Shown here: piece by piece, positions 1 to 55,304 of the stretch
Layout of the letters: each line of letters opens with the position of its first letter
How positions within the stretch are numbered: position 1 is the stretch's first letter
Source: Balneolaceae bacterium
GTDB taxonomy: Bacteria > Bacteroidota > Rhodothermia > Balneolales > Balneolaceae
NCBI GenBank assembly: GCA_016937115.1
Contig: JAFGWN010000186.1
Location: forward strand, 1-55,304
Direction of reading: 5' to 3'
DNA: 55,304 nucleotides
Translations under genes and position numbers: made by a program
Notes under the pieces: generated by a model
What the model was told of the DNA's origin: nothing
What the model saw: the letters and a program-made list of their open reading frames with translations, nothing else
Database searches by the model: none

Positions 1-56
1 GCATGAGGAGGTGAGCAAAGATATTGAAATAAGCATCTTGTCACCTTGGGTACTGT

Positions 57-134
57 CTTGTCATCCCGGACTTGATCCGGGATCTGTGATTGTTGCATAA
101 ATTTTAGATCCTGAGACAAGTTAAGGATGACAAG
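57..134. repeat. Inverted pair of REP-like 28-nt palindromic elements
   Basis: 57-84 reads CTTGTCATCCCGGACTTGATCCGGGATC, with an 8-bp stem ATCCCGGA/TCCGGGAT. The reverse complement of 107-134 reads CTTGTCATCCTTAACTTGTCTCAGGATC, about 20/28 identical by eye. A closer copy lies at 41860-41887. Confidence 0.55.
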
Positions 135-137
135 TCT

Positions 138-172
138 AAAAAAAGCCGAGCCCTGTTAAAAGAGCCCGGCTT
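138..172 (-). terminator. Rho-independent terminator of the tricorn-like protease gene
   Basis: The minus-strand RNA reads GCCGGGCUC-UUUUAACAG-GGGCUCGGC, a 9-bp stem including two G.U pairs, followed by UUUUUUU. It lies about 25 nt after the stop at 197. Confidence 0.7.
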
Positions 173-196
173 CTAATATATATTGTCTTTCTAAAT

Positions 197-3100
197 CTAT
201 CCATCTGAACCTGAATTATCCGGACGTTTAACACGGACCGGGTCTTCCGGCTGCGGTACAATCATGTCGGGTGTCTCTTCGAGCAGCTCCATTGCTTTTT
301 CAACAGCGCGTTCCAGTTGGGGGTCACCTCCGTTGATAACAGCTTTTGGCGTCATCTCCACTTTGATATCGGGTTCTACACCTTCATTTTCAACGGCCCA
401 TTCACCATCCAGATTATAGAAGCCGCCGCGCGGAGCCGTAATACCACCCCCGTCGATGAGGGGAGGCGTATCCCAAATGCCAACCAGTCCACCCCAGGTA
501 GTGCGGCCCACCAGCGGACCGATATTTTCTTTCTTAAACATGTAGGGAAGATAATCGCCGCCCGAACCGGCCGATTCATTGATGATCATTACTTTAGGTC
601 CCCAGATGCCCGCGCCCGGAGAGGGGAACGGGGTATTATCGCCCACCGGATTATTGAAAAATCCGTGGAGCTCGCGGCTCATAATATCAATCATGTAGTC
701 GGCCGCAGAGCCACCGCCGTTAAAGCGCTCGTCGATAACCGCACCTTTTTTATCCTGCTGGGCAAAATAATAACGGTTAAAATAGTCGTAACCGGCATTC
801 GATGTATTGGGTAACCAGACGTAGGCCAGTTTTCCATTCGACATTTCGTTCACTTTGCGGCGGTTACTTTCCACCCAGGCGCGCGACCTAAGTGCCCCTT
901 CATCGTCTACAGGGACGACCGTTACATCTTCGGCACCATCCAGCGAAGGCTCATCATTTACGGTGATGACGGTCTGCCGCTCGGCCTGTCCGGCAAACAG
1001 ACTGTACGGGTTCATATCGGCCGTAAGTTCGTTGCCGTTTACGGCCAACAGATAATCGCCTTCCTGCACGTCGATGCCCGGAGCACGCAGTGGTGCACGG
1101 AGATTAGGATTCCAGTTTTCGCCGTTATAAATACGCTTGATGCGATAGCGGCCATTGGTGATTTCAAGATCGGCACCCAACAGTCCGATGGAAACGTTGT
1201 CAACATCCGGCTCATCACCGCCGCCGGTAAAAGAGTGACCGACTGACAGCTCGCCACCGAGAATATCAAGCAGGTAGGTCAGATCGGAGCGGTGGCGTAC
1301 GTGATCAACCCAAGGGGAGTATTTTTTGTAAACGGCATCCCAGTCAGCCCCGTGCAGGTTTTCCACGTAAAAGTAGTCGCGTTCGAAGCGCCATGCTTCA
1401 TCAAATATTTGTCGCCACTCTTTTTGCGGATCAAGCTTCATCCGCAGATTGGTATTCAGTTTACCATTGCCGATCTCAGCGGGTTTTTTAGTTGGAACTA
1501 CACCCCAGGTATCCCCGGATTGATAGAGCAGTTTTTTGCCGTCGTGAGAAAGCGTATAATACTGCAATGGAGCCATAAAGTGTTCGGTTTTCCGCTCCTT
1601 GAGGGTATACTTGTGCAGCGTGATTCCAGGCTGATTTTCAACAAGTTCACCATAAAAAAGCTGGCCTTTTTGTCCGGCATTGAGTTCGATGTAATTGCGT
1701 TCGGGCACATCCAGGGAAAGGATACGCTGGTCGATGCCGTTGAAATCGATGGTGACTTCCGTATTTTTCGGTTCTTCTTCCTTGTCTCCGGCATCCCCCT
1801 CACCATTTTCCGTTTTAACCTTTTCTTCATCGCTTTCGGGCAACAGGGGTGATGGCTGTTGATCTTTAAGCACGGCAAAATAGATGCCGCGTTCTACCGG
1901 ACGATCGTAAGAGCTCATGTCAAGCCAACCGGTGTTAAGCGCAAAGTTCGTGCTGGCCAGGAAAAAGAGATAATCACCGCTGGCATCCCAGGCCGGTGAG
2001 ATGGCATCCGAGAGGCCGTCGGTGATTTGATACGCTTGATCTTCTTCCAGTGAATAGGCCTTAATGACGTGGAACTGGTTCTCCAGCCGTTTGGAATAAG
2101 CAATCCATTTGGAGTCGGGCGACCATTCCGGGTCGAGCGTCCGCTGCGGATGGGCGTACGTATCGTTATCAATCCTGGTGAGGTCGCCGGATGCTACATC
2201 CACGTAATAGAGGTTCAATCCTTCATCTGTGAACAGGATTTTTTCGGAGTCGGGCGACCATGCCGTACGATAGAAAAACGTAGGATTAGGTATATTAATG
2301 GCGCGTGGCTTGTCCATGCCGTCCTGCGAACCGATCATTAGCTGATATTCACCGCTTTTGTCAGAGAACCAGGCAATGTGTTGGCCATCGGGGCTCCACG
2401 ACGGGTGGCGGTCGGCGGCGCCCGAGCTGTTGGTTAAATTGCGGTAGTCGCCTTTGTCGGTTGGGATAGTGAAAATTTCACCCCGAGCCTGTACTACGGC
2501 ACGTACGCCGGTGGGTGAAAGTTCGGCATTGGTGATGCGATCGCCGACCTCTTCCCAGTGTGGACGCGCCCAGGGAAAGTCTCCGTTTACCGTGATTGAG
2601 ACTTTTTCGGGGCGGCCATTTTCCGGGTTGAGCTTGTAGATACTGCCGCCGTTTTCGTACACCAGCATACCATCTCCGGCGCTGAGCTCTTTAACATCGT
2701 ATTCGCTGTGGTGTGTAAGCTGCTGAAGCTCGTTTGAGGCGCGATCGTAACTGTACACATTCATAGCATAATCACGATCGGACATAAAATAGATTTTATC
2801 GCCCATCCACGAAGGGTTTTGATCGTTACTGCCATCCCAGGGCAGTTTGTCGATCGTGTAGTCGCTCATATCCATCACCCAGATCGGGCGATTTTGTCCG
2901 CCCCGGTAATTGCGCCATTCTTCATCGCTTTGATCAACTTGTTGATAGGCGAAATAGTTGCCATCGGGCGAATAGTCACCGCGGTGCCCGCGCGGAATGG
3001 GCAGCGCTTCGGGGAAAGTGCCTTCGCGGGTTACTTTCCAGAACTTGCCGACCGATACGGGAGCGCCGGTTCGGGAAGATTCGAAAATAACGTATTGGCC

Positions 3101-3451
3101 ATCCGGGCTCCAGCCGCGTACCACGTCGTTATCGGGGTGCCAGGTAAGACGTTTGGGTTCGCCGCCTTCCGTTGGCACTATGTAAACATCCGTGTTGCCG
3201 TCGTACTGGCCGGTAAAAGCAACCATGCTGCCATCCGGTGAAAAGTTCGGATGCGTTTCGGAACCCTGGAACGAGGTGAGACGCTCTGCTTCACCTCCAT
3301 CACTGCTTACCACCCAGAGATCATTGCCGTACGCAAAGACAATTTGATTGTTGCTGATATCGGGCTGGCGAACCAGCTTGGTTTCCTGAGCGAAAAGCGA
3401 TTGAGTTATAAAGGTGAGAAAAAGGAGTAGAATTGGTAAACGAAAGCTCAT
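197..3451 (-). CDS. Tricorn protease homolog (TolB-like beta-propellers + PDZ + S41 peptidase), secreted
   Basis: 1084-aa ORF with an ATG start and signal peptide (LFLTFITQSLFAQ). The N-terminus (PDISNNQIVFAYGNDLWVVSSDGGEAERLT...SPDGSMVAF) shows repeated SPDG propeller motifs. The C-terminus has S41-type NESAGSGGD and TWGG motifs. Confidence 0.9.
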   Translation of the reverse strand: MSFRLPILLLFLTFITQSLFAQETKLVRQPDISNNQIVFAYGNDLWVVSSDGGEAERLTSFQGSETHPNFSPDGSMVAFTGQYDGNTDVYIVPTEGGEPKRLTWHPDNDVVRGWSPDGQYVIFESSRTGAPVSVGKFWKVTREGTFPEALPIPRGHRGDYSPDGNYFAYQQVDQSDEEWRNYRGGQNRPIWVMDMSDYTIDKLPWDGSNDQNPSWMGDKIYFMSDRDYAMNVYSYDRASNELQQLTHHSEYDVKELSAGDGMLVYENGGSIYKLNPENGRPEKVSITVNGDFPWARPHWEEVGDRITNAELSPTGVRAVVQARGEIFTIPTDKGDYRNLTNSSGAADRHPSWSPDGQHIAWFSDKSGEYQLMIGSQDGMDKPRAINIPNPTFFYRTAWSPDSEKILFTDEGLNLYYVDVASGDLTRIDNDTYAHPQRTLDPEWSPDSKWIAYSKRLENQFHVIKAYSLEEDQAYQITDGLSDAISPAWDASGDYLFFLASTNFALNTGWLDMSSYDRPVERGIYFAVLKDQQPSPLLPESDEEKVKTENGEGDAGDKEEEPKNTEVTIDFNGIDQRILSLDVPERNYIELNAGQKGQLFYGELVENQPGITLHKYTLKERKTEHFMAPLQYYTLSHDGKKLLYQSGDTWGVVPTKKPAEIGNGKLNTNLRMKLDPQKEWRQIFDEAWRFERDYFYVENLHGADWDAVYKKYSPWVDHVRHRSDLTYLLDILGGELSVGHSFTGGGDEPDVDNVSIGLLGADLEITNGRYRIKRIYNGENWNPNLRAPLRAPGIDVQEGDYLLAVNGNELTADMNPYSLFAGQAERQTVITVNDEPSLDGAEDVTVVPVDDEGALRSRAWVESNRRKVNEMSNGKLAYVWLPNTSNAGYDYFNRYYFAQQDKKGAVIDERFNGGGSAADYMIDIMSRELHGFFNNPVGDNTPFPSPGAGIWGPKVMIINESAGSGGDYLPYMFKKENIGPLVGRTTWGGLVGIWDTPPLIDGGGITAPRGGFYNLDGEWAVENEGVEPDIKVEMTPKAVINGGDPQLERAVEKAMELLEETPDMIVPQPEDPVRVKRPDNSGSDG

Positions 3452-3560
3452 AATGTGTTCCCCGATAATTTAGATTCGCGTGTATCGTGATCATTTTTAT
3501 GGTAATAAAACCAGCGTAATAATCGAACTCTTTTTTAAACTTTATACATAACTGCAGTAC

Positions 3561-4493
3561 TTACCCTCCCAGCGTGGTGCTGGAGTACGATTCATCAATG
3601 GTTGATTCCCTTTTCCGTCGGGCTCTTTCATCAATGACCTGAATGAGGATAGCACCTCCGACAATAAATACGGCCGATAAAATTTCCAGTGCGGTGGGAT
3701 TTTCACCAATGCTTAACCAAGCGATGAGCAAAGCTGCAACAGGTACCATATTCCCATAAAGTACAACTTGCGTAGGCCCAAGCTTATGCAGCGCCCGTAC
3801 TTTAACCCACTGTCCCAGTCCTACCCCGATGCCGCCACCTGCAAGAATGGCAACCCAGGTCCAAAAGCCGAGCGAAAACCAAGGTTGGTCAACTAAAGAC
3901 GGAGTGGCGATAAGCAGATAAAACAGCCCTCCGATCACAGTACGAAGGGTTACGATAAAGGCCGATCCGTATTTTTGCGCCAGCGGTTTAATGAGGTGCA
4001 GTTCTATTACGGTAAGTGCCAATGCGGTAAAGAGGAGCAGGTCGCCGAGCCAGTAGGCATTTTCGGGCTGTAGCCCGTCGATAGCTAAAATAAGTGTGCC
4101 GGCTCCGGCCAGAATCACCCCGGCGTAGCCGTATTTTCCCATCTCTTCAGTACTTAACAAATATCCGAACCCCGTGCTGAGTGCCGGGCCCAATGCCAGC
4201 CATAGTGATGCGCGGGCACCGTGGGTAAGCCCCAGCCCTTCGATTCCAAGCCAGGGTGCAAAGGTTGCACCGATTAGCGAGACGAGCAGCAGACGTCCCC
4301 AATCTTTTTTTTCTATGAGCCCAAAAAACTGAAAAGAGTTCTGCCGATAGCATTGGTAGTAATAAACTAAAAACATGGCAATGCCACCCATGGCAAATCG
4401 GGCTACACTAAAGGAGATCGGGCTCATCTCTTTGAGTGCAATTTCGGCCAGTATAAAGTTGGCACCCCAGAGAAAAGTAAAAAATAAAAGCAA
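3561..4493 (-). CDS. EamA/DMT-family transporter
   Basis: 310-aa polytopic membrane ORF with about 10 hydrophobic helices and the WGANF motif near the N-terminus that is typical of EamA repeats. The start codon is TTG; there is no upstream in-frame ATG. Confidence 0.8.
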   Translation of the reverse strand: MLLFFTFLWGANFILAEIALKEMSPISFSVARFAMGGIAMFLVYYYQCYRQNSFQFFGLIEKKDWGRLLLVSLIGATFAPWLGIEGLGLTHGARASLWLALGPALSTGFGYLLSTEEMGKYGYAGVILAGAGTLILAIDGLQPENAYWLGDLLLFTALALTVIELHLIKPLAQKYGSAFIVTLRTVIGGLFYLLIATPSLVDQPWFSLGFWTWVAILAGGGIGVGLGQWVKVRALHKLGPTQVVLYGNMVPVAALLIAWLSIGENPTALEILSAVFIVGGAILIQVIDERARRKRESTIDESYSSTTLGG

Positions 4494-4563
4494 GCCATGA
4501 TGCGATACCGATCCATCATGGCTTGCGGTAGTATGCGATTGATTTTTTTGGATAAGTAGCTTG

Positions 4564-5160
4564 TTATGCTTCTATAGTGACAGGTACTTTCGTCTTATTC
4601 CAGTGGAGAACCATGTCGGCTGTGTTGTTTCCAAGGTTTTCAAAATAGATCATAAACCATTCCATCATGGGGCCTTGTTCGGGTTGAACTTCAACACGAA
4701 GCACGTCTTTTGATTCATCATATTCGGTACCCCACGATTGTTTGGAGTTAAAAATAACGGTCCAAGTGTTTTCTCCCGGAATAGTATAGAGCGAATATGT
4801 ACCGGCTTTAAGCTCTTTGCCTTCTACGGTAACATCATTGGAAAAGGTTACGGCTGTTGCTTCATTGGCACCCGTTCTCCAAACTTCACCGTAGGCTTCG
4901 AGATCTCCAAAAATGGTACGTCCCTTAACACCGGGTCGGCCATAGGTAACCACTACTTGCGTTGTTCCGATTGTCTGGCTTACGGCTGCATTGGGGCTTG
5001 GGCGGGCTTCCTTATTTTCCCGATCGTGATTTGAACCAAATGTAACCGACACAGATTGATCGTTCGCTTCATTATCGTTGCCACTATTCTGGCTTTGTGC
5101 ACATCCAAAGCTGAGGCCTACGACAAGTGCGACAGTCAATAACTTCGATAGAGTTTTCAT
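4564..5160 (-). CDS. DUF2911 domain protein, probable lipoprotein
   Basis: 198 aa with a signal peptide ending LSFGC. The core VTYGRPGVKGRTIFGDLEAYGEVWRTGANEATAVTFSNDV...GTYSLYTIP matches my recollection of the DUF2911 family. Confidence 0.7.
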   Translation of the reverse strand: MKTLSKLLTVALVVGLSFGCAQSQNSGNDNEANDQSVSVTFGSNHDRENKEARPSPNAAVSQTIGTTQVVVTYGRPGVKGRTIFGDLEAYGEVWRTGANEATAVTFSNDVTVEGKELKAGTYSLYTIPGENTWTVIFNSKQSWGTEYDESKDVLRVEVQPEQGPMMEWFMIYFENLGNNTADMVLHWNKTKVPVTIEA

Positions 5161-5228
5161 AACAGTAAAGTTGATTAAAGTTTATCATTAATGGGATACA
5201 TAAACATAACAAAGATTAATGCAATCAA

Positions 5229-6365
5229 TTACTTATTTGCAAATAATGATTCATCTATTCCCGGAATAATTTTTAACGCGTTTTTATAATACACTTTTTT
5301 AAGTACTTCGTCAGGTAAATTCAGCCCGTACATTTTCCAGAACGCGTGCCGCTTGCGATAGTAGTCGAAGTATTCATCGGCGGTTTCAAGCACCCTGAAA
5401 TAGACATAATACTCTTTCGGCCGCCATGTGTCTTTCCCGAACATCACCCGATCCTGATATTCAATAAACCACTTGCGCGCAAACCGGGGCTGCCGACCCA
5501 GTTCAGCCAGAACTGCGGCAATTTCGGTGTAAACATTGGGATACGTATCCAGCAACTTACCCAGCCGGGCCAGGTCGTTGCCCATCCAGCCCAAGTGGGC
5601 ATTAATAAAAGTGGTATTAGGGTGATTTTCAAATACCTGCCACTGTTCACTCATCACCTTCTCCCACGAGGGATATTTATCGGGATTCCGATGGCGGTTG
5701 GGAAACTGTTTCATCTCCAGCCAGCGTTCATTGTGTTTGTCGATGGGAGCCCAGAAGACCGCCGGTTCACCGGTGTGGATTAGTACAGGGATACCCAGCT
5801 CACCACATTTTTCCCAAATAGGTGCCATGCGCGGATCGTCAACGGGCACGCGGTTGCCTTGGCTGTCTTTTACGGTAAGGCCCAGGTTTTTATAGATTTT
5901 TAGCCCGCGTGCGCCGTTTTTGTAATCTTGCTCAAGCTGTGCGACAGTACGCTCGGTCCAGCCGGGTTCTCCTATGTTGTCAAAGTCGATGTTGGCAAAG
6001 ACAATAAATCGTCCGGGGGCATGCTGTTGGATATTTTGTACAGCATGTTTTAGGGTTTCACCGCTGCGGCCGCTAAGGTTCACCATCACAGCCATATTCA
6101 GTGAGTCCATTGCTGTCGCTGTGGCAGCCAAATCCTGCTCCGGCATTCGCCACTGGTGATTGTGGACGTCGATAAACGGATATTTGGCTTTTGTTACGTT
6201 GTGTTCGGGAACCACCAGCGTAGATTTCGGATCATACTCTTCGAAGGTCATGGTGGTGTCGGTCTGGGCTGATGTATAGGTGGGTAGCAGAAAGAGAATG
6301 GCGGGTAATCCCATAAGAATGGAGATTATCGCTTTAAAACATCGTTGGAAGAAAGCCCGGTTCAT
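5229..6365 (-). CDS. Secreted amidohydrolase-family (metal-dependent hydrolase) protein
   Basis: The ORF track starts at 6455, but the internal ATG at 6365 (MNRAFFQRCF...) gives a normal signal peptide (LLPTYTSAQ). PFIDVHNHQW and downstream His/Asp residues fit the amidohydrolase_2 family. Confidence 0.75.
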   Translation of the reverse strand: MNRAFFQRCFKAIISILMGLPAILFLLPTYTSAQTDTTMTFEEYDPKSTLVVPEHNVTKAKYPFIDVHNHQWRMPEQDLAATATAMDSLNMAVMVNLSGRSGETLKHAVQNIQQHAPGRFIVFANIDFDNIGEPGWTERTVAQLEQDYKNGARGLKIYKNLGLTVKDSQGNRVPVDDPRMAPIWEKCGELGIPVLIHTGEPAVFWAPIDKHNERWLEMKQFPNRHRNPDKYPSWEKVMSEQWQVFENHPNTTFINAHLGWMGNDLARLGKLLDTYPNVYTEIAAVLAELGRQPRFARKWFIEYQDRVMFGKDTWRPKEYYVYFRVLETADEYFDYYRKRHAFWKMYGLNLPDEVLKKVYYKNALKIIPGIDESLFANK

Positions 6366-6629
6366 TTTTTTCAATATATGTGATAGGTGCTGTCCGTGAA
6401 GGTAAATATGTAGTCTTATTATCATTTTGAATGATAATAAAAGAATCATTTTCATCGATATTTATTTACAATATTTCACAGCAATATCTTTAATAGTTGC
6501 TTTTAGCACAAAATTCTGCCTTATTTTTATGCAAGCAGAGCAAGTAAATTAGTTTAGTGTTGAAACATCTTTGCGGATATAATGTTGGATGAGGTGGGAA
6601 ATATCATTGCTAATTATAAAACGATATAA

Positions 6630-8144
6630 ATGAGTGGGAAAAGCTATTTTGGTCAGATAAAAGAGCAATTTTTTGATATTAAGAAAGGAGAGTGGCCTCG
6701 GGCACTGGCATTATCATTCTTCTTCTTTTTAGTTATTGCCGTTTTTTGGGTTTTAAAGCCGATCAAAAAAGGCGCGCTTATCAGCTTTTACAAAGAAACG
6801 CCTTTACAACTGTTTGGTTTCACATTTGGTGGTGCCGAAGTGGAACAGCTTGCCAAGGTGGTAAATATGATTGTCGTTTTTGGCGTGGTGGTGCTTTTTA
6901 CCATGCTAATACGGCGATTTAAGCGGCAGCAGGTGGTTTACATCTTCTGCGGGTTGATTAGTATTTGCCTCGTTTATTTTGGATTTGTGATGGTAAACCC
7001 GGGTGCTACAGAAGCGTGGACGTTTTACGTGTTCGGTGATATTTTTAATTCCATTATGGTGGCGACATTCTGGGCATTTGCCAATGATGTGAACAGCCCC
7101 GGAGAGTCGAAACGATTGTACGGTATTATTGGGCTTGGAGGCGTCGTTGGTGGTTTTTTTGGTGCAACCTTTGTAAGTGCGCTGGTTGATGTTGAAAATG
7201 CGAAGGAACTGATAGCCAGCTCTGCCGGAGAGCTTAATCTGGCAGAACAGATGCAAAGCGGATTTATTGAGTTTGTTTTCCCGGTATATCAGCAAATTTT
7301 GGCATTCAGCGGCTGGTTGAATCAACAGTTTGGATTTACCGGGCTGGAAGATCAAATGCTGGGGCGGCAGGGGCTGCTCTTACTCTGTATAGTGGCAATG
7401 GCTATTATTGCAGTACTGGCATTTTATGTAAATGCGCGCGTTACAAATGATGGAGAGAATCCTGAAGATCGAAAAGAAGAAAGTAAAGAAGGTAGAAAAA
7501 CAGTTAGCGCTGCTCTTGAGGGAGCAAAACTCGTATTTAGTTCCAAATATCTGTTGGCCATTCTGGGCATTATCGGTTTCTATGAGATCATTTCAAATAT
7601 TATTGAATTCCAGCTGTCGGCCTCGGTTGAGATGTCGGCAATGCAGGGGACGGAGATCGACTCATTCTTTGGTACGTACGGCTTGTTGATTGGGCTGGTG
7701 TCAATTTCGGTACAACTTTTTGCTACCCCGTATGTGATGAATAAGAAAAGTGTGGGGGCCGCTCTGTTGATCTTGCCTATTCTCGATTTTATTCTTTCCA
7801 TCGGTTTTCTCGCAGTCCCGGTTTTATGGGTAGCTGCGGCGTTGTCAATCACCGATAATTCGCTGTACTACTCGATCACGCAATCGGCGAAAGAATCATT
7901 GTATACCCCTACATCACGCGATGCCAAATATAAGGCCAAGGCTTTCATCGATATGTTCGGGCAGCGGGCCGCCAAAGTTATAGCCGTTGTATTGAATCTT
8001 ATTGTAGCTGCTTATGTTGGAATCGAAAATGTACAGTGGCTGTCGATCGCTTCCATTGCTATTCTGGCCGGGTACTTTGTAGTAGTTCGTTACGCAGGGA
8101 AAGAGTTCAAGAATCGTGCTTCAGAAGATAAAGCAACAGCATAA
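6630..8144 (+). CDS. TLC / ATP:ADP antiporter-family (Npt-like) membrane transporter
   Basis: 504-aa polytopic protein. The N-terminus KKGEWPRALALSFFFFLVIAVFWVLKPIKK and the segment YVFGDIFNSIMVATFWAFANDVNSPGESKRLYGIIGLGG resemble the conserved TLC-family signature regions. Confidence 0.7.
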   Translation: MSGKSYFGQIKEQFFDIKKGEWPRALALSFFFFLVIAVFWVLKPIKKGALISFYKETPLQLFGFTFGGAEVEQLAKVVNMIVVFGVVVLFTMLIRRFKRQQVVYIFCGLISICLVYFGFVMVNPGATEAWTFYVFGDIFNSIMVATFWAFANDVNSPGESKRLYGIIGLGGVVGGFFGATFVSALVDVENAKELIASSAGELNLAEQMQSGFIEFVFPVYQQILAFSGWLNQQFGFTGLEDQMLGRQGLLLLCIVAMAIIAVLAFYVNARVTNDGENPEDRKEESKEGRKTVSAALEGAKLVFSSKYLLAILGIIGFYEIISNIIEFQLSASVEMSAMQGTEIDSFFGTYGLLIGLVSISVQLFATPYVMNKKSVGAALLILPILDFILSIGFLAVPVLWVAAALSITDNSLYYSITQSAKESLYTPTSRDAKYKAKAFIDMFGQRAAKVIAVVLNLIVAAYVGIENVQWLSIASIAILAGYFVVVRYAGKEFKNRASEDKATA

Positions 8145-8195
8145 GCACGGAATAGTTAATGAAGCTGCAGTAGGAAATATTCAGTATTAAAATCC

Positions 8196-10949
8196 ATGAG
8201 GAAGTTCGTAAATCTTTTTTATGAAGTCCGGAAGGAAGAGTGGATGACGGCAGGGTTGATGTTCTTGCTTCATGCAATGCTGATGGGTACGCTCTATTTC
8301 CTGAAACCAGCACGGGACAGCCTTTTCCTGTCTGAGATTGGCCCCCGCCAGCTGCCGTTCGTCTACTTGCTGCTCGCCGCCGTTGCCATCCCCGTTTCTA
8401 TATTTATGACCAAACACCTTCGCCAGCATACGTCACGGAAAGTTTTAAAGGGGACGCTACTCTTTTTTATAGGCACATTGTTATTACTACGTTGGGTTTT
8501 TACACTTAATGTAGAGTGGATATTTGTCATCTTCTACATCTGGGTAGGTATTTTTGGTATCCTTATTATTTCGCAATTCTGGCTTTATGCCAACGCCCTT
8601 TTCAATGCTGCCCAGTCGAAGCGGTTATTTTCATTTTTAAATTTGGGCGCCATTCTTGGGGCCATTGCCGGCAGCCAGGCTTCAAGTATACTGGTTGCGT
8701 GGATCAATTTATCAACTGAAAATCTGCTTTTTGTTAGCATGGGGCTGATGGCGGTATGCTACGGTATTATTTTCTGGATTGATGATGAAGAAGCCGAAGA
8801 GCAGGATGACCTGGAAGTACATGAAGATGCTACCCTCGCTTATTCAACCCGCGATGTTTTTAAAACAGTTTTTAAATCACGCTACCAGCTGTTGATAGCC
8901 GGTATCATCGGTTTTGCAATGCTGGTAAGCACACTAGTAGATTATCAATTTAAAACGGTAGCCAGCGAGGCATATACCACTACAGCCGGTCTAACATCTT
9001 TTCTGGGTACGTTCTATGGATCATTGAGTTTTGTGTCGCTGCTTATTCAAATATTGTTGTCCGCCCAAATTATCAGACGTCTCGGATTGGGGGGAGCCAT
9101 ACTGGCCCGTCCGGCAAGTATCCTGATTGGTTCTATACTATTTTTGTATGAGCCGGTTCTTGCTGTTGCTGTATACATGCAGGGATTTGATCGTGCAACA
9201 AGGTATTCTATTGATAAAACCGGGCGGGAACTGCTCTTTTTGCCGTTGCCGCAAAGTGTAAAGCGAAAGACAAAGATATTCATGGATATTTTTGTCGATC
9301 GGTTTTTCCGGGGTATTGCCGGCCTGCTGCTTTTAGGATTTATTTTCTTGGGGGATTTTACTGTAGAACAGATTTCGTATCTGGTTATTGTGGCTATTGG
9401 CATCTGGATCGGTATTGGGTTTTGGGCGCGAAAAGAATACGTGCGTGAGTTTCGCGATTCCCTTCGTAAACGTTATATCGATGTTGATAAAATTTCACTC
9501 AATCTTAATGAGCCGGTCGTTTACCGGGCGGTGCGGGAAATGCTGCAGAGCGAAAACAGCTCACGCATTATCTATGCTCTTATCATGCTTAAAGATACAC
9601 AGGTTGATAAAGTAGCTGCTGAACTGGAAGATTTGCTTGAAAATGGGCACAGTGAAGTCCGGCTGCGCACGTTGCAGCTTTTGCAGAAAACAGATACCGT
9701 GAATGTTACTGAAAAGGTGAGGGGGTTGTTGAATGATGAAAATCCCGAAGTGCGCCTCGAGGCCGTTAACTACCTGTGCGAACACAGCGAAGAGGCACCC
9801 GAAGAAGTTATGGAATCGTACCTCCAGCATGAAGATGCTACCCTTAGATATGCGGCCCTAAGCTGTTTGCACAAACACGGAGAAGCGCAGGATGTGCAAA
9901 TTGATGATAACCTGATTGAGGAAATTCTGGAACGGAGTGATAAAAATGCTATTGTAATTCAGGCGCAGATTGCGCAAGTGCTGGGTTATAAGTCCGATCA
10001 CCCCAAAGTTGAGCAGTATCTGTTGGCCCTGTTGAATAGGGATGAATCGGTAATTGTGCATAAAACCCTGGAAAGTATTCGGCGGCTTAATAACAAAACA
10101 TTCATCGAGGAGCTGTTTAAAAAGCTGAAACAGCCTGAATATATTGATGACGTCCAGCAAACCCTTGCTTCATACGGGCAAGACTGTTTTGATATGTTGA
10201 AAGATGTGTTTTTTGATGAATCAAAAGAGTTTGAAATACGGGAGCAGATTCCCGGTATTTTTGTCAAAATTTCATTACAGGCTTCGGTCAACTGTCTGCT
10301 GCAGATGCTGGATGAGCCGAATCCCCGGTTGCGCTATAAAGTGATAAAAGCCCTTAACAAGCTTAAGAAGACGGGACGAAACTTCGACTTTAATTCCGAT
10401 AGAATTCGCGAAATGGTGCAGCAAGAAAGCAAGGGTTATTTTGAGCTGCTGGCAATAAAAATGGTGCAGCGTACTGATATTCCATACAATATTTTGATCA
10501 TTTCGCTAAAGGAGAAAATGGATCAAACCAAAGAGCGCCTGTTTCGTTTGGAAGGCTTGTTGCATGACCAGCAGGATATTTACGGTTCATATCTTGCACT
10601 GCGCAGCAATAGCGAGGATGCCCGGGCCGCATCTGTAGAGTTTATGGACAATGTTCTTGACAGAAAGGACAAGAAATTTATATTGCCGATTATTGATACG
10701 CCCGATGATGAAGAGAAGATGAAAAAGGGGCGCGATTTATTTGAAATAACAATCGACGGTTATGAAGAGGCAATGCTGGAACTGCTGGAGGGAGAAGATA
10801 TTTGGTTACGGGCTTGTGCTCTTTTTAGCATTTCGGAAACGTGTCCGCCTTCGCTGCAGCAACGATTAGAGCAGGCAGCTTCAGACGATAGTCCGCCATT
10901 GATAAAAGAAACAGCTGATTATGTTTTAAAACGGAACAAAAAAGCATAG
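8196..10949 (+). CDS. TLC-family transporter fused to a C-terminal HEAT-repeat domain
   Basis: 917 aa. The N-terminal ~430 aa are paralogous to the previous ORF (EEWMTAGLMFLLHAMLMGTLYFLKPARD; FWLYANALFNAAQSKRLFSFLNLGA). The C-terminal ~480 aa are alpha-helical HEAT-like repeats (ENGHSEVRLRTLQLL, DENPEVRLEAVNYL, EPNPRLRYKVIKAL). Confidence 0.7.
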   Translation: MRKFVNLFYEVRKEEWMTAGLMFLLHAMLMGTLYFLKPARDSLFLSEIGPRQLPFVYLLLAAVAIPVSIFMTKHLRQHTSRKVLKGTLLFFIGTLLLLRWVFTLNVEWIFVIFYIWVGIFGILIISQFWLYANALFNAAQSKRLFSFLNLGAILGAIAGSQASSILVAWINLSTENLLFVSMGLMAVCYGIIFWIDDEEAEEQDDLEVHEDATLAYSTRDVFKTVFKSRYQLLIAGIIGFAMLVSTLVDYQFKTVASEAYTTTAGLTSFLGTFYGSLSFVSLLIQILLSAQIIRRLGLGGAILARPASILIGSILFLYEPVLAVAVYMQGFDRATRYSIDKTGRELLFLPLPQSVKRKTKIFMDIFVDRFFRGIAGLLLLGFIFLGDFTVEQISYLVIVAIGIWIGIGFWARKEYVREFRDSLRKRYIDVDKISLNLNEPVVYRAVREMLQSENSSRIIYALIMLKDTQVDKVAAELEDLLENGHSEVRLRTLQLLQKTDTVNVTEKVRGLLNDENPEVRLEAVNYLCEHSEEAPEEVMESYLQHEDATLRYAALSCLHKHGEAQDVQIDDNLIEEILERSDKNAIVIQAQIAQVLGYKSDHPKVEQYLLALLNRDESVIVHKTLESIRRLNNKTFIEELFKKLKQPEYIDDVQQTLASYGQDCFDMLKDVFFDESKEFEIREQIPGIFVKISLQASVNCLLQMLDEPNPRLRYKVIKALNKLKKTGRNFDFNSDRIREMVQQESKGYFELLAIKMVQRTDIPYNILIISLKEKMDQTKERLFRLEGLLHDQQDIYGSYLALRSNSEDARAASVEFMDNVLDRKDKKFILPIIDTPDDEEKMKKGRDLFEITIDGYEEAMLELLEGEDIWLRACALFSISETCPPSLQQRLEQAASDDSPPLIKETADYVLKRNKKA

Positions 10950-10950
10950 T

Positions 10951-11382
10951 ATGGAAACAACAATAGAGAAGGTTATTCACTTGCAGCGTATTGAAATGTT
11001 TGGCGATATACCATCCGAGCAGTTGGCTCATTTAGCCGCTATAGCGCAGGATGTACATGTTTCGAAAGGTGAAATTCTGTTTTCTGAGGGAGATTCTTCT
11101 GCTTCATTGTATATTCTTATTGATGGAGGCATCAGTCTTGAGCGGGAAAATGGATATCAGAAAACAATTGGAAAAGATGAGGCCTTTGGCATCTGGGGCT
11201 TTTTTGACCGAAAATCCCGGTTGTATACAGCTAAAGTAACCGAAGATTCGTACCTGCTTAAGATAGATAATGCTGATTTTTTTGACTTAATTGAAGATCG
11301 TGTCCATTTAAGCCGTGGATTGATCAAGTTTTTAGTGGGAAAAATCCGTGAGCTTGTGGATCAGGTCGATCAGGAAGTGTAG
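10951..11382 (+). CDS. Stand-alone cyclic-nucleotide-binding (cNMP) domain protein
   Basis: 143 aa. GEILFSEGDSSASLYILIDGGISLE...DEAFGIWGFF...SRLYTAKV fits the cNMP-binding beta-roll pattern. The ATG lies 1 nt after the upstream stop. Confidence 0.8.
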   Translation: METTIEKVIHLQRIEMFGDIPSEQLAHLAAIAQDVHVSKGEILFSEGDSSASLYILIDGGISLERENGYQKTIGKDEAFGIWGFFDRKSRLYTAKVTEDSYLLKIDNADFFDLIEDRVHLSRGLIKFLVGKIRELVDQVDQEV

Positions 11383-11424
11383 TTCACCAAACGGTAAAAT
11401 TAATTTAAAACGAACATTTTTTTG

Positions 11425-14400
11425 ATGAAAAAAAAGTTACTGAACGCCCTCCCTTACATCAAATATATTGTGGGTATAGCAGGATTGGTGCTTTTGTATT
11501 CCTGCGGCACCCCACGCCCTTATATCGACTCGGGAAGCGACAGCAAGCCCGATTCCTTACAAGCCAAAAAAATCGATTACCAAATCTTCCTTATTGGAGA
11601 CACGGGAGGGCCGTTTGAGTATAATTCAGAAAATGTAATCCATACGCTGCAGTATCAGCTTGGGCAGGCCGGCGACAGTAGTTCGGTAGTATTCTTGGGT
11701 GATAATATTTACGAGACAGGCCTGAACCCGGATACCACGTATGCGGCCCGCCAAGAGGATGAAAATATTATAAGTTTCCAGCTGCGGGCACTTGCCAGCT
11801 ATGGCGGGCAGTCATTTTTTCTTCCCGGCAACCACGATTGGGAAAATGGAATACGGGGCATTCGTGCGCAGGAAAACTTTATCGAATCTTTTCCTACAAC
11901 CGATGCCCAGTTTGTGCCAAGCAACGGCTGTCCGGGCCCCAATGGATTTGAGCTGGGCAAAAACTGGTATATGATCACACTCGATTCTGATTGGTGGATC
12001 AATCACAGTTTTAAACCTTTTGTAGATACCGAAGGATGTGAATTCAAAACCCGCGCGGAAGTGATGAACAGAATCAACCAAATGGTTGATGAATATTCTG
12101 ACAAGAATATACTGGTAGCCATGCATCATTCGCTTTTCAGTAATGGAATTCATGCCGGGTACTACTCATTTCAAGACTATGTTTTTCCTCTGTCACAGAA
12201 ATTCGAAGGCTTGTACATACCGCTGCCGCTGATCGGATCTATCTACCCGCTTTACCGTAAGTTGGGCCAATCAGGGCAGGATCTTCCCAATGACCGTTAC
12301 CAGGAATTTAAACGACAAATACTGGAAGCCGTTGACGACAAGGAGGATGTCTTTTTTGCGTATGGACATGAACACAGTTTGGGGTTCTATCAGGAAGATA
12401 AGTTGGATGAAACAGCAGCCGGCACCAATCATTTTATTCTTAGTGGATCGGGTAGTAAAACCACCTATGCGCGAACGGGCTATGGAGCTGAATTTGTCTA
12501 TGAACATAAAGGATTTGCGAAACTTGTTTCATATGAAGATGGCCGTATAGTCGTAGAGTTTTGGATTCCCGATAATGAAAATAAACAAGGCAATCTGGTT
12601 TATTACAAAGAGCTGATAGAACCTGAGCCTCTGGTAAGTGATATAGAAAAAATTCAGCGCCGCATGGAAAATGCGGAAAGCCCGACGGACACTATCGCAA
12701 CAGTAGCAGCGGGCCCTCGATATGAAGCGGGTTCAACATTTCGAGCAATATGGGGCGATCATTACCGGGATGCATGGACTACTGAGGTAGACATCCCGGT
12801 ACTGGACTTTAAGAAAAATAAGGGCGGATTGAAGGTAGAAGATGTTTCCGGGGGGAATCAATCGGTAACGGTAATCGTGAAAGATTCGACCGGACAGCGT
12901 TATGTCTTGCGTAGCGTCCAAAAAAATCCCGAAGATGCAGTGCCTGAAGTTCTGCAGCCCACTTTTGTTACCGATATTGCCCAGGATCAAATATCAGCGG
13001 GGCATCCATACGGTAGTATTATTGTAACCGATCTTGCAAATGCGGCCGGTGTATATGATACCAACCCCAAATTGGTATTTGTATCAAAAAAATCGGGTCT
13101 TGATTTTGATATTGGCAATGAAGAAGGAACCCTGTTTACGTTAGAAAATTTTGTAAGTAAAGAATGGTTCAACCGTACGTACGGCAAAAAAGCTACCGAT
13201 ATAATCGACTCGGAGGCCCTCTGGGAGCGGTTGCGAGAGGGAGATGCTGGCACGATTAACCACCGGCAACTTCTGCGTTCTCGTCTGTTTGATATATTTA
13301 TTGGTGACTGGGATCGTCATGAGCGGCAGTGGTTTTGGGCCGAAATACCAACAGATTCTTCATCGGTTTATGAACCTATCCCGCTGGATCGAGACAATGC
13401 CTTCTTTAAACCCGACGGCGCCATACCATGGATTGCCCGGCGCAAATGGGCACTTCGTGAATTCCAGTTGTTTGATGAAGACATACGCGATATGGCTGGA
13501 TTGAATAAAACCGCGGCATTTTTTGATCGCTGGTTTATGAATGAGTTATCCAAAGATGAGTGGGTTTCTATCGCAGAGCAGTTACAACAATCACTGACCG
13601 ATTCTGTTATTGTCCAGGCCGTTGAAGAGTGGCCCGAACCGATCCGGGAATTGAACGGTGAAACGTTCATTAAAAAGTTGAAAGCCCGCCGTGATAAAAT
13701 GCCCGAATTCGCCCGCCGCTATTACAATATACTTTCTGAATACGTTAACGTTTTTGGCAGTGACAAGGCCGAACTGTTTGAAGTTGAGCGCAGAGAGGAC
13801 GGGCAGACGGAGGTGAAGATGTATGCTTTAAATGAAGACACTACTTTAGCCCGAAGTTTAAAGTACAGCCGGTTGGTTTCGCCTGATGCAACCAATGAAA
13901 TACGACTCTACGGCTTTGGGGAAGCCGACCGGTTTCGGGTGCATGGCGATGTTGGTGATGGTATTAAACTGCGCATCATCGGTGGTGACGGAGACGATAT
14001 AATTGACGATGACTCCGGCGTGAAGTCGCTTTTCAAAAAAACATTGGTGTATGATACAAAAGACGGAAGCACCATTAATTCGGCCGGTGAGGTACAGGAT
14101 AATACCAGTAGCGATCCCCGTATTAACAGGTATGAACGCCGGTCATTCGAATATGACCGTACGGCTCCATTGATCACCGCAGGTTACAATTCGTTTGACG
14201 GCGTATTTGTGGGTGGAGGAGTGCTTATTACCAAGCATGGATTCCGTAAAGAACCATTTATGGCGCAACACCGTTTTTCGGGAAAAATAGCTACACAGAC
14301 CTCCGCCTTTAGTGCAGAATATCAGGGTACATTTCCCAATACTATCGGGCCGTTTGATTTAGAGCTTGATATTGATGTCCAGGGGCCTAATTTCTCTTCA

Positions 14401-15210
14401 AGTTATTTTGGGCTGGGCAATGAAACCGACAAGCTTATCGATTCTCAGGAGTTTTACCGCTACAGAATTGATCATATGAAGGCTTCAGTAGGTATTGCCA
14501 ATGAGATTGTCAGCTTGCTAACGGTACGCGGCGGAGTAGGCTACGAATTTTTTGATCCCTCCGAAACTCAGAACCGCTTTGTGACATCATCGCAGTCTGA
14601 TCTTACCAAGTCCGACTTCAACACCGATTCCTTTGCCAATCTTTATGGAGGCTTTACCGTGAGCACGGTAGATGATCCCATGCTACCCCATTACGGTGTG
14701 CGCTTCGATTTTCTGTCGGAATTGAAAGTAGGAATAAATGACCGTAGTGAAACGATTGGCCGTATCAGTTCGGAAAGCAGCTTTTACCATACCCTTGAAG
14801 AACTGAACACTACCCTGGCCATGCGGCTGGGTTTTGCCACAAATATTGGTGATTACAATTTTTTCCAGGCCAACACACTGGGCGGTAGGTCTTTAATAGG
14901 AGGAGGCAGCGGAAATTTACGGGGTTATCTCCGCGACCGGTTTTCGGGGCGGACCAGTTTTTATCATAATACCGAACTGCGGACTAAACTCTTTGATCTG
15001 GAATCGTACTTGTTACCGGCAACCGTAGGTGTGATGGGCTTTTTTGATGAGGGCCGCGTGTGGGTTAACGGTGAAAGTTCGGATGTGTGGCATATCGGTT
15101 ATGGCGGCGGTTTATGGATCAGCCCGTTAGACCAAATAGTGCTTACTACCGGCGTTGCATTGTCTAAAGAGGAAACGTTATTTAATGTGGCACTGGGTTT
15201 TAACTTTTAG
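11425..15210 (+). CDS. Lipoprotein: purple-acid-phosphatase-like metallophosphoesterase + central domain + C-terminal Omp85/surface-antigen barrel (paralog 1)
   Basis: ATG at 11425 (the track uses TTG at 11422). The lipobox-like LLYSC is followed by the five-block PAP signature GDTG / GDNIY / GNHDW / VAMH / GHEH. The C-terminus has NLRGY (Omp85 loop-6 type RGY/F motif) and ends ...FNVALGFNF. Confidence 0.8.
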   Translation: MKKKLLNALPYIKYIVGIAGLVLLYSCGTPRPYIDSGSDSKPDSLQAKKIDYQIFLIGDTGGPFEYNSENVIHTLQYQLGQAGDSSSVVFLGDNIYETGLNPDTTYAARQEDENIISFQLRALASYGGQSFFLPGNHDWENGIRGIRAQENFIESFPTTDAQFVPSNGCPGPNGFELGKNWYMITLDSDWWINHSFKPFVDTEGCEFKTRAEVMNRINQMVDEYSDKNILVAMHHSLFSNGIHAGYYSFQDYVFPLSQKFEGLYIPLPLIGSIYPLYRKLGQSGQDLPNDRYQEFKRQILEAVDDKEDVFFAYGHEHSLGFYQEDKLDETAAGTNHFILSGSGSKTTYARTGYGAEFVYEHKGFAKLVSYEDGRIVVEFWIPDNENKQGNLVYYKELIEPEPLVSDIEKIQRRMENAESPTDTIATVAAGPRYEAGSTFRAIWGDHYRDAWTTEVDIPVLDFKKNKGGLKVEDVSGGNQSVTVIVKDSTGQRYVLRSVQKNPEDAVPEVLQPTFVTDIAQDQISAGHPYGSIIVTDLANAAGVYDTNPKLVFVSKKSGLDFDIGNEEGTLFTLENFVSKEWFNRTYGKKATDIIDSEALWERLREGDAGTINHRQLLRSRLFDIFIGDWDRHERQWFWAEIPTDSSSVYEPIPLDRDNAFFKPDGAIPWIARRKWALREFQLFDEDIRDMAGLNKTAAFFDRWFMNELSKDEWVSIAEQLQQSLTDSVIVQAVEEWPEPIRELNGETFIKKLKARRDKMPEFARRYYNILSEYVNVFGSDKAELFEVERREDGQTEVKMYALNEDTTLARSLKYSRLVSPDATNEIRLYGFGEADRFRVHGDVGDGIKLRIIGGDGDDIIDDDSGVKSLFKKTLVYDTKDGSTINSAGEVQDNTSSDPRINRYERRSFEYDRTAPLITAGYNSFDGVFVGGGVLITKHGFRKEPFMAQHRFSGKIATQTSAFSAEYQGTFPNTIGPFDLELDIDVQGPNFSSSYFGLGNETDKLIDSQEFYRYRIDHMKASVGIANEIVSLLTVRGGVGYEFFDPSETQNRFVTSSQSDLTKSDFNTDSFANLYGGFTVSTVDDPMLPHYGVRFDFLSELKVGINDRSETIGRISSESSFYHTLEELNTTLAMRLGFATNIGDYNFFQANTLGGRSLIGGGSGNLRGYLRDRFSGRTSFYHNTELRTKLFDLESYLLPATVGVMGFFDEGRVWVNGESSDVWHIGYGGGLWISPLDQIVLTTGVALSKEETLFNVALGFNF

Positions 15211-15291
15211 CTTAACAGACTTGCGGAGGCCCTTGAATAGTTACATTTGTCAATTGTAAGTGTATTTCAATTTATTGTCATTAAACCATTT

Positions 15292-18200
15292 ATGGACAAA
15301 AAAACTTTTCTTACGCAAGGTTTTATTGGTGTAATTTGTCTTTTTTTTATTTGGTCTTGCGGCACGCCACGCCCATATATCGAATCGGGAAGTGGCAATA
15401 AGCCCGACTCTATAAAAACCAAGCAGGTTGATCATCAAATATTTTTGATTGGTGATACCGGACGACCCGTACTTGATGGCCGCGATCCCGTACTCGAGAC
15501 GTTGCAGCATCAGCTTGAGCAAGCCGGTGACAGTAGCTCAATCGTGTTTTTGGGCGATAATATTTATAGCTATGGCATGAATCCCGATACAACGATTGAA
15601 GCTAAGCGTGAAGATCAGGCGATAATGAGGCGTACGTTAAGGACGCTGGAAAACTTTACGGGAAAGTCGTTTATGCTTCCCGGGAATCATGACTGGGGGT
15701 ACGGTGTACGCGGGGTCCGTGCGCAGGAGCGTTTCGTGGAAAATTATTCGGGCGTGAATGTACAGTTTTCTCCCGATGACGCATGCCCCGGACCCAATGG
15801 TTTCGATCTGGGCGAAAACTGGTATCTCATCATCCTCGATTCAGAGTGGTGGATCAATCAGAGTTTTCAACTGGTGCCCAATGTTAAAGGATGTGAATTT
15901 AGCACCCGGATCGAAGTGATGAATCAGGTAACGAACCTGGCCGAAGAAAACGACGACAAAAATATTCTGATCTCTTTTCATCATCCGCTTTATAGTAATG
16001 GAAGCCATGGCGGGTTTTATACATTTCGCGATTATGTATTTCCGCTTACTAATTTGTACGAAGGGCTGTATGTTCCTTTACCCTTAATAGGCTCTATATA
16101 TCCGATTTACCGTAAAATCGGCCGGTCACCCCAAGATCAAAACCATCAGCAGTACGAAGAGTTTTCAAGAGAAATTCGGGAAGCGGTAGAAGATATTGAG
16201 AATGTTTTCTTTGCTGCAGGTCACGAGCATAGCCTTGGCTTTTACGAACAGAAAAAGGCAGACGAAAACAAAGATGGAACCGATTACTTTATTTTGAGTG
16301 GATCGGGCAGCAAGCAGTCATATGCGCGTACTGGCTACGGCGCCGAATTTGTATATTCTAACAAGGGATTTGCAAAACTGGTTTCGTACGAAGACGGCTC
16401 CGTTAATGTCGAATTTTGGGTCCCCAAAAATGATACTAATGAAGGCAGGCTCGTCTATTTTAAAAAAATTATTGAACCGGAGCAGAAAATAACCGAAGAA
16501 GAGCACATTGCCTTGCGTCGCGAAAACTATGAGGGAACAGAAGATACTGTAAAGACGCTGCGGGCAGGTCCTGAATATGCTGCCGGTGGATTGCATCGGT
16601 TTGTCTGGGGCGACCATTACCGCGATGCCTGGACTGCAGAAGTGGAAGTTCCGGTCTTTGATCTCGATACCAAGAAAGGTGGGCTGGAAGTTCTGGATGT
16701 TACTGGTGGCGAGCAAACCATAACCATTATCGTGCAGGATTCCAGCAAGCACAAATATGTGATGCGGTCGGTTCAAAAAAATCCGGTTAAGTCGCTGCCG
16801 AGTGTACTGCAGGAAACATTTGCATCTGATGTGGCCAAAGACCAGGTTTCGGCTTCGCATCCGTATGGGGCTATGCTTGTGCCACCCCTTTCTAAAGCTG
16901 CAGGTGTGTATAGTACCAATCCCGAATACGGCTATATTTCTAAAAAGTCAGGGATAAAGATGGACTTGGGCAACCGCGAAGGAGCACTGGTTACGTTCGA
17001 AGAATTTGTCAGCACGGACTGGTTCAACCGGAAGTATCAAAAACAGGCCGTTGATATGGTTGATTCCGATGAGCTGTGGGAGCGCATGCGTCAGGAAGGG
17101 CAAGCCAGGGTTGATGAAAAGCAACTCGTACGATCCCGTTTGTTTGATATATTTATTGGTGACTGGGATCGCCACGAAGGGCAGTGGTTTTGGGCCGAAA
17201 CCAAAACCGATTCTATTTCGGTTTACGAGCCTATTCCCATCGACCGTGACAATGCGTTCTTTAAAAGTGATGGCGCCATTCCGTGGATCGGGCGCCGAAA
17301 ATGGGCCCTGCGCAAGTTTCAGCTTTTTGATAATGACATCCGTGATATGGCAGGGCTAAATTTTAACGCCCGTTTTTTTGACCGCTGGTTCATGAATGAA
17401 CTTCCCAAAGAAAACTGGATTTCTATTGCCGAAGATATGCAGCAAGCCCTTACCGACTCGGTTATAAATGAAGCGATCAGCCAGTGGCCGAAACCGATAC
17501 AGCAAATCAACGGTGATATCTTCAGAGAAAAGTTAAAACAACGCCGGGATAAACTTACCGAATTTGCCCTCCGCTATTACGATATTTTATCGGAGGAGGT
17601 AAATGTATACGGGAGCGATAAAGCCGACCGGTTTGAGGTGGTGCGCAGCCCCAATGGGCAGACGAGCGTCATCATTTATGAAAAAATTGAAGATGTCCCC
17701 GAAGGTGAACAGAAGCAGTTGTTTGCCCGGACGTTTAAAGTGGGAGAAACCGATGAAATTCGGCTGTTTGGTTTTGGTGATAACGACGATTTTGACATAA
17801 CCGGAAGCAGCGATAAGGCAATGACGATTCGTGTGGTTGGCGGAGAGGGCCGGGATGTTGTCAATGATAAATCAGATGTCGACGGAAGGTCCGAAGAAAC
17901 GCTGGTGTACGACACCGATTACGGTTCAACCATTATTTCCAGCGGGGAAGTGCAGTCTAAAACCTCGAATGATCCCCGGATCAACCGTTTTGATAATCGA
18001 TCATTCGAGTATAACTATGTTGCTCCGCTTGTTACAGCCGGATATAATAGTGATGATGGCATATTTCTGGGCGGTGGTGCGCTTATCAGAACATATGGTT
18101 TCCGGAAAGATCCGTTTGCCGCAAAACACCGGATTACAGTCAAGCGCGCACTTAAAACATCATCATTTAGCGCTGCTTATAACGGGGTCTTTAGTGAAGA

Positions 18201-19065
18201 GGCAGGTCCGCTGGATCTGGAACTGGATGCTGAAGTAAAAGCGCCGGATTTCGTTTCAAACTATTTTGGGCTGGGCAATGAAACCGAGCGCGGCACAAAG
18301 GATTACAGTTTTTACGATTATAAAATTGATAATGCGGAATTGTCGGCCGGTGTAGCCGAAGACTTCGAAGAGCTGCTGTTTATCCACGGAGATATTGGGT
18401 ATGAGTATTTCCGTCCTATTAAAATGCCGGACAGATTTATTACCTCTCCGGCATCGGGGCTTACGGATGATGTTTTTTCAGCGCATCACTATGCTACATT
18501 GGGAGCGGGATTACAAGTAACCACCGTCGATGAAACCCTTTTCCCTCACTACGGAGCAGAATTTGTGGCGTCAGGCAAGCTAAATGTGGGGCTTAATGGC
18601 AGGAGTGAAACATTCACCCGCCTGAAAAGTGAGATAAAGGGATATTATACACTGGAAAGTATTACAACCACCCTTGCTTCGCGGCTTGGTTTTGCAACGA
18701 ATATCGGCGATTACGACTTTTTCCAGGCCAACACACTGGGCGGACAACGGGTCTTTAGTGGCTCCGGTAACCTAAGGGGGTTTGCCCGAAAGCGGTTTTC
18801 AGGGCGTACCAGCGTATATCACAATACAGAACTGCGTACCAAGGTTGGAGACTTCAGTTCGTACCTGTTCCCCGCTACGTTTGGTATTACGGCCTTTTTC
18901 GACCAGGGACGGGTGTGGAAAAGCAATGAGCGTTCCCGCCTGTGGCATGTAGGATACGGCGGCGGTATATGGATCAGTCCGCTGGAGTATTTCATTTTGA
19001 ATACAAGTTATGCGGTCTCAAAAGAAGATGAGTTTATATCAGTAACACTGGGTTTTACGTTTTAA
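15292..19065 (+). CDS. Lipoprotein: PAP-like metallophosphoesterase + central domain + Omp85-type barrel (paralog 2)
   Basis: The ATG at 15292 (MDKKTF...) is preferred over the track's TTG at 15247. It has lipobox FIWSC, the same five motifs (GDTG, GDNIY, GNHDW, ISFH, GHEH) and a C-terminus with NLRGF ending ...SVTLGFTF. It is collinear with paralog 1 along the whole length. Confidence 0.8.
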   Translation: MDKKTFLTQGFIGVICLFFIWSCGTPRPYIESGSGNKPDSIKTKQVDHQIFLIGDTGRPVLDGRDPVLETLQHQLEQAGDSSSIVFLGDNIYSYGMNPDTTIEAKREDQAIMRRTLRTLENFTGKSFMLPGNHDWGYGVRGVRAQERFVENYSGVNVQFSPDDACPGPNGFDLGENWYLIILDSEWWINQSFQLVPNVKGCEFSTRIEVMNQVTNLAEENDDKNILISFHHPLYSNGSHGGFYTFRDYVFPLTNLYEGLYVPLPLIGSIYPIYRKIGRSPQDQNHQQYEEFSREIREAVEDIENVFFAAGHEHSLGFYEQKKADENKDGTDYFILSGSGSKQSYARTGYGAEFVYSNKGFAKLVSYEDGSVNVEFWVPKNDTNEGRLVYFKKIIEPEQKITEEEHIALRRENYEGTEDTVKTLRAGPEYAAGGLHRFVWGDHYRDAWTAEVEVPVFDLDTKKGGLEVLDVTGGEQTITIIVQDSSKHKYVMRSVQKNPVKSLPSVLQETFASDVAKDQVSASHPYGAMLVPPLSKAAGVYSTNPEYGYISKKSGIKMDLGNREGALVTFEEFVSTDWFNRKYQKQAVDMVDSDELWERMRQEGQARVDEKQLVRSRLFDIFIGDWDRHEGQWFWAETKTDSISVYEPIPIDRDNAFFKSDGAIPWIGRRKWALRKFQLFDNDIRDMAGLNFNARFFDRWFMNELPKENWISIAEDMQQALTDSVINEAISQWPKPIQQINGDIFREKLKQRRDKLTEFALRYYDILSEEVNVYGSDKADRFEVVRSPNGQTSVIIYEKIEDVPEGEQKQLFARTFKVGETDEIRLFGFGDNDDFDITGSSDKAMTIRVVGGEGRDVVNDKSDVDGRSEETLVYDTDYGSTIISSGEVQSKTSNDPRINRFDNRSFEYNYVAPLVTAGYNSDDGIFLGGGALIRTYGFRKDPFAAKHRITVKRALKTSSFSAAYNGVFSEEAGPLDLELDAEVKAPDFVSNYFGLGNETERGTKDYSFYDYKIDNAELSAGVAEDFEELLFIHGDIGYEYFRPIKMPDRFITSPASGLTDDVFSAHHYATLGAGLQVTTVDETLFPHYGAEFVASGKLNVGLNGRSETFTRLKSEIKGYYTLESITTTLASRLGFATNIGDYDFFQANTLGGQRVFSGSGNLRGFARKRFSGRTSVYHNTELRTKVGDFSSYLFPATFGITAFFDQGRVWKSNERSRLWHVGYGGGIWISPLEYFILNTSYAVSKEDEFISVTLGFTF

Positions 19066-19080
19066 TCTCATTACTGTTGA

Positions 19081-19101
19081 TGTCATCATGAAGGATGATG
19101 A
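19081..19101. terminator. Hairpin between convergent genes (possible bidirectional terminator)
   Basis: GTCATCAT-GAAGG-ATGATGAC, an 8-bp stem, lies between the stop at 19065 (+) and the msrA stop at 19113 (-). There is no clear U-tract. Confidence 0.3.
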
Positions 19102-19112
19102 CACTATTAAAA

Positions 19113-19676
19113 TTATATTCGCGCTTCTTCTTTCAGTAAGTGTCTGAACTCCTTTCGAAGCTTTTTCATTTTAGGAGCAATTACAAATGAGCAATAGCCC
19201 GCACTTGGATTGTTTGCGTAATAATTTTGATGATCTTCTTCGGCTTCATAAAAGGCGTCAAGCGGCTCAATTTCTGTCACGATGGGGTCATTCCATAAAT
19301 CAGAGGCGTCGGTCTCTGTACGAGACGTTTCGGCAAGTTTTTTCTGCTCTTCGTTATGGTAAAAAATGGCCGAACGGTATTGTGTGCCTACATCCGCTCC
19401 CTGTCGGTTTTTGGTGGTGGGGTTATGCGTATGCCAAAAAACTGTTAATAGCTGTTGGTAAGAGATTACAGAGGGATTAAACGTTATTTGTGCTACTTCG
19501 GCATGACCGGTTGACCCCGAGCAGACTTCACGATAAGAAGGATTTTTTATATGTCCCCCCGCATATCCCGAGGTTACCGACTTAACGCCCTTCAAACTTT
19601 GAAAAACGGCCTCTACACACCAGAAGCATCCGGCCCCGAAGGTTGCTTTGGAAAACGTATTTGAATTGTCACTCAT
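19113..19676 (-). CDS. msrA: Peptide-methionine (S)-S-oxide reductase MsrA
   Basis: The GAGCFWCVEAVF active-site motif is followed by SGYAGG and HDPT-like regions. The ATG at 19676 (MSDNSNTF) is preferred over the track start at 19727. Confidence 0.9.
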   Translation of the reverse strand: MSDNSNTFSKATFGAGCFWCVEAVFQSLKGVKSVTSGYAGGHIKNPSYREVCSGSTGHAEVAQITFNPSVISYQQLLTVFWHTHNPTTKNRQGADVGTQYRSAIFYHNEEQKKLAETSRTETDASDLWNDPIVTEIEPLDAFYEAEEDHQNYYANNPSAGYCSFVIAPKMKKLRKEFRHLLKEEARI

Positions 19677-20096
19677 AATTACATCGCCATTGATTAGGGT
19701 TTTGCCTGATATACAAGACCATAACAATTTTTGCTGTTATAGATTCCAACAGTTTTAAAAATGATCACGATCAGCGCAAAATTGAGGGCGGGTACCTAAT
19801 ACTCCTGAACGCTTAAAATCACGTGCCTTCGTCGCAGTTATGAATTTAAAGAGAGTTTGTTAGAAAAAAATAATAAAGAATCTTTTATAAAGTGATCTGC
19901 GTACTGGGTATCAAGTGAACAAAAAAAGCCTTTTAAAATAACTGGGTGCATTTTTTGAAATATAGATTAAAAAATCCTAATCGCCGTATCTGTATGTGTG
20001 TTAAAGGCTTCTAATGGTACAAATAAAAGTATTCACCTATTTTATTAGTAGAAAAAACATTGCAGATACCTATCTGAAAATCACATTTAAATAGCT

Positions 20097-20597
20097 ATGA
20101 AAACAAAGCTTACAATAATTTCCGTATTTATCTTGGTTTTAATTTTTAGCGTGGCGCCGATGGCGCAGGCGCAAAGTGAAGATGTCTCTTCCAACCTGGA
20201 AGTGTATAGAATTACTATGGTCAACGGGGAGGAAGTAGTAGAGCAGGTTACGACTATTTCACCCGGAGATACACTTGAGTATCGATTGACCTATACCAAT
20301 AACTTGTCCGACGCCATTTCTGATTTGCAGCCGATTCTTCCTATTCCACAAGGGGTACAATATCTGGAAAATACAGCAATACCCGAACTTGAAGAAGCCA
20401 GCCTGGATGCAGAGGGGAATACTTTTCAATCTTTACCCATTCAGCGAGAAGAAACACTTGAAAGCGGTCTGGTGGTAGAGCGTGAAGTGCCAGCCCGTGA
20501 GTATCGTCGCCTGCGATGGAGGGTTCCTGCCCTTGAATCACAGGCGTCGGTTATGCTAAGGGCACGCGTATGGGTTATAAACAGATCCAACCTGTAG
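20097..20597 (+). CDS. Small secreted single DUF11/CARDB-like Ig-fold protein
   Basis: 166 aa with signal peptide ...APMAQAQ. It has one DUF11-type core (PGDTLEYRLTYTNNLSDAISDLQPILPIPQGVQYLENTA ... LRWRVPALESQASVMLRARVWV). The ORF ends directly after the strand that internal domains of the neighbouring genes follow with two more strands. Confidence 0.7.
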   Translation: MKTKLTIISVFILVLIFSVAPMAQAQSEDVSSNLEVYRITMVNGEEVVEQVTTISPGDTLEYRLTYTNNLSDAISDLQPILPIPQGVQYLENTAIPELEEASLDAEGNTFQSLPIQREETLESGLVVEREVPAREYRRLRWRVPALESQASVMLRARVWVINRSNL

Positions 20598-20739
20598 GGT
20601 AGAGACATCAATTTCTAACAACTAAAATTCGGGGGTGCTTTTTCGGGTAAGCCTATAACGTACCCTTTCTGTATTACTCCCGGCTTTCAAATACGAACGA
20701 TTATAATCAAACCTAAACCTAACAACCAATAATCCAATC

Positions 20740-23382
20740 ATGGAAAAACAAATGACCACAATTACACGTACGTTGTGTGGCAAATTGTTTGGATTTTTCA
20801 CCCTTCTTATGGTGGTGGGGCTAACATTTATGCTGGCACCGAATAGTGCTCTGGCACAAACTGTCCCGCAAGCCGGTGAAGAAATCGAAAACCAGGCAAA
20901 TGCTACATATACGGATAATAATGGGAATCCAAGGACTGCACAGTCAAACACGGTAACAACCGTAGTTCAGCAAGTGGCAGCGGTAACCATTACCAATGGG
21001 GTAACTAAAAATGTTAGTCCCGGCGGATATGTAGACTTCAGCCATACCATTACCAATAATGGTAACGGTAACGACACTTTTGCCTTAGTTGCTACACCAA
21101 CGTCGGCAAATTTCACCTTTACAGATATAAAAATTTATCCCGATCAGGGAGGTGGAGTACCAGATCTTAATAACGAAATTACAGGTTCAACACCTACCAT
21201 AGGTGCAGGGCAAACATACAATATCGTTGTACGGGCTACGGTGCCGAGTTCTGCAGTAGACGGGGAATCTGAATCTATTGATATTACAGCTACCAGTGAC
21301 TTTGACACAGCTGAGTCAGCATCAACCGACCCGGATGATGTAGCTCAGGTAGAAGAAGATGCAGTGATCACGGTTACCAAAGATTACCTCGATAGCGGAG
21401 GCAATGTAACGACCGGGGGCGATGTAGGAGAAACGGTAACGGTACGCTTTAGTATCAGTAACACCGGTAACGCCGATGCTACCAATCTTTCAGTTACTGA
21501 TCCGCTGCCCACGGGGTTTGTTTATCAGCCCGGAACAGCCGTTTACCAAAGTGCAAGCCGTACGGATACCGACGGCGACAGTGACGGCTATAAATACAAT
21601 GCAACCAATCAGACCATCACGCTTACATCAGGAACCCTTGCCTCGGGTGCAACTGCGTCTTTAACCTTTGAGGTGGTTGTTAATACCGGTACGGAAGGCA
21701 CCACGATTTCGAACACCGGTACCTATAACCATGATGATTTGGGTACTGCGGAGACCACAAACCCGGCCCTGTTTAATGTTAATGAAAGATATGGCATTGA
21801 GACGGTGGATAATGTGGGAGCTGATGATGATGTGATTGAAGCAGGACCGGTGAATCAGGGTGCTGTTGTTGATTTCGTCAACCGGTTTGAAAATACAGGT
21901 ACGGCTTCTGATTCATACAAAATTACGCTTTCTGGGCAGAGTAACTATCCGAATGGTACAACGTTTACACTGCACCGGACAGACGGAAGCGGTACGGTAA
22001 CCAGCCAGATTACAGCAAATGGCGGTGGTGACTTTATAATAGGACCGATTGCTGAAGGTGCGCAATTCGAAGTTGTTGTACGGGCAGACTTGCCTAACAA
22101 TGCTTCAGGCGGACCATATAACTTGACGAAAACACTAACGTCTGTTAACGATCTATCCCAGTCGGCTGTTTTCACTGATCGATTAACGTCGGTTACTGCC
22201 AGTACGGTTGATGTTACGAATGATGAATCACTTGATACCAATTCGAGTGCAGCTGGTAATGGTGTCCAACCCACCGGTGAAGCCAGTGCCGTTACAACCA
22301 ATACAACAGACCCGAACACTACAACCAGCTTCACGCTGTTTATCAATAATACCAGCGGCGTGTCTGATACCTATAATCTGGCAGCAAGTACCGATAACAC
22401 CTTTGGAAGTGTCACGCTGCCTTCCGGATGGTCGGTAGAGTTCCGGAACACAGGGGGGACACCGATCACAAGTACCGGATCAATTCCTGCGGGTGGAGCG
22501 GTAGAAGTTACCGCCGTAGTTACGGTACCATCAAATGCAACTCCGGGAGCGCAAAGTATCTATTTCCGTGCACGATCGGGTGCTACGGGTGCCGCGGACG
22601 TGAAGCATGATGCTGTTAATGTTAATGCCGTTCGTAGCATAACATTGGTTAGCGACCAAGGTGACGATGTGGTGCCGGGTGGTTCTGTTACCTATACACA
22701 CACCTTAACAAATACAGGTAACGTCATTGAAAATGATTCCGGCACACCATTACAGGTGAGCCTGGCGCATACGCAGGCCAGTGGCTTCCAGTCAGTGGTA
22801 TTCCTCGATGTGAATAATGACGGCGTTATTGATGGCGGTGATACGCAGATAACCGGTGCCGGTGGTACCGTTACTTTACCCGGCGGTACATTAACAAGCG
22901 GTGCTTCGGTTCAGCTTCTGGTACGCGTTAGTGCAGGGACAGGTGTTACCGACGGAACGGTTAACAATACCACACTTACCGTACAAGGTACTGGTGTAAA
23001 CACGGTTAGCAATACCGACAATACTGAGGTGGTAACCGGTAATCTTGAGATCGTAAAAACACAGTCATTGTCACCAACCGGACCTTTTAGCGGCGATAAC
23101 GCCGGCGATCCGGATTTACAGGCCGATCCCGGTGATATTATTTATTACCGCATTGTGGTAACAAATAATGGCTCGGCCCCGGTTACAAACATTACGCTTA
23201 CCGATGACGTGCCCGACTTCACAACTTATGAAGTAGCGGCAACGGTATCAGGCGACGGTTCTCCTTCGATTGACAGCCAGCCCTCTGTGGGCGGTACTGG
23301 AATCATAACGGTGAGCGTAGCCCAGCTTAATGCCGGTCAATCCTTTACCATTGAATTCGCTGTGGAAATCAACAGCAATTAA
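20740..23382 (+). CDS. Secreted six-domain DUF11/CARDB-like repeat protein (candidate fibre shaft subunit)
   Basis: 880 aa with signal peptide ...NSALAQ. It has six repeats of the pattern x-I/V-x-K..G..v.Y.h.v.N.G(N)..a....v.D.LP.G (for example FSISNTGNADATNLSVTDPLPTGFVY and YRIVVTNNGSAPVTNITLTDDVPDFTTY). Confidence 0.85.
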   Translation: MEKQMTTITRTLCGKLFGFFTLLMVVGLTFMLAPNSALAQTVPQAGEEIENQANATYTDNNGNPRTAQSNTVTTVVQQVAAVTITNGVTKNVSPGGYVDFSHTITNNGNGNDTFALVATPTSANFTFTDIKIYPDQGGGVPDLNNEITGSTPTIGAGQTYNIVVRATVPSSAVDGESESIDITATSDFDTAESASTDPDDVAQVEEDAVITVTKDYLDSGGNVTTGGDVGETVTVRFSISNTGNADATNLSVTDPLPTGFVYQPGTAVYQSASRTDTDGDSDGYKYNATNQTITLTSGTLASGATASLTFEVVVNTGTEGTTISNTGTYNHDDLGTAETTNPALFNVNERYGIETVDNVGADDDVIEAGPVNQGAVVDFVNRFENTGTASDSYKITLSGQSNYPNGTTFTLHRTDGSGTVTSQITANGGGDFIIGPIAEGAQFEVVVRADLPNNASGGPYNLTKTLTSVNDLSQSAVFTDRLTSVTASTVDVTNDESLDTNSSAAGNGVQPTGEASAVTTNTTDPNTTTSFTLFINNTSGVSDTYNLAASTDNTFGSVTLPSGWSVEFRNTGGTPITSTGSIPAGGAVEVTAVVTVPSNATPGAQSIYFRARSGATGAADVKHDAVNVNAVRSITLVSDQGDDVVPGGSVTYTHTLTNTGNVIENDSGTPLQVSLAHTQASGFQSVVFLDVNNDGVIDGGDTQITGAGGTVTLPGGTLTSGASVQLLVRVSAGTGVTDGTVNNTTLTVQGTGVNTVSNTDNTEVVTGNLEIVKTQSLSPTGPFSGDNAGDPDLQADPGDIIYYRIVVTNNGSAPVTNITLTDDVPDFTTYEVAATVSGDGSPSIDSQPSVGGTGIITVSVAQLNAGQSFTIEFAVEINSN

Positions 23383-23406
23383 TTCTCAATCTATTAGCAA
23401 TGTGTG

Positions 23407-23435
23407 GAGAGAAGGGTGAAGCCTTCTCTCTTCTT
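23407..23435 (+). terminator. Intercistronic hairpin (possible partial terminator/attenuator)
   Basis: GAGAGAAGG-GTGAAG-CCTTCTCTC, a 9-bp stem, is followed by TTCTTA. It lies 25 nt after the 880-aa gene stop and 29 nt before the next ATG. Confidence 0.3.
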
Positions 23436-23463
23436 ATAAAAAATAATCATCCGGCTTTTTTTG

Positions 23464-26400
23464 ATGCGTAACCTGTTTTCACATATCTTATTTGTTGCAC
23501 TTGTACTGATTGCCTTGCCGGCTGTTGGTCAACAAGTGCCGCGGGCAGGTACGTCTATTGATAACCAGGCCAGTGGGTATCATTTTTTCCCTTCCTATTC
23601 CGATACCGTCTTTAAAAACTCCAATACCGTAAGTCTCATCGTACAGGAGGCAGAAAACATTAACCTTGTTCCCAATCACCGTGAGAAAATACGTATTGGG
23701 CAGGTAACAAGGTTTACCCATACGCTTTCAAATACCGGCAATGTACCGACAACCGTTACCATTACGGCCGAAAATATAATGGGTGATGATTTTGATTTGG
23801 ATAACATAATTTTATCTACGGTTGAAGAGGCATCAAAAATGGTATCCAATATCGGAATGGCTGGAGCATCGCAGGCTGCTTCTAAAGAAATAACGGTAGA
23901 ACTGGAACCCGGAGAGGTATTTGATTTCACTATTTCCCTGGTTGTGCCCAATGAGGCAAAGGCCCGTGATTTGGGTAAGGTTAAAATAGAAGCAAAGACC
24001 AGCAGCGGGAAACTTATTCTCAGTAATACGGATATTCTGGAAGTGCTTGAAGGACCCCGGGTAGAAGTGGTAAAGAAAGCAGCAGAAAGTACCGGAAAGC
24101 AGGGAGGAGAAATTACCTATCTTATTACCGGCAGTAACGAAGGGGATCAAACAGCCCGAACCTTTAATATCCAGGTTAATAATGTTCCCTTGCAAAAGGT
24201 AATTTTACGTGATCCGATTCCAGCTAATACGAGTTTTTTGCGGACATTAAGCACCGAAGGCGGGATGACGCTGTATCATACAATAGATGATCCTGAATTC
24301 ACCTATTCGACTACACTGCCGGATGATTTATCCCGGGTTGACGAATTTGCCGTAGCATACGATTCCATCGCACCGGGCCAGAAATTTGAGGCGCAGTTTG
24401 TGGTGGCCATTAATGAAAATGCTGCCGGACTTATTAAGAATATTGCCCAGGTTGACTATCGCGACCCTATTGATGACGAGCAGCAAAGTACAACGGCAGA
24501 AACAAACCTCGTGGAAGAGGTTTTACCTGAATATGAAGCAGAACTCGATTATTATACCGATGGTAACTACAAGACCGTTAGCCGCGCTGCCCGAATTTCT
24601 GGCCCGTTATTTTTACAAGCCAATGCTGCTGCCTGCAATGCGAGTAGTGCCGTCAAAGATACCACCGTTATCACTTTCAAATCGCGGGATACGGGAGACA
24701 TAGAAGAACTAACCGGGATAGAGACAGGGCATAATACGGGCTACTTTCGGGTTATGCCCAATGCACCACTGCGCGATGCGGCAAAGTTTACGGTACGCAA
24801 AAGAAATAACATTATAGAAACCGTAGGCGATGATGTTATCACAGCTACATTGCCGGCCTGCAGTGAAAACCAGGAGGCGGTAACGACACAGATTCACATT
24901 TCTCCATACGGCGTTATTTTTAACAGCGAAGATGGCGAGCCCGTTGCAAATACATCTATTACTCTTATTGATGTTACCGGAGAAGGTAACGGCGGTAATC
25001 CAGGGGCCCCGGCTACTGTATATAATGAGCAGGGCACCGAAAAGATTGAAAATACCCAGGAGACGGGAGAAGACGGAGAGTTTGAGTTTCCTTATGTGCA
25101 GCCCAGCACCTATCGTATTGAGGTAGAGCCTCCAACCGGTTGGCGTTTTGCTTCCATTGTTGAACCGCAGGATCTGCCCGGTAACCGGAAAGTTGACGAG
25201 TGGGCTTCGTACGGAAGGGAATTCGGGGTTACTGAACCCGGGCCGGTTGGAGTTGACGTACCGGTAGATCCCGCAACGGATGGCATTCTATTCATCGAAA
25301 AAACGGTATCAACTTCCGGGGCAGAAGTCGGTGATTTCGTCACCTATCAAATTACAGTGGCAAACAACGCATCTACGGTTGTTTCTGATGTTCGTGTTGA
25401 GGATACCTTGCCGTTTGGCTTCCGTTACGAAAAAGGAACCGCACGGCGGGATGAAAAACCCATTGCGGATCCCGATGGAGGGAAGGGACCATCACTCAGT
25501 TTTATGCTGGGCGATATTCAGGGCAATAGCTCGGTTACGCTTACCTACCGTGTACTGCTTGGCACCGGCGCGTTAAACGGCGATGGTACGAACCGCGCTG
25601 TAGCCGTAAGTAATGAAGGACTACAAATCACAAGTAACGAAGCCCAGAGTAAAGTTGAGGTACGCGGTGGCGTATTCACCGATAAAGGGTACATAATCGG
25701 TAAAGTATTTGCCGATGTAAACGAAAATGATGTGCAGGATCCCGGAGAGCCCGGCGTTCCCGGCGTTCGTCTTTATCTCGAAAATGGTTCATTCGTTATT
25801 ACCGATAGTGAAGGTAAATATACGTTTTATGGCATCAATCCCAATAAACACACGATAAAAGTTGACAACTATTCGTTGCCACAGGGCAGCCGGCTTGGTG
25901 TGCTCGATAACCGGCATGCCGGAGACCCTTCCACCCGGTTTGTCGATTTGAAAAATGGGGAACTGCACCGTGCCGATTTTGCTATTTGTGACCTCACGGA
26001 AGCGGCAAAACGTGAAATAGAAGACCGCCGCAAACAATTTAATATGGTAGTCAGCGACGAAGTGGGAACAACGCTTGAGCGAAATTTTTCGACCGATGCT
26101 CAAGACCCAACACGTGCTGTTCGCCGGGCGCAGGCAAGCGGCGTGGTTGACGGCGTCAAGCTCCCGGGTTTTCGTAAGCAAAAAAATGGTAGCTCCGCAT
26201 TGGCCCAATCTTCATCTGCTATCCTCAATGATACGGCAGCAGTTGAGCAGATAACACTTGAGGATGCTATGCTGGGTGAAAAGGCAGAAATTGGGTTTAT
26301 CGGTCTGCAGGATAACGATACCCTGCAAGCTGCACAGACAAGAATTTGGATAAAGGGCCGAAGCAGTACAGCACTTTCTCTTAGCGTTAATGGGGAGAAA

Positions 26401-29400
26401 ATTGGAGAAGATCGCATTAGTAAACGAAGCAAGCTCACGACACAAAAACTCCAGGCGCAAGAATATATCGGTGTTAATCTTACACCCGGTAAAAATACAC
26501 TTACCCTTACGGCAATCGATCCGTTTGGTAACGAGCGGGGACGGAAGCAGATAATGGTTTTTGCTCCCGGCCATATCCACAAAATAAAGCTCACAACGCC
26601 TGTTAATGACGTGCCGGCCGATGGTATTTCAACAGCCGTCGTAAAAGTTTGGTTGCAAGATAAAGAAGGCGTTGCCGTCAATGCAAAAACACCGGTTACC
26701 CTTGATGTCTCAATCGGTGAATGGTTGGTGAAAGATCTGGATTCGTCAACACCCGGTACCCAAACCTATGTTACCGGTGGGGAAGCAGAATTTGAGCTGC
26801 AATCGACTATCGAACCACAGGATGCTGATGTTCGCGTGTCAATCGGGGTGATGGAAGCAGAAACCGTGGTAAGTTTCTTGCCCGATCTTCGTCCCCTTAT
26901 TGCCGCAGGTATCATAGAAGGGACAATTCGATTAAACGAAGGTGCCAGTATTGTTCCGGCCCGCAGCGCCGACGGTTTTGAGCGGGAGCTAAAGTCGCTT
27001 TCATACAGCACCGATGATTATACGGCTGATGCCCGTGCGGCCTTTTTCCTGAAAGGGAAGATTAAAGGAAATATGCTGTTGACGGCGGGTTTTGATTCTG
27101 AAAAAGATGATGACCGCCTGTTTCGTGATATTCAGCCCGATGAGTTTTACCCTGTCTATGGTGAATCATCGGTAAAGGGATACGATGCACAGTCAACCGG
27201 ACGGCTGTACGTGCGGGTTGATCACAAGAAGACCTATGCTCTTTATGGCGATTTTGTAACGCAGGAGCGGCATCTGGCCAAAAGCCTTGGTGAATACAAC
27301 CGTACCCAGACAGGGATTAAACTGCATTACGAAAAAGACTGGGCACGTATCAATGTGTTTGGCAGCCAGGCGACTTCGTTACAGCGCATCGATGAGTTTC
27401 GGGGGCAGGGTATTTCGGGACCGTACGAACTGCAATTCGATAATATTTTGATTAACAGCGAACAGGTTGAGATCATAACGCGCGATCGCAATCAGCCATC
27501 TATTATTCTCGAACGGGAAAAACTGGTGCGTTTCCGCGATTATGTAATAGAACCGTTTACGGGCAATATTCTCTTTAAAACAGCTGTGCCGAGTGTTGAT
27601 CCAAAGCTGAATCCTGTTTTTATCCGGGTGACCTACGAAGTGGAAAGCGGGGCGGAAGATTACTTGATCGGCGGAGCTGATGGACAGATCAAGATTACGG
27701 ATTTCTTTGAAGTGGGCGGCTCATTTGTAGAAGATCGCAATCCAGAAGACAACTACCGTCTTAAAAGTATCAACTCCACATTACGACTTGGTGAAAATAC
27801 GGTATTGATTGGGGAAGCAGCCGAAAGCACGACCGAGCTTGAAGGTACTGGCCGGGGCGGACGCATTGAATTGCAGCATCGTGGCCAAATCGTCGATGGC
27901 CGTTTGTATGCCGGCCAAACCGACGAAGATTTTGTCAACCGCGCGTCTCAGCTTGGTCAGGGGCGGACCGAAGCCGGCGCACTCGGATCCATTAAACTGA
28001 CGAACTCAACTAATTTAAAAGGAGAGTTTCTATACAGCAGCAACGACACGCTGGGTACCAATACCACCGGCGGTTTGCTTAACATTCAGCAGCGTATTAC
28101 GAACGATATCCGTGCTGAAGTAGGGGTTCGTTACTCTAAGCAAAACAGATCGCAGTCGGGGATATCGGGTGATGAAGATATCACCAATAAAAATATTCGC
28201 GGTAAATTAACGGTGGGTGTTCCCAAGGTAAAAGGAGCAACTATTTATGGAGAGTACGAGCAGGATATTAATGAAAGCGACCGGAAGCTTATTGCTGTTG
28301 GCGGCGATTACCAGCTTAAAAATCGAGGTAGAATCTATGCGCGTCACGAGTTTATATCCAGTGCGCTCGGCCAGTATACGTTGAACAGTTCCACAGAACG
28401 CCAAAATACGGTTGTTGGTATTGATGCCAATTATATGCAAAACGGCCAGGTGTACAGCGAGTATCGTATGGATGATGCGTTTGACGGCCGCAATGCACAA
28501 GCGGCGATCGGGCTGCGCAATCGTTTTGAAATTCGTGAAGGGTTCGGCATCAATGCCGGGTTGGAGCGTATCTTTAGTTTAACGGGTGATCCACTGAATG
28601 AAGGGACAGCTATATCAGCCGGTGTTGACTATACTGCAAATCCGCTTTGGAAAGGCACCGCCCGGGCCGAAGCTCGTTTCAGCAATAATGGCGCCAGTTA
28701 TTTGAGCACGCTGGGCTACGGTCGAAAAATAGATCCCAACTGGACGTTTTTAGGTAAGAATATATTCAGCCTGCAAGCATCGTCAAATCCCGGAACCGCG
28801 GATCGTATCCAGCAGCGTCTGCGGTTTGGTTTTGCGTATCGTGAAACAGCTCAAAACCGCTGGGACGGGCTGGGCCGCTACGAATTAAAGTACGAAAAGA
28901 ATGGACAGTTTGGCGGGGACTATAGTCGGTTGGTTCATATTTTCTCGACTAATGTGAACTATCATCCAAGTGCCGACTGGACACACACTGGTCGTTTTGC
29001 AGCAAAAAAAGTAGCAGAATCATCAGCCGAGTTCGATTCAAAAAGTTTGACGATGCTTTTGAGTGCCCGCAGCATTCACGACATCACCCGAAAGTTAGAC
29101 GGCGGTATTAATGCAAGTATGATGACAGATGCCGGTTTTAGCAGCCAAAATTATGGCGTAGGGGTTGAGCTGGGATACATTGTACACCGTAACCTGCGTC
29201 TGGCTATCGGATTTAATGTATTTGGATTTGAAGATCGTGACCTGGCTGCATCCAGCTTTACCCGAAAAGGCGTATATCTTGGATTCAGTTACAAGTTTGA
29301 TGAGCGTCTGTTCCGCGGTCTTATGCCTGATGAAGACAAGAATGATTACCTGTATGCCACTTGCGATGAGTGTGCTGAACCGTCGACAAAGGCTGAAGCA

Positions 29401-30345
29401 CTGCCGTTACCAGACCCCGAGTTAGATTTTAAAGGATTGCAGCCGGTGATTATAGAAACGCCCGATTTTAAGGTAGCAACCCGTAAACCACTTGTCACTC
29501 TTCCAAAAGATATTCACTTTGGCTTTGATAAGAATGAGATTAGTGAAGCTTCTAAACGAATGCTCAATCTCGTGGCTCAGTTCCTGAAAGACCAGGATGC
29601 GTTTAAACTGGAAGTTACCGGCCATACCGATAGTCAGGCTTCGTACCAATATAATTTAAATTTATCCAAGCGGCGCGCAGTGTCAGTTCGTGAATACCTC
29701 GTTAGTCAAGGCGTTGATGCGAGCAAGGTAACGTTCAAGGGATGGAGTTTTGACGATTCAAAAACAGACCGGGAAGAGGATGCCATCGACCGATCCATAA
29801 ACCGCCGGGTTCAACTTAATATGGATATCCCAAACGTAAATGTTCGGTTCATCCCACAAATCAATGATCTGCAGATTGAAAAGCAGCGACTTGATGGGAT
29901 GCAGAATACGGTGTATGTATTGGATACCCGCATTGACGCCGTGCCGGATCGTATTCATTTAAACGGAACTGATTTACGTGTATCTACAAAATATATGTTG
30001 AATCGAATTGCGATGGCGCTGAAATATCATCCTGAGGAGAAAGCGACATTTAGTTTTGCAGAATCACAAGTGGAACAGCAGCAAATAGTTGCAGATTTTC
30101 TGCAACAGGCCGGCACTGATATGAATCGCATCATTATGCAGGCAGTACCGGCTTCAACAAACGAAGATACACGAGCGAAAGCAGTAGCTATCGATTACGG
30201 TGAGCATTCACAATTGATATCTGTGAAACAAACCGATGATTTAAGGTTGACCGATAACGCAAAAATTGAAATGATTTTGGATAAAATGATCGAACTGCTG
30301 AAGCTGCGCGAAGATCACTTATTGATTACTAAAAACCGTAAATGA
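23464..30345 (+). CDS. Giant outer-membrane protein: DUF11 repeats + Cna-B/SdrD-B-like + Big_1 + large beta-barrel + OmpA-like C-terminus (candidate anchor)
   Basis: ATG at 23464 (the track uses TTG at 23461), with signal peptide ...ALPAVGQ. Domain evidence is listed in the sub-features below. Confidence 0.85.
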   Translation: MRNLFSHILFVALVLIALPAVGQQVPRAGTSIDNQASGYHFFPSYSDTVFKNSNTVSLIVQEAENINLVPNHREKIRIGQVTRFTHTLSNTGNVPTTVTITAENIMGDDFDLDNIILSTVEEASKMVSNIGMAGASQAASKEITVELEPGEVFDFTISLVVPNEAKARDLGKVKIEAKTSSGKLILSNTDILEVLEGPRVEVVKKAAESTGKQGGEITYLITGSNEGDQTARTFNIQVNNVPLQKVILRDPIPANTSFLRTLSTEGGMTLYHTIDDPEFTYSTTLPDDLSRVDEFAVAYDSIAPGQKFEAQFVVAINENAAGLIKNIAQVDYRDPIDDEQQSTTAETNLVEEVLPEYEAELDYYTDGNYKTVSRAARISGPLFLQANAAACNASSAVKDTTVITFKSRDTGDIEELTGIETGHNTGYFRVMPNAPLRDAAKFTVRKRNNIIETVGDDVITATLPACSENQEAVTTQIHISPYGVIFNSEDGEPVANTSITLIDVTGEGNGGNPGAPATVYNEQGTEKIENTQETGEDGEFEFPYVQPSTYRIEVEPPTGWRFASIVEPQDLPGNRKVDEWASYGREFGVTEPGPVGVDVPVDPATDGILFIEKTVSTSGAEVGDFVTYQITVANNASTVVSDVRVEDTLPFGFRYEKGTARRDEKPIADPDGGKGPSLSFMLGDIQGNSSVTLTYRVLLGTGALNGDGTNRAVAVSNEGLQITSNEAQSKVEVRGGVFTDKGYIIGKVFADVNENDVQDPGEPGVPGVRLYLENGSFVITDSEGKYTFYGINPNKHTIKVDNYSLPQGSRLGVLDNRHAGDPSTRFVDLKNGELHRADFAICDLTEAAKREIEDRRKQFNMVVSDEVGTTLERNFSTDAQDPTRAVRRAQASGVVDGVKLPGFRKQKNGSSALAQSSSAILNDTAAVEQITLEDAMLGEKAEIGFIGLQDNDTLQAAQTRIWIKGRSSTALSLSVNGEKIGEDRISKRSKLTTQKLQAQEYIGVNLTPGKNTLTLTAIDPFGNERGRKQIMVFAPGHIHKIKLTTPVNDVPADGISTAVVKVWLQDKEGVAVNAKTPVTLDVSIGEWLVKDLDSSTPGTQTYVTGGEAEFELQSTIEPQDADVRVSIGVMEAETVVSFLPDLRPLIAAGIIEGTIRLNEGASIVPARSADGFERELKSLSYSTDDYTADARAAFFLKGKIKGNMLLTAGFDSEKDDDRLFRDIQPDEFYPVYGESSVKGYDAQSTGRLYVRVDHKKTYALYGDFVTQERHLAKSLGEYNRTQTGIKLHYEKDWARINVFGSQATSLQRIDEFRGQGISGPYELQFDNILINSEQVEIITRDRNQPSIILEREKLVRFRDYVIEPFTGNILFKTAVPSVDPKLNPVFIRVTYEVESGAEDYLIGGADGQIKITDFFEVGGSFVEDRNPEDNYRLKSINSTLRLGENTVLIGEAAESTTELEGTGRGGRIELQHRGQIVDGRLYAGQTDEDFVNRASQLGQGRTEAGALGSIKLTNSTNLKGEFLYSSNDTLGTNTTGGLLNIQQRITNDIRAEVGVRYSKQNRSQSGISGDEDITNKNIRGKLTVGVPKVKGATIYGEYEQDINESDRKLIAVGGDYQLKNRGRIYARHEFISSALGQYTLNSSTERQNTVVGIDANYMQNGQVYSEYRMDDAFDGRNAQAAIGLRNRFEIREGFGINAGLERIFSLTGDPLNEGTAISAGVDYTANPLWKGTARAEARFSNNGASYLSTLGYGRKIDPNWTFLGKNIFSLQASSNPGTADRIQQRLRFGFAYRETAQNRWDGLGRYELKYEKNGQFGGDYSRLVHIFSTNVNYHPSADWTHTGRFAAKKVAESSAEFDSKSLTMLLSARSIHDITRKLDGGINASMMTDAGFSSQNYGVGVELGYIVHRNLRLAIGFNVFGFEDRDLAASSFTRKGVYLGFSYKFDERLFRGLMPDEDKNDYLYATCDECAEPSTKAEALPLPDPELDFKGLQPVIIETPDFKVATRKPLVTLPKDIHFGFDKNEISEASKRMLNLVAQFLKDQDAFKLEVTGHTDSQASYQYNLNLSKRRAVSVREYLVSQGVDASKVTFKGWSFDDSKTDREEDAIDRSINRRVQLNMDIPNVNVRFIPQINDLQIEKQRLDGMQNTVYVLDTRIDAVPDRIHLNGTDLRVSTKYMLNRIAMALKYHPEEKATFSFAESQVEQQQIVADFLQQAGTDMNRIIMQAVPASTNEDTRAKAVAIDYGEHSQLISVKQTDDLRLTDNAKIEMILDKMIELLKLREDHLLITKNRK
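25698..25866 (+). other. SdrD-B/Cna-B-like domain inside the 2294-aa protein
   Basis: GKVFADVNENDVQDPGEPGVPGVRLYLENGSFVITDSEGKYTFYGINPNKHTIKV matches the classic SdrD B-repeat pattern. Confidence 0.75.
26578..26880 (+). other. Big_1 (invasin/intimin-type bacterial Ig-like) domain
   Basis: KIKLTTPVNDVPADGISTAVVKVWLQDKEGVAVNAKTPVTLDVSIGEW...TYVTGGEAEFELQSTIEPQDADVRVSIGV matches the AdG-s-a-v-a-v-D-G-pv pattern of Big_1. Confidence 0.7.
26881..29310 (+). other. Predicted large (>20-strand) outer-membrane beta-barrel region with a soluble insert
   Basis: About 800 aa of short amphipathic strands ending in aromatics (IRAEVGVRYS, ATIYGEYEQ, LIAVGGDYQL, RIYARHEFI, QVYSEYRMD, AISAGVDYTA, QQRLRFGFAYRE, GLGRYELKYEK, GVGVELGYIV, LRLAIGFNVFGF), with a terminal GVYLGFSYKF. 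A non-amphipathic insert (GPYELQFDNILINSEQVEIITRD...NILFKTAVPS) follows the first few strands. Confidence 0.55.
29505..29825 (+). other. OmpA_C-like peptidoglycan-binding domain
   Basis: IHFGFDKNEISEASKRMLNLVAQFLKD...LEVTGHTDSQASYQYNLNLSKRRAVSVREYLVSQGV...INRRVQL shows the canonical OmpA/MotB C-terminal motifs (TD...N..LS..RA..V). A second, degenerate copy follows at about 29950-30160. Confidence 0.85.
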
Positions 30346-33300
30346 GATTAGAAAGCAAAACATATTGCCTGTTTTTAAGCTTCTTGCTGGGAATGATATT
30401 CCTGAATGTTGCCAGCATTATCGCCCAGCCAGCCGGGTACGATTATTACAAGCAGATTACCATCCAGGCTTCGCAGGTGCCTTCTACGCAAACCAATTTC
30501 CCGGTATTAATTAGTATTACAGATCCGGATCTGGCGGCTAATGTGCAGAATACCAATGGCTATGATATTATTTTTTCTTCGGATACTAACGGCAATAATA
30601 TACTGAATCACCAGATTGAGAGCTACAATGCAGCAACCGGAACGTTGGTGGCATGGGTAGGGGTACCGAGCCTGAGCGGAAGCAGCAATACATCGATCTA
30701 CATGTTTTATGGAAACTCAAGTGTCTCTGCCAATCCTTCAACAACGGCTACCTGGAGCAGCGAATATACCAGTGTGTACCATCTAAATAATTTTGCAGAT
30801 GGTACTGCCACCGGAAATAACGGTACGAATAATGGTTCCATCAATGCAGCAGGTAAAATTGGAAGTGCCCGGCAATTTGACGGTAGCAATGATTATATAC
30901 AATTAAGCCAGAATTTGGCGCAGGTGTTAGCCGGAAATGGTACGGTATCAGCATGGATAAAAACAAGTCAGGTTGGTAGCAATACTATTTGGGAGGCTCC
31001 GGGTTTAACAGGTATTGAAGAGAGCGGGGGCGGCAACGATATTTTCTATGGATTTATTGATGGTTCGGGTCGGGTAGGAGCAGCAGCCGGGAACGGGACT
31101 GCAGCTAAAAGCTCGAATGCGTTGAATAATAATCAGTGGCACCATGTGGTGTTTACCCGGAATGCGTCAAGTGGGCAGATACTCACATACGTTAATGGAA
31201 TAATTCGTGGAAATGTAACCTCAGAAACAGGGAATAAAACGAATGCCTTTAACAGTATTGGCCGAATTGAAGATACCGGAGGATCTCCTGAATATTACCA
31301 GGGAGTAATTGATGAGTTTCGGGTTTCTAATCAGATTTTCTCTCAAAATCGCATTCAAACAGAATACAATAACCAAAATAACCCCTCTTCCTTTTATTCA
31401 GTTGGCAGTCAGCAGTCTGTTGATGATGTGGCGCCCGCTGCCCCGCAAAATGTTACGGCAACAGCAGTGGCCGGCGGTGATATCGAAATTTCATTTGATG
31501 ATGTGGATGAGACCGGCAGCGGCGTTACTTCTTATTCTGTAAAACGCTCAACCTTGCAAGGCGGACCTTATAGTCAGGTTAGTACCGTTACCGATAATGA
31601 AAGTGCAACTTACAACTACAGCGACAATACTGCTTCCAACGGGACTACCTATTACTATGTGGTTACGGCGGTGGATGCAGCCGGCAATGAAAGTAATACT
31701 TCTGCTGAAGTTTCGGCCACGGCTGATGGTACCGCACCAACAGTCGAGACTGTCACAGTTAATGGCCAGAACTTGCAAATTGATTACAGCGAGATACTTA
31801 ATAATGGTTCCGTTCCAGCGCCAAGTGATTTTAATATACAGGTGAATGGCAGTTCCCGAACAGTAACCAATGTTGCTATAAACGGCGATAAGGTAGATCT
31901 CACACTCAGTCCGTCGGTTGTACAGGGAGATAATGTGTCCGGAAGCTACACGGCAGGAAGTAATCCTATTGAAGACCAGGCAGGAAATGATGCAGCCAAC
32001 TTAAGCGGTCCTGTAACCAATAATACAAGTGACAGTACACCCCCCAATGCTCCGCAAAATATGACGGCAACAGCCATCATGGGTGGTGATATAGCGATAT
32101 CCTTCGATGATGTGGACGAAGTTTCCGGTACGGGGGTAAATTCGTATTCAGTGAAGCGTTCTGCAAACCCGGGCGGCCCGTACAGTCAGGTTGGAACCGT
32201 CGCAGATGATGAGAGCACCAGTTACACGTATACCGACAATACCGTTTCGGATGGCACTACCTATTATTATGTGGTAACAGCCATTGATGCCGCCACGAAT
32301 GAAAGCAGTAATTCATCCGAAGTCTCGGCTACCGCCGATGGTACGGGCCCAACGTTAGAAACAGCCACAGTTAATAGCACCATCCTGCAGCTTGATTATG
32401 ACGAGCAATTAAACACCGGTTCTGTCCCCGTGGCAGGTGCCTACGCAGTACAGGTGAATAGCAGTTCCCAAAGCATTTCAAACGTTGGCATTAATGGTGA
32501 CAAGGTGAATATTACACTGGTTTCCGGGGTAAGTCCGGGAGACAACATCACGATAAGTTATACGGCCGGAGTAAATCCAGTTGAAGATATCGTTGGAAAT
32601 CCGGCGGCGAATTTCTCTAATCAAACCGTAATAAATAATTCCGATAATACCCCCCCAATACTTAACAGTATTACTGTTAACAGCAGTAGTTTAAAGTTGG
32701 ATTATAACGAAACCTTAGATTTAGGTTCGGTACCGGCTGTCGGTGATTATACAGTTTGGGTGAATGGCAATCCGCGGACAATTACAAATGTACAGCTCAA
32801 TAATATCCGGGTAAATCTGACGCTCAGCCCGGCCGTAGTGAGCGGTGATAATGTTCAGGTCGATTACACGGCGGGTGCCAATCCGGTACAGGATGCGGCC
32901 GGAAATAACGTGGCGAATTTTACCAATCAAACCGCTGCCAATAATACCTTCAGCAATTCCGGCTTTGGTCCGGATCCCTGCCCGATCGTCAATGGCCAGG
33001 ATGCTGCATGGGCATGTTTTGATGGCATCAACGGGGGGACCACCATGTCGGCTTTGGTAGGTAACCTTGAGATTGCCACGGTTGATGCCGTTGGACAGAC
33101 AACTTTTGCGCCCAATGCGTTGCAGCAGTGGGCCAGCGGTGTCTTCTCGGGTGATCAGTACAATGGCCCGCAGGCCAATCCCATCGGTGCCAGTGGCAAC
33201 GCTTCCTCATTTGATATTACCATCCCATCGGGTGTACCATCGGATGCCATCATCTTTGCGCTGAACCGGCTGCGGCCTTCGTCCGGGAATACGAGCTACA

Positions 33301-36300
33301 CGCTTGAGGCTTTCAATTCAGCCGGAAGTAAAATTACTGTTAATGACTGGGTGACCGGCCAGGGTACCGACGGCGGTGTTTGTACGAACAGTGTAAACCT
33401 TGTTTATACTAACGGGAATACGACGATTGAATTCCGTCCGACCGTTTCCGGAGATCCATCGTGTTCATCATCTTCAACCCCCGTATGGTTCCGCATTACC
33501 GATGATAATGTCGCTCGCATCGAAATTCGAAAGGTTGCCGCCGAGCCCGATAATATTCATCTTGGTATGGCTGTCGCAGCCGATTTCGGCGATGCCCCCA
33601 ATGTATATAACACGCGCTATAACTCACGTGCCAATCCACCGGCATTTCACCTGCTTAATAACGACGCACCGAACACCGTCTACTTTGGCTCTGGTGTGGA
33701 CGGCGACGGTAACGGCCGCCCGAACACCAATGCTACGGGTGATGATAATGATTCCGGTCTCGACAGCGGCGATGATGAAGACGGCATTGCCTCATTGCCA
33801 ACACTGACGGCCGCTGATACGCAATACAGTATTACACTTTCCTGTACGGATGGCGGCGCAGCAGGCGGCTGGATTGATTTTGATCAGTCTGATTCATTTG
33901 ACTTCAATGAGTACGCTTCCGGTACCTGCTCGTCGGGCAGTGTAACCTTAACATGGACCGGCCTGTCCGGGTTGAATACGGGGCAAACATACGCTCGCTT
34001 CCGGATTGCTTCCAGCAGTGCGGAGATCGCCGAACCGGCAGGATATGCAACCGACGGCGAAGTGGAAGATTATACGTTGACTATCAGCCCGGCTGCGCAA
34101 ACCGATCTGGAAATTGTAAAAGCAGTGGATAATTCCACACCGATTGAAGGTGATCATATCAGCTTTACGGTTAAAGTTGTGAATAACGGATCTGATAACG
34201 CTACGGATGTTGAAGTTACCGATCAATTACCGGCCGGATTGACCTACGTTTCATCAACCCCGCAGCAGGGTACCTACAACAACAGTACCGGAATTTGGAA
34301 CGTGGGCAATATTAGTGCCAACGATTCCACATCACTGGTTCTCACTGCTTCAGTCAATAGCGCAACCTCTGGACAAACGATTACCAACACTGCTTCGGTA
34401 ACAGCGGTTAATGAAAGTGACCCCGTACCTTCCAATAATTCGGCATCATCGGGTATCACCGTTGTGCAGCCGGCGACGGACATCTCCATTGTTAAAATTG
34501 TTGACAATGCGGTACCTATCGAGGGAGAAACGGTAACGTACACCGTATCGGTAACTAATGAGGGGCCCCGCAATGCCACCAACCTTTCTGTAATCGATCA
34601 GTTACCTACAGGCATTACGTATCAATCATCTACTGCAAGCAAGGGATCGTATAATCAATCTACCGGTATTTGGAGTATAGGAACATTAAATAATGGGGAA
34701 TCTGCTTCTTTGACCATTCAGGTCAGCATTGATGATGAGACTGTAGGCAGTGATATTGCAAATACGGCGGCGCTCAACAGCCTGGATCAAACCGATCCTA
34801 ATGACAGTAATAACAGTTCTACAGCAACGATCGATATTGTTCCGCCGAATGAACCCACCACCTGTAACGACCGCCCAACCCTTTCGTTCGAAAGCCCAAC
34901 GCTGATAAGCGGATCGGCCGGACAGGTAGGCGCTGTCTACCGCTTTAATGATGTTTATCCGGCGTCGGCTAATGAGGTTTATGCCCGGGTAGAAATTTTG
35001 ACACTAAACAATATAATTTTACATGATATTGATAATGCACCGTCATATACAGGCATTGATGATGAGCTTTCACCCTTCATTGAAAATAATAGTGAAAGTG
35101 ACGGTTATATCGATTTTAGAATATCTTTCTTTGATGCCAGTACGGATCAGCCCAAATATATGTCCTTTGCTGCAACTACCGCCGATATTGACGGTACCAG
35201 CAGTGGCGGAGGGGACCTGAAGGATTTTGTGGGATATGAGAGTCTGACCTCATTTACGTGGGAACAAAATACGCAGCTTATACAGGGTGCCAGCGGCAGT
35301 TTTTTAACATTTGAATCAGCCAACTTCCAGGATACACAGCCGACCTATAGTAATTATACAGATTATATGGTCTATGCGACCTATACCAACGAGCCGACAT
35401 TCAGGTTGCGTACCGGCATTAAAGCCAACGGAATGACGGATGACCGAACCATATCCGTGAGTTTTAACCCATGCAAAATTAATGAATTCAACAACCCCGT
35501 TTCCGAAAATATTACCGATGTCGGCATCACAAAAACAGTGGACGATGTGACTCCGCAGACAGGAGAAACGATAACATATACGATTAATGCCGAAAACACC
35601 CGGGCCAATGCCGTAGGTGGTGTGGAAATAACTGATCAACTGCCTAACGACCTAACCTTTGTTTCTGCAACTCCAAGCAAGGGAACCTATAATAGTACTT
35701 CCGGGATTTGGGATATTGGTAATTTCTCGGGATTGGAATCAGCAAATTTGATTATCAAGGCTACGGTAAATTCCGGAACAGAGGGCGAAACAATAAGCAA
35801 CACTGCCACTTTGACTAACAGTTCCGGCACCGATCAAAATCAATCCAATAATTCCGCTTCTGCAGATATCCAGGTATTTGATCCGGGTTCGGGCATGCAA
35901 TGTACCGAGCCGCCCTATTTCTCATTTGCCAATCCCAACCTCGAAGCCGGTTCATCGGGACAGGTCGGCGCGGTATACCGGTTTAGCAATGTGCGGTCGG
36001 GCATCGATGCATTGGTAAAAATTACGGCCAGGAATAATGCCCAGCTTAACGAGATAGATTCAAACCAAGGGGTAAGCAATGCCAACTTCAGTCCGCTGTA
36101 TGCTCTGCAAAACGGCAACAATACCAGCGGATACATCGAATGGGAAATCAAGTTTGTACAATCCGGCACGTTTACTCCAATCAAGCAGACGTTTGCCATG
36201 ACGGCACTGGACGTTGACGGCTATGCAACAGGAGGTTCAAGCATCAGGGATTATCTTAGTTTTTCTCAGAATCAGTCGAATACAGTTGAAGCAAGCACAG

Positions 36301-39300
36301 AGCTTACCCTTTCTTCCCATCCGCCGTTTCAGCGATTTGCATCAACCAATACAAACGATTCTCCAACGGGTATCCTGGATACCGATTTCATGGTATATAT
36401 TGGCTACAATTATACCTCCGTGCTGAATATTCGTACCGGATCCATTGCTACCGGCGGCTACACAAGTCAGCGGCTGGTTGATATCGATTTTCGCCAGTGT
36501 CTGGACCAGGAATTCGATAATCCGGTGGTTACTATGCGTAATGCCGATATCGCGGTCAACAAAACTACCGACAATGCGAATCCGCTGGCGGGTGAAACCG
36601 TCAACTTTACGGTTTCTGTTACCAATAATGGTCCTGAAAATGCAACCGAGCTGGATATTAACGAGACGCTGCCAGCGGGCTTGTCACTTGTATCAGCAAA
36701 TCCCAGCCAGGGGACGTATAACCAGCTCACAAAAATATGGGCAGTTGGCACGTTGAACTCCGGCAATTCAGCTACGCTGGATCTGGAAACAACGGTAAAC
36801 CAGGGAGCCGATGAGGATATGATCAATAAAGCGTTTGTAAAAGGGCTAAACCAGGCTGATCCCGCCGTGGCTAATGATACTTCTGAAGTTGCTATTGCGG
36901 TTAGTGTACCTGTCGAAGGAATCGTATTTGAAGATAAAACCGGCAATGCTGTCGCCGACGGTGATACCAACTTTGGAGATGCTACCGGTGATCAACAGGC
37001 AAAAGCCAATGTTAAGATACACTTGTTTAAAGATGGGGGTGATGGCACTGCGAATGGTGCCGATGATACCTTTATACAGACTGTGCAAACCAACAGTATC
37101 GGGCAGTATAATTTCCAGGTTGGTGAAAATGGGGACTACTGGATAGCGGTTGACTCCCGAACCGGCGGGTTGTCCAACGGCACTACATGGGCCGAACAGA
37201 CCTATGCTCCTGCGGGCGGGCTTTGTACCGATGGAGCCGGTGTCACCACAACCCGATCAACCGCTGGTGCCTGTTTCGGCGGCCGCCGCGGGACGGCCTC
37301 TGACTTGATTTCCGCTACCCCGGCCGGCAGCGATCTTGCCAATGCCGAACATGTGGCTAAAGTAACGATGAGTGGTTCGGAGATTACAGGTATCAATTTT
37401 GGTTTCAGTTTCAACGTGGTTACCCATACGGGTGACGGTGATGACGACGCTACTGCAAGCCGGTCGACCCAGGGCTCGCTGCGGCAGTTCATTCAAAATG
37501 CCAATAACATTGCGGGTGCCAATGCCATGCGTTTTGTACCTGCGGTAGCTACAAATGCTTCGGGTGGCGGTGGTAACTGGTGGAGTATCACCATTGGTTC
37601 GGCACTGCCAGCGGTTACGGGACCGCTCACCACGATTGACGGTACGGCGTTTGATCTGAATAATCCGGCCAGCGAACTGAATACGAACACTGGAAGTACA
37701 GGTACTGGTGGTAATGTAGGAGTTGATCAGCTGCCGTTGAATACCTTTGAACTAAAGGAATTAGATATTAACCTGAATGATATCGGTAATAATGCCTTCC
37801 AAATTAATAGTACAGGGGTAGTCAATATCCGTGATTTAGCACTCTATAATAATACACAGTTATTGCAAGTGTCGCAGGTATCGAACGGCGTCGTTGAGCG
37901 CAACTTACTCGGCAATAATGCCGGCGGATCCCTTGGTAACCTTAATCTGATTAGTAACAGTAGCATTGTCTTTACCGGCAATGCTTCAACTTCCATTGAG
38001 ATTCGGAAAAATAATATCAGTCCCAACTGGATTGATGGCGTCAAATCAAATAATGCCAATGCCCTTATTGACCTGAACCAAAATGAAATTCATAGTATCG
38101 GCGGGCTTAGTTCTCAGGGCGATGGAGTAGCGGGTATTGGAACATGGACGATAGAGCAAAACCTGATTTATAATAACGGACAAGATAACAATCAATCCCA
38201 TAACGGCGGCAGTGGTATTGAGATTGGCGGCAGCAGCGGATCCTCCCAAAATAATGTGATTCGAAATAATACTATTCGAGACAACAAAATTGCCGGTATT
38301 ACAATTTTGAATAATGTATTAAGTACGACCATTCGGAAAAATATCATCAACAATAACGGAACCAACTATACATCGGGGCCTGCGCTGGGCGCCGGAGTGC
38401 GGCTGACGACACCGGCATCACAAACTCAGCAGGGCATCAACATCAGTCAGAACAGTTTCTATGGTAACTATGGGTTGGCGATCGATATTGTGAAAGATTA
38501 CAGCGGATCAGGCCAGGCCGACGGCGTGAATCCCAACGACGGTGCGTTGCAGGCGGCTTCATCGGTACCTAACCGCGGGCTCGACTACCCGGTATTTACG
38601 CTGACAACGCTGGAGGGTTCAACGCTGCATATCGAAGGGTATGTAGGTACGTTTAACAATCGTCTTGCCGGACCGTTTACGATCGAAATTTATAAAGCCG
38701 ATAATGATGGCAACAACGACGGGCTTATTGAGCAGGGCGGATCGCTGGTTCGTCCGCATGGGGAAGGCCGGACGCTTCTGAGTACTATTACCACCAATCC
38801 TGACGGTTCATTCAGTGAGGATATTACCGTTGGTGGGTCGATAAATGTGGTGATTAACGATCGGATTACGGCTCTTGCGTTCAGCGGGAGTGGCAATACA
38901 TCAGAATTCAGTTCCAATCAGCGTGTGGTACCAACGGGCGTTGCTGTGAGCGGATATGTATATCACGATACGAATCACAACGGAACCCGGAACAGCGGTG
39001 AATCCGGTCTCGAATCGGTAACGATGGTACTGTATAACCAGAACGAAAATAACTGTAAGAGCGTGCGGACGGATGCAAATGGTTTCTACGAGTTTACCAA
39101 TGTACTGAACGGAACTTACCAGCTGATTGAAGCCTTTGGTGAAAGTATTCCTACCCCGGATATTTGTACACCGGCAGCGGCCGATCCTGTGGGATTTATT
39201 TCCACAACCACCAACAGCCGGTCGGTAACGATCAACAACCTTCCGGAGAATCAGGATTTTGGTGATTTTGAAGGATCGAGTATCAAAGGAAATATATTTA

Positions 39301-40346
39301 ATGACAACGGAATCGGAACCGGCGGCACGGCTAATGATGTGGTTAAGAATGGCGGAGAGCCGGGCATCAATGCCACGGTGGTAAAAGCGTTGAGCGGCAG
39401 CGGAGCTCCCCTGGATCAGACGACGGCCTCGGCCGGTGGAAATTATACGTTATATGTAGCTAAATCTCAGGTTCCTTCCGGCGGAACGGTCATAATAAGG
39501 GAAACAAACAAAGCCAACTTTATAACCATAGGCGGAAGCGCGGGAACGACAGGGGGGACCTATAGTAAACCCAATGATGAAGTGAGTTTTACCAATACAG
39601 TAGGTGCCATTTATACCGGCGTCAACTTTGCAGATGTGGAACAAAGCCGCCTGCTGACTGATGGCGAACAGAATATTCAGCCGGGCGGAACAGCCACCTT
39701 CCAGCACCAGTTCCAGGCAAGAACGGCGGGAGCTGTCACCTTTACAACATCTACGGCAACCGATCCGGCCGGCAACACCATTCCGGTAATCTTATACCGG
39801 GATATAAACTGTAACGGAGCGGTCGATTCGGGTGAGCCGGTACTTGACGGCTCGGGGCCTGTGTCTGTTACTACGGACCAAACTGTGTGCCTGGTTCTAA
39901 AAGTGACCATCCCCCTGGGAACAAGTAATGGCGTTATAAGCACTACAACAGTAGCAGCGTCGATGGATTTTGCCAATACCAACCCGGTTATACAGCAATC
40001 GCTCTCCCGCACCGATGTGGTGAATGTTACCGAAACAAACGGTGGACTGTCACTCATCAAAGCCGTTGACAAAGCGACAGCAGAGCCTGGTGAAGTGCTG
40101 ACCTACACCATCACCTACGAAAACAACGGAAGTGATCCCATCAACACGCTTGAAATTGCAGACAACGTGCCAGCATTTACCACTTTTAGTTCAGCCAGCT
40201 GCGGTGTGCTGCCCAACAACCTTACCAACTGTACGATTAATGCGCCGGCGGCCGGGCAAACAGGAGCCATAACGTGGACGTTTACAGGCACGATGGCTCC
40301 GGGAACCTCCGGCGCGGTTACCTATCAAGTAACGATCCAGGATTAA
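30342..40346 (+). CDS. Giant 3334-aa secreted multidomain surface protein (candidate adhesive tip)
   Basis: The ATG overlaps the upstream TGA (ATGA at 30342-30345). It has signal peptide ...NVASIIAQ. Domain evidence is listed in the sub-features below. The C-terminus ends in a DUF11-type domain, and I recognise no T9SS, LPXTG, PEP-CTERM or RTX-type signal. Confidence 0.85.
   Translation: [3334 protein letters not shown]
30444..31400 (+). other. DUF2341 + LamG/concanavalin-like (Laminin_G_3) module
   Basis: [24 protein letters not shown]...GYDIIFSSD...[24 protein letters not shown]...SIYMFYGN fits DUF2341. YHLNN...[29 protein letters not shown]...GTVSAWIKT...WHHVVFTR...LTYVNG...[13 protein letters not shown] fits the LamG_3 pattern. 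Confidence 0.75.
31422..32950 (+). repeat. Tandem coding repeat: (FN3 + SwmB-type repeat) x2 plus one extra SwmB-type repeat
   Basis: The unit is about 610 nt. [26 protein letters not shown]...[31 protein letters not shown] + [27 protein letters not shown]...[25 protein letters not shown] is repeated as [26 protein letters not shown]...[31 protein letters not shown] + ...[22 protein letters not shown]. A third SwmB-type unit then ends ...[22 protein letters not shown]. Confidence 0.8.
33575..34090 (+). other. GEVED-type domain
   Basis: It begins [11 protein letters not shown]..., contains acidic DGDGNG / [15 protein letters not shown] stretches and ends [14 protein letters not shown], the eponymous GEVED motif. 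Confidence 0.65.
34090..34850 (+). other. Two complete DUF11 domains
   Basis: [51 protein letters not shown]...[31 protein letters not shown], followed by [51 protein letters not shown]...[28 protein letters not shown]. Confidence 0.85.
34843..35520 (+). other. Uncharacterised ~225-aa domain, copy 1 ([13 protein letters not shown] motif)
   Basis: [32 protein letters not shown]...[14 protein letters not shown]...[10 protein letters not shown]...[17 protein letters not shown]...SVSFNPC. It is paralogous to 35881-36545. Confidence 0.6.
35881..36545 (+). other. Uncharacterised ~225-aa domain, copy 2 ([13 protein letters not shown] motif)
   Basis: [32 protein letters not shown]...[14 protein letters not shown]...[10 protein letters not shown]...[17 protein letters not shown]...DIDFRQC. 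It is collinear with copy 1. Confidence 0.6.
37780..38500 (+). other. Right-handed parallel beta-helix repeats (NosD/pectate-lyase-like)
   Basis: There are repeated ~22-aa turns: [54 protein letters not shown] and [10 protein letters not shown]. Confidence 0.7.
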
Positions 40347-40351
40347 TTATT

Positions 40352-40741
40352 ATGAAAAAACCAGAATACAGCGATGAACAAATGAAATCAATTTTTATTG
40401 TTGATGATGCGAAATGGCACAACATTTTGCTTGAAAAATTACTCGGTGATTGCGGGTATGAAGTTAAATCATTTACCAGTGGCTATGTGCTTTTGGAAAA
40501 CCTGAAAGAAGAGCCGCCGCACCTGGTTATTTCTGATATTGATATGCCTGATATTAATGGGTTTGCCCTCTGTAAAATGATCAAGGAGTTGCCCGAAGGA
40601 GCTGATGTACCCGTGCTGTTTGTATCGTCGCTCGGGGAAGAAGAAGTGCGGGTCAAGGCCGAGAAAAACGGCGCGATTGGTTTTATACAGAAACCGTTTG
40701 CCAAACAGCCGCTGCTGGAAGTGGTGGCACAAAAGCTATAA
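40352..40741 (+). CDS. Stand-alone response-regulator receiver (CheY-like) protein
   Basis: The ATG at 40352 lies 5 nt after the giant gene stop (the track start at 40274 overlaps the giant gene). REC motifs are present: IFIVDD, LVISDIDMPDINGF (phospho-acceptor Asp), VLFVSS and FIQKPF. Confidence 0.85.
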   Translation: MKKPEYSDEQMKSIFIVDDAKWHNILLEKLLGDCGYEVKSFTSGYVLLENLKEEPPHLVISDIDMPDINGFALCKMIKELPEGADVPVLFVSSLGEEEVRVKAEKNGAIGFIQKPFAKQPLLEVVAQKL

Positions 40742-40823
40742 TCACCCGGTCGGAACCATTTCCGTTATCTATTGTTTAAGTTTATCCGATAAAATAATTA
40801 AACAATTTAAGAGGGAGGTTGTT

Positions 40824-41294
40824 ATGCCATTAAACAAGTTGATTGATTACTTGGATGAACACGATAAAAAATATGTAGTTGTAAGGCATGCCCCGGCATT
40901 TACCGCGCAAGAGGTAGCCGCTTCGGCGCATATTCCCGGCAAGGATATGGTGAAGACCGTAATAGTGAAAGCCGACAATGAGATGAAGATGGTGGTGCTG
41001 CCCTCGACACATGATGTCGATTTCGACTCCATGCGGAATGTTTTAGGCGTCGATAATGTAGAGCTTGCCTCCGAAGAGGAGTTTGAAGATATGTTTCCCG
41101 ATTGCGAACTGGGTGCCATGCCGCCGTTCGGCAATTTTTATGAGATGGATACCGTGGTTGCCGAAGTCCTCACGGAAGACGAGGAGATCGCTTTTAACGC
41201 CGGCACTCACAAAGAGCTGGTGAAGATGAACTACAGCGATTACGAAGAGCTGGTAAACCCGCAGGTTATACCGATAGGTGTGCGAATGCAATAA
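40824..41294 (+). CDS. YbaK/EbsC-type aminoacyl-tRNA deacylase-like protein
   Basis: The ATG at 40824 is preceded by GAGGGAGG. The 156-aa protein has ...TAQEVAASAHIPGKDMVKTVIVKAD...GAMPPFGNFY..., which is typical of YbaK/ProX-like editing domains. The track's longer ORF (40605) overlaps the REC gene. Confidence 0.65.
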   Translation: MPLNKLIDYLDEHDKKYVVVRHAPAFTAQEVAASAHIPGKDMVKTVIVKADNEMKMVVLPSTHDVDFDSMRNVLGVDNVELASEEEFEDMFPDCELGAMPPFGNFYEMDTVVAEVLTEDEEIAFNAGTHKELVKMNYSDYEELVNPQVIPIGVRMQ

Positions 41295-41344
41295 TACATG
41301 CCACAGATATCCCGGGCGCATGATGATTTTGCTAAAAACAGGCT

Positions 41345-41542
41345 TCAGGGCAACAGCCTGAAGTCGTAATCCACGTCCTTTTTAATTTCGAGGTTGGGCA
41401 GATCAATCTTGGAGTTGCGCTCCTTTACCTCTTTTTCAAGCTTTTCGTAAAACTGCTTCGACATCAGCAGCCGGTCGTACTCCCGTCCATTCTCAAAAAT
41501 ATAGTCTTCAATTTCCTGTCGCACGCGTTCCATGTATCGCAT
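41345..41542 (-). CDS. Small hypothetical protein
   Basis: 65 aa counted from the first ATG (MRYMERVRQEIEDYIF...). It is charged and helical and belongs to no family I recognise. Confidence 0.4.
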   Translation of the reverse strand: MRYMERVRQEIEDYIFENGREYDRLLMSKQFYEKLEKEVKERNSKIDLPNLEIKKDVDYDFRLLP

Positions 41543-41646
41543 AAGCAAGTAGATTAGTTATGGAATGAGTGAGTCTATATTGCTGATACTACATTGTTTA
41601 ATGAAAGATCCCAAGCCTGAGGATGAATGGCAACGTTTTATCTATT

Positions 41647-41685
41647 AAAATAAAAACCCCTTGCAAGTCAATGACTTGCAAGGGG
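41647..41685 (-). terminator. Rho-independent terminator after tRNA-Leu
   Basis: A perfect 13-bp stem CCCCTTGCAAGTC / GACTTGCAAGGGG with a 3-nt loop is followed on the minus strand by TTTTTATTTT. Confidence 0.8.
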
Positions 41686-41690
41686 TTGAG

Positions 41691-41775
41691 TGCCCTGGAC
41701 TGGAGTCGAACCAGCACTCCCTAAACGGGAACTGACCCCTCAAGCCAGCGCGTCTACCAATTCCGCCACCAGGGC
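41691..41775 (-). tRNA. tRNA-Leu (anticodon GAG)
   Basis: I folded the 85 nt by hand. The acceptor stem is GCCCTGG/CCAGGGC with discriminator A. The anticodon arm is CTGGC-TTGAGGG-GTCAG, giving anticodon GAG. It has a long variable arm (TCCC...GGGA) and T-loop TTCGACT. CCA is not encoded. Confidence 0.93.
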
Positions 41776-41798
41776 AAGGGTCTAATTTTGAAAGGCTT

Positions 41799-41830
41799 CA
41801 AATATAGAGCTTTGTAATATTAAATCACAA
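41799..41830 (-). promoter_or_regulatory. Candidate Bacteroidota-type promoter for tRNA-Leu (TTG-N21-TATATTTG)
   Basis: On the minus strand TATATTTG (41806-41799) matches the TAnnTTTG -7 element 24 nt upstream of the mature tRNA 5' end. A TTG lies 21 nt further upstream (41830-41828). Confidence 0.35.
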
Positions 41831-41859
41831 TATTCTATATCATAATTTCAGCTATTGGA

Positions 41860-41887
41860 GATCCCGGATCGGGTCCGGGATCACAAG
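41860..41887. repeat. REP-like palindromic element (third copy)
   Basis: The reverse complement reads CTTGTGATCCCGGACCCGATCCGGGATC, 25/28 identical to 57-84. It sits 12 nt downstream of the TPR gene stop. Confidence 0.55.
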
Positions 41888-41898
41888 CAAGCAGGTGT

Positions 41899-42444
41899 TT
41901 ACTCTCCGGAAAGCTGCTTCCGCACGTATTCATTTTCGGGGTCCATCTTCTGGGCCTGCTGGTAGTAGGTGCGGGCTTTGGCGTCCTGTCCGGCGCGCTG
42001 CATCAGGTCACCCATCAGTATCCAGTTCTCCACATCTTTAGGGTTCGTCTTGATGCGGCTCAGCAGGTATTCGATGGCTTCGTTACCCTGATCGTCCATA
42101 ATTTTGTAGAGCACCAGGTTACGGTGTGCCGCGGGCGAATCATCGAGATCAATTGCTTTTTCGAAATCTTTTCTGGCCGCCTCCAGGTCGTCGAGTTGCA
42201 GTTTAGCAAAACCACGCAGGTTGTAGTATCCGCTCTTCTCTTTTTCGAGAGCAATAGCGGTATCCAGCGCCTGGATACTTTTCTCCCACTGGTTCAGCTT
42301 CTGGAATACCATTGCCTCCAGGTGGTGCCCGTCGCTGGTGTTGGGCTCCATCTTTTGGAGCTTGTAAGAAATATCAAGGGCGTGATCGTAGTCGCCTTCG
42401 TGCAGCAGTGCTACGCCTTCTTCAAGTTGATCTTCGTAATTCAT
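41899..42444 (-). CDS. Tetratricopeptide (TPR) repeat protein
   Basis: 181 aa made of 34-aa TPR-like units (YDHALDISYKLQKMEPN, WEKSIQALDTAIALE, LEAARKDFEKAIDLDDS, AKARTYYQQAQKMDPEN). Confidence 0.8.
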   Translation of the reverse strand: MNYEDQLEEGVALLHEGDYDHALDISYKLQKMEPNTSDGHHLEAMVFQKLNQWEKSIQALDTAIALEKEKSGYYNLRGFAKLQLDDLEAARKDFEKAIDLDDSPAAHRNLVLYKIMDDQGNEAIEYLLSRIKTNPKDVENWILMGDLMQRAGQDAKARTYYQQAQKMDPENEYVRKQLSGE

Positions 42445-42690
42445 GTACGTGGTTTATTCGGGGTTTAAAATCGTGTCTCTAAAAATAAGGCTTTTATGGT
42501 AGTCCGCAAAGCGATGAATGGGGTCGATTTATAGTGCAAATGAAGTCATCATGAGCAACGCGAAAGACCTGTCAGGGTAATCTCCCTTATACTTGAGGAT
42601 TGTTTATCTTTCTCCATTGAAGGGGGGGATGGCGGAAATAGCGTGGTATATGTCTCTTACGAAGATATATTCTAATAATGACAACCCTCC

Positions 42691-42715
42691 CTCGGCACAT
42701 GATGTATGTGCCGAG
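42691..42715 (-). terminator. Strong hairpin downstream of the dnaA-...-DUF4834 gene string
   Basis: CTCGGCACAT-GATGT-ATGTGCCGAG is a perfect 10-bp stem lying 70 nt after the stop at 42785. No U-tract follows on the minus strand. Confidence 0.3.
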
Positions 42716-42784
42716 TATTCCCTTTGTTAAGGAAAACTATCGGTATGTAATTAATTTAGGAAACCCTGTCGGAAAGAGCAGCTA

Positions 42785-43051
42785 TTACTTCTTGTCGGAA
42801 TCGTCCTCGGTAACATCTTCAAACTCGGCTTCTTCGATGTTGTCAAGATTACCTTTCTTGACGGTTCCGTTTTTGGAGGGGTTCTGGCGTTGACGCTGCT
42901 CTTGCTGTTTTTGCTGCTGGCGTACGTTTTTGAACGTCTGGTAGAAGAAGCGGAAATTGCTGTTCTTCTTTTTGCCGGCGGGACCAAACAAACGGCTGAT
43001 ATACCGTACCAACAGAATAAAGAAGATTGCAAGTATTATCGTCTTTAACAT
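42785..43051 (-). CDS. Small membrane protein, DUF4834-like
   Basis: 88 aa with an N-terminal TM helix (IILAIFFILLV), a basic and Gln-rich middle and an acidic tail (EEAEFEDVTEDD). This layout matches my recollection of DUF4834 in Bacteroidota. Confidence 0.55.
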   Translation of the reverse strand: MLKTIILAIFFILLVRYISRLFGPAGKKKNSNFRFFYQTFKNVRQQQKQQEQRQRQNPSKNGTVKKGNLDNIEEAEFEDVTEDDSDKK

Positions 43052-43053
43052 GA

Positions 43054-43698
43054 TCAGTCGGGAATAATATTTATATGCGTGTTTCCTCGGATCGGTTCTT
43101 TAAATACCTGTTCATCAATATAATTCAGATGCTTTTCATTGTTAACAAAGTCAATCTCTGATGTATTAATGATTATAAGCGGTGATTTATTGTAGTGGTA
43201 AAAGAAATGGTTATACGCGTCGCTTAGTTCCTGCAAGTAGCTTTCAGAGATATGCCGTTCATAATTGCGGTCACGCTCACGAATATTTTGCATGAGGCGG
43301 TCGATGGACGACTGCAAGTAGATTACTAAATCCGGTTTGGCTGATATGCCCGACATAATATTAAAAATAGAATCATAGAGCGCCAGTTCATCATCATTCA
43401 GGTTGAGGCGGGCAAAGATGCGATCCTTGTCAAAAATGTAATCGGATATCGTGGTCTGATGAAACAAGTCTTTGCTGAGCATATTTTGCTGCTGCTTAAA
43501 CCGGCTGGCCAGAAACGCCATCTGGGTAGGAAAAGCATAACGGTCGCGGTCTTTGTAAAACTTGGGCAGAAACGGATTGTCTTCGAACTGTTCCAGCACC
43601 AGTCGCGCATCGTGTCGCTCAGACAGGAGTTTTGCCAGTGAGGTTTTACCCACCCCGATCACACCTTCAATAGCAATAAACTCAAATTGATTTTCCAT
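43054..43698 (-). CDS. Deoxynucleoside kinase
   Basis: It has the P-loop IAIEGVIGVGKTSLAKLL, then EQFEDNPFLPKFY and RFKQQ...DR motifs typical of the dNK/dCK/dGK family. Confidence 0.85.
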   Translation of the reverse strand: MENQFEFIAIEGVIGVGKTSLAKLLSERHDARLVLEQFEDNPFLPKFYKDRDRYAFPTQMAFLASRFKQQQNMLSKDLFHQTTISDYIFDKDRIFARLNLNDDELALYDSIFNIMSGISAKPDLVIYLQSSIDRLMQNIRERDRNYERHISESYLQELSDAYNHFFYHYNKSPLIIINTSEIDFVNNEKHLNYIDEQVFKEPIRGNTHINIIPD

Positions 43699-43699
43699 A

Positions 43700-44188
43700 T
43701 TACCAGTCTAAGGTCGTTTTTTTCATCTGCAGCCCGGGTGCATTATCGATCAGCGTATCGATGTTTGTACCTGTTTTTGGATCGTTCCAATTCGGATGAA
43801 TGTCCCGCAGCGGTTCCAGCACAAAAAGCCGTTTTTCATATTCTGGATGCGGAATAATAAGACTATCGTTTTGAATCACCAAGTCGCCAAACGAAATAAT
43901 ATCGAGGTCGATGGTGCGGGCGCTCCACCGGGGCAGATCGGGTTGTCGGCCGTGATCTTGTTCAAACTGTTTGAGTTTTGGAAGCAGAGTTTGAGGAGTG
44001 AGGGACGTGCTGATTGTGATCACCGCATTTAAAAAGTAGCGACGCGACGGCCCTACGGGTTCGGTGAGATAAATAGGGGATACCAGAATTTCTTTTTCCG
44101 ATATTTTATTTAAAAACTGGTGTGCATCACGCAGGTGCTGGTGGCGGTTGCCTACATTTGATCCAATGGCTATAACTACCGAGTCCAT
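43700..44188 (-). CDS. folK: 2-amino-4-hydroxy-6-hydroxymethyldihydropteridine diphosphokinase (HPPK)
   Basis: VIAIGSNVGNR...PIYLTEPVG...FLNAV...RWSARTIDLDII...IPHPEYEKRLFVLEPL carries the canonical HPPK motifs. Confidence 0.9.
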   Translation of the reverse strand: MDSVVIAIGSNVGNRHQHLRDAHQFLNKISEKEILVSPIYLTEPVGPSRRYFLNAVITISTSLTPQTLLPKLKQFEQDHGRQPDLPRWSARTIDLDIISFGDLVIQNDSLIIPHPEYEKRLFVLEPLRDIHPNWNDPKTGTNIDTLIDNAPGLQMKKTTLDW

Positions 44189-44535
44189 GTGCAGGCCACC
44201 TCGGAGTATTCCGTCGGGGTCGGGAGCGGAGGGTCCAGTTTCCGAACGCGTACATCCAGTTTTAAAACCTGATTGAACCGGGCAAAAAGGTTGGCGCCTA
44301 TTTGGGCGGCCAGCGTTTCAATAAGATGAACGGATGGCCCGTTCATCACCTTCCGGACAACTTCTTCGGCGTCTTCATAATTGATGGTAGCGGAAAGGTC
44401 GTCATCAAGCCCCGCTTGCTTTAGCTTGGTATGGAATACTAAATCCACTTCAAACGCATTACCCTCGGTTCGTTCTTTTTCATGGACGCCGTGCCTGGCG
44501 TGGTACTGCAGTCCGGAAAGGGTGAGGGTATCCAT
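44176..44535 (-). CDS. folB: Dihydroneopterin aldolase
   Basis: LSGLQYHARHGVHEKERTEGNAFEVDLVF...INYEDA fits the FolB family. I take the ATG at 44535 as the start (the track start at 44556 would overlap the dnaA 3' end). It overlaps folK by 13 nt. Confidence 0.8.
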   Translation of the reverse strand: MDTLTLSGLQYHARHGVHEKERTEGNAFEVDLVFHTKLKQAGLDDDLSATINYEDAEEVVRKVMNGPSVHLIETLAAQIGANLFARFNQVLKLDVRVRKLDPPLPTPTEYSEVACTWTR

Positions 44536-44542
44536 GTTGGGG

Positions 44543-45988
44543 TTAAAGCGTGGCAACTTCTATTTTCTGATGCAGTTCGTGTACAATGCGTTCGTGCTTG
44601 GCGCTGGTCTGCATGCGTTCTTCAACGGTTGAAATAGCGTGAATAACCGTAGAGTGATCACGCCCGCCGAAGTGAAGCCCGATGGTCTTCAGGCTGGAAT
44701 CGGTGAACTGTTTGGCCAGATACATTGCAATTTGACGCGCTTCTACAATCTCCTGCTTCCGCGTTTTTTCGCGCACCTTGTTGGTATCAATATTAAAATA
44801 GTCGCATACGTATTCCTGTATTGATTCGATTGAAATCTGGGTTTTCGATTCTTGCACCATGTCTTTAAGCACGCGCTTGGCCATTGGCAGATCGATGTCA
44901 TCGACGTGCTGCAGGGAAGCGTGTGCCAGCAGTTTTATGATGGCGCCTTCGAGATCGCGCACGTTAGATTTAAAATTATGTGCAATGAATTCAAAAATAT
45001 CGTGGGAAAGGTCGATGCCGTTGTCATTGGCTTTGCGCTCCAGAATCGCGTATCGTGTTTCGTACTCAGGCAGCTGCAGGTCGGCGCTGAGTCCCCAGCC
45101 AAAACGCGAAATCAATCGTTCTTCAATATCGGGAATTTCGCGGGGTGCGCGGTCACTACTCAGGATAATCTGCTTGCCGTCCTGATGGAGTGCGTTAAAA
45201 ATATGAAAAAATTCTTCCTGGGTTTTCTCCTTGTCGCTGAAAAACTGGATGTCATCAACAATCAGCACATCAATCTGTCGGTAAAACATGGTAAACTCGC
45301 TGGCCCGGTTATTCCGGATGGCCTGCACAAACTCGTTGGTAAATCCTTCAGACGATATATAAAGTACGGCCAGTTCATTGTTGAATGTCTGTTTAATCTT
45401 ATTGCCGATACTCTGAATCAGGTGCGTTTTCCCCAGACCGGTTCCTCCATATATAAAGAAAGGGTTGAACGAGTTGCTGCCTGGGTTCTCGGCAATAGCC
45501 ATCGCCGCTGATCGGGCAAGGCGGTTACAGTCGCCTTCAATGTATCGGTCAAAAACGTAATTGTTATTCAGGTTGGAATCGACTTTCGTCTTGCGAATAC
45601 CCGGAATCACAAACGGGTTTTCAATCTTGCCGGGATTATATTCCGAGTAGCTGTTGATATCCTGTCCTTTGTCGGGCGGCATTGGTTGTTGCGGCAGTTG
45701 TACCGATCGTGTGTCAGCTTCATTGTCTGATTTTTCCAGCACAATGGAGTATTCCAGTTTTCCATCTTTTCCCAGTACTTTGGCCAGTGTTGAGCGCAGC
45801 ATTTTATAGTAGTGTTCTTCGAGCCATTCATACCAAAATTGACTGGGAACCTGAATCGTCAACGTATTGTCTTCGAGCTTTACCGGATTAATCGGTTCAA
45901 ACCACGATTTATACTTCTGATAGCTGATATTATCTTTAATAATTTCCAGGCACTGCTCCCACGCAGTATCAGCAGAAATAGTTTGCAA
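44543..45988 (-). CDS. dnaA: Chromosomal replication initiator protein DnaA
   Basis: It has Walker A GGTGLGKTHL, Walker B VLIVDDIQF, sensor and box VII motifs, and the C-terminal DNA-binding helix (IAMYLAKQFTDSSLKTIGLHFGGRDHSTVIHA). The start codon is TTG, with no in-frame ATG upstream before a stop. Confidence 0.97.
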   Translation of the reverse strand: MQTISADTAWEQCLEIIKDNISYQKYKSWFEPINPVKLEDNTLTIQVPSQFWYEWLEEHYYKMLRSTLAKVLGKDGKLEYSIVLEKSDNEADTRSVQLPQQPMPPDKGQDINSYSEYNPGKIENPFVIPGIRKTKVDSNLNNNYVFDRYIEGDCNRLARSAAMAIAENPGSNSFNPFFIYGGTGLGKTHLIQSIGNKIKQTFNNELAVLYISSEGFTNEFVQAIRNNRASEFTMFYRQIDVLIVDDIQFFSDKEKTQEEFFHIFNALHQDGKQIILSSDRAPREIPDIEERLISRFGWGLSADLQLPEYETRYAILERKANDNGIDLSHDIFEFIAHNFKSNVRDLEGAIIKLLAHASLQHVDDIDLPMAKRVLKDMVQESKTQISIESIQEYVCDYFNIDTNKVREKTRKQEIVEARQIAMYLAKQFTDSSLKTIGLHFGGRDHSTVIHAISTVEERMQTSAKHERIVHELHQKIEVATL

Positions 45989-46043
45989 AATCCCTGAACC
46001 TCCTTAAAAAAATTTAATGTTTGCAGCAAGAGAATCCCTGCAG

Positions 46044-46052
46044 TTATCCACA
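46044..46052 (+). promoter_or_regulatory. DnaA box (TTATCCACA)
   Basis: Perfect consensus 9-mer in the context cAGTTATCCACAc. Confidence 0.7.
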
Positions 46053-46141
46053 CAAAATGTTGTCGTTCTTTTTAACGACTGAAATGAAGATGATAATTTC
46101 CGAGACAGATGTCAAAAAAATATTCACCCCAAAAAGAAAAG

Positions 46142-46150
46142 TTATCCACA
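46142..46150 (+). promoter_or_regulatory. DnaA box (TTATCCACA)
   Basis: Perfect consensus 9-mer in the context aAGTTATCCACAa. Confidence 0.7.
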
Positions 46151-46304
46151 ATACTCTAAACAGTATAAGTATATGGATACCAACGGATTAGTATTTTTTT
46201 TATGTTTCTGTCAAAAATTACTTGACACGCCATAATATTGCCCTAACATTGATTTTACCTTTTCGTAACAAGAGAACCTACTGAATAAAAAAGTTTTCAA
46301 CAAG

Positions 46305-46313
46305 TTATCCACA
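46305..46313 (+). promoter_or_regulatory. DnaA box (TTATCCACA)
   Basis: Perfect consensus 9-mer in the context aAGTTATCCACAc. Confidence 0.7.
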
Positions 46314-46380
46314 CGGTATTTTTAAGCTGGAGAAGCGGCTTGTTTTACTGGCGATTTCAGCTTGGAAAACAGTTGCAGGA

Positions 46381-47253
46381 TTAACCTGAAAACTGTTTGG
46401 CAGCAGTGATAAAGCGGGGTTTGTTCTCGTAATCTTCATGGAGTGAGGCAGACCATTTTTCGGGTTCAAAAAGTGAGAGAATAGTATCTGAATAGCGCTC
46501 ATGAATCTCAAGGTAGAGCTGTCCCTGATCACCGAGATGAGCGGCGGCACAATCGATAACATTTCCATACATCTGCTCAATGCTTTGGCAGAACAAAGCA
46601 AGCGCGGGTTCGTGGTCGGTTACCTGCGATTCGAGGGTGTCTTTTTCGTCTGGCAAAATGTAGGGCGGGTTGGAGACAATGATATCAAAATTGTGCCCGA
46701 GCGACAGGTTTCGCCACTGGGTGATATCACCTTTTAAGAATGAAATATCAGCTTCATTGGCAGCTGCATTTTTCCGGGCTGTGTCGAGTGCGGCGGCTGA
46801 AATGTCAAGTGCGGAAATACTCCATTCCGACCGTTCTATTTTTAGTGCAATGGGGATACAGCCCGAGCCCGTTCCGATATCAAGAACGGATAATGGTGAG
46901 CCGGCCGGATGCCGATCAAGGATAATTTCTACAAGTTGTTCTGTTTCTATGCGGGGGATGAGCACATCGGGTGTCACCGAAACACGGGCATTCATAAAAT
47001 CACTATACCCTACAATGTACTGAAGCGGTTCGTGGGCGGCTCTTCGTTTTACCAGCGGCCGCAGGTCATCCAGTTCGGCATGTGTAAGCGGCCGATCAAA
47101 CTTGAGATATAAATCGAGACGCTTAACTTGCAGTACTTCGGCCAGCAGCCATTCGATACTAAGCCGGGGATCGGGGATGTTTCGTTTCTTAAAATAATCG
47201 GTGCCCCATTCCAGCATGGACACGACGGTCCACTCTTGCACATCGGTGCTCAT
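46381..47253 (-). CDS. prmC: Release-factor glutamine N5-methyltransferase PrmC/HemK
   Basis: It has the SAM-binding motif VLDIGTGSGCI and the catalytic IIVSNPPY motif. The N-terminal HemK helical domain is present. Confidence 0.9.
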   Translation of the reverse strand: MSTDVQEWTVVSMLEWGTDYFKKRNIPDPRLSIEWLLAEVLQVKRLDLYLKFDRPLTHAELDDLRPLVKRRAAHEPLQYIVGYSDFMNARVSVTPDVLIPRIETEQLVEIILDRHPAGSPLSVLDIGTGSGCIPIALKIERSEWSISALDISAAALDTARKNAAANEADISFLKGDITQWRNLSLGHNFDIIVSNPPYILPDEKDTLESQVTDHEPALALFCQSIEQMYGNVIDCAAAHLGDQGQLYLEIHERYSDTILSLFEPEKWSASLHEDYENKPRFITAAKQFSG

Positions 47254-47311
47254 ATAAACAGTCTAAAGTTAGGAGAAACTGTTGATTAATATACGCTATT
47301 AAAAACGGTCA

Positions 47312-47368
47312 TTGTCCTGATTTGATCGGGACGAAGTAATCTCCACTTTACAATTAAAACGGAGATTG
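47312..47368. repeat. Degenerate REP-like hairpins
   Basis: GTCCTGA-TTTGA-TCGGGAC (47314-47332) is related to the 57-84 element. It is followed by AATCTCC...GGAGATT (47338-47367). Confidence 0.3.
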
Positions 47369-47407
47369 CCACATTTCATTCACAATGCCGTTCGTTTCCA
47401 AAAGTTT

Positions 47408-47806
47408 CTATGAGTTATCCTCTTCCGGCTCTTTTACTTTCTCTTTCTCTTCCTGAATGGTAAGGCCAAATCGTTTGGCAAAATCGAGAATAAAGTCGAC
47501 GACTTCATCATCAATGGTTCGCTTCTCCTCGTCAAGGGAGCTGCCACGGAATCCCATGCGCCCGCCGGTTTTCTTGATTTCAAACCGCGTTTTTTTCCCG
47601 GTAAATGTGATGATACACGTTAAGGTAACGCTGGCGTTAATTTGTTTTTCGTATTCTTCATAAACAGCAACATGAATCGTATCATTATGTTTTGAAGAAT
47701 CGTATTTGTACAAGTACTTAGGCTCAATACTATCAAACAACTGACCTGGCATTCTTTTTAACGTTCCTCCCGGTCCGTAAATGACATACTTGCTAACAGA
47801 ATTCAT
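47408..47806 (-). CDS. Hypothetical protein
   Basis: 132-aa ORF with an ATG start and coding-like composition. I recognise no family. Confidence 0.55.
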   Translation of the reverse strand: MNSVSKYVIYGPGGTLKRMPGQLFDSIEPKYLYKYDSSKHNDTIHVAVYEEYEKQINASVTLTCIITFTGKKTRFEIKKTGGRMGFRGSSLDEEKRTIDDEVVDFILDFAKRFGLTIQEEKEKVKEPEEDNS

Positions 47807-48001
47807 ATAATATATTTACTTCGTAATTAGGATGTGCATAAAGGCTTCAAACAGCCTGAATAAACGTTTTTATTCAATAATTGTCAAATTTATAGTAAGT
47901 TATCATTGAGCAAAGATATCCGTAAGGATAGGTCGATAAAATTTTTTTACTTATTTTTTTGTTTTATTAATAGCTGAACTTCTTATTAAAGTGTTTTCAT
48001 T

Positions 48002-48844
48002 ATGGATCTACAAACCTTTGTTAAAGCGAGAACCATCTCATCAGGCATCTTTCTGGCCATAATTTCGCTGGTTATTTTTTCCGGTCCGGTCCAGGCTCAG
48101 TTAACCGAACCCGATGTTCGTTCTGTTGATGAGCCCCAAACGCCACTGGATGAAGGACTGAACAACCGGATTGGCGGAAGTATTTTTGTTAATAATTTCG
48201 GGTTTGGAATCGGCGGTACCTACAGCCACGCGCTGGGCCAATATACTGAGCTCACGTTTTTTACGGGCATTACCGGCATCCGTGATGTCTCCGAGCAGAG
48301 TTTTCAGGATTTCTTTACCGGTCAGCGTATTGTTCCGAATAAATATAATCGGGCCCTGGGTTTTCCATTCATATTTGGATTGAAGAAGCGTATTTTCCCG
48401 AGAGAAATTGCCGATAATTTCCGGTTTTTTGTAGCCGCTTCGGGCGGTCCGGCTATGGCGTTTGTATATCCCTATCTCAATGATAAGGATAATAACGGGT
48501 ACCGTTCATCACGAATTGTTGAAACTCCCGGCGGACGACAGGTGCAGGTGTTTACCGAAGAAAAAAACGATATTTTTAGCGGATGGGGGGATGGGTCTAC
48601 CGAGTGGGGCGCCGCCGGTGAAATAAAAGTAGGCGTTGACCTGGGAAGTAATTTTAAACAGCAGTCTACGCTCGAGATCGGATATTTTTTCTACTACTTT
48701 GATCAGGGGCTTCAAATTATGGAGCCGTTCCGGCCAACCGGTTTCGATAGCGAGGGTTTCTCCACGGGACAAGACCCGTTTTTTGATGATCAGAAATTCT
48801 TCGGTACGCCGCAAATTAAGTTTACTTTTAGCGGCTGGTGGTGA
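48002..48844 (+). CDS. Hypothetical outer-membrane beta-barrel protein
   Basis: It has a signal peptide (...FSGPVQAQ), Gly- and aromatic-rich alternating strands and a C-terminal aromatic end (...KFTFSGWW). Confidence 0.55.
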   Translation: MDLQTFVKARTISSGIFLAIISLVIFSGPVQAQLTEPDVRSVDEPQTPLDEGLNNRIGGSIFVNNFGFGIGGTYSHALGQYTELTFFTGITGIRDVSEQSFQDFFTGQRIVPNKYNRALGFPFIFGLKKRIFPREIADNFRFFVAASGGPAMAFVYPYLNDKDNNGYRSSRIVETPGGRQVQVFTEEKNDIFSGWGDGSTEWGAAGEIKVGVDLGSNFKQQSTLEIGYFFYYFDQGLQIMEPFRPTGFDSEGFSTGQDPFFDDQKFFGTPQIKFTFSGWW

Positions 48845-48866
48845 TATATTAATTTTAGAAGTAGAT

Positions 48867-48904
48867 TAGATAGCCCCGGCGTTAACGCCGGGGCTATCTA
48901 TTTT
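48867..48904 (+). terminator. Rho-independent terminator
   Basis: A perfect 15-bp stem TAGATAGCCCCGGCG / CGCCGGGGCTATCTA with loop TTAA is followed by TTTT. Confidence 0.85.
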
Positions 48905-48934
48905 CAAACCATTTCTTCCTTTATAGATAAGTAA

Positions 48935-50269
<1,335 letters not shown>

Positions 50270-50331
50270 CACTGCTCATCTCGATTTACTATTGGCAGTA
50301 AACGGATTTCAAACGCTATACCAATTTTTTT

Positions 50332-51459
50332 ATGCGCACAACCCGTACCGTTCTGCAAAATTTTCGAAATCATGTCGATACCGAAGTGGAGTGGGCCCCG
50401 CACATGAATGTGATTACGGGGCACAACGGTGCGGGCAAGACCAACCTCATTGATGCCATTCACTATCTGTGTATGAGTCGCAGTTTTGTGGCCTCCAGCG
50501 ACCGTTATGTAGTTAACCAGGATGCACCCTACTTTACAATTAAGGGCCATTTTGAAGGGAATATACGCTCCAGTTTTGATGTAACGTGTTCCTACTCACG
50601 CGGCGAAGGCAAAAAGATATTTGTCAATGAAAGTCCGCTCGACCGCCTTTCGGATCTAATCGGGATGATACCGGTGGTTGTACTTGCACCGGAAGATAAA
50701 AAGCTGACCAGTGAAGGCCCCAAAGAGCGCCGCTCGTTTATTGATTCATTAATTAGTCAAATTTCGCCGGCGTATCTTAAAGACCTGCTGGATTTTCGGA
50801 AAGTTCGCCGGCAGCGTAACACATTGTTGCAGGAATACAGAGGGCCGCGCGAGGTTATTATCGAATATCTTGAGCCGTGGAATGCCCAGCTCATTGAGTA
50901 TGGTTCGCGCATTGTGGCAAAGCGCACCGAAGTGCTGCATCAGTTTCAGGAGTACCTTGCCAAGCAGTATGAACTAATCTCCGGTATGCAGCACAAACCG
51001 CATTTGGAGTATCAAACTTTTTGCGAACCATCGGAAGATATTCAGGAGATTAAAGCCCGGTATGTCCGGGCGCTGGAGAAAGCACAGGATAACGAACTTG
51101 AGAGAGAGATCACCACCGTGGGGCCTCACCGTGATGAAATCGTTTTTTATCTGGATGATTTTGAATTGCGGAAATTCGGGTCGCAGGGGCAGCACAGGCT
51201 TTTTGCACTCTCGCTGAAACTGGCACAGCTTTTCTATTTTTCGGAGCAGCTGGATGACCTCCCCATTTTTTTGCTGGATGATGTATTTGGCGATCTGGAC
51301 GCCCAGCGTACCGAAGTATTGTTGCAAGCTCTTATTGAGCATGCGGGCCAAACATTCATCACATCGGCAAGCCCGGTACCGTTTGATCAGTTTATGAACT
51401 TCGACGGCGAAAAGAACAGGGAATACACTGTTGACAAAGGTATGGTTACAGCGCTTTGA
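50332..51459 (+). CDS. recF: DNA replication and repair protein RecF
   Basis: LQNFRNH is followed by Walker A GHNGAGKTNLIDAI, the signature SQGQHRLFALSLKLA and Walker B FLLDDVFGDLD. Confidence 0.9.
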   Translation: MRTTRTVLQNFRNHVDTEVEWAPHMNVITGHNGAGKTNLIDAIHYLCMSRSFVASSDRYVVNQDAPYFTIKGHFEGNIRSSFDVTCSYSRGEGKKIFVNESPLDRLSDLIGMIPVVVLAPEDKKLTSEGPKERRSFIDSLISQISPAYLKDLLDFRKVRRQRNTLLQEYRGPREVIIEYLEPWNAQLIEYGSRIVAKRTEVLHQFQEYLAKQYELISGMQHKPHLEYQTFCEPSEDIQEIKARYVRALEKAQDNELEREITTVGPHRDEIVFYLDDFELRKFGSQGQHRLFALSLKLAQLFYFSEQLDDLPIFLLDDVFGDLDAQRTEVLLQALIEHAGQTFITSASPVPFDQFMNFDGEKNREYTVDKGMVTAL

Positions 51460-51543
51460 TAAAGAGATTATAGGTGATAATGAGCAATTGTATCTCTATT
51501 TTAGGTTGAGCAAGAAATTAGAGCATATATAGAATAACACATT

Positions 51544-51846
51544 ATGGCTCGATTCAGATCAGATCCTCCCAAACCGTTAAGCGACTTGGTGAAAGATTTC
51601 CTGGACGATGTTCCGCATCGGAAGCGTCTTAAGCGGGGAATGATTCTTTCGCTTTGGTCAGATATAGTGGGCGAAGCCATTACTGAACAGACCGAGAATA
51701 TCCATTTTGAGCATGGAAATCTTGTAATACATGTAAAAAATCCGGCTTGGCGAAATGAAATTCATATGAAGCGGTTTAACATTGCAAAGCGGTTAAACGA
51801 CAAGGTTGGCGAAAAAGTGATTAAAGAAATTGTGGTCCGTTCATGA
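51544..51846 (+). CDS. DUF721 (DciA-like) protein
   Basis: It is a 100-aa protein immediately after recF. ...WSDIVGEAITEQTENIHFEHGNLVIHVKNPAWRNEIHMKR... fits the DUF721 pattern. Confidence 0.7.
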   Translation: MARFRSDPPKPLSDLVKDFLDDVPHRKRLKRGMILSLWSDIVGEAITEQTENIHFEHGNLVIHVKNPAWRNEIHMKRFNIAKRLNDKVGEKVIKEIVVRS

Positions 51847-51875
51847 GATCATGAATTTAAACTACCTGTACAACT

Positions 51876-52871
51876 ATGTCTGATTACTTTAAAGATAAAT
51901 TGAAAAAAGCTTGGCAGTCGCTTTCAAAAAAAAGCAATGAAGAGGCCATCTCTGGTATCGGGAGGGAAAAGATCATTGTCTTTTGCATTGCTCTTATTTT
52001 GGCATTTAGTATTTGGCTGGTTGTAAACCTAAATCGGGATTACAGTATTGAAATGAGTGTTCCTATTGTACTGGGTAATATCAGTACCGACCGGGCGCTT
52101 GCAGAAGAGTTACCCGATGAAGTGACGGCCAGTGTGAGCGGTGACGGCTGGAGCCTGATCAACGTCTACCAATCACCTCCGGAGGTTTATATTGATGTGA
52201 CACAGCAGCGGGTGAACTTGTTTGAACAAATCAGGCAGCAGATGTCCACTAATTCTGAGGTAACGGTTCAAACGGTAGACCCGCTGTCTTTACAGCTGAA
52301 CCTTGAACCGAAGCAATCTAAAAAAGTGCCGGTGATATCGAATGTGAGTGTGGAGTTTGTACAACAGTATGGATTCTTAGCAGAGCCGGTGGTAGACCCG
52401 GACAGTATTATCGTGCAGGGAGCAGCTTCAAGGATTCAGAACATCAATCAATGGCCTACAGAGTCGCTTCAGCTGACGGGCATTAATGAAAACATATCAC
52501 AGGAAGTAGCTTTGAAGAAGCCAGCCTCTCTGATCACGTTGTCGCAGACAGAAGTGCAGTACAGGGGAGAAGTTGCTGAATTTACCGAAGCGGAGGTAAC
52601 GGTACCGATTGAAACACGCGATTTTCCGGCTAATCTAAATGTAACCTTCAGCCCGTCATCGGTAAATATCAAATACCAAATACCGCTCCAGGAATATGTT
52701 CGGTTTAAAGACAGCCAACCGTTTGCAGCGTATGTGACGTATGCGCAAATCCAGCAGGATACCAGCGGTTTTGTGGATGTGCAGGTAGAAAAACTGTTAG
52801 ATAATGCTCACCTTAACCTTCGAAAAACAGCGCCTGCAAAAGTGGCTTATTTTACCATCATAGGAAATTGA
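51876..52871 (+). CDS. YbbR-like domain protein (single N-terminal TM)
   Basis: An N-terminal TM helix (IIVFCIALILAFSIWLVV) is followed by repeats of the type VPIVLGNIS...LPDEVTASVSGDGWSL and VPVISNVSVEF...DPDSIIVQGAASRI. Confidence 0.55.
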   Translation: MSDYFKDKLKKAWQSLSKKSNEEAISGIGREKIIVFCIALILAFSIWLVVNLNRDYSIEMSVPIVLGNISTDRALAEELPDEVTASVSGDGWSLINVYQSPPEVYIDVTQQRVNLFEQIRQQMSTNSEVTVQTVDPLSLQLNLEPKQSKKVPVISNVSVEFVQQYGFLAEPVVDPDSIIVQGAASRIQNINQWPTESLQLTGINENISQEVALKKPASLITLSQTEVQYRGEVAEFTEAEVTVPIETRDFPANLNVTFSPSSVNIKYQIPLQEYVRFKDSQPFAAYVTYAQIQQDTSGFVDVQVEKLLDNAHLNLRKTAPAKVAYFTIIGN

Positions 52872-52936
52872 CAAGCAGGATGGATAATACAGGTTCCTCT
52901 AGGGTTTTCAGTCATTAAAACTATCTGCATCCTGAA

Positions 52937-54187
52937 CTATGCAACGTCTTCCAGTTTTTCTTTAAAGGGATGAATAACGTCTTCAATGGCTTTTGTACCA
53001 CTGAAAAAAGAGAGGATCTCAAGGATTACTTCATCCACCAGCACATCGGGACAGGAAGCACCGGAAGTAATTGCAATATTAACAGGCTGATCGTTTATTG
53101 CCAGCCAATCTGCCGTTTCTTTTATCTCTTTATCCCACTGGTTAAAATGCCGAATTCTTTGCGGTCCGTCGATCTCTTCGGCATCGCGAATATGATACGT
53201 CGGGAAGTGGTGTTCCAGAATTTCAACCAGGTGCATGGTATTAGATGAGTTATACCCGCCTACCACGATAGCCAGATCTGCATTGGTTTCTGCCAGCGCC
53301 AGGGTTGCCGATTGATTTTCGTTGGTAGCATAGCAGAGCGTATCGGACGTATCAGCAAAGTGATCCAGAATGTTGGCTTCACCAAAACGTTCAACAGCTG
53401 CTTTTTTAAGAATATCCATCACTTCCTGTGTTTCGGTGGCAAGCATTGTAGTTTGATTGATAACGCCAAACTGCCGCAGATCTTCAAGTGGATCGAAGCC
53501 TTCGGTGCTTTTATGACCAAAGTATTCTTCAAAGTGAGCAACCGGTCGTTCTCCCGTCATGATATCTGCCAGCATCTGTGCTTCCCCCGGATTTAAAACT
53601 ACTACGCATTCAGAATGGTCGGCGCTGTGCGAAAAGGTGGCGCGTGTTTCTTCGTGCTCGTGTTTTCCGTGGATTACCAGCGAGTACCCTTTTTTACCCA
53701 GTTGCGTACCGCGCTTCCACACCTTTTCTACAAAGGGACAGGTGGTATTAAACTCATAGGGATCAATGCCCTGGGCTTTTAATTTTTCCTGAATCTCCAT
53801 GGTAGTGCCGAATGCCGGTACAATTACAATGTCATCTTGATTCAGTGATTTAATAGGAATCAATTCAGTACCATCGGTTTCAAACAAAAACTTCACGCCG
53901 CGGTCCAGCAAATCTTCATTTACCGTTGGGTTGTGAATCATTTCACTGAGCAGGTATATATTTTTATCTGGGTGCTCGGCAACTGCACGATAGGCGATGT
54001 CAATGGCATTTTCCACGCCGTAGCAAAACCCGAAATGGCGCGGTACCAGAAAGCGTACCGGCCCAAAATCGAGAACGCTTGGCTCGAGATCTTTCTTAGT
54101 GGGATCAGTGATCTTGTTTGCCTCCTTTACCTTTCGGATAATCGGTGACTGGTACATCTTGGGAATGTTGAACTTCTTGCGACCCAT
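52937..54187 (-). CDS. ispH: 4-hydroxy-3-methylbut-2-enyl diphosphate reductase IspH/LytB (long form)
   Basis: It has GFCYGVENAI (first Fe-S Cys), TTCPFVEKVW (second Cys), HEHEE, NTMH and TSGASCP (third Cys). At 416 aa it is longer than the E. coli-type enzyme. Confidence 0.9.
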   Translation of the reverse strand: MGRKKFNIPKMYQSPIIRKVKEANKITDPTKKDLEPSVLDFGPVRFLVPRHFGFCYGVENAIDIAYRAVAEHPDKNIYLLSEMIHNPTVNEDLLDRGVKFLFETDGTELIPIKSLNQDDIVIVPAFGTTMEIQEKLKAQGIDPYEFNTTCPFVEKVWKRGTQLGKKGYSLVIHGKHEHEETRATFSHSADHSECVVVLNPGEAQMLADIMTGERPVAHFEEYFGHKSTEGFDPLEDLRQFGVINQTTMLATETQEVMDILKKAAVERFGEANILDHFADTSDTLCYATNENQSATLALAETNADLAIVVGGYNSSNTMHLVEILEHHFPTYHIRDAEEIDGPQRIRHFNQWDKEIKETADWLAINDQPVNIAITSGASCPDVLVDEVILEILSFFSGTKAIEDVIHPFKEKLEDVA

Positions 54188-54381
54188 ATGTATTAATTAT
54201 TTGTACGTCGTAAAGTGTGATTTCCTGTTACAATGTGCAGGGATATACATCCGAGAAAAAAGGCTCCGGCATACCGTGCTTTCGCAACTTTTAGGATAAA
54301 ATTGATGGTTAATCTCAGTCCTGTAATATACGAAGGTTAAAGGGAAACATCATGTGGAAGGAGGTTCTTAATTCAAGAAGC

Positions 54382-55304
54382 TCACGGCAAAGTATTTACT
54401 TTCAGGTTCCCGGAAGACCCTTTTTTATCTACCTTAGAGAACGTAATGGTGAATATAGTACCCTGTTCACGCTGAACGGAAATAGAGCCGTTAAGTTGTT
54501 TAACAAGTGTTTGAATGATCGTCAAACCAAGGGAGGTCGGGTTTTGTATATTAATCGATTCGGGCAGGCCAACACCGTTATCACTAACCTGCAGAATTAC
54601 GCTCTTGCCTCTCTGGGAAAGTTCAATAGATATACGCCCTTTCTTTTTTGCCTCAAAAGCATGCAGGTAGGCGTTGATGAGCAGTTCATTCAGCAGCAGG
54701 CCGCAGGGAATAGCCTGGTTAATATTCAGCGGCACACGATCGGTTGCGTAATTGAGCGTAACGTGTTCATGAGTATCGGCAAAATTTTGGCGCACGTAGT
54801 TCACAAAATCAGTCAGGTATTCGTCAAGGTATACCCCGGTCAGTGCTTCGGATTTGTAGTACGATTCATGGATCAGAGCCATTGACTTTATACGCATCAG
54901 GCTTTCTTTAAGAATCTTTTTTACGGCCTGGTTGGTTGAGCTAAATGCCTGGAGTTCCAGCAGTCCGGAGATAACGGCCAGGTTGTTCTTTACGCGATGA
55001 TGGATTTCTGACAGCAGCCGTTTCTTTTCCTGCAGCGATTCCAACAATTTATTTTCGGTCTCTTTCTGCTTTGAGATGTCTTCGAGAATACCGCTTAGAT
55101 ATTTAATATTACCCTGTCTGTCTTTGATAACTGACTTGGTAAGACGGGCAGAAATACACCGCCCCGACTTTGTGATATAGCGCTTTTCCGTTACATAGCT
55201 GTCCCACTCACCATCAATTAATTTTTTGTCTTTCCGATAGCCTTCTTGTAAATCATCCGGGTGAATAATATTGGCGATCGGCGTGCTGAGCAGCTCGCTA
55301 CGGC
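54382..55304 (-). CDS. PAS-domain sensor histidine kinase (HisKA_2 + HATPase_c), 5' end outside window
   Basis: The H-box EIHHRVKNNLAVISGLL is followed by the N-box LLLNELLINAYLHAF and G-boxes DNGVGLP / GLTII. I translated upstream of the track start by hand. The frame stays open to 55304 and reads a PAS-like segment (IIHPDDLQEGY...EKRYITKSGRCISARL...GILEDISKQKE). Confidence 0.85.
   Translation of the reverse strand, partial: RSELLSTPIANIIHPDDLQEGYRKDKKLIDGEWDSYVTEKRYITKSGRCISARLTKSVIKDRQGNIKYLSGILEDISKQKETENKLLESLQEKKRLLSEIHHRVKNNLAVISGLLELQAFSSTNQAVKKILKESLMRIKSMALIHESYYKSEALTGVYLDEYLTDFVNYVRQNFADTHEHVTLNYATDRVPLNINQAIPCGLLLNELLINAYLHAFEAKKKGRISIELSQRGKSVILQVSDNGVGLPESINIQNPTSLGLTIIQTLVKQLNGSISVQREQGTIFTITFSKVDKKGSSGNLKVNTLP

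What the first reader, a model, noticed from the sequence alone, without database searches (positions are those of the whole stretch)
20097..40741. Five-gene DUF11-based surface fibre/adhesin locus with no recognisable secretion or sorting pathway (main candidate for a new system)
Five same-strand genes are tightly packed, with spacings of 142 nt, 81 nt, a 4-nt ATGA overlap and 5 nt. They encode (1) a 166-aa single-domain secreted protein and (2) an 880-aa six-domain DUF11/CARDB-like protein. They also encode (3) a 2294-aa protein with DUF11, SdrD-B and Big_1 domains followed by an ~800-aa predicted beta-barrel and OmpA-like domains. Next come (4) a 3334-aa giant protein and (5) a stand-alone receiver domain. 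The giant protein has DUF2341, LamG, FN3, SwmB-type repeats, GEVED, DUF11, two copies of an unknown domain, a beta-helix and SdrD-B modules. All four structural proteins have Sec signal peptides. I could recognise no T9SS C-terminal domain, LPXTG, PEP-CTERM or RTX/T1SS signal, and no TPS domain. The locus also contains no chaperone-usher, TpsB or T1SS ABC/MFP gene. More than 6500 aa of extracellular-type domains therefore appear to depend on the barrel protein encoded within the locus. This is compatible with a self-contained assembly system.
Basis: partly seen in the sequence, partly recalled or inferred. Interest (0 to 1): 0.85.

Follow-up and report, generated by a model that had tools for sequence, protein, structure and literature searches.

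The report
Split-domain surface fibre with barrel anchor
This locus encodes a widespread, uncharacterised four-protein kit that probably builds a cell-surface fibre (tip adhesin, shaft, outer-membrane anchor) by snapping the first strand of one protein into an unfinished domain at the end of the next, which would be a previously undescribed way for double-membrane bacteria to build pili.

Summary
Five tightly packed same-strand genes sit at 20097-40741 with the stated spacings and most of the stated domains. No T9SS, LPXTG, RTX, TPS or chaperone-usher signature was found.

The core is four genes, P1 to P4. They keep the same order in about 45 loci from Balneolaceae, Verrucomicrobiota, Beta- and Gammaproteobacteria and others. 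No other gene is conserved nearby. The receiver gene P5 follows P4 only in Balneolaceae.

The new point is the assembly logic.
- P2 and P4 end in a CLIPPER (DUF11) domain that keeps the isopeptide Lys and catalytic Asp but stops before the last strand.
- Mature P2 and P3 begin with exactly that missing hairpin, which carries the invariant Asn (N51 in P2).
- Joining acceptor and donor in silico restores a full-length match to the curated Lys-Asn isopeptide pilin model TIGR04226: 21.6-25.7 bits alone, 31.5-36.1 joined, cut-off 30. A reversed donor gives 25.0.
- P4 is acceptor-only (tip), P2 has both (shaft) and P3 is donor-only. P3 is fused to a roughly 30-strand barrel plus OmpA (anchor).
- P1 is an acceptor-like domain without the Asp, possibly a chaperone or cap.

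Covalent locking and export through the barrel are inferred, not shown. I found no published description.

The parts
20097..20597 (+). P1: 166-aa secreted single domain, CLIPPER-like. It stops after the F strand. It has no N-terminal donor and no catalytic Asp (the conserved motif is L.A.LPIP), and it has a conserved EYR.LRW motif. Proposed role: non-covalent acceptor acting as chaperone or cap.
   Evidence: donor HMM >=15 bits in 0 of 41.: +3.8 bits when a donor is appended; 465 clusters at E<=1e-10, almost all 150-220 aa.
20740..23382 (+). P2: 880-aa shaft subunit, a rod of several beta-sandwich domains, with both a donor and an acceptor.
   Evidence: 148 homologues of uniform length, 840-960 aa.. 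AF2 pLDDT 89.4.
20857..20973 (+). P2 donor hairpin (aa 40-78, QTVPQAGEEIENQANATYTD..SNTVTTVV), directly after the signal peptide. It is homologous to the last strands of a CLIPPER domain. N51 (nt 20890-20892) is invariant.
   Evidence: +11.1 bits against -0.8/+0.8 for controls; motif in 120 of 120; I49, N51, A53, A55, S69 and N70 invariant in 77 sequences; the isopeptide Asn of 9IFR lies in the same I.N.A strand.
23035..23379 (+). P2 acceptor: the C-terminal CLIPPER-like domain (aa 766-880). It has Lys773 and Asp822 but ends after the F strand (..FTIEFAVEINSN*), so it has no Asn strand of its own.
   Evidence: (K+D in 115 of 120). TIGR04226 gives 25.7 bits alone (profile 16-106/123), 36.1 with the P2 donor and 32.0 with the P3 donor.
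23464..30345 (+). P3: 2294-aa base/anchor subunit. From N to C it has a signal peptide, a donor hairpin, CLIPPER/SdrD_B/Big_1-like stalk domains, a large beta-barrel, an OmpA domain and a second OmpA-like tail.
   Evidence: more than 260 barrel homologues, with no Pfam family for the barrel..
23530..23643 (+). P3 donor hairpin (mature N-terminus QQVPRAGTSIDNQASGYHF..SNTVSLIV), with the Asn at nt 23563-23565.
   Evidence: +8.9 bits, 33 of 41 gain >5 bits; 41 of 41.
27667..29292 (+). P3 outer-membrane beta-barrel, about 30-31 antiparallel strands (aa ~1403-1944), ending in a beta-signal-like GVYLGFSYKF. It is preceded by a very conserved stretch that AF2 models with low confidence (RLFRDIQPDEFYPVYG..).
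   Evidence: conservation; AF2, pLDDT 72; Foldseek returns only generic large barrels such as LptD, TonB-dependent receptors, SlpA, MtrB and FimD, TM 0.2-0.3.
29518..29784 (+). P3 OmpA-family peptidoglycan-binding domain. Present in the Balneolaceae versions and absent from most proteobacterial and verrucomicrobial ones.
   Evidence: PF00691, 68.3 bits, cut-off 27.2; most homologues cover only 65% of the query, that is, the barrel alone.
30342..40346 (+). P4: 3334-aa tip adhesin. Its variable N-terminal and central modules are DUF2341, LamG, SWM repeats, GEVED, five complete CLIPPER repeats and SdrD_B. It has no donor at its N-terminus.
   Evidence: P4 length runs from about 700 to about 3300 aa between loci, and is 874 aa in the closest Rhodohalobacter locus L004; donor HMM in 0 of 41.
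40041..40343 (+). P4 acceptor: the C-terminal CLIPPER-like domain (aa 3234-3334). It has Lys3240 and Asp3274 and ends ..AVTYQVTIQD*. It is conserved even where the rest of P4 is unrelated (Steroidobacter L002).
   Evidence: DUF7619 rises from 21.2 to 29.8 bits with the donor. K+D in 16 of 17. TIGR04226 rises from 21.6 to 31.5 bits; a reversed donor gives 25.0.: +9.1 bits against -1.2/-0.4.
40352..40741 (+). P5: stand-alone receiver domain, a lineage-specific (Balneolaceae) regulatory add-on.
   Evidence: PF00072, 90.5 bits; it directly follows P4 in L006, L011 and L012. Other phyla instead have response regulators upstream of P1.

Best explanation
The locus encodes a self-assembling surface fibre made of three structural proteins plus one accessory protein. 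All are exported by Sec.

- P3 is the base. Its C-terminal barrel of about 30 strands sits in the outer membrane, its OmpA domain holds the peptidoglycan, and its N-terminal Ig-like stalk ends in a free donor hairpin.
- P2 is the shaft. Its C-terminal CLIPPER domain lacks the last strands and takes up the donor hairpin of P3 or of another P2. Its own N-terminal hairpin is then free for the next subunit.
- P4 is the tip. It has the same unfinished C-terminal domain but no donor, so it ends the chain and presents its large, variable adhesin modules.

In each joint the acceptor supplies the Lys and the catalytic Asp, and the donor supplies the Asn. The completed domain probably locks itself with a spontaneous Lys-Asn isopeptide bond. 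That would be a natural SpyTag/SpyCatcher-like ligation needing no sortase.

P1 is an acceptor-like domain without the catalytic Asp. It most likely binds donor hairpins reversibly, as a periplasmic chaperone or a cap. The wide barrel of P3 is the most likely passage through the outer membrane. P5 is a regulator.

Shown here: the gene order, the complementary half-domains, and the conservation of Lys, Asp and Asn.
Inferred: pairing in trans, the covalent bond, the number of P2 copies per fibre, the role of P1, and the export route.
For: 1. Conserved module. The order P1-P2-P3-P4 recurs in about 45 complete loci across several phyla. No other gene family is conserved within +-10 kb. The flanks differ even within Balneolaceae.

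2. Donor. The mature N-termini of P2 and P3 read A(P)PAGt.IgN[QT]A.atY.D...SN.V.t.V. Donor-HMM hits of >=15 bits occur in P2 41/41 and P3 41/41 (the HMM was built from these same peptides), and in P1 0/41 and P4 0/41. In 77 P2 homologues I49, N51, A53, A55, S69 and N70 are invariant.

3. Acceptor. P2 and P4 end right after the F strand of a CLIPPER-like domain that keeps Lys and Asp: 37/41 and 16/17 in the loci, and 115/120 in database homologues.

4. Register. In the intact internal domain 2 of P2, D254 to N325 is 71 residues. In trans, D822 to the C-terminus (58) plus the mature N-terminus to N51 (12) gives 70.

5. Reconstitution in silico.
- Curated model TIGR04226 (Lys-Asn isopeptide pilin domain, cut-off 30 bits): acceptors alone score 21.6 and 25.7 bits and reach profile position ~105 of 123. 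With the donor they score 31.5, 36.1 and 32.0 bits and reach 119-122 of 123. A reversed donor gives 25.0.
- In-house HMM of the complete domain: +11.1 bits (P2N), +8.9 (P3N) and +9.1 (P4C+P2N), against -1.2 to +0.8 for shuffled or reversed peptides.

6. Chemistry. In the CLIPPER crystal structure 9IFR the bond joins Lys715 (strand VDVVK) to Asn806 (strand VVNKVTA), the same two motifs (PMC12617251).

7. Valency. P4 and P1 are acceptor-only, P2 has both, and P3 is donor-only and fused to the barrel. Every subunit is then oriented with its N-terminus distal, as in fibrillar adhesins.

8. Barrel. AF2 gives about 30 strands. That is in the size class of LptD, MtrB, SlpA and larger than the 24-strand usher (established knowledge of those structures; hits).
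Against:
- AF2 of monomeric P2 models the N-terminal hairpin as confident beta structure (pLDDT 91-95). The tool returns no coordinates, so the hairpin could pack in cis on its own first domain or on its own C-terminal domain.
- Covariation between donor and acceptor columns was not above background.
- Four of 41 P2 acceptors lack the Lys motif. One of them (L068) lacks both Lys and Asp, so the covalent bond is not universal.
- It is unexplained how a 3334-aa P4 with folded modules would cross the outer membrane.
- The barrel model has only moderate confidence (pLDDT 72, pTM 0.48) and no specific structural relative.
- The role proposed for P1 rests on missing residues and a weak score gain (+3.8 bits).
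Confidence: 0.58

Rival explanations
1. The fibre forms by strand complementation, but the joints are non-covalent, as in chaperone-usher pili. The conserved Lys, Asp and Asn would be inherited from ordinary CLIPPER domains or serve only for packing.
For: Some acceptors lack Lys or Asp: 4 of 41 P2, and L068 lacks both. PMC12617251 notes that many CLIPPER domains lack the bond. P1 appears built for non-covalent binding.
Against: N51 is invariant in 77 of 77 sequences, and K773 and D822 are >=90% conserved, although the three residues lie on two different chain ends. The joined halves pass the cut-off of a model built on Lys-Asn isopeptide pilin domains.
Confidence: 0.15
2. There is no fibre. 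The four products are separate, co-regulated envelope proteins: two secreted or surface adhesins, one autotransporter-like adhesin and a small protein. The N-terminal hairpin packs in cis, and the truncated C-terminal domains are stable as they are.
For: AF2 models monomeric P2 confidently throughout, including the hairpin and the C-terminal domain. Covariation gave no trans signal. Stand-alone barrel adhesins without P1 or P2 exist: L066, L069, L075 and L083.
Against: This does not explain several observations. The hairpin carries the invariant isopeptide Asn with no Lys partner upstream in the same chain. Only the last domain of P2 and P4 lacks that strand. P4 keeps this one domain while everything else in it changes. 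The donor/acceptor valencies fit a tip-shaft-base pattern in about 40 loci.
Confidence: 0.12
3. The fibre assembles as proposed, but P3 is only the anchor. P2 and P4 would leave the periplasm through a general pathway encoded elsewhere (T2SS, or T9SS in Balneolaceae) and be captured on the exposed P3 donor at the cell surface.
For: Large folded modules in P4 (LamG, and beta-helix-like repeats seen by eye) are hard to pass through a barrel that already holds P3's own chain. Nothing tested here bears directly on the barrel lumen.
Against: No T9SS CTD or other sorting signal was found. The module occurs in phyla that, by established knowledge, lack T9SS, and with no conserved secretion gene nearby. 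T2SS substrates cannot be recognised from sequence, so this rival cannot be excluded.
Confidence: 0.25

Closest known systems
Chaperone-usher pili (type 1 / P pili: FimA-H, FimC, FimD)
   Same: A tip adhesin, a shaft and a terminating base subunit are encoded in one operon with a large outer-membrane barrel. The subunits are Ig-like folds that lack their last strand, and the N-terminal extension of the neighbouring subunit completes them. A small periplasmic Ig-like helper may be present (P1 here).
   Different: There is no usher (PF00577), no PapD-like chaperone and no fimbrial pilin family hit. The barrel has about 30 strands and is fused to the base subunit. Subunits are 880-3334 aa multi-domain rods rather than about 15-kDa pilins. 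The joint is a CnaA-like CLIPPER domain with an isopeptide triad. The proposed helper would accept a strand rather than donate one.
Sortase-assembled Gram-positive pili (SpaA, RrgB) and the engineered SpyTag/SpyCatcher pair
   Same: The stalk is built of CnaA/CnaB-type domains with Lys-Asn isopeptide bonds. The reconstituted joint matches TIGR04226, which was built on RrgB domain D2. There is a tip-shaft-base logic. A split domain whose tag strand carries one bonding residue is exactly the SpyTag/SpyCatcher principle.
   Different: There is no sortase, no LPXTG and no pilin-motif Lys. The inter-subunit bond would form spontaneously inside a complemented domain, not by transpeptidation. The host has two membranes and the anchor is an outer-membrane barrel. 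SpyTag/SpyCatcher is man-made from a CnaB domain with a Lys-Asp bond.
Archaeal threads (Sulfolobus acidocaldarius) and TasA-like BsaA of Clostridium perfringens ('exchange and lock')
   Same: Filaments are made by donor-strand complementation and reinforced by spontaneous inter-subunit isopeptide bonds (PMC9715654; PMC11580942).
   Different: The subunit folds are unrelated, each subunit is a single domain, there is no outer membrane and no barrel anchor, and there is no separate tip or base protein of this kind.
Single-chain CLIPPER fibrillar adhesins with an OmpA-like anchor (Acinetobacter silvestris B9T28_05395, PDB 9IFR) and stand-alone members of this barrel family
   Same: They share the same stalk domain, an N-terminal adhesin with a C-terminal envelope anchor, and an OmpA domain. 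Stand-alone barrel proteins with many CLIPPER repeats (L066, L069) belong to the same barrel family.
   Different: In those proteins tip, stalk and anchor are one polypeptide and all CLIPPER domains are complete. Here the chain is divided among three genes at CLIPPER domains split between the F and G strands.
Type V pili of Bacteroidota (FimA/Mfa1)
   Same: The host group is related, the fibre is strand-exchanged, and there are separate tip, shaft and anchor proteins in one operon.
   Different: Type V pilins are lipoproteins activated by proteolysis, they donate a C-terminal strand, and their anchors are lipoproteins (established knowledge; PMC13655056 is listed). None of those features is seen here.

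Membership tests
Chaperone-usher pilus system | Outer-membrane usher (PF00577) and PapD-like periplasmic chaperone (PF00345/PF02753) | tested here: not met
   These families do not appear in the Pfam or NCBIfam output for P1-P5 or the flanking genes. FimD appears only as one of many generic barrel hits, at TM 0.29.
Chaperone-usher pilus system | Subunit Ig fold lacking its last strand, completed by the N-terminal extension of the next subunit | tested here: inconclusive
   The sequence logic is analogous.
T9SS cargo | C-terminal sorting domain (TIGR04183 type A or TIGR04131 type B) | tested here: not met
   There was no hit for the full proteins at E<=1 or for the isolated C-terminal domains at E<=10. 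The same C-terminal domain occurs in Proteobacteria and Verrucomicrobiota.
Sortase-dependent pili | LPXTG-type sorting signal with a hydrophobic tail, and a sortase gene in the locus | tested here: not met
   P2 and P4 end in ..AVEINSN* and ..VTIQD*, with no LPXTG and no hydrophobic tail. No sortase family appears among the window genes scanned or among conserved neighbours.
Type V secretion (classical autotransporter, inverse autotransporter, two-partner secretion) | 12-strand autotransporter barrel (PF03797), or intimin-type barrel (PF11924), or TPS domain plus a POTRA-Omp85 TpsB partner | tested here: not met
   None of these families hit. The P3 barrel has about 30 strands. The Omp85-Metallophos genes upstream in the window are not conserved neighbours.
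T1SS RTX/LapA-type giant adhesins | C-terminal RTX repeats or secretion signal, and ABC/MFP/TolC genes | tested here: not met
   There are no RTX or ABC/MFP hits in the locus or flanks. P4 has an N-terminal Sec-type signal peptide (by eye).
CLIPPER (DUF11, PF01345) isopeptide domain | CnaA-like fold with Lys (first strand), catalytic Asp and Asn (last strand) in one domain | tested here: met
   This holds for the internal domains. P4 has five complete repeats (408 bits). P2 domain 2 has K214, D254 and N325 each >=90% conserved. The motifs map onto 9IFR.
CLIPPER (DUF11, PF01345) isopeptide domain | The same triad within one polypeptide, for the terminal domains of P2 and P4 | tested here: not met
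   The profile match stops at 96/114 (P4C) and 86/114 (P2C). Lys and Asp are present, but there is no Asn strand. The Asn strand is found at the N-termini of P2 and P3 instead.
TIGR04226 RrgB_K2N_iso_D2 (isopeptide-forming fimbrial domain) | Score at or above the curated cut-off of 30 bits over the whole profile | tested here: met
   The criterion is met only for acceptor plus donor joined in silico: 31.5, 36.1 and 32.0 bits, covering profile positions 8/16 to 119-122 of 123. Acceptors alone score 21.6 and 25.7 bits, and a reversed donor gives 25.0.
OmpA-family peptidoglycan anchor | OmpA C-terminal-like domain (PF00691) above the gathering score | tested here: met
   P3 aa 2020-2108 score 68.3 bits against a cut-off of 27.2.
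Intermolecular isopeptide-locked filaments (archaeal thread / BsaA type) | A covalent Lys-Asn/Asp bond between neighbouring subunits, shown by structure or mass spectrometry | not testable with these tools
   This needs biochemistry or a multimer structure. Only residue conservation and register are available.

The most novel reading that the evidence does not exclude
This is a new class of pilus for double-membrane bacteria. Multi-domain subunits would be ligated head-to-tail by naturally split CnaA-like (CLIPPER) domains that lock with a spontaneous Lys-Asn isopeptide bond, a natural SpyTag/SpyCatcher. The fibre would be threaded through, and anchored by, a dedicated barrel of about 30 strands fused to the last subunit. 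A strand-accepting mini-chaperone (P1) would replace the strand-donating chaperone of the chaperone-usher pathway. The system would be present in hundreds of lineages from at least six phyla and would so far have gone unnoticed.
Probability: 0.4. Interest if true: 0.92.

Novelty: new variant of a known kind. Interest (0 to 1): 0.8.

Why it matters
Pili of double-membrane bacteria are currently sorted into a few assembly pathways: chaperone-usher, type IV, type V, curli and conjugative. Covalent pili are regarded as a Gram-positive, sortase-dependent speciality.

A sortase-free, self-ligating fibre with its own outer-membrane barrel would add a pathway. It would also explain how many very large DUF11 repeat proteins without any sorting signal reach and stay on the surface in environmental Proteobacteria, Verrucomicrobiota and Balneolota.

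It would offer natural, orthogonal tag/catcher pairs for protein engineering.

The barrel family (no Pfam model, more than 260 homologues) and the P1 family (465 clusters) are uncharacterised, and they occur in culturable strains in which the model can be tested directly.

Tried and rejected
- The single-sequence scan of genome contigs with the barrel found nothing. The alignment-based scan worked.
Translating through the P2-P3 junction would include three stop codons, so it could not be used.
- A PDB sequence search with the chimera gave only chance hits.
- Foldseek returned only generic large barrels for the barrel and only generic multi-Ig proteins for P2. Neither produced a specific relative.
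- Mutual-information covariation (161 P2 sequences, Neff 108) between the donor and the C-terminal domain was no higher than with other regions. The donor is too conserved for this test, so the result is inconclusive.
- L058 looked like a natural P2-P3 fusion. It turned out to be an overlapping chimera, probably an assembly artefact, so it was not used as evidence.
- Promoter and terminator scans were at or near shuffle expectation and did not define the operon ends. The only feature is a weak 5-bp-stem hairpin just after P5.
- I considered that the C-terminal domains might be cryptic T9SS CTDs. I rejected this on the HMM results and on the phyletic spread.
- I considered that the upstream Omp85-Metallophos genes might be a TpsB-like partner. 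I rejected this because they are not conserved next to the module.
- Four literature searches found no description of the system.

Full report
**1. Observation**

- P1: 20097-20597, 166 aa.
- P2: 20740-23382, 880 aa.
- P3: 23461/23464-30345, 2294 aa.
- P4: 30342-40346, 3334 aa.
- P5: 40352-40741, a 129-aa receiver.

The gaps are 142 nt, 81 nt, a 4-nt ATGA overlap and 5 nt.

Pfam confirms most of the domains:
- P2: DUF11, NPCBM_assoc, DUF7507.
- P3: DUF11, SdrD_B, weak Big_1, and OmpA (68 bits).
- P4: DUF2341, Laminin_G_3, three SWM repeats, GEVED, five DUF11 (408 bits), SdrD_B.
- P5: Response_reg.

FN3 and the beta-helix were not recovered at E<=0.01.

The flanks are unrelated housekeeping genes. 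msrA lies on the opposite strand upstream, a YbaK-like gene lies downstream, and dnaA is about 4 kb further on.

No T9SS CTD, LPXTG, RTX, TPS, usher or chaperone model hits the proteins at E<=1. None hits the isolated C-terminal domains at E<=10.

**2. The module is conserved and self-contained**

The barrel part of P3 has more than 260 homologues (E down to 1e-260). These proteins are called hypothetical or 'TIGR01451 repeat protein', and no Pfam family covers the barrel.

Two contigs looked up directly show the same order:
- Steroidobacter: 166 aa, 870 aa, a 1654-aa barrel protein, then an 899-aa protein.
- A metagenomic contig: 147 aa, 916 aa, and a barrel protein split into two ORFs.

A scan of one genome per species with a barrel alignment returned 164 relatives, of which 80 loci were fetched. 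They come from:
- Balneolaceae, Chitinophagales, Verrucomicrobiota, Beta- and Gammaproteobacteria, Gemmatimonadota, Nitrospirota and Entotheonella.
- The isolates Noviherbaspirillum suwonense DSM 26001 and Collimonas antrihumi DSM 104040.

About 45 loci with complete upstream DNA have the order P1 (160-200 aa), P2 (about 860-1030 aa), P3 (barrel), P4 (700-3300 aa, very variable).

Clustering of all neighbouring ORFs found no further family in more than 12 of 84 loci, and those that recur are regulators. In other Balneolaceae the upstream neighbours differ from those in the window. The stand-alone receiver directly follows P4 only in Balneolaceae.

P2 homologues are remarkably uniform in length (840-960 aa). 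They occur in Fodinibius salinus (52% identity), Gracilimonas mengyeensis, Polaromonas, Acinetobacter nectaris, Lysobacter psychrotolerans and Leucothrix, always under generic names.

P1 alone defines 465 clusters (at 50% identity) at E<=1e-10. Almost all are proteins of 150-220 aa.

**3. Complementary half-domains**

DUF11 has been renamed CLIPPER. It is a CnaA-like fold with an intramolecular isopeptide bond between a Lys in the first strand and an Asn in the last strand, catalysed by an Asp (PMC12617251). An alignment to the crystal structure 9IFR places Lys715 in 'VDVVK' and Asn806 in 'VVNKVTA'.

*The donor.* In this system the mature N-termini of P2 and P3 consist of exactly that last hairpin, directly after the signal peptide.
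- Window P2: QTVPQAGEEIENQANATYTD..SNTVTTVV.
- Window P3: QQVPRAGTSIDNQASGYHF..SNTVSLIV.
- Consensus over the loci: A(P)PAGt.IgN[QT]A.atY.D...SN.V.t.V.
- A donor HMM scores >=15 bits in 41/41 P2 and 41/41 P3 (it was built from these peptides). It does so in 0/41 P1 and 0/41 P4 N-termini.
- In an alignment of 77 P2 homologues I49, N51, A53, A55, D59, S69 and N70 are invariant.

*The acceptor.* P2 and P4 end with a CLIPPER-like domain that keeps the Lys (l.l.K) and the Asp (D.tPa.T) but stops right after the F strand (..tF.V.I..*).
- Lys plus Asp are present in 37/41 P2 and 16/17 P4 C-termini in the loci.
- They are present in 115/120 database P2 homologues.
- The P4 acceptor is conserved between the window and Steroidobacter, although the rest of P4 is unrelated.

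*The register.* In the complete internal domain 2 of P2 the triad is K214/D254/N325, and D to N is 71 residues. In the terminal domain, D822 to the C-terminus (58 residues) plus the mature N-terminus to N51 (12 residues) gives 70.

**4. Quantitative tests with controls**

*In-house HMM.* I built it from the complete internal domain (184 positions).
- It matches the P2 terminal domain only up to position 135.
- Appending the P2 donor adds 11.1 bits on average (34/41 gain more than 5 bits), and the match reaches about position 172.
- Appending the P3 donor adds 8.9 bits (33/41).
- Shuffled peptides give -0.8 bits and reversed peptides +0.8.
- For P4 acceptors the gain is +9.1 bits, against -1.2 (shuffled) and -0.4 (reversed).
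- For P1 the gain is a weak +3.8 bits.

*Curated NCBIfam model TIGR04226.* This model was built on the Lys-Asn isopeptide domain D2 of the pilin RrgB and has a cut-off of 30 bits.

| Sequence scanned | Bits | Profile positions matched (of 123) |
|---|---|---|
| P4 acceptor alone | 21.6 | 8-105 |
| P2 acceptor alone | 25.7 | 16-106 |
| P4 acceptor + P2 donor | 31.5 | 8-122 |
| P2 acceptor + P2 donor | 36.1 | 16-122 |
| P2 acceptor + P3 donor | 32.0 | 16-119 |
| P4 acceptor + reversed P2 donor | 25.0 | 8-116 |

Pfam relatives behave the same way when the donor is appended. DUF7619 rises from 21.2 to 29.8 bits and DUF7507 from 27.2 to 35.0.

**5. The other parts**

*P1.* It is a conserved single domain with the motifs PGD..EY...Y.N, L.A.LPIP and EYR.LRW.
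- It also ends after the F strand.
- It has no donor and no catalytic Asp, and its Lys is variable.

*The P3 barrel.* AF2 (17-sequence alignment, pLDDT 72, pTM 0.48) gives about 30-31 consecutive antiparallel strands over P3 aa ~1403-1944.
- The strands are preceded by a highly conserved stretch that is modelled with low confidence.
- Foldseek finds only generic large barrels at TM 0.2-0.3: LptD, TonB-dependent receptors, SlpA, MtrB and FimD.
- In Balneolaceae an OmpA domain follows the barrel. Most other lineages end at the barrel.

*P2.* It is modelled confidently as a chain of beta-sandwich domains (pLDDT 89.4).
- Its N-terminal hairpin is confident beta structure.
- The tool returns no coordinates, so what the hairpin packs against cannot be read.

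**6. Interpretation**

The valencies make a simple grammar:
- P4 is acceptor-only.
- P2 has both a donor and an acceptor.
- P3 is donor-only and is fused to the membrane barrel.
- P1 is an acceptor without catalytic residues.

The most economical reading is a fibre of the form P4-(P2)n-P3, with every subunit N-terminus distal. Neighbours would be joined by completing a split CLIPPER domain, and each joint would probably be locked by a spontaneous Lys-Asn isopeptide bond.

P1 would bind donor hairpins reversibly, as a chaperone or a cap. The roughly 30-strand barrel would be both the anchor and the likely conduit.

What is shown: the synteny, the half-domains, the residue conservation and the in-silico reconstitution.

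What is inferred: pairing in trans rather than in cis, the covalent bond, the copy number of P2, the role of P1, and the export route.

The rival readings are non-covalent joints, no fibre at all, and export by a general pathway with P3 only as anchor. They are scored separately.

**7. Comparison and novelty**

The logic resembles chaperone-usher pili: an incomplete Ig fold, an N-terminal extension, a barrel, and a tip-shaft-base layout. However, no usher, chaperone or pilin family is present, and the barrel is fused to a subunit.

The chemistry resembles Gram-positive pilin domains and the engineered SpyTag/SpyCatcher pair, but without a sortase.

Strand complementation combined with spontaneous inter-subunit isopeptide bonds is known from archaeal threads and from BsaA of Clostridium perfringens (PMC9715654; PMC11580942). 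Those use unrelated folds and have no outer membrane.

The CLIPPER survey treats such proteins as monomeric fibrillar adhesins. It mentions neither split domains nor this barrel.

Four full-text searches found no description of the system.

I therefore rate it as a new variant of a known kind (strand-complemented Ig-fold fibres). There is a substantial chance that it deserves to be called a new pilus class once tested.

Noticed in passing
window 11422-15210 and 15247-19065 (+): Two tandem paralogous ORFs of about 1265 aa, each combining an N-terminal calcineurin-like phosphoesterase (Metallophos) domain with a C-terminal Omp85-family barrel. This is an unusual fusion. They are not conserved next to the fibre module in other Balneolaceae.
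   Followed up: partly
window 6630-8144 and 8196-10949 (+): Two adjacent TLC/MFS-type (ATP/ADP translocase-like) transporter genes. The second is fused to HEAT repeats.
   Followed up: no
window 44543-45988 (-): dnaA lies about 4 kb downstream of the locus, with recF-like and enolase genes nearby, so the window is close to the chromosomal origin.
   Followed up: no
L066 (Longimicrobiales), L069 (Gemmatimonadaceae), L075, L083 (Nitrospirota): Members of the same barrel family are stand-alone giants (2760 to more than 4359 aa) with up to about 24 CLIPPER repeats. No P1 or P2 lies upstream. No clear donor was seen at the one intact N-terminus examined (L069). They may represent the undivided ancestral form of the fibre.
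   Followed up: partly
L058 2990-12439 (Burkholderiales MAG): A 3149-aa ORF joins a P2-like N-terminal 800 aa to a P3-like remainder, with overlapping matches. It is probably an assembly chimera rather than a natural fusion.
   Followed up: yes
L001 7499-14683: The closest metagenomic P3 homologue is split into 833-aa and 1560-aa ORFs by a stop codon at the stalk-linker boundary (..KKG*MHRADFAVC..). This could be a frameshift, a sequencing error or a real split.
   Followed up: no
L068 P2 C-terminus (Verrucomicrobiaceae MAG): In this one P2 acceptor, the Lys (K to I) and the catalytic Asp (D to N) are both replaced, while the donors keep the Asn. This joint loss is expected if the two residues serve one function.
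   Followed up: no
window 27400-27666 (P3 aa ~1314-1402): This is the most conserved stretch of the whole barrel family (..RAAFFLKGK..RLFRDIQPDEFYPVYG.SS..G.DAQST.RLYVR..). It lies just before the barrel and AF2 models it with pLDDT below 50. It might be a plug, or a partner-binding segment.
   Followed up: no
L053-L055, L065, L070, L074 and others, upstream of P1: Outside Balneolaceae, response regulators and cyclic-nucleotide-binding or sensor-like genes often lie just upstream of P1. This suggests that two-component control of the module is common but wired differently in each lineage.
   Followed up: partly

What the first reader, a model, noticed from the sequence alone, without database searches (positions are those of the whole stretch)
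20097..20597. 166-aa acceptor-only single domain: candidate periplasmic chaperone or fibre cap
The first gene encodes a signal peptide plus exactly one DUF11-type sandwich. It starts at the A strand (LEVYRITMV) and stops right after the E-type strand (ASVMLRARVWV-INRSNL*). It therefore lacks the two terminal strands present in every internal domain of the neighbouring genes. It also has no orphan N-terminal hairpin. If the complementation model in the next finding is right, this protein could bind the orphan hairpins of the shaft and anchor proteins in the periplasm. In that case it would act as an acceptor-type chaperone, or it could cap the fibre.
Basis: inference. Interest (0 to 1): 0.65.

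Follow-up and report, generated by a model that had tools for sequence, protein, structure and literature searches.

The report
Dead-acceptor domain of a fibre cassette
This small secreted protein is a shortened, chemically inactive copy of the socket domain that seems to join the neighbouring giant surface proteins, and it comes first in an unstudied gene cassette found across many Gram-negative phyla, so it probably holds or caps their plug-like N-terminal hairpins.

Summary
ORF 20097-20597 (+) encodes a 166-aa protein: a signal peptide plus one DUF11/CLIPPER-type domain that ends at position 84 of a 118-position domain profile. The C-terminal domains of the 880-aa and 3334-aa neighbours end at position 86. 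All three lack the terminal hairpin that carries the isopeptide Asn. The 880-aa and 2294-aa proteins begin with that hairpin.

New here:
- The protein belongs to a large, unnamed family of stand-alone ~160-aa proteins found in at least five phyla.
- It is the first gene of a conserved cassette: small, ~900 aa, ~2000 aa with a probable barrel, and OmpA either fused or separate. In an independent test, 66 of 67 loci carried it.
- The partner sockets keep the catalytic pair (Lys 70/72, Asp 71/72) and the plugs keep Asn (72/72). The small family always has Leu/Ile/Val/Met at the Asp position and K/R/other at the Lys position.
- It carries a conserved ~37-aa insertion of its own.

Best reading: a non-covalent acceptor for the donor hairpins. 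A periplasmic holdase is slightly favoured over a distal cap. A self-closed domain is not excluded. No publication on the cassette was found.

The parts
20097..20597 (+). Gene for the 166-aa small protein (stop codon included), first gene of the cassette
   Evidence: homologues
20097..20171 (+). Signal peptide, aa 1-25, predicted cleavage AQA|QS; no lipobox
   Evidence: Read from the sequence. Across the family most members show a type I (AxA) pattern and 335/351 have no Cys in the mature part
20193..20222 (+). Strand A (NLEVYRITMV, aa 33-42). R38 sits where live acceptor domains have the isopeptide Lys; compare NLEIVKTQ in the 880-aa C-terminal domain
   Evidence: (K 59%, R 27%, other 14% among 131 sequences); AF2 strand 30-42
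20235..20381 (+). DUF11/CLIPPER core (aa 47-95: PGDTLEYRLTYTNN...LPIPQG). L81 occupies the position of the catalytic Asp
   Evidence: L81 is Leu/Ile/Val/Met in 131/131 sequences
20382..20495 (+). Family-specific ~37-aa insertion (aa 96-133) with conserved ASLD, F..P(L/I).R, DG and VP motifs; absent from the neighbours' domains
   Evidence: AF2 strands 100-102, 116-120, 126-130
20496..20576 (+). Last strands (EYRRLRW..L..ASVMLRARVWV, aa 134-160), ending at profile position 84 of 118. The protein stops 6 aa later
   Evidence: (family tails are short and low-complexity)
20740..23382 (+). 880-aa subunit: signal peptide, donor hairpin, about 7 Ig-like domains, truncated C-terminal acceptor domain
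20860..20976 (+). Donor hairpin of the 880-aa protein (aa 41-79, ..AGEEIENQANATYTDNNGN..SNTVTTVV). N51 is the candidate isopeptide Asn
   Evidence: (I49, N51, A53, A55, D59, S69, N70 in 72/72); AF2 pLDDT 89-95
23032..23379 (+). Live acceptor domain of the 880-aa protein (aa 765-880) with K773 and D822; ends at profile position 86
   Evidence: K 70/72, D 71/72
23461..30345 (+). 2294-aa protein: donor hairpin, Ig-like domains, putative beta-barrel (aa ~1150-1946, ends GFSYKF), OmpA domain (aa 2020-2108)
   Evidence: The barrel is inferred from the sequence pattern only; no PDB sequence match
23530..23646 (+). Donor hairpin of the 2294-aa protein (aa 24-62, ..AGTSIDNQASGY..NSNTVSLIV), N35
   Evidence: weak match at the expected place
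30342..40346 (+). 3334-aa adhesin-like protein (DUF2341, LamG, SWM, GEVED, DUF11 repeats) with no N-terminal hairpin
40047..40343 (+). Live acceptor domain at the C-terminus of the 3334-aa protein (aa 3236-3334; LSLIK, IADNVP); ends at profile position 86

Best explanation
The 166-aa protein is exported by Sec. It is a single truncated CLIPPER/DUF11 domain that has the socket part of the fold but not the terminal hairpin plug.

In this cassette the plug is supplied in trans. The mature N-termini of the 880-aa and 2294-aa proteins are that hairpin, with the isopeptide Asn. The C-terminal domains of the 880-aa and 3334-aa proteins are sockets that keep the Lys and the catalytic Asp. Those joints are probably locked by a spontaneous intermolecular isopeptide bond, like a natural split Catcher/Tag pair. 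That would give adhesin - (880)n - barrel/OmpA anchor.

The small protein is a socket that has lost the chemistry (Arg/Lys/other at the Lys site, Leu at the Asp site). I propose that it takes up donor hairpins non-covalently and reversibly. The most likely role is to hold them in the periplasm, so that subunits do not lock together before they reach the outer-membrane platform. There a live socket would displace it, and the covalent bond would make the exchange irreversible.

Shown: the truncation point, the hairpins, the conservation of the triad in partners and its absence in the small family, and the obligate synteny. Inferred: trans-complementation, the covalent bond, binding by the small protein, its periplasmic location, and the hand-over.
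For: Truncation at profile position 84-86 is shared with the two partner C-terminal domains.

Strand A (NLEVYRIT) resembles the 880-aa acceptor strand NLEIVKTQ.

Donor hairpins sit directly after the signal peptide of the 2nd and 3rd gene products across the 38 genome loci, with the Asn replaced only in Glaciimonas. In the 880-aa family N51 is present in 72/72 sequences.

Partner sockets keep Lys in 70/72 and Asp in 71/72. These map onto K715/D748/N806 of the solved CLIPPER domain 9IFR (PMC12617251).

In the small family the Asp position is Leu/Ile/Val/Met in 131/131 sequences. The Lys position is K 59%, R 27%, other 14%.

The small gene lies directly upstream of the 2nd gene in 66/67 independently seeded metagenome loci and in all genome loci from Balneolaceae, Proteobacteria, Acidobacteriota and Gemmatimonadota.

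The Balneolaceae cassette already has a live acceptor-only protein (3334 aa) that can serve as the tip. The dead acceptor is therefore surplus as a tip.

In Acinetobacter nectaris one small gene sits between two divergent cassettes.

There is a signal peptide but no lipobox, Cys, barrel or sorting domain.

AF2 gives a confident single domain, pLDDT ~97 over aa 30-160.
Against: No interaction was computed or measured.

The conserved 37-aa insertion could fill the place of the missing hairpin and close the sandwich. Its 'ASLDG' motif loosely resembles the hairpin's 'ATYxDxxG'.

In known donor-strand systems (chaperone-usher, Pam), chaperones donate strands to the groove. They do not accept strands, and acceptor-only subunits are tips. 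By analogy the cap reading is therefore at least as natural.

Minimal cassettes in Proteobacteria have no other acceptor-only protein.

One locus (L080) has the 2nd and 3rd genes without the small gene.

Foldseek finds no convincing structural neighbour (best E=0.016, TM <= 0.44).

The trans isopeptide bond itself is only inferred from conservation.
Confidence: 0.4

Rival explanations
1. Distal cap or initiator subunit. As the only protein in minimal cassettes with a socket and no plug, it is the first subunit. It receives the hairpin of the first ~900-aa subunit, non-covalently, and ends up at the distal end of the fibre. This matches the pilin domain of FimH/PapG or the predicted tip pilin PamT.
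For: The architecture is acceptor-only.

Minimal cassettes in Proteobacteria and Gemmatimonadota have two donors and two acceptors, counting the small protein, and show no separate acceptor-only adhesin in the stretches examined.

PamT is a single truncated Ig-like domain without a donor strand, predicted to be the tip (bioRxiv 10.64898/2026.03.03.709456).

The conserved Arg/Tyr/Trp cluster in the insertion could be a ligand-binding or platform-binding surface.
Against: The partner joints of the 880-aa family keep the isopeptide triad at 97% or more. This domain has lost the Asp in 131/131 sequences, which is odd for a permanent, load-bearing tip.

Balneolaceae cassettes already encode a live acceptor-only adhesin.

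The sequence is conserved about as well as the other cassette proteins, which gives no sign either way of a variable, exposed tip.
Confidence: 0.3
2. Self-contained accessory domain. The family-specific insertion completes the sandwich, the protein does not take up hairpins, and it serves another role in the cassette. Examples: docking to or priming the barrel protein, binding peptidoglycan or polysaccharide, or acting as a small matrix or surface protein.
For: AF2 predicts a compact 12-strand domain at pLDDT ~97 without any partner.

The insertion is the most family-specific and most conserved part: R117, E135, Y136, R137, R140, W141, R157.

The small-family profile matches the neighbours' domains only over positions 50-100.

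Its structured part of ~131 aa is longer than a full 118-position DUF11 domain.
Against: The end point coincides with that of the two partner acceptor domains to within two profile positions.

Strand A keeps the acceptor-type motif, with K or R in 86% of sequences.

No family member carries its own terminal hairpin.

Strict synteny with hairpin-bearing genes.
Confidence: 0.25
3. Not a functional gene: a chance ORF or a decayed fragment of a large DUF11 gene.
For: Pfam gives no hit, and TIGR01451 scores below its cut-off.
Against: There are hundreds of full-length stand-alone homologues with conserved length, a signal peptide, invariant residues and a fixed position in the operon across phyla.
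Confidence: 0.01

Closest known systems
CLIPPER / DUF11 domain (Pfam PF01345; crystal structure 9IFR, Acinetobacter silvestris B9T28_05395 residues 708-828; PMC12617251)
   Same: The PGD..Y...Y.N / ..LP.G core is shared. The best PDB sequence hit of the family profile is 9IFR, though weak (E=0.11). A local DUF11 profile matches at E=1e-22. It occurs in a locus full of CLIPPER-repeat surface proteins.
   Different: It stops at about position 84 of 118, so strands 8-9 and the Asn are missing. It has no catalytic Asp and no conserved Lys. It has a 37-aa insertion. It stands alone rather than as a stalk repeat. It scores below the curated thresholds.
SpyCatcher/SpyTag and DogCatcher/DogTag (engineered split isopeptide domains), including the non-reactive SpyCatcher EQ mutant (my own knowledge; DogCatcher: PMC8878318, seen)
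   Same: The cassette looks like a natural split isopeptide domain. The body carries Lys and the catalytic acid, and a separate peptide carries Asn. The small protein corresponds to a catalytically dead Catcher that can still bind the Tag.
   Different: Those pairs were made by splitting Gram-positive adhesin domains in the laboratory. Here the split is natural, in a CLIPPER domain (CnaA-like), between different gene products of Gram-negative bacteria. No reaction has been shown.
Chaperone-usher pili: PapD/FimC chaperones and the acceptor-only pilin domain of FimH/PapG (e.g. PMC9046445, PMC10673952)
   Same: An operon with a small periplasmic Ig-like protein, a repeating subunit with an N-terminal donor and an incomplete Ig fold, a large outer-membrane protein, and an adhesin without a donor.
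   Different: CU chaperones have two Ig domains and donate a strand into the groove. This protein has one domain and could only accept. The donor is a two-strand hairpin rather than one strand. The joints are probably covalent. There is no sequence relation: no Pfam usher, chaperone or fimbrial hits.
PamT, predicted tip pilin of the Pam pili of CPR bacteria (bioRxiv 10.64898/2026.03.03.709456)
   Same: A single truncated Ig-like domain with a signal peptide and no donor strand, encoded in an operon with donor-strand pilins.
   Different: The Pam system has separate PapD-like chaperones, no outer membrane and no isopeptide triad. Homology was not tested. PamT's role is itself only predicted.
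Archaeal thread filament (Saci_0406; PMC9715654) and type V pili of Bacteroidota (e.g. PMC13655056)
   Same: Fibres built by donor-strand complementation. In the thread, intermolecular isopeptide bonds are also described.
   Different: Different folds and subunit sizes. Neither system is reported to include a stand-alone inactive acceptor. Type V pilins are lipoproteins activated by proteolysis.

Membership tests
DUF11 / CLIPPER (PF01345; TIGR01451 repeat) | Sequence match to the curated family model above its cut-off | tested here: not met
   Pfam: no hit at E<=0.01. TIGR01451: 19.5 bits against a cut-off of 24, aa 52-94. Some homologues (P0002, P0004, P0007) do carry a precomputed PF01345 hit, and a locus-derived DUF11 profile matches at E=1e-22. 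The protein is homologous but divergent.
DUF11 / CLIPPER (PF01345; TIGR01451 repeat) | Complete nine-strand CnaA-like sandwich, including the terminal hairpin (strands 8-9) | tested here: not met
   The alignment covers profile positions 7-84 of 118. The protein ends 6 aa after the last aligned strand. Family tails are short and low-complexity.
DUF11 / CLIPPER (PF01345; TIGR01451 repeat) | Intramolecular isopeptide triad Lys (strand 1), Asp, Asn (strand 8). The paper notes that it is not present in all DUF11 domains | tested here: not met
   R38 at the Lys site (family: K 59%, R 27%). L81 at the Asp site (Leu/Ile/Val/Met in 131/131). The Asn strand is absent (PMC12617251).
Chaperone-usher periplasmic chaperone (PapD/FimC type) | Two Ig-like domains (PapD_N, PapD_C) with a donor G1 strand | tested here: not met
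   No Pfam or NCBIfam chaperone hit. AF2 gives a single domain of about 131 aa. No PapD-type chain appears among the 50 Foldseek hits listed.
Acceptor-only tip or cap subunit of donor-strand fibres (functional class: FimH/PapG pilin domain, PamT) | Signal peptide, incomplete Ig-type fold, no donor extension, encoded alongside donor-bearing subunits | tested here: met
   This is a functional analogy only; homology is neither shown nor expected.
Acceptor-only tip or cap subunit of donor-strand fibres (functional class: FimH/PapG pilin domain, PamT) | The groove is actually open and is filled by the next subunit's donor | not testable with these tools
Model coordinates and contacts are not returned.
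Split isopeptide (Catcher-type) acceptor | The acceptor carries the reactive Lys and the catalytic acid; the partner peptide carries Asn | tested here: not met
   Met by the 880-aa and 3334-aa C-terminal domains (K773/D822; LSLIK/IADNVP) with N51 and N35 in the hairpins. Not met by the 166-aa protein.

The most novel reading that the evidence does not exclude
The cassette is an undescribed, widespread class of Gram-negative envelope fibre. Its subunits would be joined head-to-tail by a natural split CLIPPER domain: an N-terminal hairpin plug with Asn, and a C-terminal socket with Lys and Asp, locked by an autocatalytic intermolecular isopeptide bond. The 166-aa protein would be its dedicated acceptor-type chaperone. 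It would act as a catalytically dead decoy socket that holds plugs reversibly in the periplasm and hands them to live sockets at the barrel/OmpA platform. That is donor-strand exchange in reverse polarity, made irreversible by covalent capture.
Probability: 0.25. Interest if true: 0.9.

Novelty: new variant of a known kind. Interest (0 to 1): 0.68.

Why it matters
If the reading is right, this small protein shows how a cell keeps a self-locking, covalent polymerisation under control. An inactive socket would mask the reactive plugs until they reach the assembly site. No known pilus system has been shown to use that kind of chaperone.

The cassette occurs across Balneolaceae, Beta- and Gammaproteobacteria (including Acinetobacter nectaris, Lysobacter, Leucothrix, Alcanivorax), Alphaproteobacteria (Zavarzinia), Acidobacteriota, Gemmatimonadota, Verrucomicrobiota and others. 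I found no publication on it and no informative annotation. Its characterisation would therefore add a fibre or tether assembly route for Gram-negative envelopes.

It could also yield naturally evolved Catcher/Tag pairs, together with a matched non-reactive binder, for protein engineering.

If the protein is instead a closed accessory domain, the finding shrinks to the annotation of a conserved family of unknown role.

Tried and rejected
1. AF2 of a single-chain fusion (mature small protein, GS linker, 880-aa hairpin) with a paired alignment from 22 loci (A3). The key interaction therefore stays untested.

2. Foldseek of the small-protein model against the PDB. No hit better than E=0.016, and TM <= 0.44. 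The neighbours are a mix of Cna/RrgB/Als-type adhesin domains, CBM2 and SlyD. Not informative on open versus closed.

3. PDB sequence search with the family profile. Only 9IFR, at E=0.11, over the N-terminal core.

4. AF2 of the full 880-aa protein (mean pLDDT 89). The hairpin is confidently structured (pLDDT 89-95), but the tool returns no contacts. I could not tell whether it docks on the protein's own C-terminal socket. Foldseek gives only generic tandem-Ig hits.

5. Mean-field DCA on 354 family sequences. It was dominated by conserved-column and gap artefacts, and recovered only the 116-120/126-130 hairpin.

6. Relative conservation of the three cassette proteins. All are similar, so this does not discriminate.

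7. hhalign of the small family against the 880-aa acceptor domain (96%) and against internal domain 2 (97.6%). No special closeness to the acceptor.

8. Sequencing-run search. Only DNA metagenomes hold the locus. The one metatranscriptome listed (X13) holds none of it, so there are no expression data.

9. Terminator scan between the small gene and the 880-aa gene. Nothing found.

10. Names for homologues. All are 'hypothetical', 'DUF11 domain-containing' or 'TIGR01451 repeat'.

11. Literature searches. No paper describes the cassette.

12. The profile alignment A2 was too diverse for the genome scan, so A1 was used instead.

Full report
OBSERVATION

The ORF at 20097-20597 (+) exists as described: ATG start, 166 codons, TAG stop. 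Its N-terminus (MKTKLTIISVFILVLIFSVAPMAQA|QSE) reads as a type I signal peptide. There is no cysteine anywhere in the protein, so it is not a lipoprotein. Across 351 family members, 335 have no Cys in the mature part.

Curated libraries barely see the protein. Pfam gives nothing, and NCBIfam TIGR01451 (DUF11 repeat) scores 19.5 bits against a cut-off of 24, over aa 52-94.

- The four internal repeats of the 3334-aa protein span positions 1-118. The DUF11-type internal copies of the 880-aa and 2294-aa proteins run on to positions 113-115.
- The 166-aa protein matches positions 7-84 (aa 47-160, E=1e-22).
- The last domain of the 880-aa protein matches positions 12-86.
- The last domain of the 3334-aa protein matches positions 2-86.
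- Each of these three proteins ends within a few residues of that point.

An independent profile-profile alignment puts the last residue of the small protein at the same column as the end of the 880-aa protein. It also puts it about 31 columns short of the end of an internal domain.

Two refinements are needed. First, the domain contains a ~37-aa insertion (aa ~96-133) that the neighbours' domains lack. The small-family profile matches the neighbours only over its positions ~50-100. Second, a hairpin profile finds the 880-aa N-terminus (E=7e-20) and, weakly, the 2294-aa N-terminus. It finds nothing in the 166-aa or 3334-aa proteins.

THE FAMILY

The protein is not an oddity of this genome. A first search gave 37 stand-alone homologues of 151-200 aa. 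The named ones are from Balneolaceae (Fodinibius salinus, MAGs). An exhaustive profile search gave 4028 hits at E<=1e-3 and 292 at E<=1e-30. Of the best 150, 130 are stand-alone proteins under 260 aa that match the profile essentially end to end. Giant DUF11 proteins match only the core.

Family features:
- Y62, N68, P82, P84, P114 and W141 are invariant in the 77-sequence alignment A2.
- L34, E46, P56, G57, A101, S102, G124, Y136, R137 and R157 are at 90% or more.
- The hallmark motif is EYRxLRW.
- Every member stops shortly after the 'ARVxV' strand. Tails are short and low-complexity, and none is hairpin-like.
- No source gives an informative name.
- No solved structure is related beyond a weak match of the N-terminal core to the CLIPPER domain 9IFR (E=0.11).

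AF2 with the family alignment gives a confident single domain. pLDDT is ~97 for aa 30-160, pTM is 0.76, and there are twelve strands. Foldseek finds no convincing neighbour in the PDB (best E=0.016, TM <= 0.44).

THE CASSETTE

In Fodinibius and in Balneolaceae MAGs the same four genes follow each other: small, ~880-920 aa, ~2300-2400 aa with OmpA, then a giant adhesin. The flanking genes differ, so the cassette is a unit.

A scan of one genome per species found full-length relatives in many lineages: Balneolaceae, Burkholderiales, Hydrogenophaga, Glaciimonas, Steroidobacteraceae, Nevskia, Alcanivorax, Zavarzinia, Acidobacteriaceae, a deltaproteobacterial MAG and Gemmatimonadota. A Verrucomicrobiota MAG appears.

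In all of them the small gene is followed on the same strand by a ~870-980-aa gene and a ~1800-2400-aa gene. In Proteobacteria and Gemmatimonadota the third protein has no OmpA domain. The next gene instead encodes an OmpA-family (lipo)protein. In Balneolaceae that function is fused to the third protein. The window's third protein has an unannotated ~800-aa stretch (aa ~1150-1946) ending in GFSYKF, before the OmpA domain. I read this stretch as an outer-membrane barrel from its sequence pattern only. It has no Pfam or PDB sequence match.

I tested this independently by seeding a metagenome scan with the N-terminal region of the second gene. Of 68 loci with at least 1.1 kb upstream, 66 carry a full-length small-family gene directly upstream on the same strand. 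One of the two misses is a contig cut inside the cassette (L120). The other is real: L080, a 26% GC contig, has the second and third genes but no small gene upstream. The count is therefore 66 of 67.

THE PLUG-AND-SOCKET LOGIC

DUF11 was renamed CLIPPER in 2025. It was shown by crystallography to be a nine-strand CnaA-like sandwich with an intramolecular isopeptide bond: Lys-715 on the first strand, Asn-806 near the end, and Asp-748 as the presumed catalyst (PMC12617251). These correspond to positions about 6, 95 and 40 of my profile.

In the cassette the triad is split between polypeptides.
- The mature N-termini of the second and third gene products are the missing hairpin (..PPAxTxIGNQASATYxDxxG....TSNTVxTxV). 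This holds across the 38 genome loci. In a 72-sequence alignment of the 880-aa family, I49, N51, A53, A55, D59, S69 and N70 are invariant.
- The truncated C-terminal domain of the same family keeps the Lys (K773, 70/72; motif L.I.K.Q) and the Asp (D822, 71/72). In 70 of 72 sequences the protein ends 1-3 residues after the last strand.
- The C-terminal domain of the 3334-aa protein also has both residues (LSLIK, IADNVP) and no hairpin.

The simplest reading is head-to-tail joining. The hairpin of one protein completes the last domain of another, and the joint is then locked by a spontaneous intermolecular isopeptide bond, as in engineered Catcher/Tag pairs. This is inference from conservation. 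I could not see contacts in the AF2 model of the 880-aa protein. The hairpin there is confidently structured (pLDDT 89-95). Foldseek gives only generic tandem-Ig matches.

The window thus encodes two donors (880 aa, 2294 aa) and three acceptors (166 aa, 880 aa, 3334 aa).

WHAT SETS THE SMALL PROTEIN APART

Its strand A (NLEVYRIT) resembles the acceptor strand of the 880-aa protein (NLEIVKTQ). However, the Lys position is R38 here. Across 131 sequences it is K 59%, R 27% and other 14%. The catalytic Asp position is L81 of the invariant LPIP motif, and it is Leu/Ile/Val/Met in 131 of 131 sequences.

So the small protein is a socket that cannot make the bond, whereas the sockets of the 880-aa family keep the chemistry at 97% or more. 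It also has its own conserved surface: R117, E135, Y136, R137, R140, W141 and R157.

MECHANISM

I commit to the following reading, at about 0.4. The protein is a non-covalent acceptor of the donor hairpins and works mainly as a periplasmic holdase. Subunits that carry both a reactive plug and a reactive socket would polymerise irreversibly wherever they meet. A decoy socket that binds the plug reversibly would prevent this until the subunit reaches the barrel/OmpA platform. There a live socket takes over, and the covalent bond makes the exchange one-way.

Arguments for the holdase over a cap:
- the systematic loss of the catalytic residue;
- the presence of a live acceptor-only adhesin in the same Balneolaceae operon, which makes a second tip redundant;
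- one small gene lying between two divergent cassettes in Acinetobacter nectaris.

Arguments for the cap rival (about 0.3):
- In chaperone-usher and Pam pili, acceptor-only subunits are tips, and chaperones donate strands rather than accept them.
- Minimal proteobacterial cassettes have no other acceptor-only protein.

A third reading (about 0.25) is that the insertion closes the sandwich and the protein does something else in the cassette. AF2 is confident without any partner. The structured part is longer than a full DUF11 domain. The insertion's 'ASLDG' loosely resembles the hairpin's 'ATYxDxxG'.

COMPARISON AND NOVELTY

The protein is a divergent, truncated relative of CLIPPER/DUF11. It fails three membership features: the curated score, the complete fold and the triad. 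It is not a PapD-type chaperone.

It works like one of two things. One is an acceptor-only tip subunit, as in the FimH/PapG pilin domain or the predicted PamT. The other is a non-reactive Catcher. Related principles exist: donor-strand complementation plus intermolecular isopeptide bonds in the archaeal thread (PMC9715654), and strand exchange in type V pili. I found no report of a stand-alone dead acceptor, nor any paper on this cassette.

I rate it a new variant of a known kind.

VERDICT

Observation confirmed. Interpretation partly supported. Interest 0.68.

Noticed in passing
window 23461-30345 (aa ~1150-1946 of the 2294-aa protein; nt ~26908-29298): An ~800-aa stretch with no Pfam or PDB sequence match lies between the Ig-like domains and the OmpA domain. 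It ends in GFSYKF, like the last strand of an outer-membrane barrel. It may be the translocation and anchoring platform of the cassette.
   Followed up: partly
L044 19818-20378, L046 19233-20363, L045 12343-13785, L048 9606-11069: In Proteobacteria and Gemmatimonadota the third protein has no OmpA domain, and the next gene encodes an OmpA-family (lipo)protein. In Balneolaceae the OmpA domain is fused to the third protein. This fusion pattern is evidence that peptidoglycan anchoring belongs to the system.
   Followed up: partly
L149 (Acinetobacter nectaris) 1-18824: Two divergently transcribed cassettes lie here: 176-901-1988 aa on one strand and 886-893-1325+ aa on the other. They have a single small-family gene between them. 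Both 2nd-type paralogues on the minus strand carry donor hairpins.
   Followed up: partly
L080 2500-8970: A 26% GC marine contig is the only locus found with the second and third genes but no small-family gene upstream. The upstream genes are on the opposite strand.
   Followed up: partly
L040 (Glaciimonas immobilis) 11433-20405: The donor Asn is replaced in both hairpins (..LGTKATATY.. and ..LSVQAKASY..), while the acceptor Lys and Asp are kept. This may be a lineage in which the joints are non-covalent.
   Followed up: no
window 20382-20495 (aa 96-133 of the 166-aa protein): The family-specific insertion begins with 'ASLD(G)'. This loosely resembles the donor hairpin's 'ATYxDxxG'. It may be a built-in mimic that occupies the groove. 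Untested.
   Followed up: no
window 11422-15210 and 15247-19065 (+): Two adjacent ~1270-aa proteins have C-terminal Omp85-superfamily barrels, and the second also has a metallophosphatase domain. They are not present next to the cassette in the other genomes examined.
   Followed up: no
window 6630-8144 and 8196-10949 (+): Two TLC (ATP/ADP transporter)/MFS-like membrane proteins lie in tandem, the second fused to HEAT repeats. A tricorn-type S41 protease lies at 197-3451 (-).
   Followed up: no
window 30342-30345: The 2294-aa and 3334-aa genes overlap by 4 nt (ATGA-type junction). The small gene and the 880-aa gene are separated by 142 nt with no terminator-like site. Both points are consistent with one transcript.
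   Followed up: partly

What the first reader, a model, noticed from the sequence alone, without database searches (positions are those of the whole stretch)
20860..23649. Orphan F-G beta-hairpins at mature N-termini versus strand-deficient C-terminal domains: possible head-to-tail strand complementation
Complete domains (shown for two of the giant protein's DUF11 domains) follow the order A (L-x-I-x-K), B (G..v.Y.I.V.N.G), C (A.nv.V.D.LP.G), D, E (s..l.f.v.V), F (G..I.N.A.v) and G (SN..s..v.V). The internal domains of the 880-aa protein show the same E, F, G order. The F and G strands with a trailing N-rich motif are the last strands of the related CARDB fold. The 880-aa protein is permuted relative to this pattern. 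Directly after signal cleavage it begins with an orphan F-G unit, TVPQAGEEIENQANATYTD...TAQSNTVTTVVQQ (20860-20976). Its last domain (23038-23379) ends at strand E (QSFTIEFAVEINSN*). The 2294-aa protein likewise starts with an orphan F-G unit, QVPRAGTSIDNQASGYHFF...FKNSNTVSLIVQE (23533-23649). It shares the Q-x-VP-x-AG-x-x-I-x-NQA...SNTV...VQ pattern with the 880-aa protein. Donor-strand complementation is the assembly principle of chaperone-usher pili, and strand exchange is that of type V pili. Here a two-strand N-terminal donor and a C-terminal acceptor would allow the 880-aa subunit to polymerise head-to-tail and to dock onto the N-terminus of the barrel-anchored protein.
Basis: inference. 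Interest (0 to 1): 0.85.

Follow-up and report, generated by a model that had tools for sequence, protein, structure and literature searches.

The report
Split isopeptide domain joins fibre proteins
Four neighbouring genes encode surface-fibre proteins in which one Ig-like domain is cut in two and its halves sit on different proteins, so the proteins can probably snap together end to end and lock covalently without any assembly enzyme; the same gene kit occurs in hundreds of Gram-negative species, and I found no description of it.

Summary
The mature 880-aa and 2294-aa proteins each start with an orphan F-G hairpin. The 880-aa protein ends exactly after strand E of a DUF11 (now Pfam 'CLIPPER') domain. 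Both features hold in all 82-83 orthologues examined, from Balneolaceae to Proteobacteria, Acidobacteria and Verrucomicrobia.

New points:
- CLIPPER domains carry an autocatalytic Lys-Asn isopeptide bond with a catalytic Asp (PDB 9IFR). Here that triad is split. The Asn sits on the hairpin (83/83). The Lys and Asp sit on the C-terminal half-domain (82/82 each).
- The 3334-aa giant also ends in a Lys/Asp acceptor half-domain and has no hairpin.
- The 166-aa protein is an acceptor-like domain without the Lys or the Asp.
- The gene order small protein, donor+acceptor, donor-only anchor (ending in a roughly 800-aa barrel-like module), acceptor-only 'tip' recurs across phyla.

Best reading: trans hairpin insertion followed by spontaneous isopeptide locking builds a tip-shaft-anchor fibre. 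This would be a natural DogTag/DogCatcher. The trans logic is strong. Covalency, homopolymerisation and the export route are inferred. No multimer model or coordinates could be obtained. I rate it a new variant of a known kind, of high interest.

The parts
20097..20597 (+). 166-aa secreted protein. It is a single acceptor-like CLIPPER-related domain (strands A-E) that ends at strand E and lacks the isopeptide Lys and the catalytic Asp ('pseudo-catcher'). Proposed role: non-covalent receptor for the hairpin, as chaperone or cap.
   Evidence: A member lies upstream of the 880-aa-type gene in essentially all 81 loci. Its family profile aligns end to end with the acceptor profile: hhalign probability 95.6%, E 4e-9, 115 columns. 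The Lys column is not conserved and the Asp column is a conserved Leu (tLPIP). There is no Pfam family. The family has 465 clusters at E<=1e-10, nearly all 140-240 aa.
20740..23382 (+). 880-aa donor+acceptor subunit ('shaft'). It has a signal peptide, an N-terminal F-G hairpin, five complete Ig-like domains and a C-terminal A-E half-domain.
   Evidence: Homologues are all 838-960 aa and span several phyla. At least 528 species-level genome hits were found.
20860..20976 (+). Donor hairpin of the 880-aa protein (residues 41-79; strands F and G). The reactive-type Asn51 is encoded at 20890-20892.
   Evidence: This is the most conserved stretch of the family. The Asn is present in 83/83. Model pLDDT is 90-95 with strands at 48-58 and 64-76. 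It aligns to strands F-G of the internal CLIPPER domain, N51 with N325.
21352..21795 (+). Internal contiguous CLIPPER domain of the 880-aa protein (residues 205-352) with its own complete triad K214/D254/N325. It serves as the in-protein reference for the split domain.
   Evidence: Pfam DUF11 hit at 228-333. K214, D254 and N325 are invariant or nearly so in A1. It was the template of the hhalign test.
23038..23379 (+). Acceptor half-domain of the 880-aa protein (residues 767-880; strands A-E only). Lys773 is encoded at 23056-23058 and Asp822 at 23203-23205. The stop codon follows strand E.
   Evidence: Lys 82/82 and Asp 82/82; 0-4 residues follow the last model column. Local HMM positions 16-85 of 122. 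Fused to the mature N-terminus it is predicted to fold as one beta-sandwich (pTM 0.70) that Foldseek aligns over its full length with 9IFR and the BcpA pilin.
23461..30345 (+). 2294-aa donor-only anchor. It has an N-terminal hairpin, an Ig-like stalk (DUF11, SdrD_B, Big_1), a conserved barrel-like module of about 800 aa and an OmpA peptidoglycan-binding domain.
   Evidence: It is the third gene of the cassette in all phyla.
23533..23649 (+). Donor hairpin of the anchor (residues 25-63). The Asn35 of IDNQA is encoded at 23563-23565.
   Evidence: It matches the hairpin HMM at residues 26-62 (E 1.2e-4 against the N-termini set). Nearly all anchors carry it directly after the signal peptide. The Asn is present in 50/54.
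26908..29316 (+). Conserved C-terminal module of the anchor (residues 1150-1952), a presumed large outer-membrane beta-barrel ending ...GVYLGFSYKFDE.
   Evidence: phmmer E 1e-136 to 1e-293 in all anchors. Outside Balneolaceae the protein ends within 0-27 residues of the module's end. About 25-30 alternating-hydrophobicity segments. No Pfam match and no PDB sequence relative. The fold itself was not determined.
29518..29784 (+). OmpA-like peptidoglycan-binding domain of the anchor (residues 2020-2108). It is an addition seen in the Balneolaceae anchors, which carry roughly 280-435 residues after the barrel module.
   Evidence: Pfam OmpA E 8e-19. Anchors outside Balneolaceae have at most 27 residues after the barrel module.
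30342..40346 (+). 3334-aa acceptor-only giant ('tip' adhesin). It contains DUF2341, LamG, SWM repeats, GEVED, four complete DUF11 domains, a beta-helix and SdrD_B. It has no N-terminal hairpin.
   Evidence: The fourth gene of the cassette is an acceptor-only protein of 870-3474 aa in 26 further loci.
40041..40343 (+). Acceptor half-domain at the C-terminus of the giant (residues 3234-3334; GGLSLIKAVD...AVTYQVTIQD*). Lys3240 is encoded at 40059-40061. The catalytic-type Asp lies in EIADNVP.
   Evidence: It ends at strand E. The Lys motif is present in 27/27 tip proteins. The Asp motif is present in 27/27, one of them read by eye.

Best explanation
The four genes encode a modular surface fibre whose subunits are joined by a naturally split CLIPPER (DUF11, CnaA-like) domain.

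Each acceptor is a C-terminal half-domain (strands A-E) that carries the isopeptide Lys on strand A and the catalytic Asp on strand C. Each donor is a two-strand F-G hairpin at the mature N-terminus that carries the partner Asn on strand F. When the hairpin of one protein inserts into the half-domain of another, a complete Ig-like sandwich is restored. The Lys, Asp and Asn then lie as they do in an intact CLIPPER domain, so a spontaneous intermolecular Lys-Asn isopeptide bond should lock the joint. No sortase or other ligase is needed.

The valencies give the polarity of the chain. The 3334-aa adhesin has an acceptor only and is distal. It receives the hairpin of the 880-aa protein, of which there may be one copy or several head to tail. 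The C-terminal acceptor of the 880-aa protein receives the hairpin of the 2294-aa protein. That protein ends the chain and anchors it through a large outer-membrane barrel-like module and an OmpA domain. The 166-aa protein is an acceptor look-alike without Lys or Asp. It most likely holds a hairpin non-covalently, either as a periplasmic chaperone that prevents premature ligation or as a cap.

Shown: the split, its conservation, the partition of the triad and the gene logic. Inferred: trans insertion, covalent bond formation, the order of assembly, the copy number of the 880-aa protein, the role of the small protein and the export route.
For: (1) The split is real and conserved.

(2) DUF11/CLIPPER domains form an autocatalytic Lys(strand A)-Asn(strand F) isopeptide with a catalytic Asp (PDB 9IFR; Costa et al., PMC12617251). 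maps these residues onto the L-x-I-x-K, V-x-D-x-LP and G-x-x-I-x-N-x-A motifs.

(3) The triad is partitioned and conserved:
- Asn on the hairpin: 83/83 shaft proteins and 50/54 anchors.
- Lys 82/82 and Asp 82/82 on shaft acceptors.
- Lys 27/27 and Asp 27/27 on tip acceptors.
The internal contiguous domain of the same protein keeps K214/D254/N325.

(4) Donor-only anchors and acceptor-only tips sit in the same operon and cannot be completed in cis. The order small protein, donor+acceptor, donor-only, acceptor-only recurs in Balneolaceae, Eisenbacteria, Beta- and Gammaproteobacteria, Verrucomicrobia, Acidobacteria, Desulfuromonadales and Thermodesulfovibrionales.

(5) Joining the C-terminus directly to the mature N-terminus gives an E-F loop only 2 residues different in length from that of an intact domain. 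The fused sequence is predicted, even without an alignment, as one compact sandwich (pTM 0.70). Foldseek aligns it over its full length to 9IFR (TM 0.59 normalised to the target) and to the isopeptide pilin BcpA (TM 0.58).

(6) Feasibility: the engineered R2Tag/R2Catcher (DogTag/DogCatcher) split of RrgA domain 4 has the same topology. It has a C-terminal beta-hairpin with the Asn and a catcher with the Lys and the acid, and the unevolved halves already react on mixing (PMC8878318).

(7) The giant adhesin has no other recognisable anchoring or sorting signal.

(8) The small protein is a global homologue of the acceptor that has lost exactly the two catalytic positions.
Against: - No multimer model and no coordinates were available. 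I could not see where the hairpin sits in the full-length AlphaFold2 monomer. Its pLDDT of 90-95 is compatible with cis docking.
- The fused-domain model used a single sequence and is of medium confidence (pLDDT 71.8). Its Foldseek TM-scores are moderate (0.48-0.59).
- No experimental datum exists for any member. Covalency is inferred from residue conservation alone.
- 4 of 54 anchors lack the Asn.
- About half of the proteobacterial loci have no tip gene next to the anchor, so the four-part scheme is not universal.
- How folded or unfolded subunits cross the outer membrane is unknown. The barrel assignment rests on sequence patterns only.
- The mirror-tree analysis was weak and confounded. 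It gave no support for pairing of the shaft hairpin with the tip acceptor (partial r -0.17 in 22 loci).
Confidence: 0.68

Rival explanations
1. Complementation in cis. The N-terminal hairpin of the 880-aa protein folds back into its own C-terminal half-domain, giving a covalently closed ring, or it packs onto domain 1. The tip acceptor then pairs directly with the anchor hairpin, and the 880-aa protein is a separate, self-closed component.
For: AlphaFold2 gives the hairpin and the C-terminal half-domain very high confidence in the monomer (pLDDT 90-97) and a fairly high pTM (0.53) for a six-module chain. That fits self-complementation. The shaft hairpin co-varies with the shaft's own acceptor (partial r 0.55-0.58) and not with the tip acceptor. 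All valencies are also satisfied in this scheme.
Against: AlphaFold monomers routinely self-complement donor strands that act in trans. Most inter-domain linkers are only about 5 residues, as in rod-like tandem Ig arrays, so closing a ring over six modules would be strained. The hairpin-to-domain-1 junction (VVQQVAAVTIT) looks like an ordinary G-strand to A-strand junction between consecutive domains. Domain 1 already has a full strand set. The co-variation is confounded because both elements lie in one protein: the acceptor also correlates with domain 1 at 0.64. Trans pairing must exist in the system anyway for the donor-only and acceptor-only proteins.
Confidence: 0.14
2. The hairpin is mainly a recognition or targeting element, bound non-covalently by the small protein or by the anchor's barrel for export, much as a TPS domain works in two-partner secretion. 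The truncated C-terminal domains are stable five-strand variants, and no intermolecular isopeptide forms.
For: The hairpin lies directly after the signal peptide and is far more conserved than any other part: mean pairwise identity 0.71 against 0.41-0.52. That fits recognition by a conserved machine. A dedicated small protein resembles a hairpin receptor but lacks the catalytic residues. No covalent bond has been demonstrated.
Against: Targeting alone does not explain why the Lys and Asp are invariant on half-domains that lack their Asn. It does not explain why the hairpin is collinear with strands F-G, including the Asn. It does not explain why tip proteins without a hairpin end in the same kind of half-domain. 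Targeting and ligation are not mutually exclusive.
Confidence: 0.12
3. Artefact. The apparent permutation comes from misplaced domain boundaries, from wrong start or stop calls, or from chance resemblance within a repetitive protein.
For: DUF11 proteins are repetitive and boundary calls by eye are error-prone. Pfam envelopes for the terminal domains are partial.
Against: The same termini occur in 82-83 orthologues across phyla, with 0-4 residues after strand E and the hairpin 2-4 residues after an AXA cleavage site. Profile-profile E-values are 3e-16 and 4e-9. The internal CLIPPER domain is contiguous from A to G.
Confidence: 0.02

Closest known systems
DogTag/DogCatcher (R2Tag/R2Catcher), SnoopTag/SnoopCatcher and SpyTag/SpyCatcher: engineered splits of Gram-positive adhesin isopeptide domains
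   Same: DogTag/DogCatcher has the same split topology. A C-terminal two-strand beta-hairpin carries the reactive Asn. The rest of the domain carries the reactive Lys and the catalytic acid. The halves reconstitute and ligate spontaneously (PMC8878318).
   Different: Those pairs are man-made, from CnaB-type domains with a catalytic Glu. Here the split is natural and lies in a CnaA-like CLIPPER domain with a catalytic Asp. The halves sit at opposite termini of separately encoded proteins, and the arrangement is conserved across phyla as an assembly device.
BsaA of Clostridium perfringens (TasA family): 'donor-strand exchange and lock'
   Same: An N-terminal segment of one subunit inserts into the sheet of the next, and an autocatalytic Asn-Lys isopeptide (N35-K74, catalysed by E56) locks it. 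No sortase is involved (PMC11580942).
   Different: BsaA has a different fold family (TasA/camelysin) and a single donor strand. It forms a homopolymer in a monoderm, depends on SipW, and has no outer-membrane anchor, no separate tip and no pseudo-acceptor protein.
Sulfolobus acidocaldarius threads (Saci_0406)
   Same: Head-to-tail donor-strand complementation combined with intermolecular isopeptide bonds, with no known ligase (PMC9715654).
   Different: The threads are archaeal. The bond is non-canonical, between an N-terminal alpha-amine and an Asn, from subunit n to n+2. The subunit has a single domain and is unrelated to CLIPPER.
Chaperone-usher pili (Fim, Pap, Csu, CupE)
   Same: An incomplete Ig-like fold is completed by an N-terminal donor from the next subunit. 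The chain is polar, with a tip adhesin, a shaft and a terminator or anchor at an outer-membrane barrel. A dedicated small periplasmic partner is encoded in the operon.
   Different: CU pili use one donor strand, not a hairpin, and the link is non-covalent. The acceptor groove is in the same domain as the donor, not at the opposite end of a six-module protein. No PapD-like chaperone or usher family match was found here. The small protein here resembles an acceptor, whereas the CU chaperone donates a strand.
Sortase-assembled Gram-positive pili (SpaA, BcpA, RrgB)
   Same: They are covalent fibres of multi-domain Ig-like pilins that contain CnaA/CnaB isopeptide domains. BcpA is among the best structural matches of the reconstituted domain.
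   Different: In those pili the inter-subunit bond is made by a sortase between an LPXTG threonine and a pilin-motif lysine, and the autocatalytic isopeptides are intramolecular. None of the four proteins here has an LPXTG signal at its C-terminus, and the autocatalytic bond itself would be intermolecular.
Single-chain CLIPPER/DUF11 fibrillar adhesins (e.g. Acinetobacter silvestris B9T28_05395, PDB 9IFR)
   Same: They share the domain family, the Lys-Asp-Asn triad, the stalk-forming role and an OmpA-type anchoring domain in a Gram-negative organism.
   Different: In those adhesins every CLIPPER domain is contiguous and its bond is intramolecular, with the adhesive tip, stalk and anchor in one polypeptide. 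Here the equivalent fibre is divided among three polypeptides at split CLIPPER domains.

Membership tests
CLIPPER / DUF11 (Pfam PF01345) isopeptide domain | Sequence match to the family model above the curated threshold | tested here: met
   880-aa protein 53.3 bits, 2294-aa protein 59.2 bits, against a cut-off of 24.6. The last domain of the giant scores 39.1 bits on profile positions 2-96 of 114.
CLIPPER / DUF11 (Pfam PF01345) isopeptide domain | Lys (strand A), Asp (strand C) and Asn (strand F) triad | tested here: met
   Internal domain: K214/D254/N325 are conserved. Terminal domain: K773 and D822 lie on the C-terminal half and N51 on the N-terminal hairpin, at 82/82, 82/82 and 83/83. The aligned Asp falls at 749 by my count, against 748 in the paper.
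CLIPPER / DUF11 (Pfam PF01345) isopeptide domain | All strands A-G contiguous in one polypeptide, with an intramolecular bond | tested here: not met
   For the terminal domains, strands A-E are at the C-terminus and F-G at the N-terminus of the same or another protein. These are split members of the fold, not ordinary domains.
Chaperone-usher pili | PapD-like periplasmic chaperone | tested here: not met
   The 166-aa protein matches no Pfam family at E<=0.01. Its profile aligns with the CLIPPER acceptor half-domain instead.
Chaperone-usher pili | Usher-family outer-membrane protein | tested here: not met
   There is no usher match in the 2294-aa protein. The barrel module has no Pfam match at E<=0.1 and no PDB sequence relative at E<=10. 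Fold-level similarity was not tested.
Chaperone-usher pili | Single N-terminal donor strand completing the subunit's own pilin domain groove | tested here: not met
   The donor is a two-strand hairpin of about 39 residues. The acceptor lies about 700 residues away, at the other end of the protein.
Sortase-dependent pili | C-terminal LPXTG-type sorting signal | tested here: not met
   The C-termini read ...AVEINSN*...QVTIQD* and ...VINRSNL*, with no LPXTG, hydrophobic stretch or basic tail. I did not search the window systematically for a sortase gene.
TasA/BsaA donor-strand-exchange fibres | TasA/camelysin-family subunit | tested here: not met
   No such Pfam or NCBIfam match appears in any of the four proteins. 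SipW was not searched for.
Type V (Bacteroidota Fim/Mfa) pili | Lipoprotein precursors processed by a protease, with strand exchange via C-terminal strands | tested here: not met
   The signal peptides carry no lipobox cysteine. The donors are N-terminal. No FimA- or Mfa-family match was found.
Type 5 (autotransporter, two-partner) and type 9 secretion cargo | Autotransporter barrel, TPS domain or T9SS C-terminal domain | tested here: not met
   None of these families appears in the Pfam or NCBIfam scans of the four proteins. The only PorE hit is to the OmpA part.
Natural Tag/Catcher-type split isopeptide domain (how it works, not an established family) | Spontaneous covalent bond between the two halves | not testable with these tools
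   This needs mixing of the purified halves with SDS-PAGE and mass spectrometry, or at least multimer modelling with coordinates.

The most novel reading that the evidence does not exclude
This would be a self-contained, enzyme-free pathway for covalent fibre assembly in diderm bacteria. Subunits exported by Sec are held by a catalytically dead 'pseudo-catcher' chaperone. They are then ligated hairpin-into-catcher, in the order tip, shaft (n copies) and anchor. The growing fibre is passed outward through the anchor family's own very large, unclassified barrel, which acts as both usher and terminator. It would be a new class of pilus or adhesin biogenesis, and a natural library of orthogonal hairpin/catcher ligation pairs.
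Probability: 0.3. Interest if true: 0.92.

Novelty: new variant of a known kind. Interest (0 to 1): 0.8.

Why it matters
If true, Gram-negative bacteria of many phyla build covalently linked surface fibres without sortases, chaperone-usher machinery or type IV systems. They would do so by dividing one autocatalytic isopeptide domain between consecutive subunits. This matters in four ways.
- It adds a further assembly principle to the short list known for bacterial pili and adhesins.
- It explains how giant adhesins with no recognisable anchor signal are attached to the cell.
- It gives a function to a widespread small protein family that has no Pfam family (465 clusters at 50% identity) and to an unclassified outer-membrane module of about 800 aa.
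- It offers hundreds of naturally co-evolved hairpin/catcher pairs for protein-ligation technology. Until now such pairs have been obtained by splitting domains artificially.

The hypothesis is directly testable with two small recombinant fragments.

Tried and rejected
- Reading the docking site of the hairpin from the full-length AlphaFold2 model. The tool returns no coordinates. Foldseek of the whole model gave only generic tandem-Ig hits such as PrgB, titin and alpha-2-macroglobulins.
- A read-through 'fusion' of the 880-aa C-terminus with the anchor N-terminus. The two genes share a reading frame, but three stop codons lie between them. I used a direct concatenation of the 880-aa protein's own termini instead. 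It was accepted, but it ran as a single sequence only.
- Direct PDB sequence searches with the half-domain and with a complete giant-protein domain. These gave only weak or spurious hits. The 9IFR mapping came from the anchor's DUF11 domain.
- Classifying the barrel module. It has no Pfam match and no PDB relative even with a 19-sequence profile. Only a crude count of amphipathic strands was possible.
- Deciding between a 1:1:1 chain and a homopolymer from evolutionary rates and from partial Mantel tests. The results were suggestive at best and confounded by shared phylogeny and shared polypeptide, so I did not use them as evidence.
- Literature searches for a prior description, using DUF11 or CLIPPER with donor strand, intermolecular isopeptide, split, sortase-independent and fibrillar adhesin. 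None was found. The haloarchaeal tafi hit concerns DUF1102, not DUF11.
- Promoter and terminator scans. These were uninformative.
- The weak 'choice-of-anchor T' NCBIfam hit (22.7 bits against a cut-off of 70). I dismissed it.

Full report
**What is in the window**

Four co-directional genes form a compact cluster:
- a 166-aa protein (20097-20597);
- an 880-aa protein (20740-23382);
- a 2294-aa protein (23461-30345);
- a 3334-aa protein (30342-40346), whose start overlaps the previous stop by 4 nt.

All four have Sec-type signal peptides without a lipobox. Pfam finds DUF11 and related Ig-like families in the three large proteins. It finds an OmpA domain near the end of the 2294-aa protein and nothing in the 166-aa protein. 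The closest named relative of the 880-aa protein is from Fodinibius salinus (52% identity). The window is therefore from a Balneolaceae bacterium.

**Checking the observation**

I built an HMM from four complete DUF11 domains of the giant protein. It places the C-terminal domain of the 880-aa protein on positions 16-85 of 122, so strands F and G are missing. It places the N-terminal hairpin on positions 82-115.

In a 74-sequence alignment of full-length homologues (A1) the hairpin is the most conserved segment of the protein. Its consensus is APPAGTxIGNQASATYxDxxGxxRTVTSNxVxTxVQQVA. It begins 2-4 residues after the predicted AXA cleavage site. Every homologue terminates 0-4 residues after strand E.

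I joined the family profile of the C-terminal half-domain to that of the mature N-terminus. The joined profile aligns collinearly with the contiguous internal DUF11 domain of the same proteins (residues 205-352). The hhalign probability is 98.7%, E 3e-16, over 122 columns. The alignment runs straight across the junction with a 2-residue length difference.

The AlphaFold2 model of the full protein (pLDDT 88.7) shows the hairpin, five complete beta-sandwich modules and a last module that stops after its E strand. The first module after the hairpin has its own full strand set.

**The key addition: the split separates an isopeptide triad**

Pfam now calls DUF11 'CLIPPER'. Costa et al. (PMC12617251) solved a CLIPPER domain (PDB 9IFR). 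They showed an autocatalytic intramolecular isopeptide between Lys715 on the first strand and Asn806 on the penultimate strand, with Asp748 as the presumed catalyst.

Aligning the anchor's own DUF11 domain to 9IFR maps these residues as follows:
- the Lys onto the K of the L-x-I-x-K motif;
- the Asn onto the N of G-x-x-I-x-N-x-A;
- the Asp onto V-x-D-x-LP. By my count the aligned Asp is 749, one position from the published number.

In the 880-aa family the internal contiguous domain keeps K214/D254/N325. In the split domain, K773 and D822 lie on the C-terminal half and N51 on the N-terminal hairpin.

Counts across the 80 fetched loci plus the window:

| Residue and location | Conservation |
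|---|---|
| Lys, 880-aa-type acceptor | 82/82 |
| Asp, 880-aa-type acceptor | 82/82 |
| Asn, 880-aa-type hairpin | 83/83 |
| Asn, anchor hairpin | 50/54 |

Residues that make sense only together are thus conserved on two pieces that are about 720 residues apart or on different proteins. That is what one expects if the pieces reassemble and react.

**The other two proteins belong to the same scheme**

The 3334-aa giant has no hairpin. It ends ...GGLSLIKAVD...EIADNVP...AVTYQVTIQD*, which is an A-E half-domain with the Lys and the Asp.

The 166-aa protein is a single domain whose family profile aligns end to end with the acceptor profile (hhalign probability 95.6%, E 4e-9, 115 columns). The Lys column is unconserved and the Asp column is a conserved Leu. 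It is an acceptor look-alike that cannot catalyse the bond.

**Comparative genomics**

The 80 best loci span these groups:
- Balneolaceae;
- Eisenbacteria;
- Beta- and Gammaproteobacteria (Polaromonas, Thiobacillus, Rhodoferax, Limnobacter, Moraxellaceae, Uliginosibacterium);
- Verrucomicrobia;
- Acidobacteria;
- Desulfuromonadales;
- Thermodesulfovibrionales.

My own ORF calling and HMM searches on these loci gave the same order almost everywhere:
1. a small protein of 160-260 aa;
2. a protein of about 880 aa with donor and acceptor;
3. a protein of 1600-2400 aa with an N-terminal donor only;
4. in 26 further loci, a protein of 870-3474 aa with a C-terminal acceptor only.

An Acinetobacter nectaris contig shows the same module plus extra shaft-type paralogues.

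The small protein family has 465 clusters at 50% identity with E<=1e-10 among 1.84 billion representatives. Nearly all are 140-240 aa.

The anchor proteins share a strongly conserved C-terminal module of about 800 aa (phmmer E 1e-136 to 1e-293). Outside Balneolaceae the protein ends within 0-27 residues of this module's end, on a motif like ...YLRLRFKFDE.LF. The module shows about 25-30 alternating-hydrophobicity segments. It has no Pfam or PDB sequence relative. I read it as a large outer-membrane barrel, but its fold was not determined.

**Why trans rather than cis**

Donor-only anchors and acceptor-only tips cannot be completed within one chain. Trans complementation must therefore operate in the system.

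The valencies close in a polar chain: the tip acceptor takes the shaft hairpin, and the shaft acceptor takes the anchor hairpin. This puts the adhesive LamG, DUF2341 and beta-helix end of the giant protein farthest from the cell and the barrel and OmpA end at the envelope. Single-chain fibrillar adhesins have the same layout.

The junction between the hairpin and domain 1 looks like an ordinary G-to-A junction between consecutive domains. Most inter-domain linkers are about 5 residues, which argues against ring closure.

**A surrogate structural test**

I concatenated the C-terminal half-domain directly to the mature N-terminus of the 880-aa protein. The tool accepted this, and the sequence was folded without an alignment. 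It gave one compact sandwich: pTM 0.70, pLDDT 71.8, with the hairpin strands at pLDDT 71-89. Foldseek aligned it over its full length to the isopeptide pilin BcpA (TM 0.58) and to 9IFR (TM 0.59 normalised to the target, 152 columns). This supports the idea that the two pieces make one CLIPPER-like domain. It does not distinguish cis from trans.

**Precedents**

- The engineered R2Tag/R2Catcher (DogTag/DogCatcher) pair splits RrgA domain 4 in the same way. The C-terminal hairpin carries the Asn, and the catcher carries the Lys and the acid. The unevolved halves already react on mixing (PMC8878318).
- In nature, BsaA of C. perfringens uses donor-strand exchange followed by an autocatalytic N35-K74 lock (PMC11580942).
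- Sulfolobus threads combine donor-strand complementation with isopeptides (PMC9715654).
- I found no paper describing a split CLIPPER domain or this gene cassette.

The defining components of chaperone-usher, sortase, type V, TasA-type, autotransporter and T9SS systems were looked for and are absent (C-termini read).

**What remains open**

- Whether the 880-aa protein polymerises or is a single spacer. Its hairpin is much more conserved (mean pairwise identity 0.71) than the anchor hairpin (0.41) or either acceptor (0.48-0.52). That would fit a hairpin that must suit several partners. Partial Mantel tests were weak and confounded.
- Whether the small protein is a chaperone or a cap. About half of the proteobacterial loci lack an adjacent tip gene. 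In those loci two donors face two acceptors only if the small protein is counted.
- How the subunits cross the outer membrane.
- Whether the bond really forms.

None of these could be settled with the tools at hand.

**Verdict**

It was incomplete, and homopolymerisation is unproven. The best-supported reading is a natural Tag/Catcher-type split isopeptide domain that assembles a tip-shaft-anchor fibre in diderm bacteria. This is a new variant of known principles, widespread, and I found no description of it.

Noticed in passing
window 11422-15210 and 15247-19065 (+): Two tandem paralogues (1262 and 1272 aa). Each fuses an N-terminal calcineurin-like metallophosphoesterase to a C-terminal Omp85-superfamily barrel. 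This is an unusual architecture directly upstream of the cluster. It is not conserved next to the cassette in other phyla.
   Followed up: partly
window 6630-8144 and 8196-10949 (+): Two adjacent proteins resembling TLC/MFS-type ATP/ADP transporters. The second (917 aa) carries C-terminal HEAT repeats.
   Followed up: no
window 40274-40741 (+): A stand-alone response-regulator receiver domain with no output domain lies immediately downstream of the 3334-aa gene. It could regulate the cluster.
   Followed up: no
window 23383-23460 and 30342-30345: The 880-aa and 2294-aa genes are in the same reading frame, 78 nt apart, with three in-frame stops between them. The 2294-aa and 3334-aa genes overlap by 4 nt, which suggests translational coupling.
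   Followed up: partly
window 26908-29316 (2294-aa protein, residues 1150-1952): A module of about 800 aa is conserved in every anchor protein. It has no Pfam family and no PDB sequence relative. It shows about 25-30 amphipathic beta segments and a C-terminal aromatic motif, so it may be a very large, unclassified outer-membrane barrel.
   Followed up: partly
L001 (Acinetobacter nectaris contig) 3442-8803, minus strand: A second, divergently oriented set of two shaft-type paralogues (886 and 893 aa) and a further large DUF11/SdrD_B protein lies next to the canonical module of small protein, 901-aa protein and 2006-aa protein. This hints at heteropolymeric or alternative fibres.
   Followed up: partly
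window 19113-19727 (-): A peptide methionine sulfoxide reductase (MsrA) gene lies between the phosphoesterase-Omp85 genes and the cluster. It is ordinary.
   Followed up: no
window 20740-23382, residues 52-116: A weak sub-threshold NCBIfam hit to 'choice-of-anchor T' (22.7 bits against a cut-off of 70) covers part of the hairpin and domain 1. It is probably general Ig-like similarity.
   Followed up: no

What the first reader, a model, noticed from the sequence alone, without database searches (positions are those of the whole stretch)
40040..40343. Giant protein ends in a strand-deficient DUF11 domain and has no N-terminal hairpin: acceptor-only, as expected for a fibre tip
The last domain of the 3334-aa protein runs LSLIKAVD (A), [12 protein letters not shown] (B), [10 protein letters not shown] (C), ...GAITWTFTG (D), [11 protein letters not shown] (E) and then stops. 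The preceding domain continues with F ([13 protein letters not shown]) and G ([13 protein letters not shown]). The N-terminus starts directly with DUF2341 and has no orphan F-G unit. In the complementation model this protein can only accept a hairpin, from the 880-aa or 2294-aa protein. That would place its lectin-like and beta-helix modules at the distal end. Across the four proteins the pattern is internally consistent: acceptor-only for the 166-aa and 3334-aa proteins, donor plus acceptor for the 880-aa protein, donor-only for the 2294-aa protein.
Basis: inference. Interest (0 to 1): 0.7.

Follow-up and report, generated by a model that had tools for sequence, protein, structure and literature searches.

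The report
Split isopeptide domain joins fibre proteins
The giant surface protein ends in an unfinished "catcher" domain whose missing two strands, including the residue needed for a self-forming covalent bond, sit at the start of neighbouring proteins. This points to an undescribed way for Gram-negative bacteria to build covalently linked surface fibres without a sortase.

Summary
The 3334-aa protein stops right after strand 7 of a nine-strand DUF11 (now CLIPPER) domain and has no N-terminal hairpin. The 880-aa and 2294-aa proteins begin, straight after their signal peptides, with an orphan two-strand hairpin.

CLIPPER domains carry an autocatalytic Lys-Asn isopeptide bond catalysed by an Asp (crystal 9IFR). 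The truncated domains keep the Lys and the Asp: 28/28 tip proteins and 82/82 major subunits. The hairpins carry the Asn: 81/81 major subunits and 72/75 anchors. So complementation should be locked covalently, like a natural SpyTag/SpyCatcher.

The order small–major–anchor–tip held in all 26 related loci that contained all four genes, drawn from at least six phyla. A fused tip domain plus 880-aa hairpin models as a complete CLIPPER fold (pLDDT 89.8; TM 0.79 to 9IFR).

The most likely chain is giant tip ← (880-aa)n ← 2294-aa outer-membrane/OmpA anchor. The 166-aa protein lacks the catalytic Asp and probably binds hairpins non-covalently.

Nothing here is experimentally tested. I found no paper describing this system. 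The nearest precedents are archaeal threads and Clostridium BsaA.

The parts
40038..40343 (+). Truncated CLIPPER/DUF11 'acceptor' (catcher) domain, giant residues 3233-3334. It has strands 1-7 of 9. The stop codon is at 40344-40346.
   Evidence: (Pfam DUF11 46.6 bits, profile 2-96/114).
40059..40061 (+). Codon of Lys3240 ('LSLIK'), equivalent to the isopeptide Lys715 of crystal 9IFR.
   Evidence: Profile alignment to 9IFR. Lys is present in 28/28 tip orthologues and in all nine fragments aligned (P0124 was left out).
40161..40163 (+). Codon of Asp3274 ('EIADNVP'), equivalent to the catalytic Asp of 9IFR.
   Evidence: Asp is present in 28/28 tip orthologues, with Glu in one metagenomic fragment.
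39648..40037 (+). Complete Ig-like domain (residues 3103-3232) preceding the acceptor. Together the two form a conserved C-terminal module, paralogous to the last two domains of the 880-aa protein.
   Evidence: BLASTP E=3e-15 against 880-aa residues 631-880. The full-module profile always lies at the protein C-terminus.
30342..40346 (+). Giant 3334-aa predicted tip protein.
20857..20991 (+). Donor hairpin (strands 8-9 equivalent) at the mature N-terminus of the 880-aa protein, residues 40-84. Asn51 is at 20890-20892.
   Evidence: I49, N51, A53 invariant; Asn 81/81; most conserved 40-aa window of the family.
23032..23382 (+). Truncated CLIPPER acceptor at the C-terminus of the 880-aa protein, residues 765-880. 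Lys773 is at 23056-23058 and Asp822 at 23203-23205.
   Evidence: Lys 82/82, Asp 82/82.
23530..23646 (+). Donor hairpin at the mature N-terminus of the 2294-aa anchor, residues 24-62. Asn35 is at 23563-23565.
   Evidence: Asn 72/75.
23461..30345 (+). 2294-aa donor-only anchor. It has the hairpin, Ig-like/CLIPPER/SdrD_B/Big_1 domains, a long beta-rich (putative barrel) region and an OmpA peptidoglycan-binding domain (residues 2020-2108, nt 29518-29784). It has no C-terminal acceptor.
   Evidence: 0 of 68 complete anchors end in an acceptor.
20097..20597 (+). 166-aa secreted CLIPPER-like acceptor-only protein. It has Arg in place of the isopeptide Lys, and the catalytic Asp is absent.
   Evidence: TIGR01451 E=7e-4; Asp-equivalent is hydrophobic in 74/74; Lys-equivalent is variable.

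Best explanation
The giant's last domain is half of a naturally split CLIPPER (DUF11, CnaA-like) domain. It supplies strands 1-7, including the isopeptide Lys3240 and the catalytic Asp3274. It cannot fold completely or cross-link itself, because strands 8-9 and the partner Asn are missing.

Those strands are supplied in trans by the N-terminal beta-hairpin of another locus product, most likely the 880-aa protein (Asn51). After the hairpin inserts, the Lys-Asn isopeptide forms autocatalytically and joins the two polypeptides covalently.

The 880-aa protein has both a hairpin and an equivalent acceptor (Lys773/Asp822), so it can add head-to-tail. The 2294-aa protein has only a hairpin (Asn35), followed by a predicted outer-membrane barrel and a peptidoglycan-binding OmpA domain, so it closes the chain at the cell surface.

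The result is a polar, sortase-independent, covalently stitched fibre: giant (distal adhesive tip) <- (880-aa)n <- 2294-aa anchor.

The 166-aa protein is an acceptor-like domain without the catalytic acid. It probably binds hairpins reversibly, as a chaperone or cap.

Shown: the truncation, the orphan hairpins, the split and conserved triad, the synteny, and the compatibility of the parts with a full CLIPPER fold. Inferred: trans insertion, bond formation, which hairpin the giant takes, polymer length, position on the cell, and the export route.
For: 1. Truncation. The Pfam match stops at profile position 96/114 in the giant and at 83-96/114 in six of eight other tip proteins scanned (two gave no DUF11 match); complete copies reach 112-114.

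2. Hairpins. These follow directly after the signal peptides and align with strands 8-9 of complete copies.

3. Triad mapping. DUF11/CLIPPER carries a Lys(b1)-Asn(b8) isopeptide catalysed by Asp, shown by crystal 9IFR (PMC12617251). A profile of the window's domains aligns its Lys, Asp and Asn columns to K715, the LTLND Asp and N806 of 9IFR at E=6e-8.

4. Triad conservation, split across proteins:
- Tip: Lys 28/28, Asp 28/28.
- Major subunit: Lys 82/82, Asp 82/82, hairpin Asn 81/81.
- Anchor: hairpin Asn 72/75.
- The hairpin is the most conserved 40-residue window of the major-subunit family.

5. Bookkeeping. 0/28 tips have a hairpin. 0/68 complete anchors end in an acceptor. Gene order is small-major-anchor-tip in 26/26 loci that have all four genes. 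There are 474 relatives among species-representative genomes. The 80 loci examined span Balneolaceae, Beta- and Gammaproteobacteria, Acidobacteriota, Verrucomicrobiota, Eisenbacteria, Armatimonadota and others.

6. Module position. The full C-terminal module lies at the extreme C-terminus in 26/26 diverse representatives of 527-3950 aa.

7. Structure. An AF2 model of giant 3229-3334 fused to 880-aa residues 39-84 gave mean pLDDT 89.8 and pTM 0.85. It has nine strands, and the hairpin blocks score pLDDT 85-95. The best PDB match is 9IFR, with TM 0.79 and rmsd 3.1 A.

8. Partner choice. Loci whose anchors have lost the Asn (L040, L071, L084), or that have no adjacent anchor (L001-L003), still keep the tip Lys/Asp wherever a complete tip was available (L071, L084, L001-L003; L040's tip runs off the fetched region). 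This points to the major subunit's hairpin as the tip's partner.
Against: - No experiment exists on any member.
- The AF2 model is a single-chain fusion, not a complex. Its alignment contained complete CLIPPER domains, which steer it toward the full fold.
- The truncated domain alone could not be modelled, so its instability is inferred.
- Appending the hairpin raised the scores of related Pfam models only modestly. DUF7619 rose 8.3 bits and DUF7507 rose 7.6 bits, but DUF11 itself rose 0 bits for the giant.
- Three anchors lack the Asn, so covalent locking is not universal at every junction.
- No export route for the tip and major subunits across the outer membrane is evident. The anchor's 'barrel' has only a weak sub-threshold OMP_b-brl match.
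- The 880-aa hairpin could in principle close onto its own C-terminal domain.
Confidence: 0.7

Rival explanations
1. Same hairpin complementation, but non-covalent. The Lys and Asp are conserved for structural reasons, and no intermolecular isopeptide forms.
For: Three anchors lack the hairpin Asn yet keep the hairpin. The 166-aa protein is an acceptor without catalytic residues, so non-covalent hairpin binding seems viable in this system. Some CLIPPER domains naturally lack isopeptide bonds (PMC12617251). BsaA oligomers stay SDS-stable without their bond.
Against: Lys and Asp were present in every tip and major-subunit acceptor examined, and Asn in every alignable major-subunit hairpin, across phyla whose acceptor domains share only about 40-55% identity with the window's. 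All three residues map exactly onto the crystallographic triad.
Confidence: 0.12
2. The giant's acceptor takes the hairpin of the 2294-aa anchor directly, giving a two-protein anchored adhesin. The 880-aa protein forms a separate structure or is an optional spacer.
For: Both hairpins align equally well with the missing strands. Pfam scores for the giant-plus-2294 chimera are similar to those for the giant-plus-880 chimera (DUF11 47.6 vs 45.8 bits). The anchor and tip genes overlap by 4 nt (23461-30345 and 30342-40346), which suggests coupled translation.
Against: Loci whose anchor lacks the Asn (L071, L084), or that have no adjacent anchor (L001-L003), retain the tip Lys/Asp and the major subunit's Asn. 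With direct tip-anchor pairing, the major subunit's acceptor and donor would have no terminating partners. The other related Pfam models slightly favour the 880 hairpin (DUF7619 29.6 vs 26.8; DUF7507 34.9 vs 30.1).
Confidence: 0.15
3. The terminal domain is a self-sufficient compact Ig-like domain, or chiefly a C-terminal export or sorting signal recognised by a translocon. It is not a complementation acceptor.
For: C-terminal beta-sandwich sorting domains exist in other systems (for example T9SS CTDs; general knowledge). The module is invariably at the extreme C-terminus. DUF7507/CLIPPER_2 domains are described as more compact, typically seven strands.
Against: There is no T9SS-type CTD or other sorting-domain hit in Pfam or NCBIfam. 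The family spans phyla that share no such secretion system. This reading does not explain orphan hairpins carrying the exact missing Asn, or a conserved Lys and Asp with no partner in cis. The 880-aa protein ends in the same kind of truncated domain and starts with the hairpin.
Confidence: 0.08
4. Complementation is intramolecular for the 880-aa protein, whose own hairpin closes onto its own C-terminal domain. No polymer forms, and the giant's acceptor stays empty or is filled only by the anchor.
For: The donor and acceptor are on one chain. No data on fibre length exist.
Against: About seven tandem Ig-like domains would have to loop back on themselves. The acceptor-only tip and donor-only anchor show that trans pairing must occur in the system.
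Confidence: 0.07

Closest known systems
CLIPPER (DUF11, PF01345) intramolecular isopeptide domain; crystal 9IFR from Acinetobacter silvestris adhesin B9T28_05395 (PMC12617251)
   Same: Same domain family by Pfam and by fold (TM 0.79 for the completed chimera). Same Lys/Asp/Asn triad positions. The host protein there is also an OmpA-anchored Gram-negative fibrillar adhesin.
   Different: There the domain is complete and the bond is intramolecular, within one polypeptide. Here the domain is split between two gene products after strand 7, so the same chemistry would join different proteins. That paper does not mention split, truncated or intermolecular CLIPPER domains.
Engineered Tag/Catcher pairs (isopeptag/pilin-C, SpyTag/SpyCatcher, SnoopTag/SnoopCatcher, DogTag/DogCatcher). 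Recalled from general knowledge; DogCatcher is PMC8878318, seen.
   Same: A Gram-positive adhesin isopeptide domain is split so that one fragment carries the Lys plus the catalytic acid and the other carries the Asn/Asp. Docking restores the fold and the bond forms spontaneously.
   Different: Those splits are man-made, from CnaB or RrgA-type domains, and use one-strand tags. This split is natural, in a CnaA-like CLIPPER domain. The donor is a two-strand hairpin of about 45 residues at a mature N-terminus, and it is used for fibre assembly.
Archaeal thread filament of Sulfolobus acidocaldarius (Saci_0406; PMC9715654) and Clostridium perfringens BsaA 'exchange and lock' fibres (bioRxiv 10.1101/2024.11.04.621531)
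   Same: Head-to-tail filaments in which an N-terminal donor segment completes the next subunit's beta-sandwich, and an intermolecular isopeptide then locks the joint.
   Different: - Unrelated folds and families (thread pilin; TasA-like).
- The donors are single strands.
- The thread bond joins the Asp24 alpha-amine to Asn57 between subunits n and n+2.
- They are found in archaea and monoderms, with no outer-membrane anchor and no dedicated tip or anchor subunits of this kind.
Chaperone-usher pili (type 1 / P pili)
   Same: [quoted passage not shown] There is an adhesive acceptor-only tip, and the base sits at an outer-membrane protein. This is established knowledge, summarised.
   Different: No PapD-like chaperone or usher domain is detected. 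The donor is a two-strand hairpin rather than one strand. A covalent lock is predicted. The candidate chaperone would offer an acceptor groove rather than a donor strand.
Sortase-assembled Gram-positive pili (SpaA, BcpA, RrgB)
   Same: Covalent tip-shaft-base pili built from CnaA/CnaB-type domains. These pilins are among the top structural matches (BcpA, SpaD, S. sanguinis PilA/B).
   Different: No LPXTG motif (the giant ends ...VTIQD). No sortase among the four locus genes. The hosts are diderms. The inter-subunit bond is predicted to be the domain's own autocatalytic Lys-Asn bond, not a sortase-made Thr-Lys bond.

Membership tests
CLIPPER / DUF11 (PF01345) | Sequence match to the Pfam model above the gathering score | tested here: met
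   Giant residues 3233-3334 score 46.6 bits against a cut-off of 24.6, but cover only profile positions 2-96 of 114.
CLIPPER / DUF11 (PF01345) | Complete nine-strand CnaA-like beta-sandwich within one polypeptide | tested here: not met
   The protein ends after strand 7. The fold is complete only when the 880-aa hairpin is appended (pLDDT 89.8; TM 0.79 to 9IFR).
CLIPPER / DUF11 (PF01345) | Lys-Asn isopeptide with catalytic Asp inside the domain | tested here: not met
   Lys3240 and Asp3274 are present, but the Asn-bearing strand is absent in cis. The Asn is supplied by the hairpins of other proteins. Bond formation itself cannot be tested with these tools.
Chaperone-usher pili | PapD-like periplasmic chaperone and usher pore encoded with the subunits | tested here: not met
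   No PapD, usher or fimbrial Pfam/NCBIfam hit in any of the four proteins.
Chaperone-usher pili | [quoted passage not shown] | tested here: inconclusive
   The logic is analogous, supported by sequence, conservation and a fusion model. No complex was modelled or observed, and the donor is a hairpin rather than a single strand.
Sortase-dependent pili | C-terminal LPXTG sorting signal and a pilin-specific sortase | tested here: not met
   The giant ends ...[11 protein letters not shown] and the 880-aa protein ends ...FAVEINSN*, with no LPXTG or hydrophobic tail. None of the four locus genes, nor the ten flanking ORFs scanned, is a sortase. The rest of the window was not scanned.
Donor-strand-exchange-and-lock filaments (archaeal thread; BsaA/TasA family) | Homology to Saci_0406 or to TasA/BsaA (peptidase M73-like) subunits | tested here: not met
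   No such Pfam hit; every domain detected is an Ig-like, adhesin-type or OmpA family. The resemblance is mechanistic only.
Type IX secretion substrates | C-terminal Por_Secre_tail (TIGR04183-type) sorting domain | tested here: not met
   NCBIfam and Pfam give only DUF11-type matches for the C-terminus. The family also occurs in Proteobacteria and Acidobacteriota.
Type V (FimA/Mfa1) pili of Bacteroidota | FimA/Mfa-type pilin domains | tested here: not met
   No FimA/Mfa Pfam hit in any of the four proteins. Lipoprotein-type processing and the C-terminal donor strands typical of that family were not examined.

The most novel reading that the evidence does not exclude
This locus represents a widespread, undescribed class of Gram-negative surface fibre. 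Separate gene products (a variable adhesive tip, a repeating shaft and an outer-membrane/peptidoglycan anchor) are ligated head-to-tail without any enzyme. The joints are naturally split CLIPPER domains: a two-strand N-terminal hairpin completes the neighbour's truncated domain, and the domain's own Lys-Asn isopeptide becomes an intermolecular weld. A catalytically dead acceptor paralogue serves as hairpin chaperone or cap. It would be nature's own SpyTag/SpyCatcher and a source of new orthogonal ligation pairs.
Probability: 0.55. Interest if true: 0.9.

Novelty: new variant of a known kind. Interest (0 to 1): 0.8.

Why it matters
Covalently polymerised pili are textbook Gram-positive biology and depend on sortases. 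Gram-negative pili are held together non-covalently. If this model is right, many diderm lineages build covalent, modular adhesive fibres by splitting a self-ligating domain between genes. The 80 related loci examined, out of 474 relatives detected, come from at least six phyla.

Three things would follow:
- It would explain how tip proteins ranging from a few hundred to 3334 aa here, carrying interchangeable adhesive passengers, can be mounted on a common stalk.
- It would give DUF11/CLIPPER truncations at protein termini a concrete meaning for genome annotation.
- It would provide natural hairpin/catcher pairs for protein engineering.

It also raises an open question. No known secretion machinery is encoded in the locus, so it is unclear how the tip and shaft cross the outer membrane.

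Tried and rejected
- A single-protein scan of genome contigs with the 880-aa protein found nothing. The profile scan worked.
- phmmer of the chimera against PDB sequences missed 9IFR. A profile was needed.
- The first AF2 run was a two-domain fusion without an alignment. It gave pLDDT 59, and its Foldseek hits were generic Ig tandems (integrins, arrestins), so it was not used.
The accepted alignment was window-only plus tip fragments.
- The anchor's beta-rich region has no significant Pfam or PDB sequence relative. OMP_b-brl scored E=0.96 and nothing usher-like appeared. Its role as a pore remains a guess.
- The representative search was dominated by giant multi-repeat DUF11 proteins. Only hits spanning the full module were informative.
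- I checked whether the CheY-like gene after the giant is a conserved partner. It is not found downstream of tips elsewhere.
- I considered and rejected a T9SS CTD, an LPXTG/sortase signal, a frameshifted or cryptic downstream hairpin, and chaperone-usher membership.
- Eight literature searches found no description of split CLIPPER domains or of this operon.

Full report
**The locus.** Four co-directional genes lie on the + strand between msrA (19113-19727, −) and a small CheY-like gene.
- 166 aa: 20097-20597.
- 880 aa: 20740-23382.
- 2294 aa: 23461-30345.
- 3334 aa: 30342-40346.

All four have signal peptides on direct reading. Pfam gives these domains:
- The giant has DUF2341, a LamG-like domain, SWM repeats, GEVED, five DUF11 matches and SdrD_B.
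- The 880-aa protein has Ig-like and DUF11 domains.
- The 2294-aa protein has DUF11, SdrD_B and CarboxypepD_reg domains, a long beta-rich stretch and an OmpA peptidoglycan-binding domain at residues 2020-2108.

The closest homologues of the 880-aa protein are from Balneolaceae (52% identity to Fodinibius salinus), so the window probably comes from that family.

**Checking the observation.**
- Pfam DUF11 matches them well (46.6 bits) but only over profile positions 2-96 of 114. Internal copies match 1-114.
- Aligned with the four complete internal copies, the protein stops right where the complete copies continue with 'xxGxxIxNxA ... (S/N)Nxxxxx(I/V)xV'.
- The mature N-terminus of the 880-aa protein is QTVPQAGEEIENQANATYTDNNGNPRTAQSNTVTTVVQQ. 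That of the 2294-aa protein is QQVPRAGTSIDNQASGYHFFPSYSDTVFKNSNTVSLIVQE. Both align with exactly that missing segment.
- The 880-aa protein also ends in a truncated copy, and so does the 166-aa protein.
- The giant has no hairpin. No hairpin is hidden after its stop codon, and the motif occurs only twice in the six-frame translation of the whole window.

**What the domain is.** Current Pfam names PF01345 'CLIPPER'. The source paper (PMC12617251) shows by crystallography (9IFR) that it is a nine-strand CnaA-like sandwich. It carries an autocatalytic intramolecular isopeptide between a Lys in strand 1 and an Asn in strand 8, catalysed by an Asp.

A profile of the window's domains finds 9IFR at E=6e-8. 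It aligns its 'L-x-I-x-K', 'x-x-D-x-L-P' and 'I-x-N-x-A' columns with K715, the LTLND Asp and N806. By my count along the aligned chain that Asp is residue 749, whereas the paper reports Asp748. I treat the two as the same residue.

The split therefore runs through the catalytic triad.
- The giant's terminal domain keeps Lys3240 and Asp3274.
- The 880-aa terminal domain keeps Lys773 and Asp822.
- The Asn is on the hairpins: Asn51 of the 880-aa protein and Asn35 of the 2294-aa protein.

This is the arrangement of an engineered Tag/Catcher pair, but encoded naturally.

**Comparative test.** A profile scan of one genome per species returned 474 relatives of the 880-aa protein. I fetched 80 loci. 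HMMs for the hairpin and for the two acceptor types were run over all + strand ORFs. The loci come from Balneolaceae, Beta- and Gammaproteobacteria, Acidobacteriota, Verrucomicrobiota, Eisenbacteria, Armatimonadota, Desulfuromonadales and Thermodesulfovibrionales.

- Gene order was small-major-anchor-tip in all 26 loci where all four genes were captured.
- Every major subunit has the hairpin after its signal peptide and the truncated domain at its extreme C-terminus.
- No tip has a hairpin (0/28).
- No complete anchor ends in an acceptor (0/68).
- All 28 non-identical tips, from 222 to 3334 aa, end 0-2 residues after the same strand.

Conservation of the triad residues:

| Protein | Residue | Count |
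|---|---|---|
| Tip | Lys | 28/28 |
| Tip | Asp | 28/28 |
| Major subunit | Lys | 82/82 |
| Major subunit | Asp | 82/82 |
| Major subunit hairpin | Asn | 81/81 |
| Anchor hairpin | Asn | 72/75 |

The three anchor exceptions have Ser, Ser and Ala.

The hairpin is the most conserved 40-residue window of the major-subunit family (0.74 against 0.58 for the middle of the protein). Nine of the ten metagenomic fragments homologous to the giant's last two domains stop at the same place and keep Lys plus Asp or Glu. The tenth, P0124, departs from the family consensus near its end and was left out.

An exhaustive profile search of 1.84 billion representative proteins gave 26 proteins matching the full two-domain module. 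In all 26 the module ends 0-2 residues from the C-terminus.

Tip proteins elsewhere have different N-terminal passengers, such as beta-helix, SpaA_4 or extra CLIPPER repeats. The eight tips scanned share an SdrD_B domain, and the acceptor HMM places the truncated CLIPPER at the C-terminus of all eight (Pfam DUF11 reaches threshold in six of them).

**Structure.** A fusion of giant 3229-3334 with 880-aa residues 39-84 was modelled with an alignment of window-derived domains plus tip fragments.
- Mean pLDDT was 89.8 and pTM 0.85.
- The model has nine strands. The hairpin forms strands 8 and 9 at pLDDT 85-95.
- Its best PDB match is the CLIPPER crystal 9IFR (TM 0.79 on the target, rmsd 3.1 Å). 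Gram-positive pilins also rank among the top hits.

Three caveats apply. This is a fusion rather than a complex. The alignment includes complete domains that guide the fold. I could not read coordinates to measure the Lys-Asn distance.

**Most likely mechanism.** The giant is the acceptor-only end of a polar chain. Its terminal half-domain is completed by the 880-aa hairpin and then welded by a Lys3240-Asn51 isopeptide. The 880-aa subunits can add to each other in the same way (Lys773/Asp822 with Asn51). The 2294-aa protein, which is donor-only and ends in a putative barrel plus OmpA domain, terminates the chain at the envelope. The whole assembly reads N-to-C from the distal tip to the cell, like one very long adhesin with nicks in the strand 7-8 loops of the junction domains.

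Several loci suggest the tip's partner is the major subunit's hairpin rather than the anchor's. L071 and L084 have anchors that lost the Asn, and L001-L003 have no adjacent anchor. All of them retain the tip Lys/Asp and the major subunit's Asn.

The 166-aa family always has a hydrophobic residue at the catalytic-Asp position (74/74) and a variable residue at the Lys position. It should therefore bind a hairpin without ligating it. A chaperone or cap role is my inference.

**What remains unknown.** Whether the bond forms, how long the shaft is, and where assembly happens are all open. So is how the tip and shaft cross the outer membrane. No secretion genes are conserved next to the operon. The anchor's beta-rich region has no recognisable relative.

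**Comparison with known systems.** By sequence and fold the domain is a CLIPPER domain, but it fails two defining features in cis: the complete fold and the internal triad. Both are met only in trans.
- The system works like chaperone-usher donor-strand complementation. It also works like the 'exchange and lock' filaments of Sulfolobus threads (PMC9715654) and C. perfringens BsaA. It shares no homology with any of these.
- It resembles sortase pili in architecture and fold but has no LPXTG motif and no sortase.
- Eight full-text searches found no description of split or intermolecular CLIPPER domains or of this operon. The CLIPPER survey itself does not mention them.

I rate it a new variant of a known kind: strand complementation plus an isopeptide lock, in a new fold, host type and architecture.

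**Verdict.** Confidence in the full model is about 0.7, all of it computational.

Noticed in passing
window 40352-40741 (+): A CheY-like receiver-domain ORF of 129 aa (MKKPEYSDEQMKSIFIVDD...DIDMPDINGF...) starts 5 nt after the giant's stop codon, so it is probably co-transcribed. The ORF listing shows it with an upstream GTG at 40274. It is not found downstream of tip genes in the other loci. A few loci have response regulators 1-4 kb upstream instead.
   Followed up: partly
window 11422-15210 and 15247-19065 (+): Two tandem paralogous proteins of ~1270 aa fuse an N-terminal calcineurin-like metallophosphoesterase to a C-terminal Omp85/BamA-type barrel. This is an unusual architecture, and it lies just upstream of the fibre operon.
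   Followed up: no
window 6630-11382 (+): A TLC-type ATP/ADP-transporter-like protein, a second TLC-like protein fused to HEAT repeats (917 aa), and a small cNMP-binding protein lie in a row.
   Followed up: no
L001-L003 (JGI metagenomes), e.g. L001 6466-10933: A three-gene variant: the small protein, the major subunit and a short tip (310-375 aa), with no anchor gene adjacent. A xanthine/uracil permease follows, and a prepilin-type N_methyl protein lies upstream on the other strand.
   Followed up: partly
L040, L071, L084 anchor N-termini: The anchor hairpin is present, but the isopeptide Asn is replaced by Ala (L040, GTMISASASATF) or Ser (L071 and L084, GTVIESRATL). The anchor junction may be non-covalent in these lineages.
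   Followed up: partly
L027 9917-12676: The major-subunit gene is split into two ORFs (448 aa with the hairpin, 443 aa with the acceptor) in one Balneola MAG. This could be a frameshift, a pseudogene or an assembly error.
   Followed up: no
window 40038-40343 and tip orthologues: Most tip acceptor domains carry a conserved Cys pair (SAxC...C, here C3292 and C3303) that the 880-type acceptors lack. It looks like a disulfide specific to the tip catcher.
   Followed up: no
window 30342-30345: The giant's ATG overlaps the anchor's stop codon by 4 nt (ATGA-type overlap at 30342-30345). The two genes abut or overlap, or lie only a few nucleotides apart, in many related loci, which suggests translational coupling of anchor and tip.
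   Followed up: no
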